A stretch of DNA of 64,000 bases from Eledone cirrhosa (lineage: Eukaryota), in contig OZ024744.1 of assembly GCA_964016885.1 (NCBI GenBank), positions 19,654,001 to 19,718,000 on the forward strand, written 5' to 3'. The translations under genes were made by a program, and so were the position numbers. The notes beneath the pieces are model-generated. The model ran no database searches. It worked only from the letters and a program-made list of their open reading frames with translations, and had not been told where the DNA came from. Positions 1 through 64,000 of this stretch are shown here, piece by piece. Positions within the stretch are counted from its first letter, which is position 1, and each line of letters starts with the position of its first letter.

Positions 1-1460
1 GAGAAATGGAAAAAGAAGAGTGTTGCCATACATGGGAGTCGAACCGACATATTTGGTTATCCAAACCACTGTGCTTCCATTACACCAATGCATATCCCAT
101 CTCCTTCCATTCGAATTAGAAGCTACGAAGTTAGCAAGTGAATGATAAACAAGCAAATTATAAACGTAAACATGTAAGTATGTTTTTGAAACGGTGCACG
201 AGTTTGAAAGTAGAAATTAGAAATTATAAGCTCTCACCGGATTTTAGACTAAAGAAATGTATAGCTTAATAGTGGGGTTTATAACCCTCGGCGAAATGGA
301 AAAAGAAGAGTGTTGCCATACATGGGAGTCGAACCGACATATTTGGTTATCCAAACCACTGTGCTTCCATTACACCAATGCATATCCCATCTCCTTCCAT
401 TCGAATTAGAAGCTATGAACTTAGCAAGTGAATGATAAACGAGCAAATTATAAACGTAAACATGTAAGTATGTTTTTGAAACGGTGTGCTCGTTTGAAAC
501 TAGAAATTAGAAATTATAAGTTTTCACCGTATTTTAGACTAAATAAATTTATAGCTTGATAGTGGGGTTTATAACCCTCGGAGAAATGGAAAAAGATGAG
601 TGTTGCCATACATGGGAGTCGAAGCCACATATTTGGTTATCCAGACCACTGTGCTACAATTACACCAATACACATCCCTTCTCCTTCCATTCGAATTAGA
701 AGCTATGAACTTAGCAAGTGAATGATAAACAAGCAAATTATAAACGTAAACATGTAAGCATGTTTTTGAAACGGTGCACGAGTTTGAAATTAGAAATTAG
801 AAATTATAAGCTCTCACCGGATTTTAGACTAAAGTAATGTATAGCTTTATAGTGGGGTTTATAACCCTAAGAGAAATGGAATAAGATGCGTGTTGCCATA
901 CCTGGGAGTCGAACCCACATCTTTGGTTATCCAGACCACTGTGCTACCATTACTACGAATACACATCCCATCTCCTTCCATTCGAATTAGAAGCTACGAA
1001 GTTAGCAAGTGAATGATAAACAAGCAAATTATAAACGTAAACATGTAAGTATGTTTTTGAAACGGTGCACGAGTTTGAAAGTAGAAATTAGAAATTATAA
1101 GCTCTCACCGGATTTTAGACTAAAGAAATGTATAGCTTAATAGTGGGGTTTATAACCCTCGGAGAAATGGAAAAAGAAGAGTGTTGCCATACATGGGAGT
1201 CGAACCGACATATTTGGTTATCCAAACCACTGTGCTTCCATTACACCAATGCATATCCCATCTCCTTCCATTCGAATTAGAAGCTATGAACTTAGCAAGT
1301 GAATGATAAACGAGCAAATTATAAACGTAAACATGTAAGTATGTTTTTGAAACGGTGTGCTCGTTTGAAACTAGAAATTAGAAATTATAAGGTTTCACCG
1401 TATTTTAGACTAAATAAATTTATAGCTTGATAGTGGGGATTATAACCCTCGGAGAAATGG

Positions 1461-1465
1461 AAAAA
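1461..1465 (-). terminator. Putative Pol III oligo-T terminator (representative)
   Basis: TTTTT lies about 10 nt downstream of the tRNA-like 3' end. The other common monomer families have T4 (CGTTTTC) or T6 (ATTTTTTG) at the same place. Confidence 0.6.
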
Positions 1466-1485
1466 GATGAGTGTTGCCATACATG

Positions 1486-1496
1486 GGAGTCGAACC
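1486..1496 (-). promoter_or_regulatory. Pol III box B (representative; intact in many but not all monomers)
   Basis: GGTTCGACTCC matches GGTTCGANTCC, at tRNA-like spacing from box A. Confidence 0.85.
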
Positions 1497-1527
1497 CACA
1501 TCTTTGGTTATCCAGACCACTGTCCTA

Positions 1528-1538
1528 CCATTAGACCA
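1528..1538 (-). promoter_or_regulatory. Pol III type-2 internal promoter box A (representative; repeated in each monomer)
   Basis: TGGTCTAATGG here and TGGTGTAATGG in most copies fit the consensus TRGYNNARNGG. Confidence 0.75.
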
Positions 1539-4500
1539 ATACACATCCCATCTCCTTCCATTCGAATTAGAAGCTATGAACTTAGCAAGTGAATGATAAA
1601 GAAGCAAATTATAAACGTAAACATGTAAGTATGTTTTTGAAACGGTGCGCTCGTTTAAAATTAGAAATTACAAATTATAAGCTTTCACCGTATTTTAGAA
1701 TAAAGAAATTTATAGCTTGATAGTGGGGTTTATAACCCTCGGAGAAATGGAAAAAGATGAGTGTTGCCACACATGGGAGTCGAACCCACATATTTTGTTA
1801 TCCAGACCACTGTGCTACCATTACACCAATACACATCCCATCTCCTTCCATTCGAATTAGAAGCTATGAACTTAGCAAGTGAATGATAAACAAGCAAATT
1901 ATAAACGTAAACATGTAAGTATCTTTTTGAAATGGTGCGAGAGTTTGAAATTAGAAATTAGAAATTATAAGCTTTCACCGGATTTTAGACTAAAGAAATG
2001 TATAGCTTGATAGTGGGGTTTATAACCCTCGGAGAAATGGCAAAAAATGAGTGTTGCCATACATGGGAGTCGAAGCCACATATTTGGTTATCCAGACCAC
2101 TGTGCTACAATTACACCAATACACATCCCTTCTCCTTCCATTCGAATTAGAAGCTATGAACTTAGCAAGTGAATGATAAACAAGCAAATTATAAACGTAA
2201 ACATGTAAGCATGTTTTTGAAACGGTGCACGAGTTTGAAATTAGAAATTAGAAATGATAAGCTCTCACCGGATTTTAGACTAAAGTAATGTATAGCTTGA
2301 TAGTGGGGTTTATAACCCTAGGAGAAATGGAAAAAGATGCGTGTTGCCATACCTGGGAGTCGAAACCACATCTTTGGTTATCCAGACCACTGTGCTACCA
2401 TTAATACGAATACACATCCCATCTCCTTCCATTCGAATTAGAAGCTACGAAGTTAGCAAGTGAATGATAAACAAGCAAATTATAAACGTAAACATGTAAG
2501 TATGTTTTTGAAACGGTGCACGAGTTTGAAAGTAGAAATTAGAAATTATAAGCTCTCACCGGATTTTAGACTAAAGTAATGTATAGCTTGATAGTGGGGT
2601 TTATAACCCTAGGAGAAATGGATAAAGATGCGTGTTGCCATACCTGGGAGTCGAACCCACATCTTTGGTTATCCAGACCACTGTGCTACCATTACTACGA
2701 ATACACATCCCATCTCCTTCCATTCGAATTAGAAGCTACGAAGTTAGCAAGTGAATGATAAACAAGCAAATTATAAACATAAACATGTAAGTATGTTTTT
2801 GAAACGGTGCACGAGTTTGAAAGTAGAAATTAGAAATTATAAGCTCTCACCGGATTTTAGACTAAAGAAATGTATAGCTTAATAGTGGGGTTTATAACCC
2901 TCGGAGAAATGGAAAAAGAAGAGTGTTGCCATACATGGGAGTCGAACCGACATATTTGGTTATCCAAACCACTGTGCTTCCATTACACCAATGCATATCC
3001 CATCTCCTTCCATTCGAATTAGAAGCTATGAACTTAGCAAGTGAATGATAAACGAGCAAATTATAAACGTAAACATGTAAGTATGTTTTTGAAACGGTGT
3101 GCTCGTTTGAAACTAGAAATTAGAAATTATAAGGTTTCACCGTATTTTAGACTAAATAAATTTATAGCTTGATAGTGGGGTTTATAACCCTAGGAGAAAT
3201 GGAAAAAGATGAGTGTTGCCACACATGGGAGTCGAACCCACATATTTTGTTATCCAGACCACTGTGCTACCATTACACCAATACACATCCCATCTCCTTC
3301 CATTCGAATTAGAAGCTATGAACTTAGCAAGTGAATGATAAACAAGCAAATTATAAACGTAAACATGTAAGTATGTTTTTGAAACGGTGCGCGAGTTTGA
3401 AATTAGAAATAATAAGCTTTCACCGTATTTTACACTAAAGAAATTTATAGCTTGATAGTGGGGTTTATAAGCCTCGGAGAAATGGCAAAAAATGAGTGTT
3501 GCCATACATGGGAGTCGAAGCCACATATTTGGTTATCCAGACCACTGTACTACAATTACGCCAATACACATCCCTTCTCCTTCCATTCGAATTAGAAGCT
3601 ATGAACTTAGCAAGTGAATGATAAACAAGCAAATTATAAACGTAAACATGTAAGTATTTTTTTGAAACGGTGCGCGAGTTTGAAATTAGAAATTAAAAAT
3701 TATAAGCTTTCACCGTATTTTAGACTAAAGAAATTTATAGCTTGATAGTGGGGTTTATAACCCTCGGAGAAATGGCAAAAAATGAGTGTTGCCATACATG
3801 GGAGTCGAAGCCACATATTTGGTTATCCAGACCACTGTGCTACAATTACACCAATACACATCCCTTCTCCTTCCATTCGAATTAGAAGCTATGAACTTAG
3901 CAAGTGAATGATAAACAAGCAAATTATAAACGTAAACATGTAAGCATGTTTTTGAAACGGTGCACGAGTTTGAAATAAGAAATTAGAAATTATAAGCTCT
4001 CACCGGATTTTAGACTAAAGTAATGTATAGCTTGATAGTGGGGTTTATAACCCTAGCAGAAATGGAAAAAGATGCGTGTTGCCATACCTGGGAGTCGAAC
4101 CCACATCTTTGGTTATCCAGACCACTGTGCTACCATTACTACGAATACACATCCCATCTCCTTCCATTCGAATTAGAAGCTACGAAGTTAGCAAGTGAAT
4201 GATAAACAAGCAAATTATAAACGTAAACATGTAAGTATGTTTTTGAAACGGTGTGCTCGTTTGAAACTAGAAATTAGAAATTATAAGGTTTCACCGTATT
4301 TTAGACTAAATAAATTTATAGCTTGATAGTGGGGATTATAACCCTCGGAGAAATGGAAAAAGATGAGTGTTGCCATACATGGGAGTCGAACCCACATCTT
4401 TGGTTATCCAGACCACTGTCCTACCATTAGACCAATACACATCCCATCTCCTTCCATTCGAATTAGAAGCTATGAACTTAGCAAGTGAAAGATAAAGAAG

Positions 4501-7500
4501 CAAATTATAAACGTAAACATGTAAGTATGTTTTTGAAACGGTGCGCTCGTTTAAAATTAGAAATTAGAAATTATAAGCTTTCACCGGATTTTAGACTAAA
4601 GAAATGTATAGCTTGATAGTGGGGTTTATAACCCTAGGAGAAATGGAAAAAGATGAGTGTTGCCACACATGGGAGTCGAACCCACATATTTTGTTATCCA
4701 GACCACTGTGCTACCATTACACCAATACACATCCCATTTCCTTCCATTCGAATTAGAAGCTATGAACTTAGCAAGTGAATGATAAACAAGCAAATTATAA
4801 ACGTAAACATGTAAGTATTTTTTTGAAACGGTGCGCGAGTTTGAAATTAGAAATTAAAAATTATAAGCTTTCACCGTATTTTAGACTAAAGAAATTTATA
4901 GCTTGATAGTGGGGTTTATAACCCTCGGAGAAATGGCAAAAAATGAGTGTTGCCATACATGGGAGTCGAAGCCACATATTTGGTTATCCAGACCACTGTG
5001 CTACAATTACACCAATACACATCCCTTCTCCTTCCATTCGAATTAGAAGCTATGAACTTAGCAAGTGAATGATAAACAAGCAAATTATAAACGTAAACAT
5101 GTAAGCATGTTTTTGAAACGGTGCACGAGTTTGAAATTAGAAATTAGAAATTATAAGCTCTCACCGGATTTTAGACTAAAGTAATGTATAGCTTGATAGT
5201 GGGGTTTATAACCCTAGGAGAAATGGAAAAAGATGCGTGTTGCCATACCTGGGAGTCGAAACCACATCTTTGGTTATCCAGACCACTGTGCTACCATTAA
5301 TACGAATACACATCCCATCTCCTTCCATTCGAATTAGAAGCTACGAAGTTAGCAAGTGAATGATAAACAAGCAAATTATAAACGTAAACATGTAAGTATG
5401 TTTTTGAAACGGTGCACGAGTTTGAAAGTAGAAATTAGAAATTATAAGCTCTCACCGGATTTTAGACTAAAGTAATGTATAGCTTGATAGTGGGGTTTAT
5501 AACCCTAGGAGAAATGGAAAAAGATGCGTGTTGCCATACCTGGGAGTCGAACCCACATCTTTGGTTATCCAGACCACTGTGCTACCATTACTACGAATAC
5601 ACATCCCATCTCCTTCCATTCGAATTAGAAGCTACGAAGTTAGCAAGTGAATGATAAACAAGCAAATTATAAACGTAAACATGTAAGTATGTTTTTGAAA
5701 CGGTGCACGAGTTTGAAAGTAGAAATTAGAAATTATAAGCTCTCACCGGATTTTAGACTAAAGAAATGTATAGCTTAATAGTGGGGTTTATAACCCTCGG
5801 AGAAATGGAAAAAGAAGAGTGTTGCCATACATGGGAGTCGAACCGACATATTTGGTTATCCAAACCACTGTGCTTCCATTACACCAATGCATATCCCATC
5901 TCCTTCCATTCGAATTAGAAGCTATGAACTTAGCAAGTGAATGATAAACGAGCAAATTATAAACGTAAACATGTAAGTATGTTTTTGAAACGGTGTGCTG
6001 GCTTGAAACTAGAAATTAGAAATTATAAGGTTTCACCGTATTTTAGACTAAATAAATTTATAGCTTGATAGTGGGGTTTATAACCCTAGGAGAAATGGAA
6101 AAAGATGAGTGTTGCCACACATGGGAGTCGAACCCACATATTTTGTTATCCAGACCACTGTGCTACCATTACACCAATACACATCCCATCTCCTTCCATT
6201 CGAATTAGAAGCTATGAACTTAGCAAGTGAATGATAAACAAGCAAATTATAAACGTAAACATGTAAGTATGTTTTTGAAACGGTGCGCGAGTTTGAAATT
6301 ATAAATTAAAAATTATAAGCTTTCACCGTATTTTAGACGAAAGAAATTTATAGATTGATAGTGGGGTTTATAACCCTCGGAGAAATGGCAAAAAATGAGT
6401 GTTGCCATACATGGGAGTCGAATCCACATATTTGGTTATCCAGACCACTGTGCTACAATTACACCAATACACATCCCTTCTCCTTCCATTCGAATTAGAA
6501 GCTATGAACTTAGCAAGTGAATGATAAACAAGCAAATTATAAACGTAAACATGTAAGCATGTTTTTGAAACGGTGCACGAGTTTGAAATTAGAAATTAGA
6601 AATTATAAGCTCTCACCGGATTTTAGACTAAAGTAATGTATAGCTTGATAGTGGGGTTTATAACCCTAGGAGAAATAGAAAAAGATGCGTGTTGCCATAC
6701 CTGGGAGTCGAACCCACATCTTTGGTTATCCAGACCACTGTGCTACCATTACTACGAATACACATCCCATCTCCTTCCATTCGAATTAGAAGCTCCGAAG
6801 TTAGCAAGTGAATGATAAACAAGCAAATTATAAACGTAAACATGTAAGTATGTTTTTGAAACGGTGCACGAGTTTGAAAGTAGAAATTAGAAATTATAAG
6901 CTCTCACCGGATTTTAGACTAAAGAAATGTATAGCTTAATAGTGGGGTTTATAACCCTCGGAGAAAGCGAAAAAGAAGAGTGTTGCCATACATGGGAGTC
7001 GAACCGACATATTTGGTTATCCAAACCACTGTGCTTCCATTACACCAATGCATATCCCATCTCCTTCCATTCGAATTAGAAGCTATGAACTTAGCAAGTG
7101 AATGATAAACGAGCAAATTATAAACGTAAACATGTAAGTATGTTTTTGAAACGGTGTGCTCGTTTGAAACTAGAAATTAGAAATTATAAGGTTTCACCGT
7201 ATTTTAGACTAAATAAATTTATAGCTTGATAGTGGGGATTATAACCCTCGGAGAAATGGAAAAAGATGAGTGTTGCCATACATGGGAGTCGAACCCACAT
7301 CTTTGGTTATCCAGACCACTGTCCTACCATTAGACCAATACACATCCCATCTCCTTCCATTCGAATTAGAAGCTATGAACTTAGCAAGTGAATGATAAAC
7401 AAGCAAATTATAAACGTAAACATGTAAGTATGTTTTTGAAACGGTGCGCTCGTTTAAAATTAGAAATTACAAATTATAAGCTTTCACCGTATTTTAGAAT

Positions 7501-10500
7501 AAAGAAATTTATAGCTTGATAGTGGGGTTTATAACCCTCGGAGAAATGGAAAAAGATGAGTGTTGCCACACATGGGAGTCGAACCCACATATTTTGTTAT
7601 CCAGACCACTGTGCTACCATTACACCAATACACATCCCATCTCCTTCCATTCGAATTAGAAGCTATGAACTTAGCAAGTGAATGATAAACAAGCAAATTA
7701 TAAACGTAAACATGTAAGTATCTTTTTGAAATGGTGCGAGAGTTTGAAATTAGAAATTAGAAATTATAAGCTTTCACCGGATTTTAGACTAAAGAAATGT
7801 ATAGCTTGATAGTGGGGTTTATAACCCTCGGAGAAATGGCAAAAAATGAGTGTTGCCATACATGGGAGTCGAAGCCACATATTTGGTTATCCAGACCACT
7901 GTGCTACAATTACACCAATACACATCCCTTCTCCTTCCATTCGAATTAGAAGCTATGAACTTAGCAAGTGAATGATAAACAAGCAAATTATAAACGTAAA
8001 CATGTAAGCATGTTTTTGAAACGGTGCACGAGTTTGAAATTAGAAATTAGAAATGATAAGCTCTCACCGGATTTTAGACTAAAGTAATGTATAGCTTGAT
8101 AGTGGGGTTTATAACCCTAGGAGAAATGGAAAAAGATGCGTGTTGCCATACCTGGGAGTCGAAACCACATCTTTGGTTATCCAGACCACTGTGCTACCAT
8201 TAATACGAATACACATCCCATCTCTTTCCATTCGAATTAGAAGCTACGAAGTTAGCAAGTGAATGATAAACAAGCAAATTATAAACGTAAACATGTAAGT
8301 ATGTTTTTGAAACGGTGCACGAGTTTGAAAGTAGAAATTAGAAATTATAAGCTCTCACCGGATTTTAGACTAAAGTAATGTATAGCTTGATAGTGGTGTT
8401 TATAACCCTCGGAGAAATGGAAAAAGAAGAGTGTTGCCATACATGGGAGTTGAACCGACATATTTGGTTATCCAAACCACTGTGCTTCCATTACACCAAT
8501 GCATATCCCATCTCCTTCCATTCGAATTAGAAGCTATGAACTTAGCAAGTGAATGATAAACGAGCAAATTATAAACGTAAACATGTAACTATGTTTTTGA
8601 AACGGTGTGCTCGTTTGAAACTAGAAATTAGAAATTATAAGGTTTCACCGTATTTTAGACTAAATAAATTTATAGCTTGATAGTGGGGTTTATAACCCTA
8701 GGAGAAATGGAAAAAGATGAGTGTTGCCACACATGGGAGTCGAACCCACATATTTTGTTATCCAGACCACTGTGCTACCATTACACCAATACACATCCCA
8801 TCTCCTTCCATTCGAATTAGAAGCTATGAACTTAGCAAGTGAATGATAAACAAGCAAATTATAAACGTAAACATGTAAGTATGTTTTTGAAACGGTGCGC
8901 GAGTTTGAAATTAGAAATAATAAGCTTTCACCGTATTTTACACTAAAGAAATTTATAGCTTGATAGTGGGGTTTATAAGCCTCGGAGAAATGGCAAAAAA
9001 TGAGTGTTGCCATACATGGGAGTCGAAGCCACATATTTGGTTATCCAGACCACTGTGCTACAATTACACCAATACACATCCCTTCTCCTTCCATTCGAAT
9101 TAGAAGCTATGAACTTAGCAAGTGAATGATAAACAAGCAAATTATAAACGTAAACATGTAAGCATGTTTTTGAAACGGTGCACGAGTTTGAAATAAGAAA
9201 TTAGAAATTATAAGCTCTCACCGGATTTTAGACTAAAGTAATGTATAGCTTGATAGTGGGGTTTATAACCCTAGGAGAAATGGAAAAAGATGCGTGTTGC
9301 CATACCTGGGAGTCGAACCCACATCTTTGGTTATCCAGACCACTGTGCTACCATTACTACGAATACACATCCCATCTCCTTCCATTCGAATTAGAAGCTA
9401 CGAAGTTAGCAAGTGAATGATAAACAAGCAAATTATAAACGTAAACATGTAAGTATGTTTTTGAAACGGTGCACGAGTTTGAAAGTAGAAATTAGAAATT
9501 ATAAGCTCTCACCGGATTTTAGACTAAAGAAATGTATAGCTTAATAGTGGGGTTTATAACCCTCGGAGAAATGGAAAAAGAAGAGTGTTGCCATACATGG
9601 GAGTCGAACCGACATATTTGGTTATCCAAACCACTGTGCTTCCATTACACCAATGCATATCCCATCTCCTTCCATTCGAATTAGAAGCTATGAACTTAGC
9701 AAGTGAATGATAAACGAGCAAATTATAAACGTAAACATGTAAGTATGTTTTTGAAACGGTGTGCTCGTTTGAAACTAGAAATTAGAAATTATAAGGTTTC
9801 ACCGTATTTTAGACTAAATAAATTTATAGCTTGATAGTGGGGATTATAACCCTCGGAGAAATGGAAAAAGATGAGTGTTGCCATACATGGGAGTCGAACC
9901 CACATCTTTGGTTATCCAGACCACTGTCCTACCATTAGACCAATACACATCCCATCTCCTTCCATTCGAATTAGAAGCTATGAACTTAGCAAGTGAATGA
10001 TAAAGAAGCAAATTATAAACGTAAACATGTATGTATTTTTTTGAAACGGTGCGCGAGTTTGAAATTAGAAATAATAAGCTTTCACCGTATTTTACACTAA
10101 AGAAATTTATAGCTTGATAGTGGGGTTTATAACCCTCGGAAAAATGGCAAAAAATGAGTGTTGCCATACATGGGAGTCGAAGCCACATATTTGGTTATCG
10201 AGACCACTGTGCTACAATTACACCAATACACATCCCTTCTCCTTCCATTCGAATTAGAAGCTATGAACTTAGCAAGTGAATGATAAACAAGCAAATTATA
10301 AACGTAAACATGTAAGTATGTTTTTGAAACGGTGCGCGAGTTTGAAAGTAGAAATTAGAAATTATAAGGTTTCACCTTATTTTAGAATAAAGAAATTTAT
10401 AGCTTGATAGTGGGGTTTATAACCCTCGGAGAAATGGAAAAAGATGAGTGTTGCCATACATGGGAGTCGAACCCACATCTTTGGTTATCCAGACCACTGT

Positions 10501-10899
10501 CCTACCATTAGACCAATACACATCCCATCTCCTTCCATTCGAATTAGAAGCTATGAACTTAGCAAGTGAATGATAAACAAGCAAATTATAAACGTAAACA
10601 TGTAAGTATGTTTTTGAAACGGTGCGCGTGTTTGAAATTAGAAGTCAGAAATGATAAGCTTTCAATGAATTTTAGACTAAAGAAATGTATAGCTTGATAG
10701 TGGGGTTTATAACACTAGGAGAAATGGAAAAAGATGAGTGTTGCCATACCTGGGAGTCGAACCCACATCTTTGGTTATCCAGACCACTGTGCTACCATTA
10801 CACGAATACACATCCCATCTCCTTCCATTCGAATTAGAAGCTATGAACTTAGCAAGTGAATGATAAACAAGCAAATTATAAACGTAAACATGTAAGTAT

Positions 10900-13800
10900 G
10901 TTTTTGAAACGGTGCGCGAGTTTGAAATTAGAAATTAGAAATTATAAGCTTTCACCGGATTTTAGAATAAAAAAATTTATAGCTTGATAGTGGGGTTCAT
11001 AACCCTCGGAGAAATGGAAAAAGATGAGTGTTGCCACACATGGGCGTCGAACCCACATAATTTGTTATCCAGACCACTGTGCTACCATTACACCAATACA
11101 CATCCCATCTCCTTCCATTCGAATTAGAAGCTATGAACTTAGCAAGTGAATGATAAACAAGCAAATTATAAATGTAAACGTGTAAGTATGTTTTTGAAAC
11201 GGTGCGCTCTTTTGAAATCAGAAATTAGAAATTATAAGCTTTCACCGTATTTTAGAATAAAGAAATTTATAGCTTGATAGTGGGGTATATAACCCTCGGA
11301 GAAATGGAAAACGATGAGTGTTGCCATACATGGGAGTCGAACACACACCTTGGTTATCCAGACCACTGTATTACCATTACGCGAATACACATCCCATTTA
11401 CTTCCATTCGAATATAGAAGCTATAAAGTTAGCAAGTGAATGATAAACAAGCAAATTATAAACGTAAACATGTAAGTATGTTTTTGAAACGGTGCGCGAG
11501 TTTGAAATTAGAAATTAAAAATTATAAGCTTTCACCGTATTTTAGACTAAAGAAATTTATAGCTTGATAGTGGGGTTTATAACCCTAGGAGAAATGGAAA
11601 AAGATGCGTGTTGCCATACCTGGGAGTCGAACCCACATCTTTGGTTATCCAGACCACTGTGCTACCATTACACGAATACACATCCCATCTCCTTCCATTC
11701 GAATTAGAAGCTACGAAGTTAGCAAGTGAATGATAAACAAGCAAATTATAAACGTAAACATGTAAGTATGTTTTTGAAACGGTGCACGAGTTTGAAAGTA
11801 GAAATTAGAAATTATAAGCTCTCACCGGATTTTAGACTAAAGAAATGTATAGCTTAATAGTGGGGTTTATAACCCTCGGAGAAATGGAAAAAGAAGAGTG
11901 TCGCCATACATGGGAGTCGAACCGACATATTTGGTTATCCAAACCACTGTGCTTCAATTACACCAATGCATATCCCATCTCCTTCCATTCGAATTAGAAG
12001 CTATGAACTTAGCAAGTGAATGATAAACGAGCAAATTATAAACGTAAACATGTAAGTATGTTTTTGAAACGGTGTGCTCGTTTGAAACTAGAAATTAGAA
12101 ATTATAAGGTTTCACCGTATTTTAGACTAAATAAATTTATAGCTTGATAGTGGGGATTATAACCCTCGGAGAAATGGAAAAAGATGAGTGTTGCCATACA
12201 TGGGAGTCGAACCCACATCTTTGGTTATCCAGACCACTGTCCTACCATTAGACCAATACACATCCCATCTCCTTCCATTCGAATTAGAAGCTATGAACTT
12301 AGCAAGTGAATGATAAAGAAGCAAATTATAAACGTAAACATGTAAGTATGTTTTTGAAACGGTGCGCTCGTTTAAAATTAGAAATTAGAAATTATAAGCT
12401 TTCACCGTATTTTAGAATAAAGAAATTTATAGCTTGATAGTGGGGTTTATAACCCTAGGAGAAATGGAAAAAGATGAGTGTTGCCACACATGGGAGTCGA
12501 ACCCACATATTTTGTTATCCAGACCACTGTGCTACCATTACACCAATACACATCCCATCTCCTTCCATTCGAATTAGAAGCTATGAACTTAGCAAGTGAA
12601 TGATAAACAAGCAATTTATAAACGTAAACATGTAAGTATTTTTTTGAAACGGTGCGCGAGTTTGAAATTAGAATTTATAAGTTTTCACCGTATTTTACAC
12701 TAAAGAAATTTCTAGCCTGATAGTGGGGTTTATATCCCTCGGAGAAATGGAAAACGATGAGTGTTGCCATACATGGGAGTCGAAACCACACGTTTGGTTA
12801 TCCAGACCACTGTTCTACCATTACATCAATACACATCCCATTCCCTTCCATTCGAAATAGAAGCTATGAACTTAGCAAGTGAATGATAAACAAGCAAATT
12901 ATAAACGTAAACATGTAAGTATGTTTTTGAACCGGTGCGCGAGTTTGAAATTAGAAATTAGAAATTATAAGCTTTCACCGTATTTTAGAATAAAGAAATT
13001 TATAGCTTGATAGTGGGGTATATAACCCTCGGAGAAATGGAAAACGATGAGTGTTGCCATACATGGGAGTCGAACACACACCTTGGTTATCCAGACCACT
13101 GTATTACCATTACGCGAATACACATCCCATTTACTTCCATTCGAATATAGAAGCTATAAAGTTAGCAAGTGAATGATAAACAAGCAAATTATAAACGTAA
13201 ACATGTAAGTATTTTTTTGAAACGGTGCGCGAGTTTGAAATTAGAAATTAAAAATTATAAGCTTTCACCGTATTTTAGACTAAAGAAATTTATAGCTTGA
13301 TAGTGGGGTTTATAACCCTAGGAGAAATGGAAAAAGATGCGTGTTGCCATACCTGGGAGTCGAACCCACATCTTTGGTTATCCAGACCACTGTGCTACCA
13401 TTACACGAATACACATCCCATCTCCTTCCATTCGAATTAGAAGCTACGAAGTTAGCAAGTGAATGATAAACAAGCAAATTATAAACGTAAACATGTAAGT
13501 ATGTTTTTGAAACGGTGCACGAGTTTGAAAGTAGAAATTAGAAATTATAAGCTCTCACCGGATTTTAGACTAAAGAAATGTATAGCTTAATAGTGGGGTT
13601 TATAACCCTCGGAGAAATGGAAAAAGAAGAGTGTTGCCATACATGGGAGTCGAACCGACATATTTGGTTATCCAAACCACTGTGCTTCCATTACACCAAT
13701 GCATATCCCATCTCCTTCCATTCGAATTAGAAGCTATGAACTTAGCAAGTGAATGATAAACGAGCAAATTATAAACGTAAACATGTAAGTATGTTTTTGA

Positions 13801-16800
13801 AACGGTGCGCGAGTTTGAAATTAGAAATTAGAAATTATAAGCTTTCACCGGATTTTAGAATAAAAAAATTTATAGCTTGATAGTGGGGTTCATAACCCTC
13901 GGAGAAATGGAAAAAGATGAGTGTTGCCACACATGGGCGTCGAACCCACATAATTTGTTATCCAGACCACTGTGCTACCATTACACCAATACACATCCCA
14001 TCTCCTTCCATTCGAATTAGAAGCTATAAACTTAGCAAGTGAATGATAAACAAGCAAATTATAAACGTAAACATGTAAGTATTTTTTTGAAACGGTGCGC
14101 GAGTTTGAAATTAGAAATAATAAGCTTTCACCGTATTTGACACTAAAGAAATTTATAGCTTGATAGTGGGGTTTATAACCCTCGGAGAAATGGCAAAAAA
14201 TGAGTGTTGCCATACATGGGAGTCGAAGCCACATATTTGGTTATCGAGACCACTGTGCTACAATTACACCAATACACATCCCTTCTCCTTCCATTCGAAT
14301 TAGAAGCTATGAACTTAGCAAGTGAATGATAAACAAGCAAATTATAAACGTAAACATGTAAGTATGTTTTTGAAACGGTGCGCGAGTTTGAAAGTAGAAA
14401 TTAGAAATTATAAGGTTTCACCTTATTTTAGAATAAAGAAATTTATAGCTTGATAGTGGGGTTTATAACCCTCGGAGAAATGGAAAAAGATGAGTGTTGC
14501 CATACATGGGAGTCGAACCCACATCTTTGGTTATCCAGACCACTGTCCTACCATTAGACCAATACACATCCCATCTCCTTCCATTCGAATTAGAAGCTAT
14601 GAACTTAGCAAGTGAATGATAAACAAGCAAATTATAAACGTAAACATGTAAGTATGTTTTTGAAACGGTGCGCGTGTTTGAAATTAGAAGTCAGAAATGA
14701 TAAGCTTTCAATGAATTTTAGACTAAAGAAATGTATAGCTTGATAGTGGGGTTTATAACCCTAGGAGAAATGGAAAAAGATGAGTGTTGCCATACCTGGG
14801 AGTCGAACCCACATCTTTGGTTATCCAGACCACTGTGCTACCATTACACGAATACACATCCCATCTCCTTCCATTCGAATTAGAAGCTATGAACTTAGCA
14901 AGTGAATGATAAACAAGCAAATTATAAACGTAAACATGTAAGTATGTTTTTGAAACAGTGCGCTCTTTTGAAATCAGAAATTAGAAATTATAAGCTTTCA
15001 CCGTATTTTAGAATAAAGAAATTTATAGCTTGATAGTGGGGTATATAACCCTCGGAGAAATGGAAAACGATGAGTGTTGCCATACATGGGAGTCGAACAC
15101 ACACCTTGGTTATCCAGACCACTGTATTACCATTACGCGAATACACATCCCATTTACTTCCATTCGAATATAGAAGCTATAAAGTGAGCAAGTGAATGAT
15201 AAACAAGCAAATTATAAACGTAAACATGTAAGTATTTTTTTGAAACGGTGCGCGAGTTTGAAATTAGAAATTAAAAATTATAAGCTTTCACCGTATTTTA
15301 GACTAAAGAAATTTATAGCTTGATAGTGGGGTTTATAACCCTAGGAGAAATGGAAAAAGATGCGTGTTGCCATACCTGGGAGTCGAACCCACATCTTTGG
15401 TTATCCAGACCACTGTGCTACCATTACACGAATACACATCCCATCTCCTTCCATTCGAATTAGAAGCTACGAAGTTAGCAAGTGAATGATAAACAAGCAA
15501 ATTATAAACGTAAACATGTAAGTATGTTTTTGAAACGGTGCACGAGTTTGAAAGTAGAAATTAGAAATTATAAGCTCTCACCGGATTTTAGACTAAAGAA
15601 ATGTATAGCTTAATAGTGGGGTTTATAACCCTCGGAGAAATGGAAAAAGAAGAGTGTTGCCATACATGGGAGTCGAACCGACATATTTGGTTATCCAAAC
15701 CACTGTGCTTCCATTACACCAATGCATATCCCATCTCCTTCCATTCGAATTAGAAGCTATGAACTTAGCAAGTGAATGATAAACGAGCAAATTATAAACG
15801 TAAACATGTAAGTATGTTTTTGAAACGGTGCGCGAGTTTGAAATTAGAAATTAGAAATTATAAGCTTTCACCGGATTTTAGAATAAAAAAATTTATAGCT
15901 TGATAGTGGGGTTCATAACCCTCGGAGAAATGGAAAAAGATGAGTGTTGCCACACATGGGCGTCGAACCCACATAATTTGTTATCCAGACCACTGTGCTA
16001 CCATTACACCAATACACATCCCATCTCCTTCCATTCGAATTAGAAGCTATAAACTTAGCAAGTGAATGATAAACAAGCAAATTATAAACGTAAACATGTA
16101 AGTATTTTTTTGAAACGGTGCGCGAGTTTGAAATTAGAAATAATAAGCTTTCACCGTATTTGACACTAAAGAAATTTATAGCTTGATAGTGGGGTTTATA
16201 ACCCTCGGAGAAATGGCAAAAAATGAGTGTTGCCATACATGGGAGTCGAAGCCACATATTTGGTTATCGAGACCACTGTGCTACAATTACACCAATACAC
16301 ATCCCTTCTCCTTCCATTCGAATTAGAAGCTATGAACTTAGCAAGTGAATGATAAACAAGCAAATTATAAACGTAAACATGTAAGTATGTTTTTGAAACG
16401 GTGCGCGAGTTTGAAAGTAGAAATTAGAAATTATAAGGTTTCACCTTATTTTAGAATAAAGAAATTTATAGCTTGATAGTGGGGTTTATAACCCTCGGAG
16501 AAATGGAAAAAGATGAGTGTTGCCATACATGGGAGTCGAACCCACATCTTTGGTTATCCAGACCACTGTCCTACCATTAGACCAATACACATCCCATCTC
16601 CTTCCATTCGAATTAGAAGCTATGAACTTAGCAAGTGAATGATAAACAAGCAAATTATAAAAGTAAACATGTAAGTATGTTTTTGAAACGGTGCGCGAGT
16701 TTGAAATTAGAAATTAGAAATTATAAGCTTTCACCGGATTTTAGAATAAAAAAATTTATAGCTTGATAGTGGGGTTCATAACCCTCGGAGAAATGGAAAA

Positions 16801-19800
16801 AGATGAGTGTTGCCACACATGGGCGTCGAACCCACATAATTTGTTATCCAGACCACTGTGCTACCATTACACCAATACACATCCCATCTCCTTCCATTCG
16901 AATTAGAAGCTATGAACTTAGCAAGTGAATGATAAACAAGCAAATTATAAACGTAAACATGTAAGTATGTTTTTGAAACGGTGCGCTCTTTTGAAATCAG
17001 AAATTAGAAATTATAAGCTTTCACCGTATTTTAGAATAGAGAAATTTATAGCTTGATAGTGGGGTATATAACCCTCGGAGAAATGGAAAAAGATGAGTGT
17101 TGCCATACATGGGAGTCGAACACACACCTTGGTTATCCAGACCACTGTATTACCATTACGCGAATACACATCCCATTTACTTCCATTCGAATATAGAAGC
17201 TATAAAGTTAGCAAGTGAATGATAAACAAGCAAATTATAAACGTAAACATGTAAGTATTTTTTTGAAACGGTGCGCGAGTTTGAAATTAGAAATTAAAAA
17301 TTATAAGCTTTCACCGTATTTTAGACTAAAGAAATTTATAGCTTGATAGTGGGGTTTATAACCCTAGGAGAAATGGAAAAAGATGCGTGTTGCCATACCT
17401 GGGAGTCGAACCCACATCTTTGGTTATCCAGACCACTGTGCTACCATTACACGAATACACATCCCATCTCCTTCCATTCGAATTAGAAGCTACGAAGTTA
17501 GCAAGTGAATGATAAACAAGCAAATTATAAACGTAAACATGTAAGTATGTTTTTGAAACGGTGCACGAGTTTGAAAGTAGAAATTAGAAATTATAAGCTC
17601 TCACCGGATTTTAGACTAAAGAAATGTATAGCTTAATAGTGGGGTTTATAACCCTCGGAGAAATGGAAAAAGAAGAGTGTCGCCATACATGGGAGTCGAA
17701 CCGACATATTTGGTTATCCAAACCACTGTGCTTCAATTACACCAATGCATATCCCATCTCCTTCCATTCGAATTAGAAGCTATGAACTTAGCAAGTGAAT
17801 GATAAACGAGCAAATTATAAACGTAAACATGTAAGTATGTTTTTGAAACGGTGTGCTCGTTTGAAACTAGAAATTAGAAATTATAAGGTTTCACCGTATT
17901 TTAGACTAAATAAATTTATAGCTTGATAGTGGGGAGAAATGGAAAAAGATGAGTGTTGCCATACATGGGAGTCGAACCCACATCTTTGGTTATCCAGACC
18001 ACTGTCCTACCATTAGACCAATACACATCCCATCTCCTTCCATTCGAATTAGAAGCTATGAACTTAGCAAGTGAATGATAAAGAAGCAAATTATAAACGT
18101 AAACATGTAAGTATGTTTTTGAAACGGTGCGCTCGTTTAAAATTAGAAATTAGAAATTATAAGCTTTCACCGTATTTTAGAATAAAGAAATTTATAGCTT
18201 GATAGTGGGGTTTATAACCCTAGGAGAAATGGAAAAAGATGAGTGTTGCCACACATGGGAGTCAAACCCACATATTTTATTATCCAGACCACTGTGCTAC
18301 CATTACACCAATACACATCCCATCTCCTTCCATTCGAATTAGAAGCTATGAACTTAGCAAGTGAATGATAAACAAGCAATTTATAAACGTAAACATGTAA
18401 GTATTTTTTTGAAACGGTGCGCGAGTTTGAAATTAGAATTTATAAGTTTTCACCGTATTTTACACTAAAGAAATTTCTAGCCTGATAGTGGGGTTTATAT
18501 CCCTCGGAGAAATGGAAAACGATGAGTGTTGCCATACATGGGAGTCGAAACCACACGTTTGGTTATCCAGACCACTGTTCTACCATTACATCAATACACA
18601 TCCCATTCCCTTCCATTCGAAATAGAAGCTACGAACTTAGCAAGTGAATGATAAACAAGCAAATTATAAACGTAAACATGTAAGTATGTTTTTGAACCGG
18701 TGCGCGAGTTTGAAATTAGAAATTAGAAATTATAAGCTTTCACCGTATTTTAGAATAAAGAAATTTATAGCTTGATAGTGGGGTATATAACCCTCGGAGA
18801 AATGGAAAACGATGAGTGTTGCCATACATGGGAGTCGAACACACACCTTGGTTATCCAGACCACTGTATTACCATTACGCGAATACACATCCCATTTACT
18901 TCCATTCGAATATAGAAGCTATAAAGTTAGCAAGTGAATGATAAACAAGCAAATTATAAACGTAAACATGTAAGTATTTTTTTGAAACGGTGCGCGAGTT
19001 TGAAATTAGAAATTAAAAATTATAAGCTTTCACCGTATTTTAGACTAAAGAAATTTATAGCTTGATAGTGGGGTTTATAACCCTAGGAGAAATGGAAAAA
19101 GATGCGTGTTGCCATACCTGGGAGTCGAACCCACATCTTTGGTTATCCAGACCACTGTGCTACCATTACACGAATACACATCCCATCTCCTTCCATTCGA
19201 ATTAGAAGCTACGAAGTTAGCAAGTTAATGATAAACAAGCAAATTATAAACGTAAACATGTAAGTATGTTTTTGAAACGGTGCACGAGTTTGAAAGTAGA
19301 AATTAGAAATTATGAGCTCTCACCGGATTTTAGACTAAAGAAATGTATAGCTTAATAGTGGGGTTTATAACCCTCGGAGAAATGGAAAAAGAAGAGTGTT
19401 GCCATACATGGGAGTCGAACCGACATATTTGGTTATCCAAACCACTGTGCTTCCATTACACCAATGCATATCCCATCTCCTTCCATTCGAATTAGAAGCT
19501 ATGAACTTAGCAAGTGAATGATAAACGAGCAAATTATAAACGTAAACATGTAAGTATGTTTTTGAAACGGTGCGCGAGTTTGAAATTAGAAATTAGAAAT
19601 TATAAGCTTTCACCGGATTTTAGAATAAAAAAATTTATAGCTTGATAGTGGGGTTCATAACCCTCGGAGAAATGGAAAAAGATGAGTGTTGCCACACATG
19701 GGCGTCGAACCCACATAATTTGTTATCCAGACCACTGTGCTACCATTACACCAATACACATCCCATCTCCTTCCATTCGAATTAGAAGCTATAAACTTAG

Positions 19801-22200
19801 CAAGTGAATGATAAACAAGCAAATTATAAACGTAAACATGTAAGTATTTTTTTGAAACGGTGCGCGAGTTTGAAATTAGAAATAATAAGCTTTCACCGTA
19901 TTTGACACTAAAGAAATTTATAGCTTGATAGTGGGGTTTATAACCCTCGGAGAAATGGCAAAAAATGAGTGTTGCCATACATGGGAGTCGAAGCCACATA
20001 TTTGGTTATCGAGACCACTGTGCTACAATTACACCAATACACATCCCTTCTCCTTCCATTCGAATTAGAAGCTATGAACTTAGCAAGTGAATGATAAACA
20101 AGCAAATTATAAACGTAAACATGTAAGTATGTTTTTGAAACGGTGCGCGAGTTTGAAAGTAGAAATTAGAAATTATAAGGTTTCACCTTATTTTAGAATA
20201 AAGAAATTTATAGCTTGATAGTGGGGTTTATAACCCTCGGAGAAATGGAAAAAGATGAGTGTTGCCATACATGGGAGTCGAACCCACATCTTTGGTTATC
20301 CAGACCACTGTCCTACCATTAGACCAATACACATCCCATCTCCTTCCATTCGAATTAGAAGCTATGAACTTAGCAAGTGAATGATAAACAAGCAAATTAT
20401 AAACGTAAACATGTAAGTATGTTTTTGAAACGGTGCGCGTGTTTGAAATTAGAAGTCAGAAATGATAAGCTTTCAATGAATTTTAGACTAAAGAAATGTA
20501 TAGCTTGATAGTGGGGTTTATAACCCTAGGAGAAATGGAAAAAGATGAGTGTTGCCATACCTGGGAGTCGAACCCACATCTTTGGTTATCCAGACCACTG
20601 TGCTACCATTACACGAATACACATCCCATCTCCTTCCATTCGAATTAGAAGCTATGAACTTAGCAAGTGAATGATAAACAAGCAAATTATAAACGTAAAC
20701 ATGTAAGTATGTTTTTGAAACAGTGCGCTCTTTTGAAATCAGAAATTAGAAATTATAAGCTTTCACCGTATTTTAGAATAAAGAAATTTATAGCTTGATA
20801 GTGGGGTATATAACCCTCGGAGAAATGGAAAACGATGAGTGTTGCCATACATGGGAGTCGAACACACACCTTGGTTATCCAGACCACTGTATTACCATTA
20901 CGCGAATACACATCCCATTTACTTCCATTCGAATATAGAAGCTATAAAGTTAGCAAGTGAATGATAAACAAGCAAATTATAAACGTAAACATGTAAGTAT
21001 TTTTTTGAAACGGTGCGCGAGTTTGAAATTAGAAATTAAAAATTATAAGCTTTCACCGTATTTTAGACTAAAGAAATTTATAGCTTGATAGTGGGGTTTA
21101 TAACCCTAGGAGAAATGGAAAAAGATGCGTGTTGCCATACCTGGGAGTCGAACCCACATCTTTGGTTGTCCAGACCACTGTGCTACCATTACACGAATAC
21201 ACATCCCATCTCCTTCCATTCGAATTAGAAGCTACGAAGTTAGCAAGTGAATGATAAACAAGCAAATTATAAACGTAAACATGTAAGTATGTTTTTGAAA
21301 CGGTGCACGAGTTTGAAAGTAGAAATTAGAAATTATAAGCTCTCACCGGATTTTAGACTAAAGAAATGTATAGCTTAATAGTGGGGTTTATAACCCTCGG
21401 AGAAATGGAAAAAGAAGAGTGTTGCCATACATGGGAGTCGAACCGACATATTTGGTTATCCAAACCACTGTGCTTCCATTACACCAATGCATATCCCATC
21501 TCCTTCCATTCGAATTAGAAGCTATGAACTTAGCAAGTGAATGATAAACGAGCAAATTATAAACGTAAACATGTAAGTATGTTTTTGAAACGGTGCGCGA
21601 GTTTGAAATTAGAAATTAGAAATTATAAGCTTTCACCGGATTTTAGAATAAAAAAATTTATAGCTTGATAGTGGGGTTCATAACCCTCGGAGAAATGGAA
21701 AAAGATGAGTGTTGCCGCACATGGGCGTCGAACCCACATAATTTGTTATGCAGACCACTGTGCTACCATTACACCAATACACATCCCATCTCCTTCCATT
21801 CGAATTAGAAGCTATAAACTTAGCAAGTGAATGATAAACAAGCAAATTATAAACGTAAACATGTAAGTATTTTTTTGAAACGGTGCGCGAGTTTGAAATT
21901 AGAAATAATAAGCTTTCACCGTATTTGACACTAAAGAAATTTATAGCTTGATAGTGGGGTTTATAACCCTCGGAGAAATGGCAAAAAATGAGTGTTGCCA
22001 TACATGGGAGTCGAAGCCACATATTTGGTTATCGAGACCACTGTGCTACAATTACACCAATACACATCCCTTCTCCTTCCATTCGAATTAGAAGCTATGA
22101 ACTTAGCAAGTGAATGATAAACAAGCAAATTATAAACGTAAACATGTAAGTATGTTTTTGAAACGGTGCGCGAGTTTGAAAGTAGAAATTAGAAATTATA
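10900..22200. repeat. Higher-order repeat: ~5.77-kb (20-monomer) duplicated block containing a 2,023-bp 7-mer
   Basis: The rare variant gtgtcgccatacat occurs at ~11902 and ~17681 (offset 5,779). Identical ORFs start at 13890 and 19655 (offset 5,765, after a 14-bp deletion). The 7-mer offset of 2,023 is seen for 13890/15913, 19655/21678 and 23411/25434. Confidence 0.85.
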
Positions 22201-25200
22201 AGGTTTCACCGTATTTTACACTAAAGAAATTTCTAGCCTGATAGTGGGGTTTATATCCCTCGGAGAAATGGAAAACGATGAGTGTTGCCATACATGGGAG
22301 TCGAAACCACACGTTTGGTTATCCAGACCACTGTTCTACCATTACATCAATACACATCCCATTCCCTTCCATTCGAAATAGAAGCTACGAACTTAGCAAG
22401 TGAATGATAAACAAGCAAATTATAAACGTAAACATGTAAGTATGTTTTTGAACCGGTGCGCGAGTTTGAAATTAGAAATTAGAAATTATAAGCTTTCACC
22501 GTATTTTAGAATAAAGAAATTTATAGCTTGATAGTGGGGTATATAACCCTCGGAGAAATGGAAAACGATGAGTGTTGCCATACATGGGAGTCGAACACAC
22601 ACCTTGGTTATCCAGACCACTGTATTACCATTACGCGAATACACATCCCATTTACTTCCATTCGAATATAGAAGCTATAAAGTTAGCAAGTGAATGATAA
22701 ACAAGCAAATTATAAACGTAAACATGTAAGTATTTTTTTGAAACGGTGCGCGAGTTTGAAATTAGAAATTAAAAATTATAAGCTTTCACCGTATTTTAGA
22801 CTAAAGAAATTTATAGCTTGATAGTGGGGTTTATAACCCTAGGAGAAATGGAAAAAGATGCGTGTTGCCATACCTGGGAGTCGAACCCACATCTTTGGTT
22901 ATCCAGACCACTGTGCTACCATTACACGAATACACATCCCATCTCCTTCCATTCGAATTAGAAGCTACGAAGTTAGCAAGTTAATGATAAACAAGCAAAT
23001 TATAAACGTAAACATGTAAGTATGTTTTTGAAACGGTGCACGAGTTTGAAAGTAGAAATTAGAAATTATGAGCTCTCACCGGATTTTAGACTAAAGAAAT
23101 GTATAGCTTAATAGTGGGGTTTATAACCCTCGGAGAAATGGAAAAAGAAGAGTGTTGCCATACATGGGAGTCGAACCGACATATTTGGTTATCCAAACCA
23201 CTGTGCTTCCATTACACCAATGCATATCCCATCTCCTTCCATTCGAATTAGAAGCTATGAACTTAGCAAGTGAATGATAAACGAGCAAATTATAAACGTA
23301 AACATGTAAGTATGTTTTTGAAACGGTGCGCGAGTTTGAAATTAGAAATTAGAAATTATAAGCTTTCACCGGATTTTAGAATAAAAAAATTTATAGCTTG
23401 ATAGTGGGGTTCATAACCCTCGGAGAAATGGAAAAAGATGAGTGTTGCCACACATGGGCGTCGAACCCACATAATTTGTTATCCAGACCACTGTGCTACC
23501 ATTACACCAATACACATCCCATCTCCTTCCATTCGAATTAGAAGCTATAAACTTAGCAAGTGAATGATAAACAAGCAAATTATAAACGTAAACATGTAAG
23601 TATTTTTTTGAAACGGTGCGCGAGTTTGAAATTAGAAATAATAAGCTTTCACCGTATTTGACACTAAAGAAATTTATAGCTTGATAGTGGGGTTTATAAC
23701 CCTCGGAGAAATGGCAAAAAATGAGTGTTGCCATACATGGGAGTCGAAGCCACATATTTGGTTATCGAGACCACTGTGCTACAATTACACCAATACACAT
23801 CCCTTCTCCTTCCATTCGAATTAGAAGCTATGAACTTAGCAAGTGAATGATAAACAAGCAAATTATAAACGTAAACATGTAAGTATGTTTTTGAAACGGT
23901 GCGCGAGTTTGAAAGTAGAAATTAGAAATTATAAGGTTTCACCTTATTTTAGAATAAAGAAATTTATAGCTTGATAGTGGGGTTTATAACCCTCGGAGAA
24001 ATGGAAAAAGATGAGTGTTGCCATACATGGGAGTCGAACCCACATCTTTGGTTATCCAGACCACTGTCCTACCATTAGACCAATACACATCCCATCTCCT
24101 TCCATTCGAATTAGAAGCTATGAACTTAGCAAGTGAATGATAAACAAGCAAATTATAAACGTAAACATGTAAGTATGTTTTTGAAACGGTGCGCGTGTTT
24201 GAAATTAGAAGTCAGAAATGATAAGCTTTCAATGAATTTTAGACTAAAGAAATGTATAGCTTGATAGTGGGGTTTATAACCCTAGGAGAAATGGAAAAAG
24301 ATGAGTGTTGCCATACCTGGGAGTCGAACCCACATCTTTGGTTATCCAGACCACTGTGCTACCATTACACGAATACACATCCCATCTCCTTCCATTCGAA
24401 TTAGAAGCTATGAACTTAGCAAGTGAATGATAAACAAGCAAATTATAAACGTAAACATGTAAGTATGTTTTTGAAACAGTGCGCTCTTTTGAAATCAGAA
24501 ATTAGAAATTATAAGCTTTCACCGTATTTTAGAATAAAGAAATTTATAGCTTGATAGTGGGGTATATAACCCTCGGAGAAATGGAAAACGATGAGTGTTG
24601 CCATACATGGGAGTCGAACACACACCTTGGTTGTCCAGACCACTGTATTACCATTACGCGAATACACATCCCATTTACTTCCATTCGAATATAGAAGCTA
24701 TAAAGTTAGCAAGTGAATGATAAACAAGCAAATTATAAACGTAAACATGTAAGTATTTTTTTGAAACGGTGCGCGAGTTTGAAATTAGAAATTAAAAATT
24801 ATAAGCTTTCACCGTATTTTAGACTAAAGAAATTTATAGCTTGATAGTGGGGTTTATAACCCTAGGAGAAATGGAAAAAGATGCGTGTTGCCATACCTGG
24901 GAGTCGAACCCACATCTTTGGTTGTCCAGACCACTGTGCTACCATTACACGAATACACATCCCATCTCCTTCCATTCGAATTAGAAGCTACGAAGTTAGC
25001 AAGTGAATGATAAACAAGCAAATTATAAACGTAAACATGTAAGTATGTTTTTGAAACGGTGCACGAGTTTGAAAGTAGAAATTAGAAATTATAAGCTCTC
25101 ACCGGATTTTAGACTAAAGAAATGTATAGCTTAATAGTGGGGTTTATAACCCTCGGAGAAATGGAAAAAGAAGAGTGTTGCCATACATGGGAGTCGAACC

Positions 25201-28200
25201 GACATATTTGGTTATCCAAACCACTGTGCTTCCATTACACCAATGCATATCCCATCTCCTTCCATTCGAATTAGAAGCTATGAACTTAGCAAGTGAATGA
25301 TAAACGAGCAAATTATAAACGTAAACATGTAAGTATGTTTTTGAAACGGTGCGCGAGTTTGAAATTAGAAATTAGAAATTATAAGCTTTCACCGGATTTT
25401 AGAATAAAAAAATTTATAGCTTGATAGTGGGGTTCATAACCCTCGGAGAAATGGAAAAAGATGAGTGTTGCCGCACATGGGCGTCGAACCCACATAATTT
25501 GTTATCCAGACCACTGTGCTACCATTACACCAATACACATCCCATCTCCTTCCATTCGAATTAGAAGCTATAAACTTAGCAAGTGAATGATAAACAAGCA
25601 AATTATAAACGTAAACATGTAAGTATTTTTTTGAAACGGTGCGCGAGTTTGAAATTAGAAATAATAAGCTTTCACCGTATTTGACACTAAAGAAATTTAT
25701 AGCTTGATAGTGGGGTTTATAACCCTCGGAGAAATGGCAAAAAATGAGTGTTGCCATACATGGGAGTCGAAGCCACATATTTGGTTATCGAGACCACTGT
25801 GCTACAATTACACCAATACACATCCCTTCTCCTTCCATTCGAATTAGAAGCTATGAACTTAGCAAGTGAATGATAAACAAGCAAATTATAAACGTAAACA
25901 TGTAAGTATGTTTTTGAAACGGTGCGCGAGTTTGAAAGTAGAAATTAGAAATTATAAGGTTTCACCTTATTTTAGAATAAAGAAATTTATAGCTTGATAG
26001 TGGGGTTTATAACCCTCGGAGAAATGGAAAAAGATGAGTGTTGCCATACATGGGAGTCGAACCCACATCTTTGGTTATCCAGACCACTGTCCTACCATTA
26101 GACCAATACACATCCCATCTCCTTCCATTCGAATTAGAAGCTATGAACTTAGCAAGTGAATGATAAACAAGCAAATTATAAACGTAAACATGTAAGTATG
26201 TTTTTGAAACGGTGCGCGTGTTTGAAATTAGAAGTCAGAAATGATAAGCTTTCAATGAATTTTAGACTAAAGAAATGTATAGCTTGATAGTGGGGTTTAT
26301 AACCCTAGGAGAAATGGAAAAAGATGAGTGTTGCCATACCTGGGAGTCGAACCCACATCTTTGGTTATCCAGACCACTGTGCTACCATTACACGAATACA
26401 CATCCCATCTCCTTCCATTCGAATTAGAAGCTATGAACTTAGCAAGTGAATGATAAACAAGCAAATTATAAACGTAAACATGTAAGTATGTTTTTGAAAC
26501 AGTGCGCTCTTTTGAAATCAGAAATTAGAAATTATAAGCTTTCACCGTATTTTAGACTAAAGAAATTTATAGCTTGATAGTGGGGATTATAACCCTCGGA
26601 GAAATGGAAAAAGATGAGTGTTGCCATGCATGGGAGTCGAACCCACATCTTTGGTTATCCAGACCACTGTCCTACCATTAGACCAATACACATCCCATCT
26701 CCTTCCATTCGAATTAGAAGCTATGAACTTAGCAAGTGAATGATAAACAAGCAAATTATAAACGTAAACATGTAAGTATGTTTTTGAAACGGTGCGCGTG
26801 TTTGAAATTAGAAGTCAGAAATTATAAGCTTTCACCGGATTTTAGACTAAAGAAATGTATAGCTTGATAGTGGGGTTTATAACCCTAGGAGAAATGGAAA
26901 AAGATGAGTGTCGCCATACCTGGGAGTCGAACCCACATCTTTGGTTATCCAGACCACTGTCCTACCATTATACGAATACATGTCCCATCTCCTTCCATTC
27001 GAATTAGAAGCTACGAAGTTAGCAAGTGAATGATAAACAAGCAAATTATAAACGTAAACATGTAAGTATGTTTTTGAAACGGTGCGCGAGTTTGAAATTA
27101 GAAATTAGAAATTATAAGCTTTCACCGGATTTTAGAATAAAAAAATTTATAGCTTGATAGTGGGGTTCATGACCCTCGGAGAAATGGAAAAAGATGAGTG
27201 TTGCCACACATGGGCGTCGAACCCACATAATTTGTTATCCAGACCACTGTGCTACCATTACACCAATACACATCCCATCTCCTTCCATTCGAATTAGAAG
27301 CTATGAAATTAGCAAGTGAATGATAAACAAGCAAATTATAAACGTAAACATGTAAGTATGTTTTTGAACCGGTGCGCGAGTTTGAAATTAGAAATTAGAA
27401 ATTATAAGCTTTCACCGTATTTTAGAATAAAGAAATTTATAGCTTGATAGTGGGGTATATAACCCTCGGAGAAATGGAAAACGATGAGTGTTGCCATACA
27501 TGGGAGTCGAACACACACCTTGGTTATCCAGACCACTGTATTACCATTACGCGAATACACATCCCATTTACTTCCATTCGAATATAGAAGCTATAAAGTT
27601 AGCAAGTGAATGATAAACAAGCAAATTATAAACGTAAACATGTAAGTATTTTTTTGAAACGGTGCGCGAGTTTGAAATTAGAAATTAAAAATTATAAGCT
27701 TTCACCGTATTTTAGACTAAAGAAATTTATAGCTTGATAGTGGGGTTTATAACCCTAGGAGAAATGGAAAAAGATGCGTGTTGCCATACCTGGGAGTCGA
27801 ACCCACATCTTTGGTTGTCCAGACCACTGTGCTACCATTACACGAATACACATCCCATCTCCTTCCATTCGAATTAGAAGCTACGAAGTTAGCAAGTGAA
27901 TGATAAACAAGCAAATTATAAACGTAAACATGTAAGTATGTTTTTGAAACGGTGCACGAGTTTGAAAGTAGAAATTAGAAATTATAAGCTCTCACCGGAT
28001 TTTAGACTAAAGAAATGTATAGCTTAATAGTGGGGTTTATAACCCTCGGAGAAATGGAAAAAGAAGAGTGTTGCCATACATGGGAGTCGAACCGACATAT
28101 TTGGTTATCCAAACCACTGTGCTTCCATTACACCAATGCATATCCCATCTCCTTCCATTCGAATTAGAAGCTATGAACTTAGCAAGTGAATGATAAACGA

Positions 28201-28399
28201 GCAAATTATAAACGTAAACATGTAAGTATGTTTTTGAAACGGTGCGCGAGTTTGAAATTAGAAATTAGAAATTATAAGCTTTCACCGGATTTTAGAATAA
28301 AAAAATTTATAGCTTGATAGTGGGGTTCATAACCCTCGGAGAAATGGAAAAAGATGAGTGTTGCCGCACATGGGCGTCGAACCCACATAATTTGTTATC

Positions 28400-31300
28400 C
28401 AGACCACTGTGCTACCATTACACCAATACACATCCCATCTCCTTCCATTCGAATTAGAAGCTATAAACTTAGCAAGTGAATGATAAACAAGCAAATTATA
28501 AACGTAAACATGTAAGTATTTTTTTGAAACGGTGCGCGAGTTTGAAATTAGAAATAATAAGCTTTCACCGTATTTGACACTAAAGAAATTTATAGCTTGA
28601 TAGTGGGGTTTATAACCCTCGGAGAAATGGCAAAAAATGAGTGTTGCCATACATGGGAGTCGAAGCCACATATTTGGTTATCGAGACCACTGTGCTACAA
28701 TTACACCAATACACATCCCTTCTCCTTCCATTCGAATTAGAAGCTATGAACTTAGCAAGTGAATGATAAACAAGCAAATTATAAACGTAAACATGTAAGT
28801 ATGTTTTTGAAACGGTGCGCGAGTTTGAAAGTAGAAATTAGAAATTATAAGGTTTCACCTTATTTTAGAATAAAGAAATTTATAGCTTGATAGTGGGGTT
28901 TATAACCCTCGGAGAAATGGAAAAAGATGAGTGTTGCCATACATGGGAGTCGAACCCACATCTTTGGTTATCCAGACCACTGTCCTACCATTAGACCAAT
29001 ACACATCCCATCTCCTTCCATTCGAATTAGAAGCTATGAACTTAGCAAGTGAATGATAAACAAGCAAATTATAAACGTAAACATGTAAGTATGTTTTTGA
29101 AACGGTGCGCGTGTTTGAAATTAGAAGTCAGAAATGATAAGCTTTCAATGAATTTTAGACTAAAGAAATGTATAGCTTGATAGTGGGGTTTATAACCCTA
29201 GGAGAAATGGAAAAAGATGAGTGTTGCCATACCTGGGAGTCGAACCCACATCTTTGGTTATCCAGACCACTGTGCTACCATTACACGAATACACATCCCA
29301 TCTCCTTCCATTCGAATTAGAAGCTATGAACTTAGCAAGTGAATGATAAACAAGCAAATTATAAACGTAAACATGTAAGTATGTTTTTGAAACAGTGCGC
29401 TCTTTTGAAATCAGAAATTAGAAATTATAAGCTTTCACCGTATTTTAGACTAAAGAAATTTATAGCTTGATAGTGGGGATTATAACCCTCGGAGAAATGG
29501 AAAAAGATGAGTGTTGCCATGCATGGGAGTCGAACCCACATCTTTGGTTATCCAGACCACTGTCCTACCATTAGACCAATACACATCCCATCTCCTTCCA
29601 TTCGAATTAGAAGCTATGAACTTAGCAAGTGAATGATAAACAAGCAAATTATAAACGTAAACATGTAAGTATGTTTTTGAAACGGTGCGCGTGTTTGAAA
29701 TTAGAAGTCAGAAATTATAAGCTTTCACCGGATTTTAGACTAAAGAAATGTATAGCTTGATAGTGGGGTTTATAACCCTAGGAGAAATGGAAAAAGATGA
29801 GTGTCGCCATACCTGGGAGTCGAACCCACATCTTTGGTTATCCAGACCACTGTCCTACCATTATACGAATACATGTCCCATCTCCTTCCATTCGAATTAG
29901 AAGCTACGAAGTTAGCAAGTGAATGATAAACAAGCAAATTATAAACGTAAACATGTAAGTATGTTTTTGAAACGGTGCGCGAGTTTGAAATTAGAAATTA
30001 GAAATTATAAGCTTTCACCGGATTTTAGAATAAAAAAATTTATAGCTTGATAGTGGGGTTCATGACCCTCGGAGAAATGGAAAAAGATGAGTGTTGCCAC
30101 ACATGGGCGTCGAACCCACATAATTTGTTATCCAGACCACTGTGCTACCATTACACCAATACACATCCCATCTCCTTCCATTCGAATTAGAAGCTATGAA
30201 ATTAGCAAGTGAATGATAAACAAGCAAATTATAAACGTAAACATGTAAGTATGTTTTTGAACCGGTGCGCGAGTTTGAAATTAGAAATTAGAAATTATAA
30301 GCTTTCACCGTATTTTAGAATAAAGAAATTTATAGCTTGATAGTGGGGTATATAACCCTCGGAGAAATGGAAAACGATGAGTGTTGCCATACATGGGAGT
30401 CGAACACACACCTTGGTTATCCAGACCACTGTATTACCATTACGCGAATACACATCCCATTTACTTCCATTCGAATATAGAAGCTATAAAGTTAGCAAGT
30501 GAATGATAAACAAGCAAATTATAAACGTAAACATGTAAGTATTTTTTTGAAACGGTGCGCGAGTTTGAAATTAGAAATTAAAAATTATAAGCTTTCACCG
30601 TATTTTAGACTAAAGAAATTTATAGCTTGATAGTGGGGTTTATAACCCTAGGAGAAATGGAAAAAGATGCGTGTTGCCATACCTGGGAGTCGAACCCACA
30701 TCTTTGGTTATCCAGACCACTGTGCTACCATTACACGAATACACATCCCATCTCCTTCCATTCGAATTAGAAGCTACGAAGTTAGCAAGTGAATGATAAA
30801 CAAGCAAATTATAAACGTAAACATGTAAGTATGTTTTTGAAACGGTGCACGAGTTTGAAAGTAGAAATTAGAAATTATAAGCTCTCACCGGATTTTAGAC
30901 TAAAGAAATGTATAGCTTAATAGTGGGGTTTATAACCCTCGGAGAAATGGAAAAAGAAGAGTGTTGCCATACATGGGAGTCGAACCCACATATTTGGTTA
31001 TCCAAACCACTGTGCTTCCATTACACCAATGCATATCCCATCTCCTTCCATTCGAATTAGAAGCTATGAACTTAGCAAGTGAATGATAAACGAGCAAATT
31101 ATAAACGTAAACATGTAAATATGTTTTTGAAACAGTGTGCTCGTTTGAAACTAGAAATTAGAAATTATAAGGTTTCACCGTATTTTAGACTAAATAAATT
31201 TATAGCTTGATAGTGGGGATTATAACCCTCGGAGAAATGGAAAAAGATGAGTGTTGCCATACATGGGAGTCGAACCCACATCTTTGGTTATCCAGACCAC

Positions 31301-34300
31301 TGTCCTACCATTAGACCAATACACATCCCATCTCCTTCCATTCGAATTAGAAGCTATGAACTTAGCAAGTGAATGATAAAGAAGCAAATTATAAACGTAA
31401 ACATGTAAGTATGTTTTTGAAACGGTGCGCTCGTTTAAAATTAGAAATTACAAATTATAAGCTTTCACCGTATTTTAGAATAAAGAAATTTATAGCTTGA
31501 TAGTGGGGTTTATAACCCTAGGAGAAATGGAAAGAGATGAGTGTTGCCACACATGGGAGTCTAACCCACATATTTTGTTATCCAGACCACTGTGCTACCA
31601 TTACACCAATACACATCCCATCTCCTTCCATTCGAATTAGAAGCTATGAACTTAGCAAGTGAATGATAAACAAGCAAATTATAAACGTAAACATGTAAGT
31701 ATGTTTTTGAAATGGTGCGAGAGTTTGAAATTAGAAATTAGAAATTATAAGCTTTCACCGGATTTTAGACTAAAGAAATGTATAGCTTGATAGTGGGGTT
31801 TATAACCCTAGGAGAAATGGAAAAAGATGAGTGTTGCCACACATGGGAGTCGAACCCACATATTTTGTTATCCAGACCACTGTGCTACCATTACACCAAT
31901 ACACATCCCATCTCCTTCCATTCGAATTAGAAGCTATGAACTTAGCAAGTGAATGATAAACAAGCAAATTATAAACGTAAACATGTAAGTATGTTTTTGA
32001 AACGGTGCGCGAGTTTGAAATTAGAAATTAGAAATTATAAGCTTTCACCGGATTTTAGAATAAAAAAATTTATAGCTTGATAGTGGGGTTCATAACCCTC
32101 GGAGAAATGGAAAAAGATGAGTGTTGCCACACATGGGAGTCGAACCCACATATTTTGTTATCCAGACCACTGTGCTACCATTACACCAATACACATCCCA
32201 TCTCCTTCCATTCGAATTAGAAGCTATGAACTTAGCAAGTGAATGATAAACAAGCAAATTATAAACGTAAACATGTAAGTATGTTTTTGAAACGGTGCGC
32301 GAGTTTGAAATTAGAAATTAGAAATTATAAGCTTTCACCGGATTTTAGAATAAAAAAATTTATAGCTTGATAGTGGGGTTCATAACCCTCGGAGAAATGG
32401 AAAAAGATGAGTGTTGCCACACATGGGCGTCGAACCCACATAATTTGTTATCCAGACCACTGTGCTACCATTACACCAATACACATCCCATCTCCTTCCA
32501 TTCGAATTAGAAGCTATAAACTTAGCAAGTGAATGATAAACAAGCAAATTATAAACGTAAACATGTAAGTATTTTTTTGAAACGGTGCGCGAGTTTGAAA
32601 TTAGAAATAATAAGCTTTCACCGTATTTTACACTAAAGAAATTTATAGCTTGATAGTGGGGTTTATAAACCTCGGAGAAATGGCAAAAAATGAGTGTTGC
32701 CATACATGGGAGTTGAAGCCACATATTTGGTTATCCAGGCCACTGTGCTACAATTACACCAATACACATCCCTTCTTCCATTCGAATTAGAAGCTATGAA
32801 CTTAGCAAGTGAATGATAAACAAGCAAATTATAAACGTAAACATGTAAGTATGTTTTTGAAACGGTGCGCGAGTTTGAAAGTAGAAATTAGAAATTATAA
32901 GGTTTCACCGTATTTTAGAATAAAGAAATTTATAGCTTGATAGTGGGGTTTATAACCCTCGGAGAAATGGGAAAAGATGAGTGTTGCCATACATGGGAGT
33001 CGAACCCACATCTTTGGTTATCCAGACCACTGTCCTACCATTAGACCAATACACATCCCATCTCCTTCCATTCGAATTAGAAGCTATGAACTTAGCAAGT
33101 GAATGATAAACAAGCAAATTATAAACGTAAACATGTAAGTATGTTTTTGAAACGGTGCGCGTGTTTGAAATTAGAAGTCAGAAATGATAAGCTTTCAATG
33201 GATTTTAGACTAAAGAAATGTATAGCTTGATAGTGGGGTTTATAACCCTAGGAGAAATGGAAAAAGATGAGTGTTGCCATACCTGGGAGTCGAACCCACA
33301 TCTTTGGTTATCCAGACCACTGTGCTACCATTACACGAATACACATCCCATCTCCTTCCATTCGAATTAGAAGCTATGAACTTAGCAAGTGAATGATAAA
33401 CAAGCAAATTATAAACGTAAACATGTAAGTATGTTTTTGAAACGGTGCGCTCTTTTGAAATCAGAAATTAGAAATGATAAGCTTTCACCGTATTTTAGAC
33501 TAAAGAAATGTATAGCTTGATAGTGGGGTTTATAACCCTAGGAGAAATGGAAAAAGATGCGTGTTGCCATACCTGGGAGTCGAACCCACATCTTTGGTTA
33601 TCCAGACCACTGTGCTACCATTACACGAATACACATCCCATCTCCTTCCATTCGAATTAGAAGCTATGAACTTAGCAAGTGAATGATAAACGAGCAAATT
33701 ATAAACGTAAACATGTAAGTATGTTTTTGAAACGGTGTGCTCGTTTGAAACTAGAAATTAGAAATTATAAGGTTTCACCGTATTTTAGACTAAATAAATT
33801 AATAGCTTGATAGTGGGGATTATAACCCTCGGAGAAATGGAAAAAGATGAGTGTTGCCATACATGGGAGTCGAACCCACATCTTTGGTTATCCAGACCAC
33901 TGTCCTACCATTAGACCAATACACATCCCATCTCCTTCCATTCGAATTAGAAGCTATGAACTTAGCAAGTGAATGATAAACAAGCAAATTATAAACGTAA
34001 ACATGTAAGTATTTTTTTGAAACGGTGCGCGAGTTTGAAATTAGAAATTATAAGCTTTCACCGTATTTTACACTGAAGAAATTTCTAGCCTGATAGTGGG
34101 GTTTATATCCCTCGGAGAAATGGAAAACGATGAGTGTTGCCATACATGGGAGTCGAAACCACACGTTTGGTTATCCAGACCACTGTTCTACCATTACATC
34201 AATACACATCCCATTCCCTTCCATTCGAAATAGAAGCTACGAACTTAGCAAGTGAATGATAAACAAGCAAATTATAAACGTAAACATGTAAGTATGTTTT

Positions 34301-37300
34301 TGAAACGGTGCGCGAGTTTGAAATTAGAAATTATAAATTATAAGCTTTCACCGTATTTTAGAATAAAGAAATTTATAGCTTGATAGTGGGGTTTATAACC
34401 CTAGGAGAAATGGAAAAAGATGAGTGTTGCCACACATGGGTGTCGAACCCACATATTTTGTTATCCAGACCACTGTGCTACCATTACACCAATACACATC
34501 CCATCTCCTTCCATTCGAATTAGAAGCTATGAACTTAGCAAGTGAATGATAAACAAGCAAATTATAAACGTAAACATGTAAGTATGTTTTTGAAATGGTG
34601 CGAGAGTTTGAAATTAGAAATTAGAAATTATAAGCTTTCTCCGAATTTTAGACTAAAGAAATGTATAGCTTGATAGTGGGGTTTTATAACCCTCGGAGAA
34701 ATGGCAAAAAATGAGTGTTGCCATACATGCGAGTCGAAGCCACATATTTGGTTATCCAGACCACTGTGCTACAATTACACCAATACACATCCCTTCTCCT
34801 TCCATTCGAATTAGAAGCTATGAACTTAGCAAGTGAATGATAAACAAGCAAATTATAAACGTAAACATGTAAGTATGTTTTTGAAACGGTGCGCGTGTTT
34901 GAAATTAGAAGTCAGAAATGATAAGCTTTCACCGTATTTTAGACTAAAGAAATGTATAGCTTGATAGTGGGGTTTATAACCCTAGGAGAAATGGAAAAAG
35001 ATGCGTGTTGCCATACCTGGGAGTCGAACCCACATCTTTGGTTATCCAGACCACTGTGCTACCATTACACGAATACACATCCCATCTCCTTCCATTCGAA
35101 TTAGAAGCTATGAACTTAGCAAGTGAATGATAAACGAGCAAATTATAAACGTAAACATGTAAGTATGTTTTTGAAACGGTGTGCTCCTTTGAAACTAGAA
35201 ATTAGAAATTATAAGGTTTCAAAGTATTTTAGACTAAATAAATTAATAGCTTGATAGTGGGGATTATAACCCTCGGAGAAATGGAAAAAGATGAGTGTTG
35301 CCATACATGGGAGTCGAACCCACATCTTTGGTTATCCAGACCACTGTCCTACCATTAGACCAATACACATCCCATCTCCTTCCATTCGAATTAGAAGCTA
35401 TGAACTTAGCAAGTGAATGATAAACAAGCAAATTATAAACGTAAACATGTAAGTATGTTTTTGAAACGGTGCGCTCGTTTAAAATAAAAAAATTAGAAAT
35501 TATAAGCTTTCACCGTATTTTAGAATAAAGAAATTTATAGCTTGATAGTGGGGTTTATAACCCTCGGAGAAATGGAAAAAGATGAGTGTTGCCACTCATG
35601 GGAGTCGAACCCAGATATTTTGTTATCCAGACCACTGTGCTACCATTACACCAATACACATCCCATCTCCTTCCATTCGAATTAGAAGCTATGAACTTAG
35701 CAAGTGAATGATAAACAAGCAAATTATAAACGTAAACATGTAAGTATGTTTTTGAAATGGTGCGAGAGTTTGAAATTAGAAATTAGAAATTATAGGCTTT
35801 CACCGGATTTTAGACTAAAGAAATGTATAGCTTGATAGTGGGGTTTATAACCCTAGGAGAAATGGAAAAAGATGAGTGTTGCCACACATGGGAGTCGAAC
35901 CCACATATTTTGTTATCCAGACCACTGTGCTACCATTACACCAATACACATCCCATCTCCTTCCATTCGAATTAGAAGCTACGAAGTTAGCAAGTGATTG
36001 ATAAACAAGCAAATTATAAACGTAAACATGTAAGTATGTTTTTGAAACGGTGCGCGAGTTTGAAATTAGAATTTAGAAATTATAAGCTTTCACCGGATTT
36101 TAGAATAAAGAAATTTATAGCTTGATAGCGGGGTTCATAACCCTCGGAGAAATGGAAAAAGATGAGTGTTGCCACACATGGGCGTCGAACCCACATATTT
36201 TGTTATCCAGACCACTGTGCTACCATTACACCAATACACATCCCATCTCCTTCAATTCGAATTAGAAGCTATGAACTTAGCAAGTGAATGATAAACAAGC
36301 AAATTATAAACGTAAACATGTAAGTATTTTTTTGAAACGGTGCGCGAGTTTGAAATTAGAAATTATAAGCTTTCACCGTATTTTACACTGAAGAAATTTC
36401 TAGCCTGATAGTGGGGTTTATATCCCTCGGAGAAATGGAAAACGATGAGTGTTGCCATACATGGGAGTCGAAACCACACGTTTGGTTATCCAGACCACTG
36501 TTCTACCATTACATCAATACACATCCCATTCCCTTCCATTCGAAATAGAAGCTACGAACTTAGCAAGTGAATGATAAACAAGCAAATTATAAACGTAAAC
36601 ATGTAAGTATGTTTTTGAAACGGTGCGCGAGTTTGAAATTAGAAATTATAAATTATAAGCTTTCACCGTATTTTAGAATAAAGAAATTTATAGCTTGATA
36701 GTGGGGTTTATAACCCTAGGAGAAATGGAAAAAGATGAGTGTTGCCACACATGGGTGTCGAACCCACATATTTTGTTATCCAGACCACTGTGCTACCATT
36801 ACACCAATACACATCCCATCTCCTTCCATTCGAATTAGAAGCTATGAACTTAGCAAGTGAATGATAAACAAGCAAATTATAAACGTAAACATGTAAGTAT
36901 GTTTTTGAAATGGTGCGAGAGTTTGAAATTAGAAATTAGAAATTATAAGCTTTCTCCGAATTTTAGACTAAAGAAATGTATAGCTTGATAGTGGGGTTTA
37001 TAACCCTAGGAGAAATGGAAAAAGATGAGTGTTGCCACACATGGGAGTCGAACCCACATATTTTGTTATCCAGACCACTGTGCTACCATTACACCAATAC
37101 ACATCCCATCTCCTTCCATTCGAATTAGAAGCTATGAACTTAGCAAGTGAATGATAAACAAGCAAATTATAAACGTAAACATGTAAGTATGTTTTTGAAA
37201 CGGTGCGCGAGTTTGAAATTAGAAATTAGAAATTATAAGCTTTCACCGGATTTTAGAATAAAGAAATTTATAGCTTGATAGTTGGGTTTATAACCCTCGG

Positions 37301-40300
37301 AGAAATGGCAAAAAATGAGTGTTGCCATACATGCGAGTCGAAGCCACATATTTGGTTATCCAGACCACTGTGCTACAATTACACCAATACACATCCCTTC
37401 TCCTTCCATTCGAATTAGAAGCTATGAACTTAGCAAGTGAATGATAAACAAGCAAATTATAAACGTAAACATGTAAGTATGTTTTTGAAACGGTGCGCGT
37501 GTTTGAAATTAGAAGTCAGAAATGATAAGCTTTCACCGTATTTTAGACTAAAGAAATGTATAGCTTGATAGTGGGGTTTATAACCCTAGGAGAAATGGAA
37601 AAAGATGCGTGTTGCCATACCTGGGAGTCGAACCCACATCTTTGGTTATCCAGACCACTGTGCTACCATTACACGAATACACATCCCATCTCCTTCCATT
37701 CGAATTAGAAGCTATGAACTTAGCAAGTGAATGATAAACGAGCAAATTATAAACGTAAACATGTAAGTATGTTTTTGAAACGGTGTGCTCCTTTGAAACT
37801 AGAAATTAGAAATTATAAGGTTTCACCGTATTTTAGACTAAATAAATTAATAGCTTGATAGTGGGGATTATAACCCTCGGAGAAATGGAAAAAGATGAGT
37901 GTTGCCATACATGGGAGTCGAACCCACATCTTTGGTTATCCAGACCACTGTCCTACCATTAGACCAATACACATCCCATCTCCTTCCATTCGAATTAGAA
38001 GCTATGAACTTAGCAAGTGAATGATAAACAAGCAAATTATAAACGTAAACATGTAAGTATGTTTTTGAAACGGTGCGCTCGTTTAAAATAAAAAAATTAG
38101 AAATTATAAGCTTTCACCGTATTTTAGAATAAAGAAATTTATAGCTTGATAGTGGGGTTTATAACCCTCGGAGAAATGGAAAAAGATGAGTGTTGCCACT
38201 CATGGGAGTCGAACCCAGATATTTTGTTATCCAGACCACTGTGCTACCATTACACCAATACACATCCCATCTCCTTCCATTCGAATTAGAAGCTATGAAC
38301 TTAGCAAGTGAATGATAAACAAGCAAATTATAAACGTAAACATGTAAGTATGTTTTTGAAATGGTGCGAGAGTTTGAAATTAGAAATTAGAAATTATAGG
38401 CTTTCACCGGATTTTAGACTAAAGAAATGTATAGCTTGATAGTGGGGTTTATAACCCTAGGAGAAATGGAAAAAGATGAGTGTTGCCACACATGGGAGTC
38501 GAACCCACATATTTTGTTATCCAGACCACTGTGCTACCATTACACCAATACACATCCCATCTCCTTCCATTCGAATTAGAAGCTATAAACTTAGCAAGTG
38601 AATGATAAACAAGCAAATTATAAACGTAAACATGTAAGTATTTTTTTGAAACGGTGCGCGAGTTTGAAATTAGAAATAATAAGCTTTCACCGTATTTGAC
38701 ACTAAAGAAATTTATAGCTTGATAGTGGGGTTTATAACCCTCGGAGAAATGGCAAAAAATGAGTGTTGCCATACATGGGAGTCGAAGCCACATATTTGGT
38801 TATCGAGACCACTGTGCTACAATTACACCAATACACATCCCTTCTCCTTCCATTCGAATTAGAAGCTATGAACTTAGCAAGTGAATGATAAACAAGCAAA
38901 TTATAAACGTAAACATGTAAGTATGTTTTTGAAACGGTGCGCGAGTTTGAAAGTAGAAATTAGAAATTATAAGGTTTCACCTTATTTTAGAATAAAGAAA
39001 TTTATAGCTTGATAGTGGGGTTTATAACCCTCGGAGAAATGGAAAAAGATGAGTGTTGCCATACATGGGAGTCGAACCCACATCTTTGGTTATCCAGACC
39101 ACTGTCCTACCATTAGACCAATACACATCCCATCTCCTTCCATTCGAATTAGAAGCTATGAACTTAGCAAGTGAATGATAAACAAGCAAATTATAAACGT
39201 AAACATGTAAGTATGTTTTTGAAACGGTGCGCGTGTTTGAAATTAGAAGTCAGAAATGATAAGCTTTCAATGAATTTTAGACTAAAGAAATGTATAGCTT
39301 GATAGTGGGGTTTATAACCCTAGGAGAAATGGAAAAAGATGAGTGTTGCCATACCTGGGAGTCGAACCCACATCTTTGGTTATCCAGACCACTGTGCTAC
39401 CATTACACGAATACACATCCCATCTCCTTCCATTCGAATTAGAAGCTATGAACTTAGCAAGTGAATGATAAACAAGCAAATTATAAACGTAAACATGTAA
39501 GTATGTTTTTGAAACAGTGCGCTCTTTTGAAATCAGAAATTAGAAATTATAAGCTTTCACCGTATTTTAGACTAAAGAAATTTATAGCTTGATAGTGGGG
39601 ATTATAACCCTCGGAGAAATGGAAAAAGATGAGTGTTGCCATGCATGGGAGTCGAACCCACATCTTTGGTTATCCAGACCACTGTCCTACCATTAGACCA
39701 ATACACATCCCATCTCCTTCCATTCGAATTAGAAGCTATGAACTTAGCAAGTGAATGATAAACAAGCAAATTATAAACGTAAACATGTAAGTATGTTTTT
39801 GAAACGGTGCGCGTGTTTGAAATTAGAAGTCAGAAATTATAAGCTTTCACCGGATTTTAGACTAAAGAAATGTATAGCTTGATAGTGGGGTTTATAACCC
39901 TAGGAGAAATGGAAAAAGATGAGTGTCGCCATACCTGGGAGTCGAACCCACATCTTTGGTTATCCAGACCACTGTCCTACCATTATACGAATACATGTCC
40001 CATCTCCTTCCATTCGAATTAGAAGCTACGAAGTTAGCAAGTGAATGATAAACAAGCAAATTATAAACGTAAACATGTAAGTATGTTTTTGAAACGGTGC
40101 GCGAGTTTGAAATTAGAAATTAGAAATTATAAGCTTTCACCGGATTTTAGAATAAAAAAATTTATAGCTTGATAGTGGGGTTCATGACCCTCGGAGAAAT
40201 GGAAAAAGATGAGTGTTGCCACACATGGGCGTCGAACCCACATAATTTGTTATCCAGACCACTGTGCTACCATTACACCAATACACATCCCATCTCCTTC

Positions 40301-43300
40301 CATTCGAATTAGAAGCTATGAAATTAGCAAGTGAATGATAAACAAGCAAATTATAAACGTAAACATGTAAGTATGTTTTTGAACCGGTGCGCGAGTTTGA
40401 AATTAGAAATTAGAAATTATAAGCTTTCACCGTATTTTAGAATAAAGAAATTTATAGCTTGATAGTGGGGTATATAACCCTCGGAGAAATGGAAAACGAT
40501 GAGTGTTGCCATACATGGGAGTCGAACACACACCTTGGTTATCCAGACCACTGTATTACCATTACGCGAATACACATCCCATTTACTTCCATTCGAATAT
40601 AGAAGCTATAAAGTTAGCAAGTGAATGATAAACAAGCAAATTATAAACGTAAACATGTAAGTATTTTTTTGAAACGGTGCGCGAGTTTGAAATTAGAAAT
40701 TAAAAATTATAAGCTTTCACCGTATTTTAGACTAAAGAAATTTATAGCTTGATAGTGGGGTTTATAACCCTAGGAGAAATGGAAAAAGATGCGTGTTGCC
40801 ATACCTGGGAGTCGAACCCACATCTTTGGTTATCCAGACCACTGTGCTACCATTACACGAATACACATCCCATCTCCTTCCATTCGAATTAGAAGCTACG
40901 AAGTTAGCAAGTGAATGATAAACAAGCAAATTATAAACGTAAACATGTAAGTATGTTTTTGAAACGGTGCACGAGTTTGAAAGTAGAAATTAGAAATTAT
41001 AAGCTCTCACCGGATTTTAGACTAAAGAAATGTATAGCTTAATAGTGGGGTTTATAACCCTCGGAGAAATGGAAAAAGAAGAGTGTTGCCATACATGGGA
41101 GTCGAACCCACATATTTGGTTATCCAAACCACTGTGCTTCCATTACACCAATGCATATCCCATCTCCTTCCATTCGAATTAGAAGCTATGAACTTAGCAA
41201 GTGAATGATAAACGAGCAAATTATAAACGTAAACATGTAAGTATGTTTTTGAAACAGTGTGCTCGTTTGAAACTAGAAATTAGAAATTATAAGGTTTCAC
41301 CGTATTTTAGACTAAATAAATTTATAGCTTGATAGTGGGGATTATAACCCTCGGAGAAATGGAAAAAGATGAGTGTTGCCATACATGGGAGTCGAACCCA
41401 CATCTTTGGTTATCCAGACCACTGTCCTACCATTAGACCAATACACATCCCATCTCCTTCCATTCGAATTAGAAGCTATGAACTTAGCAAGTGAATGATA
41501 AAGAAGCAAATTATAAACGTAAACATGTAAGTATGTTTTTGAAACGGTGCGCTCGTTTAAAATTAGAAATTACAAATTATAAGCTTTCACCGTATTTTAG
41601 AATAAAGAAATTTATAGCTTGATAGTGGGGTTTATAACCCTAGGAGAAATGGAAAGAGATGAGTGTTGCCACACATGGGAGTCTAACCCACATATTTTGT
41701 TATCCAGACCACTGTGCTACCATTACACCAATACACATCCCATCTCCTTCCATTCGAATTAGAAGCTATGAACTTAGCAAGTGAATGATAAACAAGCAAA
41801 TTATAAACGTAAACATGTAAGTATGTTTTTGAAATGGTGCGAGAGTTTGAAATTAGAAATTAGAAATTATAAGCTTTCACCGGATTTTAGACTAAAGAAA
41901 TGTATAGCTTGATAGTGGGGTTTATAACCCTAGGAGAAATGGAAAAAGATGAGTGTTGCCACACATGGGAGTCGAACCCACATATTTTGTTATCCAGACC
42001 ACTGTGCTACCATTACACCAATACACATCCCATCTCCTTCCATTCGAATTAGAAGCTATGAACTTAGCAAGTGAATGATAAACAAGCAAATTATAAACGT
42101 AAACATGTAAGTATGTTTTTGAAACGGTGCGCGAGTTTGAAATTAGAAATTAGAAATTATAAGCTTTCACCGGATTTTAGAATAAAAAAATTTATAGCTT
42201 GATAGTGGGGTTCATAACCCTCGGAGAAATGGAAAAAGATGAGTGTTGCCACACATGGGAGTCGAACCCACATATTTTGTTATCCAGACCACTGTGCTAC
42301 CATTACACCAATACACATCCCATCTCCTTCCATTCGAATTAGAAGCTATGAACTTAGCAAGTGAATGATAAACAAGCAAATTATAAACGTAAACATGTAA
42401 GTATGTTTTTGAAACGGTGCGCGAGTTTGAAATTAGAAATTAGAAATTATAAGCTTTCACCGGATTTTAGAATAAAAAAATTTATAGCTTGATAGTGGGG
42501 TTCATAACCCTCGGAGAAATGGAAAAAGATGAGTGTTGCCACACATGGGCGTCGAACCCACATAATTTGTTATCCAGACCACTGTGCTACCATTACACCA
42601 ATACACATCCCATCTCCTTCCATTCGAATTAGAAGCTATAAACTTAGCAAGTGAATGATAAACAAGCAAATTATAAACGTAAACATGTAAGTATTTTTTT
42701 GAAACGGTGCGCGAGTTTGAAATTAGAAATAATAAGCTTTCACCGTATTTTACACTAAAGAAATTTATAGCTTGATAGTGGGGTTTATAAACCTCGGAGA
42801 AATGGCAAAAAATGAGTGTTGCCATACATGGGAGTTGAAGCCACATATTTGGTTATCCAGGCCACTGTGCTACAATTACACCAATACACATCCCTTCTTC
42901 CATTCGAATTAGAAGCTATGAACTTAGCAAGTGAATGATAAACAAGCAAATTATAAACGTAAACATGTAAGTATGTTTTTGAAACGGTGCGCGAGTTTGA
43001 AAGTAGAAATTAGAAATTATAAGGTTTCACCGTATTTTAGAATAAAGAAATTTATAGCTTGATAGTGGGGTTTATAACCCTCGGAGAAATGGGAAAAGAT
43101 GAGTGTTGCCATACATGGGAGTCGAACCCACATCTTTGGTTATCCAGACCACTGTCCTACCATTAGACCAATACACATCCCATCTCCTTCCATTCGAATT
43201 AGAAGCTATGAACTTAGCAAGTGAATGATAAACAAGCAAATTATAAACGTAAACATGTAAGTATGTTTTTGAAACGGTGCGCGTGTTTGAAATTAGAAGT

Positions 43301-46300
43301 CAGAAATGATAAGCTTTCAATGGATTTTAGACTAAAGAAATGTATAGCTTGATAGTGGGGTTTATAACCCTAGGAGAAATGGAAAAAGATGAGTGTTGCC
43401 ATACCTGGGAGTCGAACCCACATCTTTGGTTATCCAGACCACTGTGCTACCATTACACGAATACACATCCCATCTCCTTCCATTCGAATTAGAAGCTATG
43501 AACTTAGCAAGTGAATGATAAACAAGCAAATTATAAACGTAAACATGTAAGTATGTTTTTGAAACGGTGCGCTCTTTTGAAATCAGAAATTAGAAATGAT
43601 AAGCTTTCACCGTATTTTAGACTAAAGAAATGTATAGCTTGATAGTGGGGTTTATAACCCTAGGAGAAATGGAAAAAGATGCGTGTTGCCATACCTGGGA
43701 GTCGAACCCACATCTTTGGTTATCCAGACCACTGTGCTACCATTACACGAATACACATCCCATCTCCTTCCATTCGAATTAGAAGCTATGAACTTAGCAA
43801 GTGAATGATAAACGAGCAAATTATAAACGTAAACATGTAAGTATGTTTTTGAAACGGTGTGCTCGTTTGAAACTAGAAATTAGAAATTATAAGGTTTCAC
43901 CGTATTTTAGACTAAATAAATTAATAGCTTGATAGTGGGGATTATAACCCTCGGAGAAATGGAAAAAGATGAGTGTTGCCATACATGGGAGTCGAACCCA
44001 CATCTTTGGTTATCCAGACCACTGTCCTACCATTAGACCAATACACATCCCATCTCCTTCCATTCGAATTAGAAGCTATGAACTTAGCAAGTGAATGATA
44101 AACAAGCAAATTATAAACGTAAACATGTAAGTATTTTTTTGAAACGGTGCGCGAGTTTGAAATTAGAAATTATAAGCTTTCACCGTATTTTACACTGAAG
44201 AAATTTCTAGCCTGATAGTGGGGTTTATATCCCTCGGAGAAATGGAAAACGATGAGTGTTGCCATACATGGGAGTCGAAACCACACGTTTGGTTATCCAG
44301 ACCACTGTTCTACCATTACATCAATACACATCCCATTCCCTTCCATTCGAAATAGAAGCTACGAACTTAGCAAGTGAATGATAAACAAGCAAATTATAAA
44401 CGTAAACATGTAAGTATGTTTTTGAAACGGTGCGCGAGTTTGAAATTAGAAATTATAAATTATAAGCTTTCACCGTATTTTAGAATAAAGAAATTTATAG
44501 CTTGATAGTGGGGTTTATAACCCTAGGAGAAATGGAAAAAGATGAGTGTTGCCACACATGGGTGTCGAACCCACATATTTTGTTATCCAGACCACTGTGC
44601 TACCATTACACCAATACACATCCCATCTCCTTCCATTCGAATTAGAAGCTATGAACTTAGCAAGTGAATGATAAACAAGCAAATTATAAACGTAAACATG
44701 TAAGTATGTTTTTGAAATGGTGCGAGAGTTTGAAATTAGAAATTAGAAATTATAAGCTTTCTCCGAATTTTAGACTAAAGAAATGTATAGCTTGATAGTG
44801 GGGTTTTATAACCCTCGGAGAAATGGCAAAAAATGAGTGTTGCCATACATGCGAGTCGAAGCCACATATTTGGTTATCCAGACCACTGTGCTACAATTAC
44901 ACCAATACACATCCCTTCTCCTTCCATTCGAATTAGAAGCTATGAACTTAGCAAGTGAATGATAAACAAGCAAATTATAAACGTAAACATGTAAGTATGT
45001 TTTTGAAACGGTGCGCGTGTTTGAAATTAGAAGTCAGAAATGATAAGCTTTCACCGTATTTTAGACTAAAGAAATGTATAGCTTGATAGTGGGGTTTATA
45101 ACCCTAGGAGAAATGGAAAAAGATGCGTGTTGCCATACCTGGGAGTCGAACCCACATCTTTGGTTATCCAGACCACTGTGCTACCATTACACGAATACAC
45201 ATCCCATCTCCTTCCATTCGAATTAGAAGCTATGAACTTAGCAAGTGAATGATAAACGAGCAAATTATAAACGTAAACATGTAAGTATGTTTTTGAAACG
45301 GTGTGCTCCTTTGAAACTAGAAATTAGAAATTATAAGGTTTCAAAGTATTTTAGACTAAATAAATTAATAGCTTGATAGTGGGGATTATAACCCTCGGAG
45401 AAATGGAAAAAGATGAGTGTTGCCATACATGGGAGTCGAACCCACATCTTTGGTTATCCAGACCACTGTCCTACCATTAGACCAATACACATCCCATCTC
45501 CTTCCATTCGAATTAGAAGCTATGAACTTAGCAAGTGAATGATAAACAAGCAAATTATAAACGTAAACATGTAAGTATGTTTTTGAAACGGTGCGCTCGT
45601 TTAAAATAAAAAAATTAGAAATTATAAGCTTTCACCGTATTTTAGAATAAAGAAATTTATAGCTTGATAGTGGGGTTTATAACCCTCGGAGAAATGGAAA
45701 AAGATGAGTGTTGCCACTCATGGGAGTCGAACCCAGATATTTTGTTATCCAGACCACTGTGCTACCATTACACCAATACACATCCCATCTCCTTCCATTC
45801 GAATTAGAAGCTATGAACTTAGCAAGTGAATGATAAACAAGCAAATTATAAACGTAAACATGTAAGTATGTTTTTGAAATGGTGCGAGAGTTTGAAATTA
45901 GAAATTAGAAATTATAGGCTTTCACCGGATTTTAGACTAAAGAAATGTATAGCTTGATAGTGGGGTTTATAACCCTAGGAGAAATGGAAAAAGATGAGTG
46001 TTGCCACACATGGGAGTCGAACCCACATATTTTGTTATCCAGACCACTGTGCTACCATTACACCAATACACATCCCATCTCCTTCCATTCGAATTAGAAG
46101 CTACGAAGTTAGCAAGTGATTGATAAACAAGCAAATTATAAACGTAAACATGTAAGTATGTTTTTGAAACGGTGCGCGAGTTTGAAATTAGAATTTAGAA
46201 ATTATAAGCTTTCACCGGATTTTAGAATAAAGAAATTTATAGCTTGATAGCGGGGTTCATAACCCTCGGAGAAATGGAAAAAGATGAGTGTTGCCACACA

Positions 46301-48700
46301 TGGGCGTCGAACCCACATATTTTGTTATCCAGACCACTGTGCTACCATTACACCAATACACATCCCATCTCCTTCAATTCGAATTAGAAGCTATGAACTT
46401 AGCAAGTGAATGATAAACAAGCAAATTATAAACGTAAACATGTAAGTATTTTTTTGAAACGGTGCGCGAGTTTGAAATTAGAAATTATAAGCTTTCACCG
46501 TATTTTACACTGAAGAAATTTCTAGCCTGATAGTGGGGTTTATATCCCTCGGAGAAATGGAAAACGATGAGTGTTGCCATACATGGGAGTCGAAACCACA
46601 CGTTTGGTTATCCAGACCACTGTTCTACCATTACATCAATACACATCCCATTCCCTTCCATTCGAAATAGAAGCTACGAACTTAGCAAGTGAATGATAAA
46701 CAAGCAAATTATAAACGTAAACATGTAAGTATGTTTTTGAAACGGTGCGCGAGTTTGAAATTAGAAATTATAAATTATAAGCTTTCACCGTATTTTAGAA
46801 TAAAGAAATTTATAGCTTGATAGTGGGGTTTATAACCCTAGGAGAAATGGAAAAAGATGAGTGTTGCCACACATGGGTGTCGAACCCACATATTTTGTTA
46901 TCCAGACCACTGTGCTACCATTACACCAATACACATCCCATCTCCTTCCATTCGAATTAGAAGCTATGAACTTAGCAAGTGAATGATAAACAAGCAAATT
47001 ATAAACGTAAACATGTAAGTATGTTTTTGAAATGGTGCGAGAGTTTGAAATTAGAAATTAGAAATTATAAGCTTTCTCCGAATTTTAGACTAAAGAAATG
47101 TATAGCTTGATAGTGGGGTTTATAACCCTAGGAGAAATGGAAAAAGATGAGTGTTGCCACACATGGGAGTCGAACCCACATATTTTGTTATCCAGACCAC
47201 TGTGCTACCATTACACCAATACACATCCCATCTCCTTCCATTCGAATTAGAAGCTATGAACTTAGCAAGTGAATGATAAACAAGCAAATTATAAACGTAA
47301 ACATGTAAGTATGTTTTTGAAACGGTGCGCGAGTTTGAAATTAGAAATTAGAAATTATAAGCTTTCACCGGATTTTAGAATAAAGAAATTTATAGCTTGA
47401 TAGTTGGGTTTATAACCCTCGGAGAAATGGCAAAAAATGAGTGTTGCCATACATGCGAGTCGAAGCCACATATTTGGTTATCCAGACCACTGTGCTACAA
47501 TTACACCAATACACATCCCTTCTCCTTCCATTCGAATTAGAAGCTATGAACTTAGCAAGTGAATGATAAACAAGCAAATTATAAACGTAAACATGTAAGT
47601 ATGTTTTTGAAACGGTGCGCGTGTTTGAAATTAGAAGTCAGAAATGATAAGCTTTCACCGTATTTTAGACTAAAGAAATGTATAGCTTGATAGTGGGGTT
47701 TATAACCCTAGGAGAAATGGAAAAAGATGCGTGTTGCCATACCTGGGAGTCGAACCCACATCTTTGGTTATCCAGACCACTGTGCTACCATTACACGAAT
47801 ACACATCCCATCTCCTTCCATTCGAATTAGAAGCTATGAACTTAGCAAGTGAATGATAAACGAGCAAATTATAAACGTAAACATGTAAGTATGTTTTTGA
47901 AACGGTGTGCTCCTTTGAAACTAGAAATTAGAAATTATAAGGTTTCACCGTATTTTAGACTAAATAAATTAATAGCTTGATAGTGGGGATTATAACCCTC
48001 GGAGAAATGGAAAAAGATGAGTGTTGCCATACATGGGAGTCGAACCCACATCTTTGGTTATCCAGACCACTGTCCTACCATTAGACCAATACACATCCCA
48101 TCTCCTTCCATTCGAATTAGAAGCTATGAACTTAGCAAGTGAATGATAAACAAGCAAATTATAAACGTAAACATGTAAGTATGTTTTTGAAACGGTGCGC
48201 TCGTTTAAAATAAAAAAATTAGAAATTATAAGCTTTCACCGTATTTTAGAATAAAGAAATTTATAGCTTGATAGTGGGGTTTATAACCCTCGGAGAAATG
48301 GAAAAAGATGAGTGTTGCCACTCATGGGAGTCGAACCCAGATATTTTGTTATCCAGACCACTGTGCTACCATTACACCAATACACATCCCATCTCCTTCC
48401 ATTCGAATTAGAAGCTATGAACTTAGCAAGTGAATGATAAACAAGCAAATTATAAACGTAAACATGTAAGTATGTTTTTGAAATGGTGCGAGAGTTTGAA
48501 ATTAGAAATTAGAAATTATAGGCTTTCACCGGATTTTAGACTAAAGAAATGTATAGCTTGATAGTGGGGTTTATAACCCTAGGAGAAATGGAAAAAGATG
48601 AGTGTTGCCACACATGGGAGTCGAACCCACATATTTTGTTATCCAGACCACTGTGCTACCATTACACCAATACACATCCCATCTCCTTCCATTCGAATTA
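28400..48700. repeat. Near-identical tandem duplication of 10,122 bp (35 monomers)
   Basis: Private variants recur at exactly +10,122: the ggaaagagatga...gtctaaccc monomer at 31521/41643, ORFs at 32380/42502, and ctataaac at 28461/38583. Confidence 0.93.
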
Positions 48701-49799
48701 GAAGCTACGAAGTTAGCAAGTGATTGATAAACAAGCAAATTATAAACGTAAACATGTAAGTATGTTTTTGAAACGGTGCGCGAGTTTGAAATTAGAATTT
48801 AGAAATTATAAGCTTTCACCGGATTTTAGAATAAAGAAATTTATAGCTTGATAGCGGGGTTCATAACCCTCGGGGAAATGGAAAAAGATGAGTGTTGCCA
48901 CACATGGGCGTCGAACCCACATATTTTGTTATCCAGACCACTGTGCTACCATTACACCAATACACATCCCATCTCCTTCAATTCGAATTAGAAGCTATGA
49001 ACTTAGCAAGTGAATGATAAACAAGCAAATTATAAACGTAAACATGTAAGTATTTTTTTGAAACGGTGCGCGAGTTTGAAATTAGAAATTATAAGCTTTC
49101 ACCGTATTTTACACTGAAGAAATTTCTAGCCTGATAGTGGGGTTTATATCCCTCGGAGAAATGGAAAACGATGAGTGTTGCCATACATGGGAGTCGAAAC
49201 CACACGTTTGGTTATCCAGACCACTGTTCTACCATTACATCAATACACATCCCATTCCCTTCCATTCGAAATAGAAGCTACGAACTTAGCAAGTGAATGA
49301 TAAACAAGCAAATTATAAACGTAAACATGTAAGTATGTTTTTGAAACGGTGCGCGAGTTTGAAATTAGAAATTAGAAATTATAAGGTTTCACCGTATTTT
49401 AGAATAAAGAAATTTATAGCTTGATAGTGGGGTATATAACCCTCGGAGGAATGGAAAACGATGAGTGTTGCCATACATGGGATTCGAACACACACCTTGG
49501 TTATCCAGACCACTGTATTACCATTACACCAATACACATCCCATTTACTTCCATTCGAATATAGAAGCTATGAACTTAGCAAGTGAATGATAAACAAGCA
49601 AATTATAAACGTAAACATGTAAGTATTTTTTTGAAACGGTGCGCGAGTTTGAAATTAGAAATTAAAAATTATAAGCTTTCACCGTATTTTAGACTAAAGA
49701 AATGTATAGCTTGATAGTGGGGTTTATAACCCTCGGGGAAATGGCAAAAAAAGAGTGTTGCCATACATGGGAGTCGAAGCCACATATTTGGTTATCCAG

Positions 49800-52700
49800 A
49801 CCACTGTGCTACAATTACACCAATACACATCCCTTCTCCTTCCATTCGAATTAGAAGCTATGAACTTAGCAAGTGAATGATAAACAAGCAAATTATAAAC
49901 GTAAACATGTAAGTATGTTTTTGAAACGGTGCACGAGTTTGAAATTAGAAATTAGAAATTATAAGCTCTCACCGGATTTTAGACTAAAGAAATGTATAGC
50001 TTGATAGTTGGGTTTATAACCCTAGGAGAAATGGAAAAAGATGCGTGTTGCCATACCTGGGAGTCGAACCCACATCTTTGGTTATGCAGACCACTGTGCT
50101 ACCATTACACGAATACACATCCCATCTCCTTCCATTCGAATTAGAAGCTACGAAGTTAGCAAGTGAATGATAAACAAGCAAATTATAAACGTAAACATGT
50201 AAGTATGTTTTTGAAACGGTGTGCTCGTTTGAAACTAGAAATTAGAAATTATAAGGTTTCACCGTATTTTAGACTAAATAAATTCATAGCTTGATAGTGG
50301 GGATTATAACCCTGGGAGAAATGGAAAAAGATGAGTGTTGCCACACATGGGAGTCGAACCCACATATTTTGTTATCCAGACCACTGTGCTACCATTACAC
50401 CAATACACATCCCATCTCCTTCCATTCGAATTAGAAGCTATGAACTTAGCAAGTGAATGATAAACAAGCAAATTATAAACGTAAACATGTAAGTATGTTT
50501 TTGAAACGGTGCGCGAGTTTGAAATTAGAAATTAGAAATTATAAGCTTTCACCGGATTTTAGAATAAAGAAATTTATAGCTTGATAATGGGGTTCATAAC
50601 CCTCGGAGAAATCGAAAAAGATGAGTGTTGCCACACATGGGAGTCGAACCCACATATTTTGTTATCCAGACCACTGTGCTACCATTACACCAATACACAT
50701 CCCATCTCCTTCCATTCGAATTAGAAGCTATGAACTTAGCAAGTGAATGATAAACAAGCAAATTATAAACGTAAACATGTAAGTATGTTTTTGAAACGGT
50801 GCGCGAGTTTGAAATTAGAAATTAGATATTATACGCTTTCACCTGATTTTAGACTAAAGAAATGTATAGCTTGATAGTGGGGTTTATAACCCTAGGAGAA
50901 ATGGAAAAATATGAGTGTTGCCATACATGGGTGTCGAACCCACATATTTGGTTATCCAGACCACTGTGCTACCATTACACCAATACACATCCCATCTCCT
51001 TCCATTCGAATTAGAAGCTATGAACTTAGCTAGTGAATGATAAACGAGCAAATTATAAACGTAAACATGCAAGTATGTTTTTGAAACGGTGCACGAGTTT
51101 GAAATTAGAAATTAGAAATTATAAGCTTTCACCGTATTTTAGACTAAGGAAATTTATAGCTTGATAGTGGGGATTATAATTCTACGAGAAATTGAAAAAG
51201 ATGAGGGTTGCCATACATGGGAGTCGAAACGACATATTTGGTTATCCAGACCACTGTGCTACCATTACACCAATACACATCCCATCTCCTTCCATTCGAA
51301 TTAGAAGCTACGAACTTAGCTAGTGAATGATAAACGAGCAAATTATAAACGTAAACATGTAAGTATGTTTTTGAAACGGTGTGCTCGTTTGAAACTAGAA
51401 ATTAGAAATTATAAGGTTTCAGGGTATTTTAGACTAAATAAATTTATAGCTTGATAGTGGGGATTATAACCCTCGGAGAAATGGAAAAAGATGAGTGTTG
51501 CCATACATGGGAGTCGAACCCACATCTTTGGTTATCCAGACCACTGTGCTACCATTACACCAATACACATCCCATCTCCTTCCATTCGAATTAGAAGCTA
51601 TGAACTTAGCAAGTGAATGATAAACGAGCAAATTATAAACGTAAACATGTAAGTATTTTTTTGAAACGGTGCGCGAGTTTGAAATTAGAAATTATACGCT
51701 TTCACCCTATTTCACACTAAAGAAATTTCTAGCCTGATAGTGGGGTTTATATCCCTCGGAGAAATGGAAAACGATGAGTGTTGCCATACATGGGAGTCGA
51801 AACCACACGTTTGGTTATCCAGACCACTGTTCTACCATTACATCAATACACATCCCATTCCCTTCCATTCGAAATATAAGCTACGAACTTAGCAAGTGAA
51901 TGATAAACAAGCAAATTATAAACGTAAACATGTAAGTATGTTTTTGAAACGGTGCGCGAGTTTGAAATTAGAAATTAGAAATTATAAGCTTTCACCGTAT
52001 TTTAGAATAAAGAAATTTATAGCTTGATAGTGGGGTTTATAACACTCGGAGAAATGGAAAACGATGAGTGTTGCCATACATGGGAGTCGAAGCCACATAT
52101 TTGGTTATCCTGACCACTGTGCTACCATTACACCAATACACATCCCTTTTCCTTCCATTCGAATAGAAGCTATGAACTTAGCAAGTGAACGATAAACAAG
52201 CAAATTATAAACGTAAACATGTAAGTATGTTTTTGAAACGGTGCGCGAGTTTGAAATTAGAAATTAGAAATTATAAGCTTTCACCGTATATTAGAATAAA
52301 GAAATTTGTAGCTTGATAGTGGGGTTTATAACCCTCGGAGAAATGGAAAAAGATGAGTGTTGTCATACATGGGAGTCGAACCCACATCTTTGGTTATCCA
52401 GTCCACTGTCCTACCATTAGACCAATACACATCCCATCTTCTTCCATTCGAATTAGAAGCTATGAACTTAGCAAGTGAATGATAAACAAGCAAATTATAA
52501 ACGTAAACATGTAAGTTACTTTTTGAAACGGTGCGTGAGTTTGAAATTAGAAATTAGAAATTATAAGCTTTCACAGGATTTTAGAATAAAGAAATGTATA
52601 GCTTGATACAGGGGTTTATAACCCTAGGAGAAATGGAAAAAGGTGAGTGTTGCCACACATGGGAGTCGAACCCACATATTTTGTTATCCAGACTACAGAG

Positions 52701-55700
52701 CTACCATTACTCCAATACACATCCCATCTCCTTCCATTCGAAATAGAAGCTATGATCTTAGCAAGTGAATGATAAAGAAGCAAATTATAAACGTAAACAT
52801 GTAAGTATGTTTTTGAAACGGTGCGCTCGTTTGAAATTAGAAATTAGAAATTATAAACTTTCACCGTATTTTAGACTAAAGAAATTTATAGCTTGATAGT
52901 GTGGATTATAACCCTCGGAGAAATGGAAAAAGGTGAGTGTTGCCATACCTGGGAGTCGAACCCACATCTTTGGTTATCCAGACCACTGTGCTACCATTAG
53001 ACCAATACACATCCCATCTCCATCCATTCGAATTAGAAGCTATGAACTTAGCAAGTGAATGATAAACAAGCAAATTATAAACGTAAACATGTAAGTATGT
53101 TTTTGAAACGGTGCGCGAGTTTGAAAGTAGAAATTAGATATTATACGCTTTCACCTGATTTTAGACTAAAGAAATGTATAGCTTGATAGTGGGGTTTATA
53201 ACCCTAGGAGAAATGGAAAAATATGAGTGTTGCCATACATGGGAGTCGAACCCACATATTTGGTTATCCAGACCACTGTGCTACCATGACACGAATACAC
53301 ATCCCATCTCCTTGCATTCGAATTAGAAGCTACGAAGTTAGCAAGTGAATGATAAACAAGCAAATTATAAACGTAAACATGTAAGTATGTTTTTGAAACG
53401 GTGCGCGAGTTTGAAATTAGAAATTAGAAATTATAAGCTTTCACCGTATTTTAGAAGAAAGAAATGTATATCTTGATAGTGGGGTTTATAACCCTCGGAG
53501 AAATGGAAAAAGATGTGTGTTGCCATACCTGGAAGTCGAACCCACATCTTTGGTTATCCAGTCCACTGTGCTACCATTACACCAATACACATCCCTTCTC
53601 CTTCCATTCGAATTAGAAGCTATGAACTTAGCAAGTGAATGATAAACAAGCAAATTATAAACGTAAACATGTAAGTATGTTTTTGAAACGGTGCGCGAGT
53701 TTGAAATTAGAAGTTAGAAATTATAAGCTTTCACCGGATTTTAGACTAAAGAAATTTATAGCTTGATAGTGGGGTTCATAACCCTCGGAAAAATGGAAAA
53801 CGATGAGTGTTGCCACACATGGGAGTCGAACCTACATATTTGGTTATCCAGACCACTGTGCTACCATTACACCAATACACATCCCTTCTCCTTCCATTCG
53901 AATTAGAAGCTATGAAGTTAGTAAGTGAATGATAAACAAGCAAATTATAAACGTAAACATGTAAAAATGTTATTGAAACGGTGCGCGAGTTTGAAATTAG
54001 AAATTAGAAATTATAAGCTTTCACCGTATTTTAGACTAAAGAAATTTCTAGCTTGATAGTGGGGATTATAACCTTCGGAGAAATGGAAAAAAATGAGTGT
54101 TGCCATACATGGGAGTCGAACCCACCTATTTCGTTATCCAGACCATTGTGCTACCATTACACGAATACACATCCCATCTCCTTGCATTCGAATTAGAAGC
54201 TACGAAGTTAGCAAGTGAATGATAAACAAGCAAATTATAAACGTAAACATGTATGTTTTTGAAACGGTGCGCGAGTTTGAAATTAGAAATTAGAAATTAT
54301 AAGCTTTCACCGTATTTTAGAATAAAGAAATTTATAGCTTGATAGTGGGGTTTATAACACTCGGAGAAATGGAAAACGATGAGTGTTGCCATACATGGGA
54401 GTCGAAGCCACATATTTGGTTATCCAGACCACTGTGCTACCATTACACCAATACACATCCCTTTTCCTTCCATTCGAATAGAAGCTATGAACTTAGCAAG
54501 TGAATGATAAACAAGCAAATTATAAACGTAAACATGTAAGTATGTTTTTGAAACGGTGCGCGAGTTTGAAATTAGAAATTAGAAATTATAAGCTTTCACC
54601 GTATATTAGAATAAAGAAATTTGTAGCTTGATAGTGGGGTTTATAACCCTCGGAGAAATGGAAAAAGATGAGTGTTGCCATACATGGGAGTCGAACCCAC
54701 ATCTTTGGTTATCCAGTCCACTGTCCTACCATTAGACCAATACACATCCCATCTTCTTCCATTCGAATTAGAAGCTATGAACTTAGCAAGTGAATGATAA
54801 ACAAGCAAATTATAAACGTAAACATGTAAGTTACTTTTTAAAACGGTGCGTGAGTTTGAAATTAGAAATTAGAAATTATAAGCTTTCACAGGATTTTAGA
54901 ATAAAGAAATGTATAGCTTGATAATGGGGATTATAACCCTCGGAGAAATGGAAAAAGATGAGTGTTGCCATACATGGGAGTCGAACCCACACGTTTGGTT
55001 ATCCAGACCACTGAGCTACCATTACATCAATACACATCCCATTTCCTTCCATTCGAAATAGAAGCTACGAACTTAGCAAGTGAATGATAAACAAGCAAAT
55101 TATATACTTATACATGTAAGTATATTTTTGAAACGGTGCGTGAGTTTGAAATAAGAAATTAGAAATTATAAGCTCTCACCGTATTTGAGACTAAAGAAAT
55201 TTATAGCCTGATAATGGGGATTATAACCCTCGGAGAAATGGAAAAAGATGAGTGTTGCCATACATGGGAGTCGAACCCACATCTTTGGTTATCCAGACCA
55301 ATGTCCTACCATTACATCAATACACATCCCATTTCCTTCCATTCGAAATAGAAGCTACGAAGTTAGCAAGTGAATAATAAACAAGCAAATTATAAACGTA
55401 AACATGTAAGTATTTTTTTGAAACGGTGCACGATTTTGAAATTAAAAATGAGAAATTATAAGCTTTCACCGTATTTTAAACTAAAGAAATTTATAGCCTG
55501 ATTTATATCCCTCGGAAAATGGGAAACGATCAGTGTTGCCATACATGTGAGTCGCACACACACCTTTGGTTATCCAGACCACTGTGCTACCTATTACATC
55601 AATACACATCCCTTCTCCTTCCATTCGAATTAGAAGCTATGAACTTAGCAAGTGAATGATAAACAAGCAAATTATAAACGTAAACATGTAAGTATGTTTT

Positions 55701-58700
55701 TGAAACGGTGCACGAGTTTGAAATTAGAAATTAGAAATTATAAGCTCTCACCGGATTTTAGACTAAAGAAATGTATAGCTTGATAGTGGGGTTTATAACC
55801 CTAGGAGAAATGGAAAAAGATGCGTGTTGCCATACCTGGGAGTCGAACCCACATCTTTGGTTATGCAGACCACTGTGCTACCATTACACGAATACACATC
55901 CCATCTCCTTCCATTCGAATTAGAAGCTACGAAGTTAGCAAGTGAATGATAAACAAGCAAATTATAAACGTAAACATGTAAGTATGTTTTTGAAACGGTG
56001 TGCTCGTTTGAAACTAGAAATTAGAAATTATAAGGTTTCACCGTATTTTAGACTAAATAAATTCATAGCTTGATAGTGGGGATTATAACCCTCGGAGAAA
56101 TGGAAAAAGATGAGTGTTGCCACACATGGGAGTCGAACCCACATATTTTGTTATCCAGACCACTGTGCTACCATTACACCAATACACATCCCATCTCCTT
56201 CCATTCGAATTAGAAGCTATGAACTTAGCAAGTGAATGATAAACAAGCAAATTATAAACGTAAACATGTAAGTATGTTTTTGAAACGGTGCGCGAGTTTG
56301 AAATTAGAAATTAGAAATTATAAGCTTTCACCGGATTTTAGAATAAAGAAATTTATAGCTTGATAATGGGGTTCATAACCCTCGGAGAAATCGAAAAAGA
56401 TGAGTGTTGCCACACATGGGAGTCGAACCCACATATTTTGTTATCCAGACCACTGTGCTACCATTACACCAATACACATCCCATCTCCTTCCATTCGAAT
56501 TAGAAGCTATGAACTTAGCAAGTGAATGATAAACAAGCAAATTATAAACGTAAACATGTAAGTATGTTTTTGAAACGGTGCGCGAGTTTGAAATTAGAAA
56601 TTAGATATTATACGCTTTCACCTGATTTTAGACTAAAGAAATGTATAGCTTGATAGTGGGGTTTATAACCCTAGGAGAAATGGAAAAATATGAGTGTTGC
56701 CATACATGGGTGTCGAACCCACATATTTGGTTATCCAGACCACTGTGCTACCATTACACCAATACACATCCCATCTCCTTCCATTCGAATTAGAAGCTAT
56801 GAACTTAGCTAGTGAATGATAAACGAGCAAATTATAAACGTAAACATGCAAGTATGTTTTTGAAACGGTGCACGAGTTTGAAATTAGAAATTAGAAATTA
56901 TAAGCTCTCACCGGATTTTAGACTAAAGAAATGTATAGCTTGATTGTGGGGTTTATAACCCGAGTGGAAATGGAAAAAGATGCGTGTTGCCATACCTGGG
57001 AGTCGAACCCACATCTTTGGTTATCCAGACCACTGGGCTACCATTACACGAATACACATCCCATCTCCTTCCATTCGAATTAGAAGCTACGAAGTTAGCA
57101 AGTGAATGATACACAAGCAAATTATAAACGTAAACATGTAAGTATGTTTTTGAAACGGTGCACGAGTTTGAAAGTAGAAATTAGAAATTATAAGCTCTCA
57201 CCGGATTTTAGACTAAAGAAATGTATAGCTTAATAGTGGGGTTTATAACCCTCGGAGAAATGGAAAAAGAAGAGTGTTGCCATACATGGGAGTCGAACCT
57301 ACATATTTGGTTATCCAAACCACTGTCCTTCCATTACAGCAATGCACATCCCATCTCCTTCCATTCGAATTAGAAGCTATGAACTTAGCAAGTGAATGAT
57401 AAACGAGCAAATTATAAACGTAAACATGTAAGTATGTTTTTGAAACGGTGCGCTCGTTTGAAATTAGAAATTAGAAATTATAAGCTTTCACCGTATTTTA
57501 GACTAAGGAAATTTATAGCTTGATAGTGGGGATTATAATTCTCCGAGAAATTGAAAAAGATGAGGGTTGCCATACATGGGAGTCGAAACGACATATTTGG
57601 TTATCCAGACCACTGTGCTACCATTACACCAATACACATCCCATCTCCTTCCATTCGAATTAGAAGCTACGAACTTAGCTAGTGAATGATAAACGAGCAA
57701 ATTATAAACGTAAACATGTAAGTATGTTTTTGAAACGGTGTGCTCGTTTGAAACTAGAAATTAGAAATTATAAGGTTTCAGGGTATTTTAGACTAAATAA
57801 ATTTATAGCTTGATAGTGGGGATTATAACCCTCGGAGAAATGGAAAAAGATGAGTGTTGCCATACATGGGAGTCGAACCCACATCTTTGGTTATCCAGAC
57901 CACTGTGCTACCATTACACCAATACACATCCCATCTCCTTCCATTCGAATTAGAAGCTATGAACTTAGCAAGTGAATGATAAACGAGCAAATTATAAACG
58001 TAAACATGTAAGTATTTTTTTGAAACGGTGCGCGAGTTTGAAATTAGAAATTATACGCTTTCACCCTATTTCACACTAAAGAAATTTCTAGCCTGATAGT
58101 GGGGTTTATATCCCTCGGAGAAATGGAAAACGATGAGTGTTGCCATACATGGGAGTCGAAACCACACGTTTGGTTATCCAGACCACTGTTCTACCATTAC
58201 ATCAATACACATCCCATTCCCTTCCATTCGAAATATAAGCTACGAACTTAGCAAGTGAATGATAAACAAGCAAATTATAAACGTAAACATGTAAGTATGT
58301 TTTTGAAACGGTGCGCGAGTTTGAAATTAGAAATTAGAAATTATAAGCTTTCACCGTATTTTAGAATAAAGAAATTTATAGCTTGATAGTGGGGTTTATA
58401 ACACTCGGAGAAATGGAAAACGATGAGTGTTGCCATACATGGGAGTCGAAGCCACATATTTGGTTATCCTGACCACTGTGCTACCATTACACCAATACAC
58501 ATCCCTTTTCCTTCCATTCGAATAGAAGCTATGAACTTAGCAAGTGAACGATAAACAAGCAAATTATAAACGTAAACATGTAAGTATGTTTTTGAAACGG
58601 TGCGCGAGTTTGAAATTAGAAATTAGAAATTATAAGCTTTCACAGGATTTTAGAATAAAGAAATGTATAGCTTGATACAGGGGTTTATAACCCTAGGAGA

Positions 58701-61390
58701 AATGGAAAAAGGTGAGTGTTGCCACACATGGGAGTCGAACCCACATATTTGGTTATCCAGACTACAGAGCTACCATTACTCCAATACACATCCCATCTCC
58801 TTCCATTCGAAATAGAAGCTATGAACTAAGCAAGTGAATGATAAAGAAGCAAATTATAAACGTAAACATGTAAGTATGTTTTTGAAACGGTGCGCTCGTT
58901 TGAAATTAGAAATTAGAAATTATAAACTTTCACCGTATTTTAGACTAAAGAAATTTATAGCTTGATAGTGTGGATTATAACCCTCGGAGAAATGGAAAAA
59001 GGTGAGTGTTGCCATACCTGGGAGTCGAACCCACATCTTTGGTTATCCAGACCACTGTGCTACCATTAGACCAATACACATCCCATCTCCATCCATTCGA
59101 ATTAGAAGCTATGAACTTAGCAAGTGAATGATAAACAAGCAAATTATAAACGTAAACATGTAAGTATGTTTTTGAAACGGTGCGCGAGTTTGAAAGTAGA
59201 AATTAGATATTATACGCTTTCACCTGATTTTAGACTAAAGAAATGTATAGCTTGATAGTGGGGTTTATAACCCTAGGAGAAATGGAAAAATATGAGTGTT
59301 GCCATACATGGGAGTCGAACCCACATATTTGGTTATCCAGACCACTGTGCTACCATTACACGAATACACATCCCATCTCCTTGCATTCGAATTAGAAGCT
59401 ACGAAGTTAGCAAGTGAATGATAAACAAGCAAATTATAAACGTAAACATGTAAGTATGTTTTTGAAACGGTGCGCGAGTTTGAAATTAGAAATTAGAAAT
59501 TATAAGCTTTCACCGTATTTTAGAAGAAAGAAATGTATATCTTGATAGTGGGGTTTATAACCCTCGGAGAAATGGAAAAAGATGTGTGTTGCCATACCTG
59601 GAAGTCGAACCCACATCTTTGGTTATCCAGTCCACTGTGCTACCATTACACCAATACACATCCCTTCTCCTTCCATTCGAATTAGAAGCTATGAACTTAG
59701 CAAGTGAATGATAAACAAGCAAATTATAAACGTAAACATGTAAGTATGTTTTTGAAACGGTGCGCGAGTTTGAAATTAGAAGTTAGAAATTATAAGCTTT
59801 CACCGGATTTTAGACTAAAGAAATTTATAGCTTGATAGTGGGGTTCATAACCCTCGGAAAAATGGAAAACGATGAGTGTTGCCACACATGGGAGTCGAAC
59901 CTACATATTTGGTTATCCAGACCACTGTGCTACCATTACACCAATACACATCCCTTCTCCTTCCATTCGAATTAGAAGCTATGAAGTTAGTAAGTGAATG
60001 ATAAACAAGCAAATTATAAACGTAAACATGTAAAAATGTTATTGAAACGGTGCGCGAGTTTGAAATTAGAAATTAGAAATTATAAGCTTTCACCGTATTT
60101 TAGACTAAAGAAATTTCTAGCTTGATAGTGGGGATTATAACCTTCGGAGAAATGGAAAAAAATGAGTGTTGCCATACATGGGAGTCGAACCCACCTATTT
60201 CGTTATCCAGACCACTGTGCTACCATTACACGAATACACATCCCATCTCCTTGCATTCGAATTAGAAGCTACGAAGTTAGCAAGTGAATGATAAACAAGC
60301 AAATTATAAACGTAAACATGTATGTTTTTGAAACGGTGCGCGAGTTTGAAATTAGAAATTAGAAATTATAAGCTTTCACCGTATTTTAGAATAAAGAAAT
60401 TTATAGCTTGATAGTGGGGTTTATAACCCTCGGAGAAATGGAAAAAGATGAGTGTTGCCATACATGGGAGTCGAACCCACATCTTTGGTTATCCAGTCCA
60501 CTGTCCTACCATTAGACCAATACACATCCCATCTTCTTCCATTCGAATTAGAAGCTATGAACTTAGCAAGTGAATGATAAACAAGCAAATTATAAACGTA
60601 AACATGTAAGTTACTTTTTAAAACGGTGCGTGAGTTTGAAATTAGAAATTAGAAATTATAAGCTTTCACAGGATTTTAGAATAAAGAAATGTATAGCTTG
60701 ATAATGGGGATTATAACCCTCGGAGAAATGGAAAAAGATGAGTGTTGCCATACATGGGAGTCGAACCCACACGTTTGGTTATCCAGACCACTGAGCTACC
60801 ATTACATCAATACACATCCCATTTCCTTCCATTCGAAATAGAAGCTACGAACTTAGCAAGTGAATGATAAACAAGCAAATTATATACTTATACATGTAAG
60901 TATATTTTTGAAACGGTGCGTGAGTTTGAAATAAGAAATTAGAAATTATAAGCTCTCACCGTATTTGAGACTAAAGAAATTTATAGCCTGATAATGGGGA
61001 TTATAACCCTCGGAGAAATGGAAAAAGATGAGTGTTGCCATACATGGGAGTCGAACCCACATCTTTGGTTATCCAGACCAATGTCCTACCATTACATCAA
61101 TACACATCCCATTTCCTTCCATTCGAAATAGAAGCTACGAAGTTAGCAAGTGAATAATAAACAAGCAAATTATAAACGTAAACATGTAAGTATTTTTTTG
61201 AAACGGTGCACGATTTTGAAATTAAAAATGAGAAATTATAAGCTTTCACCGTATTTTAAACTAAAGAAATTTATAGCCTGATTTATATCCCTCGGAAAAT
61301 GGAAAACGATCAGTGTTGCCATACATGTGAGTCGCACACACACCTTTGGTTATCCAGACCACTGTGCTACCTATTACATCAATACACATT
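49800..61390. repeat. ~5.78-kb duplicated block of more diverged monomers near the array edge
   Basis: ORFs at 50884/56663 (offset 5,779) and the degenerate monomer gcctgatttatatccctcggaaaat at 55501/61281 (offset 5,780). Internal markers are offset by ~6,360, implying whole-monomer indels between the copies. Confidence 0.85.
51499..51569 (-). pseudogene. Representative consensus-like tRNA-like copy (D stem GTGT/GCAC, tRNA-Gln-like D arm)
   Basis: TGGTGTAATGGTAGCAC closely resembles the eukaryotic tRNA-Gln D arm (TGGTGTAATGGTTAGCAC). Box B GGTTCGACTCC is intact. Confidence 0.75.
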
Positions 61391-62544
61391 CCATTTCCTT
61401 CCATTCGAATTAGAAGCTGTGAAATTAGCAAGTGAATGATAAACAAACATATTATAAACGTAAACATGTAAGTATGTTTTTGAAACGGTGCACGATTTTG
61501 AAATTAGAAATGAGAAATTATAAGCTTTCACCGTATTTTAGACTAAAGAAATGTATAGCTTGATAGTGGGGTTTATAACCCTAGGAGAAATGGAAAAAGA
61601 TGAGTGTTGCCATACCTGGGAGTCGAACCCACATCTTTGGTTATCCAGACCACTGTGCTACCATTACACGAATACACATCCCATCTCCTTCCATTCGAAT
61701 TAGAAGCTACGAAGTTAGCAAGTGAATAATAAACAAGCAAATTATAAACGTAAACATGTAAGTATTTTTTTGAAACCATGCGCCAGTTTGAAATTGGAAA
61801 TTAAAAATGATAAGCTTTCACCATATTTTAGACTAAAGAAATTTATAGGTTGATAGTGGTGTTTATAACTCTCGGAGAAATGGAAAAAAATGAGTGTTGC
61901 CATACATGGGAGTCGAACCCACATACTTGGTTATCCAGACCACTGTGCTACCATTACACCAATACACATCCCATCTCCTTCCATTCGAATTAGAAGCTAT
62001 GAACTTAGCAAGTGAATGATAAACAAGCAAATTATAAACGTAAACATGTAAGTATGTCTTTGAAACGGTGCGCGAGTTTGAAATTAGAAATTAGAAATTA
62101 TAAGCCTTCACCGTATTTTACACTAAAGAAGTTTCTAGCCTGATAGTGGGGTTTATATCCCTCGGAGAAATTGAAAACGATGAGTGTTGCCATACATGTG
62201 AGTCGCACCCACACCTTTGGTTATCCAGACCACTGTGCTACCTATTACATCAATACACATTCCATTTCCTTCCATTCGAATTAGAAGCTGTGAAATTAGC
62301 AAGTGAATGATAAACAAACATATTATAAACGTAAACATGTAAGTATGTTTTTGAAACGGTGCACGATTTTGAAATTAGAAAATAGAAATTATAAGCTTTC
62401 ACCGTATTTTAGACTAAAGAAATTTATAGCTTGATAGTGGGGATTATAACCCTTAGGAGAAATGTAAAAAGATGAGTGCTGCCATACATGGGAGTCGAAC
62501 CCACATCTTTGTTTATCCAGACCACTGTCCTACCATTACACCAC

Positions 62545-62702
<158 letters not shown>

Positions 62703-62764
62703 TGAAACAAAATGAAAACGAAATTTCATTTCTCACTCTTAGTATGGCACTTACTTAAATGTAA

Positions 62765-62880
62765 GTATGCATGTATACGTACATACATATGTGTATACAG
62801 ACGTACAGTAGCATGCACATATATATATATATATACATATATATATACATATGCATACAGGTACACATACATATATGCAC
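62765..62880. repeat. Degenerate (TA)/(TACA) low-complexity tract
   Basis: catatatatatatatatacatatatatatacatatgcatac and similar sequence. Confidence 0.8.
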
Positions 62881-63117
62881 GTATCAGTTTAGCGGCGCTA
62901 ACGTCGCTTTGTTCGTTTGTAAACAAACTGAACAGCCTGAATTTATGCCATACGGTGTTAAGGCAACCACGTCACCTTTTTGTTCAACACTGACACAGGA
63001 ACGATGTACTAGTTTCAAGCTTGTTAGCTATCATCAGCACCGTTTACCCATCTGCCAGATAGTTGAACGTTCGAAAGTATATACTTTCCTTATGAAAATT
63101 AACGGCTGAGCAGCCTA

Positions 63118-63185
63118 ATTTGCATATTGAGTGAGTTAAATCGGTCAGGCATACCGAAAACGATAAATTTAACTCACTCAATATG

Positions 63186-63190
<5 letters not shown>
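63118..63190. repeat. Perfect 24-bp inverted repeat with 25-bp spacer
   Basis: ATTTGCATATTGAGTGAGTTAAAT (63118-63141) and its exact reverse complement ATTTAACTCACTCAATATGCAAAT (63167-63190). Confidence 0.95.

Positions 63191-63217
<27 letters not shown>
63189..63217. repeat. Short (TA)n microsatellite
   Basis: About 14 TA units directly after the inverted repeat. Confidence 0.95.
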
Positions 63218-63220
<3 letters not shown>

Positions 63221-64000
63221 TTAAAGATACTATTTATGGTTATGTATATACTAAAACCTTTTATAGTTATATATATTTTAAACCCTAAACAGTGAAAGAC
63301 AGTAATTTATTACTACCTTATTACCAGTAAGATAAATAGCTCTATGTAGTAACATCAGTTGTTCTACAGAGCGGTTATATAGAAATTTCATGAATCAAAG
63401 TTCTGTTCAAATCATTTATTCGCTTACAATTGTTCCTTCCAAACCGAAGTTTGGAGTCTTCGCAGCAATTCTTCAATAATTGTTTACATACTTGACCTCG
63501 TTTTCAACACAAGAGACATACAGAAACATATGTATATATTGATGCACAGTGGGTTGACATCCATTATAATATTTAAGCATGGCAGTTTACATTCAAAGTT
63601 TAAAGTCATATTAAAAGAAAATTACAACAAAATTAAATTATAATACAACATTGGCAGTTTACGATGATGATGCAGGAGGATAGTTAGAAGTAGTTAGTTA
63701 CACGTGGGGCATGCACGTGTGTCCTATTTGTATAAGATTATAGTGCGGTAAGGTGTTATATGGAATATAAGCACTTTAAGCGGGCAATCAAGAGTATTAT
63801 GGGTGTAGTATAGTATTTTATATGTATGATATAGAAGCTTGTGTGCAGAGAAATATTTAAAATATTAAGAATGAGAAGCAAAACAGTGTTATGGTTTTTT
63901 GTATACACCACCATTTTCACAATCCAGGAAACGTAATATATAGATTATATGTCCTTCACATAATCTACGATGATTCAATATTGGATGCTTGATGAATTAG

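Follow-up and report, generated by a model that had tools for sequence, protein, structure and literature searches.

The window analysed here, a stretch of 64,000 nucleotides from Eledone cirrhosa (contig OZ024744.1, positions 19,654,001 to 19,718,000, forward strand), is dominated by a single tandem array, which TRF places at positions 1-62,543 with a period of 290, 216.3 copies and 92% matches. A first-pass annotation of this DNA had described a satellite of 290-bp units whose minus strand carries box A, box B, the D, anticodon and T arms of a tRNA and an oligo-T run. This description was confirmed, the oligo-T run being a T5. Its estimate of an approximately 215-fold amplification was wrong, since the array continues for ~213 kb beyond the left edge of the window, and the actual amplification is ~950-fold. 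The complete array (C28:19,440,624-19,716,546) covers 276 kb and contains 951 full units, arranged head-to-tail in a single orientation; a weak higher-order periodicity is seen at 20 and 35 units. The distinct variants among the 951 units, the absence of N and a mean neighbour identity of 94% rule out an assembly artefact. The features of the window are as follows.

1..62543, minus strand: window share of the array (right 62.5 kb, 215 full units)
1571..1860, minus strand: representative unit of subfamily A, with leader, tRNA-like head, trailer with T5, and AT-rich spacer
1836..1852, minus strand: leader, predicted by folding to form a 17-bp helix with the trailer, extending the acceptor stem
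1765..1835, minus strand: tRNA-like head, from Rfam tRNA and ARAGORN matches and host tRNA comparison
1818..1828, minus strand: box A, from sequence
1776..1786, minus strand: box B / T-loop; a cluster of 5' truncation points in dispersed copies lies there and just 3' (+52..+70 = window 1765-1783)
1746..1764, minus strand: trailer including T5 (1751-1755); almost every dispersed insertion runs across it
1592..1666, minus strand: spacer segment with both preferred 3' joining sites to (TA)n in dispersed copies (~+170-179 and +240, subfamily A)
62545..62699, no strand: (TA)n run bordering the array on the right; the array begins here at ~tRNA +6
62700..63190, minus strand: one unit of a separate ~470-bp repeat on the same (TA)n run as the array's right end, serving as an internal control

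The tRNA similarity predicted for the minus strand was borne out by covariance model, the Rfam tRNA model (RF00005) reaching its gathering score at 55 places in the window (best 37.5 bits, E 2.7e-4), and ARAGORN makes 31 Ser-GGA calls there. The array units show the layout of type-2 Pol III genes: box A and box B are spaced as in a tRNA, and a run of at least four T follows downstream. The further claim that each monomer is a complete Pol III unit stands as regards the presence of boxes, arms and T5, but the subfamily A head lacks two outer acceptor pairs and has T at position 37 of the anticodon loop. The three patterns (box A, box B and T>=4) occur jointly in 77 of the 215 window units and 585 of the 951 array units, while the D, anticodon and T stems are all paired in 36/215 and 335/951, respectively. 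The box B variants GCTTCGA and GTTTCGA, which had been flagged as a caveat, do exist (26 and 15 among the ten commonest types in the 215 units). A functional tRNA gene was rejected on account of the lost acceptor pairs, the T37 in place of a purine and a best score below the 60-75 bits of the top host tRNA-like matches. Among the three host tRNA types compared, the nearest is Arg-CCG (48/75, with a C-type copy), followed by Gln (42/73) and Thr (34/75). The head and leader region folds with z values of -2.6 to -2.9, and 91% of cells in the leader-trailer helix are paired; a circular fold of the whole unit is no better than shuffles (z -0.3 to -0.8), and a covariation test on the unit structure gave no signal above shuffles.

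A search of the host genome for dispersed copies, as the first-pass annotation had proposed, found the 290-bp unit scattered in (TA)n runs in at least three subfamilies (A, B and C). This short non-coding sequence occurs singly, as dimers and in tandem arrays. A 30-mer from the head has 1300 exact genome matches, 332 of them within the array, and spacer patterns give 1941 matches for subfamily B and 1117 for subfamily A, of which the array accounts for 212. Between subfamilies, conservation of the head exceeds that of the spacer only modestly in substitutions (0.08-0.18 versus 0.14-0.21 per site), while indel events number ~1 versus ~6 (16 units, one misclassified). Dispersed copies score as tRNA up to 55.6 bits, and 18 of 49 subfamily B arms start at -10..+7 around the tRNA 5' end, both supporting a tRNA origin of the family and a probable role of its head as Pol III promoter. 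The numbers of units form a size series, from insertions of 2-3 units, through a subfamily C array at C1 (6.9 kb, ~26 units, with (TA)n and a short inverted arm), to the 951-unit array. The latter has a private haplotype, with alleles of its own at +66, +118 and +123: all 679 genome occurrences of its diagnostic 22-mer lie inside it, which rules out the array as the master source of the dispersed copies and, because the 22-mer is found at this one locus alone, makes a general centromeric satellite unlikely. Contigs of three other organisms yielded 6, 10 and 2 low-depth pieces, numbers too small to judge conservation across species, one run (X1) possibly being the assembly's own sample.

Tail-out foldbacks make up 35 of 50 unselected dispersed elements, the other 15 being single-armed; head-out foldbacks number 0/62. 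The outer 3' ends adjoin (TA)n in 73 of 85 cases, against a background of 10.6%, and 94 of 108 arms end 3' at two spacer sites per subfamily. Both arms of a foldback overlap and share these 3' end sites, yet their outer ends often differ, and the inner ends are truncated at variable points. At least one T5 run is crossed by 101 of the 108 arms, and at least two by 16. The spacer-anchored arms are frequently truncated 5' at the T-arm, 27 of 60 starting at +52..+70 and 20 at +59..+63, with a truncation hazard ~8x as high as in the zones adjoining on the 3' side (binomial p 1.5e-11, the arms being not fully independent). This accumulation implies a folded RNA template, as expected if the reverse transcriptase stalled on folded or modified tRNA. 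A local palindrome and AT microhomology could explain part of the peak. Since the insertions sit in (TA)n, target-site duplications are unreadable. The two arms of a foldback are no more alike than either is to the best other copy (12 of 48), which leaves snap-back and two-template models unseparated.

Long inverted arms in a TA context might also point to foldback or MITE-type DNA transposons, or to Helitron cargo, with an internal tandem repeat giving rise to the satellite, and the left end of the array, which is without (TA)n, adjoins a Helitron-like fragment (phmmer E 3.8e-4 to Helraiser). Such an origin is nevertheless very improbable: there is no fixed terminus, the arms of one element often end differently or are single, the inner ends break off at varying points, most often at an RNA structure, and Helitron-like ends were noted in 0/62 dispersed elements by informal inspection. 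MITE and foldback DNA transposons in the strict sense were rejected, as fixed terminal inverted repeats are missing. A classical SINE was also rejected, given the two 3' sites per subfamily and the tandem and inverted units without a fixed tail. It is rather unlikely, too, that the same retroposon, with the same array origin, represents an unusual SINE mobilised via twin priming by a microsatellite-targeting non-LTR element of the R4/Dong or Tx1/L1 type. In its favour, elements other than Penelope-like elements (PLEs) also show 5' truncation, (TA)n targets and inversions, AP-endonuclease/RT ORFs lie near the array (L052), and PLE tail homology was not found in the seven PLE 3' UTRs compared. 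The arms, however, overlap, share 3' end sites and have no fixed 3' tail, and their tandem and inverted structure fits the description of PLEs in the available text of PMC8557442 as well as the controls from this genome, PLEs and the hammerhead repeat.

Neptune-type PLEs are present in the genome: it contains 10,596 GIY-YIG candidates, and ORFs that combine RT with a C-terminal GIY-YIG occur, most with a Cys linker. Named PLE homologues are mostly bivalve, at 47-60%. Such ORFs have (TA)5 within 700 nt downstream in 18 of 20 cases and an inverted 3' copy in 4/20; in one PLE family, 30 of 30 copies have their end at (TA)n. Adjacent inverted pieces accompany 6/20 truncated control-PLE copies, versus the 35/50 tail-out foldbacks of the 290-bp family, a difference that weighs against a PLE mechanism. 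In the part of PMC8557442 available, PLEs (Neptune, Naiad, Hydra, and non-autonomous Chlamys such as MRC1) are described as showing 5' truncation, partial tandems and an inverted 5'-truncated copy; for Naiad and Hydra, a preference for (TA)n is given. The traits of non-autonomous PLEs, namely 5' truncation, tandem and inverted copies and a microsatellite target, here (TA)n, are all present in the dispersed 290-bp copies, which differ from the PLEs described there in lacking an ORF, in using several 3' ends where PLEs have one, and in their tRNA-derived head. The same foldbacks and tandem arrays are formed by the hammerhead-bearing 470-bp repeat. Within the window, its unit includes a core resembling a hammerhead at 62,989-63,051 (Rfam HH9 18.5 bits, E 0.044, under the gathering score of 52) and, at 63,167-63,190, a short arm in inverted orientation. 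The hammerhead CTGANGA core is absent from the array and three dispersed loci, with one stray match in L071, and none of the 143 Rfam matches listed at E<=5 for six loci is to a ribozyme family; a non-LTR retrozyme with a type I hammerhead in each unit was accordingly rejected. Comparison of the 290-bp unit with the 3' UTRs of the seven PLE families sampled gave no significant homology (the best of 21 tests, a 16/18 match, has p 0.007), and the PLE partner is thus inferred from the anatomy of the insertions.

The preferred reading, to which a probability of about 0.62 is assigned, is that the 290-bp unit is a tRNA-derived non-autonomous retroelement copied by Neptune-type PLE reverse transcriptases, and that the array is one insertion which expanded locally to ~950 units and is drifting. 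Because the same unit is scattered in (TA)n runs as foldback insertions, the array is likely a dispersed-type insertion expanded in place; its right junction, at (TA)n and ~tRNA +6, resembles the 5' junction of a dispersed insertion. Pol III would start just upstream of the tRNA head and read through T5 into at least one following unit. The PLE endonuclease would cut a (TA)n target, and the reverse transcriptase would prime at the TA-like spacer sites and often stall at the T-arm, folded or m1A58-modified. Either attachment to (TA)n or fold-back may then resolve the intermediate, producing the tail-out inverted arms. Unequal exchange could afterwards enlarge multi-unit insertions to arrays such as the 26 units at C1 and the 951 studied here.

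Within the array, the spacer is no more variable than the boxes and stems: derived alleles at 1% or more number 56 per 71 tRNA sites, 17 per 22 box sites and 100 per 175 spacer sites. Four common variants break stems, with anticodon-stem and T-stem breakers reaching 212/951 and 317/951 units, and the leader and trailer have no site with a variant at 5% or more (0/35). A compensatory D-stem change, from G12-C23 to C12-G23, occurs in 311/951 units together with 10 single-change intermediates; the C1 array has it one further time and the dispersed copies not at all, a pattern not expected under pure drift. The earlier suggestion of a selected high-copy small-RNA or TFIIIC locus is not supported by these data, since the unit belongs to a dispersed mobile family whose mobilised RNA runs through T5, and since the array combines boxes and stems at least as variable as its spacer with a haplotype found in no dispersed copy. 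Co-option of the array, like Xenopus OAX, either to encode a ~100-nt RNA in a Pol III gene cluster or to serve as a chromatin domain bound by TFIIIC is considered unlikely. It is kept alive by the D-stem change shared by two independent arrays, and agrees with the 585 units that fit the Pol III patterns, the uniform leader and trailer and the folding of the head (z ~-2.6). The variability of boxes and stems, the frequent stem breakers and the 335 units with all three arms intact speak against it, and DNA hairpin template switching could yield the double change. With respect to a functional small-RNA locus, the array is probably an ordinary satellite, and it looks like an evolutionary dead end.

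tRNA-derived satellites are already known (OAX, PolIII/TAN), and the array, a long head-to-tail series of units each with a tRNA-like region, has the layout of this class. The accessible text of PMC10702118 covers the amphibian repeats Xenopus OAX/satellite 1, newt PolIII/TAN (~360 nt), Rana/polIII (~250 nt) and Hy/polIII, some reported as transcribed, and states that no matching SINE was identified for them. They share with the array a tandem unit of 200-400 bp or more, a tRNA-like stretch and Pol III boxes, whereas the 290-bp family, unlike the repeats as described there, has an identified dispersed source and intermediates (2-3, 26 and 951 units). In squamates, as the same text describes, satellites were likewise born from dispersed tRNA-derived retroposons, but by duplication of part of a LINE-dependent SINE, while here the whole unit is already tandem in its mobile form. 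Non-LTR (animal) retrozymes, which are non-autonomous PLE partners according to the available part of bioRxiv 10.64898/2026.07.22.740005, similarly occur as short non-coding monomers, dimers and tandems amplified locally into satellites; the 290-bp unit has a tRNA-like head instead of a hammerhead core, and no pLTR sequence link was found. Schistosoma Sm-alpha, in the portion of PMC6765202 available, has SINE-like tandem units with a Pol III promoter and multimeric transcripts that are reverse transcribed, single copies being often promoter-less; its hammerhead, which cuts the multimers, has no counterpart in the 290-bp unit. TRIMp3 elements (Helenus, Ajax, Cassandra) also carry a small-RNA-derived Pol III promoter in a non-autonomous retroelement able to form tandem arrays, yet depend, in the accessible text of PMC10886601, on LTRs, PBS/PPT, 5-bp TSDs and LTR machinery; the 290-bp family has no LTR-internal-LTR layout, and a Helenus-type TRIMp3 was rejected as its units abut directly without an internal segment.

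A more tentative proposal, possible though doubtful, is that the unit represents a ribozyme-less retrozyme, a class of PLE parasites in which a tRNA mimic takes the place of the hammerhead, acting both as Pol III promoter and as recruiter of host tRNA enzymes (m1A58 methylation, possibly RNase P/Z), with the T-arm truncations as their footprint. Such a class could supply the dispersed origin so far missing for tRNA-derived Pol III satellites, and RNA-structure selection may act on the arrays, given the D-stem pair changed compensatorily in two of them. A literature search found no ribozyme-less, tRNA-headed PLE parasite feeding tRNA-derived satellites. SINEs are defined as parasites of LINEs. 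The short PLE parasites compared here, so far as the accessible literature describes them, have hammerheads or PLE-like 3' ends, and a tRNA-headed element with PLE-type insertions would, if the preferred reading is true, add a Pol III-driven partner for PLEs. It would also document how a dispersed retroposon can become a tRNA satellite, a path that the available text of PMC10702118 regards as unproven for the amphibian repeats. The PLE insertion mechanism is called still undefined in the part of PMC8557442 available, and the thousands of insertions of the 290-bp family would record where a PLE reverse transcriptase primes, stalls and folds back.

Positions 1-62,543 of the window form a single array with a period of 290 bp (216.3 copies by TRF), in which the minus strand of each unit carries box A, box B, tRNA-spaced arms and a T5 run, as the first-pass annotation had described and as the sequence, TRF, Rfam and ARAGORN bear out. 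The extent of the array at this place was likewise correct, but its figure of about 215-fold amplification was too low: with the neighbouring stretches included, the array spans 19,440,624-19,716,546 of contig C28 (the window being G000:C28:19,654,001-19,718,000 in a genome of 3.0 Gb) and comprises 951 full units in a single orientation. The low-scoring minus-strand tRNA matches expected from a covariance model were found, with the Rfam tRNA model above threshold at 55 places in the window (top score 37.5 bits), and ARAGORN made 31 Ser-GGA calls. The head of the unit is a pseudo-tRNA, and of the three host tRNAs set against it Arg-CCG is nearest (48/75), with Gln second (42/73). The caveat that several monomer families carry box B or stem-disrupting changes also held: judged by our own patterns, box A, box B and at least four T are retained in 77 of the 215 units in the window and in 585 of the array's 951, and the D, anticodon and T stems are all kept in 36/215 and 335/951, respectively.

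The 290-bp unit is a dispersed mobile family. Copies sought in the host genome, as had been proposed, were indeed present: an exact head 30-mer has 1300 matches, 332 of them inside the array, and with spacer patterns subfamily B gives 1941 matches and subfamily A, that of the array, 1117, of which 212 lie inside the array. Sixty loci were taken from the first 100 listed head-30-mer matches, all on contig C1; 12 were chosen for a paired look and one tandem array (L071) was left out, leaving 47 as an unselected set. In this set, 35 of 50 elements are tail-out foldbacks, with both tRNA-strand 3' ends outward, and 15 are single arms; the head-out arrangement occurs in none of 62 elements at the C1 loci among the matches listed. 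A (TA)n tract adjoins 73/85 outer 3' ends and 9/15 outer 5' ends, compared to 10.6% of positions drawn at random from these loci. Of 108 arms, 94 have their 3' end at one of the two AT-rich sites that each subfamily has in its spacer (our own count, to about +/-5 nt). At least one T5 is crossed by 101/108 arms, and two or more by 16/108; the copied template thus ran through the terminator. Several more unrelated short palindromic elements with (TA)n on their flanks lie beside loci L058-L077; foldback insertions from many small families seem to be plentiful in this genome. In a subfamily-C variant (L251, L253, L254, L256), all T-stem pairs are Watson-Crick and the loop sequence differs; this variant is nearer to host Arg-CCG.

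Signs of an RNA template come from the arm starts, which were read in 60 arms (30 B, 30 A; a few represent two anchors in one arm) found by spacer patterns in order to avoid anchoring on the head. Of the 60 arms, 27 start within +52..+70, and 20 of these at +59..+63, where the T-arm has its 3' foot; the start hazard at the T-arm is 0.032 per nt, whereas the zones on its 3' side have about 0.004 (p 1.5e-11 assuming independence). Reverse transcriptases halt at an m1A58 modification or at a stable T-arm; some sharpening of the peak could come from a local palindrome and AT microhomology. A second group (18/49 B arms) starts at -10..+7, the tRNA 5' end, around which a Pol III start is expected; in the unbiased set, just 2 of 11 arms reaching this zone end there. 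A 17-bp leader-trailer helix prolonging the acceptor stem can form according to folding predictions (z -2.6 to -2.9; opposite strand -1.2, -2.7 and -1.3). In the helix 92% of cells are paired, with AU/GU changes between subfamilies, and covariation is not above shuffles. Between subfamilies the head shows about 1 indel event versus 6 in the spacer, with similar or lower substitution rates.

Four features bear on the probable driver and on the origin of the array:

Window 62,700-63,190: 470-bp unit with hammerhead-like core (Rfam HH9, E 0.044, below threshold)
L012, L013, L056, L057 (C28 about 19,362,600 to at least 19,383,000), L153, L257, L285: further loci of the 470-bp repeat
L029:5999-6622: Helitron Rep/Hel-like fragment adjoining the array's left end
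G000:C1:131,458,913-131,465,827 (L071, L281, L282): older subfamily-C array, 6.9 kb, about 26 units

The 470-bp repeat, which served as a control, forms tail-out foldbacks at (TA)n as well as long arrays, its core is conserved and also present in tandem copies, and it is probably a non-LTR retrozyme family. About 60 kb to the left of the tRNA array, it forms a tandem array ~20 kb long. Hammerhead tandem repeats are described, in bioRxiv 10.64898/2026.07.22.740005, as non-autonomous derivatives of Penelope-like elements (PLEs). Core-motif and Rfam checks of the array and sampled dispersed loci showed no hammerhead core in the tRNA unit.

A first-look search gave 10,596 GIY-YIG candidates in the genome. 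At PLE loci with RT and GIY-YIG, (TA)5 lies within 700 nt of the stop in 18/20 and an inverted 3' copy occurs in 4/20. The 3' UTR of one PLE family has 949 genome matches; among the 100 listed, 9 pairs lying no more than 10 kb apart are tail-out and none is head-out, and 30/30 loci of this family end at (TA)n. An adjacent inverted piece, present in 6/20 control-PLE loci with the 5' end in view, is rarer than in the tRNA element, and tail homology between the unit and PLE 3' UTRs was not significant (best p 0.007 of 21 tests).

The right end of the array begins about tRNA +6 within (TA)n, resembling a 5' junction. On the left, the array stops at the trailer, where it meets the Helitron-like fragment, so that the original 3' junction is gone. 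Just beyond this fragment, two GIY-YIG PLE remnants lie as a tail-out pair (L029:1650-3345). The C1 array is flanked by (TA)n on either side and bears a short inverted arm; together with the insertions of 2-3 units common among dispersed loci, it supplies intermediates. A 38-bp minisatellite fills 11/11 3-kb samples (L015-L025; C28 18.80-19.32 Mb) over at least 500 kb nearby, and the region may therefore be heterochromatic.

Three nearly fixed sites (+66, +118, +123) set the array apart from 69 dispersed A rows, and a 22-mer spanning two of these sites has 679 genome matches, all 679 inside the array, which thus has no detectable dispersed offspring. The first-pass annotation had proposed a high-copy Pol III small-RNA locus or a TFIIIC-binding chromatin domain, a reading that now appears unlikely. 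Within the array, the tRNA part varies at least as much as the spacer does (0.051 versus 0.040), alleles at 1% or more number 56 per 71 tRNA, 17 per 22 box, 100 per 175 spacer and 18 per 35 leader-plus-trailer sites, and four common variants disrupt stems. What speaks against pure drift is the compensatory D-stem change G12-C23 to C12-G23, found in 311/951 units with 10 intermediates and few linked changes. Outside the big array, its 17-mer recurs once, in the C1 array, which also holds G12-G23 intermediates, and the change is absent from 70 dispersed heads. These two events hint, and no more, at something other than pure drift; hairpin template switching in DNA could also produce such double changes.

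Other tRNA-related sequences occur in this genome. Copies of one dispersed family (L237, L239-L247), whose tRNA-like head scores high, share flanks on several contigs and vary in anticodon (GGC, AGC, GAC, GGT, GTC); the family looks like a young tRNA-derived SINE. Directly 3' of its own tRNA head, a SINE-like element has 14 nucleotides (L250, about 1480-1500) that match the subfamily-B leader exactly, which may be by chance. Genes for tRNA-Thr, alternating with degenerate copies, form tandem clusters (L236, L238; C1 243.65-243.68 Mb), as do tRNA-Gln genes (C1 168.21-168.28 Mb).

In the open literature, tRNA-derived satellites (OAX, PolIII/TAN, Rana/polIII, Hy/polIII) and SINE-derived satellites (PMC10702118), Schistosoma Pol III hammerhead repeats (PMC6765202), TRIMp3 (PMC10886601) and retrozymes (bioRxiv 10.64898/2026.07.22.740005) are already known. 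A tRNA-headed, ribozyme-less element with PLE-type insertions was not found in the portions covered of the open full-text literature, including PMC8557442, the bioRxiv preprint, PMC10886601, PMC13282606, PMC4233971, PMC6765202, PMC10702118 and PMC4209133; the family could already stand in repeat consensus libraries such as those of Repbase and Dfam. Better supported than a functional array, at a probability of roughly 0.6, is the view that a non-autonomous retroelement with a tRNA head and (TA)n targets, probably driven by PLEs, gave rise to this satellite through one of its insertions.

Follow-up and report, generated by a model that had tools for sequence, protein, structure and literature searches.

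We think it probable that the paired-end structure around the tRNA-like fold at 1456-1562 (minus strand) is part of a tRNA-derived, protein-free mobile element, likely copied by a Penelope-like reverse transcriptase. The copied RNA is predicted to take the fold of an unprocessed pre-tRNA, whose ends the terminal helix likely shields from tRNA trimming. The window analysed here is a 64,000-nt stretch of contig OZ024744.1 of Eledone cirrhosa. On the minus strand, the leader (1562-1549) pairs with the trailer (1469-1456) through 12 Watson-Crick and 2 G.U pairs, exactly where an earlier note had placed them, and the helix is extendable from 14 to 17 pairs, joining a leader strand at 1547-1563 to a trailer strand at 1455-1471, the latter containing a T5 run (1563-1547 with 1471-1455). 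The earlier note's observation on the stem is confirmed and its interpretation is partly supported: the stem exists, but it is not a single-copy feature, being present in every unit of a 216-copy tandem array and in a dispersed family.

The pairing prefers the strand of the tRNA-like fold, as had been claimed. Specifically, the minus-strand fold of 1456-1562 reaches -36.2 kcal/mol (z -2.63; 3 of 200 shuffles as good), while the plus-strand fold is weaker (-22.7, z -1.37; 19 of 200). The leader-trailer duplex of the array consensus has an energy of -21.3 kcal/mol; composition-keeping shuffles average -9.3, and none of 2,000 is as good. The earlier note had named this comparison as one that could refute the stem, and the stem withstands it. 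Six consensus sets give duplexes of -17.3 to -22.5 kcal/mol (0 to 7 of 2,000 shuffles as good), whereas 37 host-like tRNA genes of the same genome give -9.3 to +0.4, with 10 rows from another repeat (-3.7 to -13.9) set aside. The 14 terminal pairs have predicted probabilities of 0.82-1.0 in a single unit and of 0.13-0.15 in a 711-base multimer, in which the leader mostly pairs with the identical trailer of another unit. RNAalifold recovers the outer helix together with three cloverleaf arms; its counts of columns changed on both sides were discarded for the outer helix, where subfamily C is aligned out of register.

The array repeats a 290-bp unit across 1-62543 (minus strand), one full unit being 1287-1576, with an arbitrary cut point since copies are circularly permuted. 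Genome-wide, the mobile element is 255-290 bp long, lacks protein-coding sequence and yields more than 6,000 exact-word matches (4,753, 1,475 and 326 for three short words, the third overlapping the first; reversed controls, 0). The scattered copies have Penelope-type insertion anatomy. In particular, 93 of 153 insertions are two-armed and head-to-head and none is tail-to-tail; 69 of the 93 have one short-zone and one long-zone end, so that a tail is present at one end only; and 191 of 246 3' ends are followed by TA or CA repeats, a microsatellite target. In unit coordinates, the shorter arm ends at 1368-1386, in the loop of the spacer helix H4, and the longer arm at 1303-1320 (both minus strand). 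The tRNA strand points outward, like the coding strand of the genome's GIY-YIG elements. These ends contradict the proposal that the two helix strands descend from the terminal inverted repeats of a tiny DNA transposon, a reading suggested by the near-perfect inverted repeat of 14-18 bases: the insertions end elsewhere, in two spacer zones and the T loop, dispersed copies are not bounded by the repeats, and the mismatches read G.U on one strand, leaving this origin with hardly any credibility.

Vault RNA and Y RNA have paired ends and a T run, and vault RNA has internal boxes. The element carries the corresponding vault-type features, namely internal boxes A and B, paired ends and a T5 run that would give a U tail if transcribed, and the array could on these grounds be a cluster of genes, each encoding a stand-alone Pol III RNA of vault or Y type and ~100 bases in length. 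We consider this very improbable. No Vault or Y match was obtained from Rfam at E up to 10 in 1200-2100, nor any at gathering score across the window, and the Vault model selects 11 other loci on a different contig (C3) of the same genome. An external U6-like promoter, as in Y genes, is not found: 100 bases upstream of five U6 loci gave no alignment above z 2.5 with five consensus units. Furthermore, an RNA ending in the T run could pair along the inner half of the helix only, conservation extends to the spacer helices, and, with the whole 255-290-base monomer as the mobile unit, a stand-alone ~100-nt RNA is not supported as the whole story. The array itself drifts; the absence of compensation among its monomers, reported previously, holds, with 20 of 25 distinct changes breaking a pair and all 14 pairs kept in 107 of 206 units. 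The element also differs from vault and Y RNA in holding a full cloverleaf, in being mobile and in its multi-thousand copy number.

The tRNA core, comprising the D, anticodon and T arms, lies at 1483-1538 (minus strand) and matches Rfam tRNA positions 8-63 with 37.5 bits. Within it, the D-arm sequence at 1528-1538 is presumably box A, judged by the established box consensus, while the box B-like sequence and T loop occupy 1486-1496, with A58 at 1490 (T58 in subfamily C). The acceptor 3' strand, tRNA positions 66-72, is at 1476-1482 on the same strand, fully paired in subfamilies B and C and slipped in A. The idea that the outer stem replaces a broken acceptor stem is not supported by this comparison: scattered subfamilies B and C hold both an intact 7-pair acceptor and the outer stem stacked on it, and the slip is confined to A, the subfamily of the array. 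In contrast, the idea of a non-decoding tRNA mimic is borne out, as the anticodon loop varies among subfamilies (GGA, CGA, GGC), position 37 is a pyrimidine in A, including the array, and in B, and neither the stable anticodon nor the canonical anticodon loop of a functional tRNA is found. That the RNA stays unprocessed likewise agrees with copies holding 100-176 bases outside the tRNA. Among 25 arms reaching tRNA position 1, 19 continue past it and six stop there; these six stops could be RNase P cuts. The D arm and 4-base variable loop resemble host tRNA-Gln in a comparison with host Gln, Thr and Ile genes, and some host tRNA-Gln genes have a 5-pair version of the leader-trailer pairing in the same letters as the element. 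Ancestry from those genes is no more than a lead, as it calls for indels in leader and trailer alike and its score does not exceed that of another tRNA-like repeat.

Between subfamily consensuses, 11 of 14 paired changes keep pairing, compared with 11 of 55 copy-level changes (Fisher 8e-5), in a hand count that favours pairing because the helices were drawn from the same consensuses; its control omits the copy-level rows of B1 and B3 (10 keep, 23 break), B3 being a mixed class. Taken by itself, the terminal helix shows three pair-keeping changes and one break between subfamilies (p = 0.19), the break being located in the B2 consensus and in 9 of 20 dispersed A copies. Subfamily C has a two-sided insertion in this helix, and two-sided substitutions are absent from it among the subfamily consensuses. 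On the tRNA strand its non-Watson-Crick columns comprise four G.U against one C.A. A-to-I editing was rejected as a source of the G.U pairs, since none of four subfamilies has an A>G excess relative to T>C (17/3466 vs 30/4127; 31/2139 vs 27/2550; 31/2233 vs 28/2864; 72/3549 vs 93/4231).

The same element could instead carry the helix as a historical accident without a role, an ancestral head-to-head insertion having put an inverted trailer before the tRNA. Consistent with this, the family constantly makes inverted arms, and the inverted trailer of head-to-head arms reads almost exactly as the leader; the lack of two-sided substitutions and the break fixed in B2 point the same way. Against it, every subfamily retains the helix, the non-Watson-Crick pairs in it are G.U when the tRNA strand is read, bases were added jointly to both of its strands in C, and an inverted origin is compatible with later selection. 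We judge a helix without a role to be improbable, and favour a helix that likely protects the RNA ends.

The T5 run at 1461-1465 (minus strand) is a candidate Pol III terminator. Such a run is expected to stop Pol III, and it is the only sense-strand run of at least four T in the A and B consensus units. T4 runs number 0 in the A and B spacers versus 1.3-3.3 expected, the avoidance being significant in two of four related spacers (P 0.004, 0.01, 0.11, 0.17). Subfamily C spread despite a broken box B and two additional T runs. The spacer also holds hairpins H2 (1434-1450) and H3 (1406-1428), each kept in all five subfamily consensuses, and helix H4 (1352-1401; strands 1401-1396 and 1357-1352), which shows one two-sided change, U-A to C-G, in B2 and C; all three are on the minus strand. 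The hairpin order is hammerhead-like and a GUC is conserved, without CUGANGA and without GAAA in place. The hammerhead core CUGANGA is absent from both strands of the five consensuses, no Rfam ribozyme match was found, and hammerhead folds in any strand order and HDV-like folds, sought by eye and core motif, did not fit. In two sequencing runs from one sample, possibly the genome's source sample, the family is present, mostly with B-type letters, as are opposite-strand joints; these runs are not counted as support for expression.

Dispersed A and B copies break off just 3' of box B and the T loop. Specifically, 66 of 103 A/B arms, which carry A58, stop in the 10 bases upstream of tRNA position 66 and one of 103 ends in the next 9 bases, whereas five of 52 C arms, which carry T58, end at the T loop (Fisher 2.4e-11), and C lacks the wall despite having the same T stem and the same CATG. 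Because A58 copies break at the T loop and T58 copies rarely do, the copied RNA was likely folded as an unprocessed tRNA, and the break-off likely records how the host tRNA machinery handles, perhaps brakes, the parasite RNA. TRMT6/61A acts on GUUCNA/GUUCRA T loops, and the m1A that results truncates reverse transcription (PMC11019747). We consider m1A58 the likeliest block at the T loop, with a cut in the T loop as its rival. Most stops, at tRNA 63-65, miss A58 by five to seven bases, and the m1A58 reading must therefore assume trimming. Read-through of m1A often leaves misreading, and arms passing the T loop show misreading at A58 in 3 of 81 cases versus 25 of 648 at other A.

A T-loop cut would make the wall an RNA end in the same mobile element: a multimer cut in each T loop would yield unit-length RNA, some of it ligated into a circle; pairing in the acceptor and terminal helix would hold the two RNA ends together, and the tRNA mimic would take the role that the hammerhead has in retrozymes. 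The wall is sharp near positions 57-60 with no misreading at A58, as such a cut predicts, and the missing CUGANGA core is in keeping with a substitute for the ribozyme. Next-T-loop stops number 2 of 12, against 66 of 103 at the first T loop, which fits two RNA populations, but the 12 arms were hand-picked and hand-counted, the script's own count having held false rows and a separate small array. RtcB circularises retrozyme monomers in vitro (PMC7229834). Against the cut, the permuted, multimeric anatomy is the same in subfamily C, where the wall is missing. Divergence among copies of a single insertion (3.2% and 3.1%) is close to that between insertions (4.0%), a pattern that favours neither a circular nor a linear template. 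We regard the cut as a rather unlikely alternative to the arrest at m1A58.

The favoured scheme, with arrest at m1A58, builds on the thousands of copies, the head-to-head arms and the staggered ends in (TA)n. Boxes A and B would act as the Pol III promoter, and either transcription past the T5 run or a circle would give RNA longer than one unit, with a ~100-nt RNA ending at T5 as a possible by-product. The B and C RNA is predicted to form a cloverleaf whose 7-pair acceptor runs on, beyond a bulge of three 3'-side bases, into a helix of 18-20 pairs. Position -1 would thereby be paired, which should make the RNA a poor substrate for RNase P, an enzyme inhibited by pairing between leader and trailer (PMC9705548, citing Lee 1997). 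The enzyme would prime on both sides of the (TA)n cut at two AU-rich spacer sites and copy toward the tRNA; m1A58 would then arrest it, and the ends would be trimmed back to nearby AT/CATG microhomology, where the two arms would join. More tentatively, the element may be a ribozyme-free counterpart of retrozymes, a possibility we lean rather against: a helix-locked tRNA mimic either cut at the T loop and joined into a Penelope-copied circle through host tRNA enzymes, or marked by m1A58 as a host brake that C escapes through its change at A58. If true, either way, the genome would keep a base-resolution record of tRNA-enzyme action on a transposition intermediate.

A partner enzyme was sought among 50 GIY-YIG loci (of 10,596 candidates), and the spacer profile gave no significant match in them. 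All placeable frames carried a C-terminal nuclease, and Naiads are thus probably missing from this set of loci. Five of these loci (L192, L194, L197, L199 and L200) have staggered inverted ends like those of the element, and the frames of L188 and L197 read outward. A motif shared with one Penelope family was rejected, as the weak match (E 2.5-8) is antisense of coding sequence.

Among known systems, metazoan non-LTR retrozymes share with the element ~300-base, AT-rich, protein-free units, monomers, short tandems and large arrays, structured RNA and a Penelope-like link, and are described as non-autonomous partners of Penelope-like elements (PMC7229834; bioRxiv 10.64898/2026.07.22.740005). The element differs in having, instead of a type I hammerhead, a tRNA-derived core with boxes A and B. 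The EN+ Penelope-like elements of Naiad and Neptune types, grouped for this comparison with non-autonomous Chlamys elements such as MRC1, share partial tandems, an inverted 5'-truncated arm or copy, a tail at one end (30-40 bp in theirs) and (TA)n targets; Naiads, which are without canonical hammerheads, are listed for Octopus (PMC8557442). Unlike them, the element has no reading frame and a tail of about 40-70 bases, and its 3' sequence is common to none of the 50 GIY-YIG loci examined.

Octopus SINEs were reportedly described by Ohshima and Okada in 1994. tRNA-derived SINEs and SINE-derived satellites share the tRNA-derived internal promoter, thousands of copies, subfamilies and occasional satellite growth (PMC10702118). 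In the element, by contrast with such SINEs, the tRNA is not a fixed 5' head, and copies are permuted, tandem and two-armed with two end zones; its satellite, unlike SINE-derived ones, repeats the whole unit. Helenus, Ajax and Cassandra, non-autonomous non-SINE retroelements derived from small-RNA genes, likewise carry part of a Pol III gene within their repeated end; they have LTR structure, where the element has Penelope-type ends (PMC10886601). Eukaryotic pre-tRNAs with leader-trailer pairing share the acceptor stem, the bulge and a paired leader and trailer before a U run, but form few pairs (PMC9705548), against 18-20 pairs, a paired position -1 and no stable anticodon in the element.

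How Penelope-like tandem and inverted insertions are assembled counts as an open problem in PMC8557442. The family offers thousands of short, simple insertions with fixed landmarks for it: two putative priming zones, a palindrome at which the arms would join, and a stop whose occurrence varies with the T-loop sequence. The element would be the Penelope counterpart of SINEs, which are LINE passengers, and of Cassandra and Helenus, which are LTR passengers; full-text literature, outside repeat databases and subscription journals, yielded no published description of such a Penelope-passenger class, and the listings of further searches showed no truncation tied to m1A58. The A58/T58 contrast makes it possible to ask directly whether modification of a tRNA limits a mobile element.

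The window covers the right part of an array spanning about 19,440,624-19,716,543 of the contig, ~276 kb, or about 950 units by division, the interior having been sampled. The 5' end of the array, truncated at tRNA position 8, joins a (TA)n run at 62543-62699, the usual target type of the mobile family, while the left end is non-canonical and stops at +17 against other sequence. One insertion may later have expanded at the DNA level into the array, with its units now drifting. In the window, 31 array units are called tRNA-Ser by a tRNA scan; tRNA scans of such genomes over-count.

On the minus strand of the window, the leader (1562-1549) pairs with the trailer (1469-1456) to form a terminal helix around a tRNA-like core, with the coordinates and pairs that the earlier note had claimed, and the helix can be extended beyond those pairs to 17. 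The tRNA strand is indeed favoured, as claimed: the minus-strand fold reaches -36.2 kcal/mol (z -2.63, 3/200 shuffles as good), whereas the plus-strand fold is weaker (-22.7 kcal/mol, z -1.37, 19/200 shuffles as good). In the shuffle control proposed for the stem, in which leader and trailer were permuted each on its own with their purine/pyrimidine make-up retained, none of 2,000 shuffles reaches the -21.3 of the array consensus duplex, and the leader-trailer duplexes of 37 host-like tRNA genes range from -9.3 to +0.4. The core inside the helix comprises D, anticodon and T arms and matches the Rfam tRNA model over positions 8-63 with 37.5 bits. The proposed vault or Y RNA identity is rejected, since the Rfam search gives no match to a Vault or Y model. 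The Vault model does match 11 loci on another contig of the same genome, and this cluster of above-cut-off matches (L363-L368, G000:C3:221,183,987-221,251,257), which have paired ends and a T run, represents the animal's candidate vault RNA genes.

Bases 1-62543 are a tandem array of 216 copies of a 290-bp unit belonging to subfamily A of a mobile element. The window covers G000:C28:19,654,001-19,718,000 of the 3.0-Gb genome, and the array starts at ~19,440,624 on the same contig, giving a total span of ~276 kb. Its right end breaks off at tRNA position 8, where (TA)n follows. The array units drift: all 14 pairs are kept in 107/206 units, and 20 of the 25 distinct changes in the terminal helix break a pair. 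A D-stem swap from G-C to C-G, present in 30/206 units, is a single event. Unit variants reappear along the entire array in irregular higher-order patterns, spacings of 283 bp (22/216) and 291 bp (17/216) occur, and the most diverged units are the last ones, near 62,000. A second, small array of at least a dozen B-type units lies at G000:C1:131.46 Mb (L286-L288), so the family grew into arrays more than once; SINE-derived satellites, as presented in PMC10702118, are a parallel to the array in the window. A satellite of simple sequence, at least 220 kb long, is found ~100 kb to the left of the window's array (L233-L245, G000:C28:19.10-19.34 Mb). Beyond the (TA)n lies a 472-bp repeat (62701-63172), 98.9% like L017:42-515 and tandem in L193 and L247, whose core (62971-63055, minus strand) carries the hammerhead motifs CUGAUGA (63037-63031), GAAAC and GUC; Rfam does not list it at the gathering score, and the repeat is probably one of this genome's retrozyme families.

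A search with the D arm and an altered next base reveals copies on six contigs, and exact words give 4,753 matches for subfamilies B and C, 1,475 for subfamily A (array included) and 326 mostly for subfamily C, with 0 matches for reversed control words in the same search. Five consensuses were made: A spans 290 bp, and its copies are 96.7% alike to it; B1, B2 and B3 span 255-269 bp; C spans 287 bp, with a likeness of 91.4% for its copies. In B and C, a bulge of three bases in the 3' strand separates a 7-pair acceptor stem from the outer helix, which has 18 pairs in B and 6+14 pairs in C. The slipped acceptor is confined to A, and B and C have both stems, so the outer stem did not originate as a substitute for a broken acceptor, contrary to what the earlier note had suggested.

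The spacer, the part of the unit outside the tRNA and terminal helix, holds four further helices. By the author's count, 11 of the 14 substitutions in paired columns across the five consensuses keep a standard pair and 3 break it; the 11 include one two-sided change, U-A to C-G, in the spacer helix H4. Copy-level changes in the terminal helix (array, dispersed A and C; B1 and B3 excluded) keep pairing in 11/55; the consensus figure differs from this (Fisher p = 8e-5) and from the 41% chance rate (p = 0.005), with a bias toward pairing because the helices were derived from the same consensuses. For the terminal helix alone, 3/4 changes keep pairs (p = 0.19), and C carries a two-sided insertion. 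The helix is likely to have formed in the mobile RNA. Runs of four T are absent from the A and B spacers (0 versus 1.3-3.3 expected, P 0.004-0.17), which fits Pol III reading through the entire unit, in which case the single T5 run in the trailer must be a leaky terminator. In subfamily C, box B is non-canonical and there are two additional T runs.

Among 153 insertions sampled by exact word, 93 consist of two copies, or arms, placed head-to-head with the tRNA strand facing outward, 60 have a single orientation, and none is tail-to-tail. The ends are staggered in 69/93 two-armed insertions, one arm extending ~85-120 bases past tRNA position 66 and the other ~135-182, and 191/246 such arm ends enter TA or CA repeats. 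Some arms exceed one unit and are not mutual fold-back copies (L029). GIY-YIG elements of the same genome likewise have staggered inverted ends, with reading frames facing outward, and this anatomy is a mark of Penelope-like elements according to PMC8557442. Such a geometry implies that the RNA being copied has the sense of the tRNA strand and extends at least 100-176 bases beyond the tRNA. The element is very likely a Penelope-type passenger, although a profile of 91 spacers found no significant match to an autonomous partner in 50 of 10,596 candidate loci. In its mode of operation the element resembles a non-LTR retrozyme (PMC7229834; bioRxiv 10.64898/2026.07.22.740005) but differs in having no hammerhead core; no editing bias was detected in it either. 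It has the promoter of a SINE but not the ends, and its counterparts on the LTR side are Helenus and Cassandra (PMC10886601). In full-text searches of the open literature, we found no description of a tRNA-derived Penelope passenger.

Counting one arm per insertion, with C sampled as A/B, arms break off at a wall near the T loop: the 5' end lies at most 10 bases upstream of position 66 in 66/103 A/B arms and in the next 9 bases in 1/103, compared with 5/52 C arms in the former zone (Fisher 2.4e-11). The T stem and a CATG palindrome are common to C and A/B, while the T loop has T58 G59 in C and A58 C59 in A/B. The majority of stops lie at 63-65, joined via AT or CATG, and a lesser group lies at 57-60. 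The A in GUUCNA T loops is methylated by TRMT6/61A, and m1A causes truncation or miscoding in reverse transcription (PMC11019747 for both). In the simplest reading, reverse transcription would arrest at m1A58, with trimming to the nearest microhomology. We consider this identity of the wall an even prospect. Arms passing the T loop have no excess of misreading at 58 (3/81 versus 25/648), which counts against it; a cut within the T loop or an intact tRNA elbow would also produce a wall. Each of the three, m1A58 included, requires that the template adopts a tRNA fold inside the cell. Of 12 arms that read through a first T loop, only 2 by hand count end at the following one, a hint that two types of template exist.

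The 3' spacer is retained in every copied RNA. At tRNA position 1, 19/25 A/B arms run on, and the 6/25 that stop there have microhomology at the joint. Extensive leader-trailer pairing hinders RNase P, an enzyme that favours substrates bulged at position -1 (PMC9705548), and position -1 is paired in B and C, from which we infer that the helix may hold the mimic in precursor form. The earlier note's reading of an unprocessed tRNA mimic stands in part, on other grounds. The precursor form would leave promoter and tail together on one molecule. A shielding role for the helix is about as likely as not. In a multimer, the leader could pair equally with the neighbouring unit's trailer. The helix may have originated from an inverted arm of the kind that the family itself makes.

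Several genes of a tRNA-Gln cluster (L084-L112, G000:C1:168.21-168.28 Mb) have a 5-pair leader-trailer match with letters identical to the inner helix of the element, and the variants L087 and L091 carry the anticodon CUA, an amber-reading look-alike that ARAGORN calls tRNA-Pyl. A second, unrelated dispersed repeat (L349, L351-L359; ~1180-1930 in tRNA orientation) has a constant left end folding into a hairpin (flipped in L359) and, 300 bases inside, a near-perfect tRNA-like gene with varying anticodons; this repeat is at the top of the Rfam tRNA search. About 30 U6 snRNA genes lie in tandem at 1.8-kb spacing (L267-L276, G000:C19:31.78-31.84 Mb).
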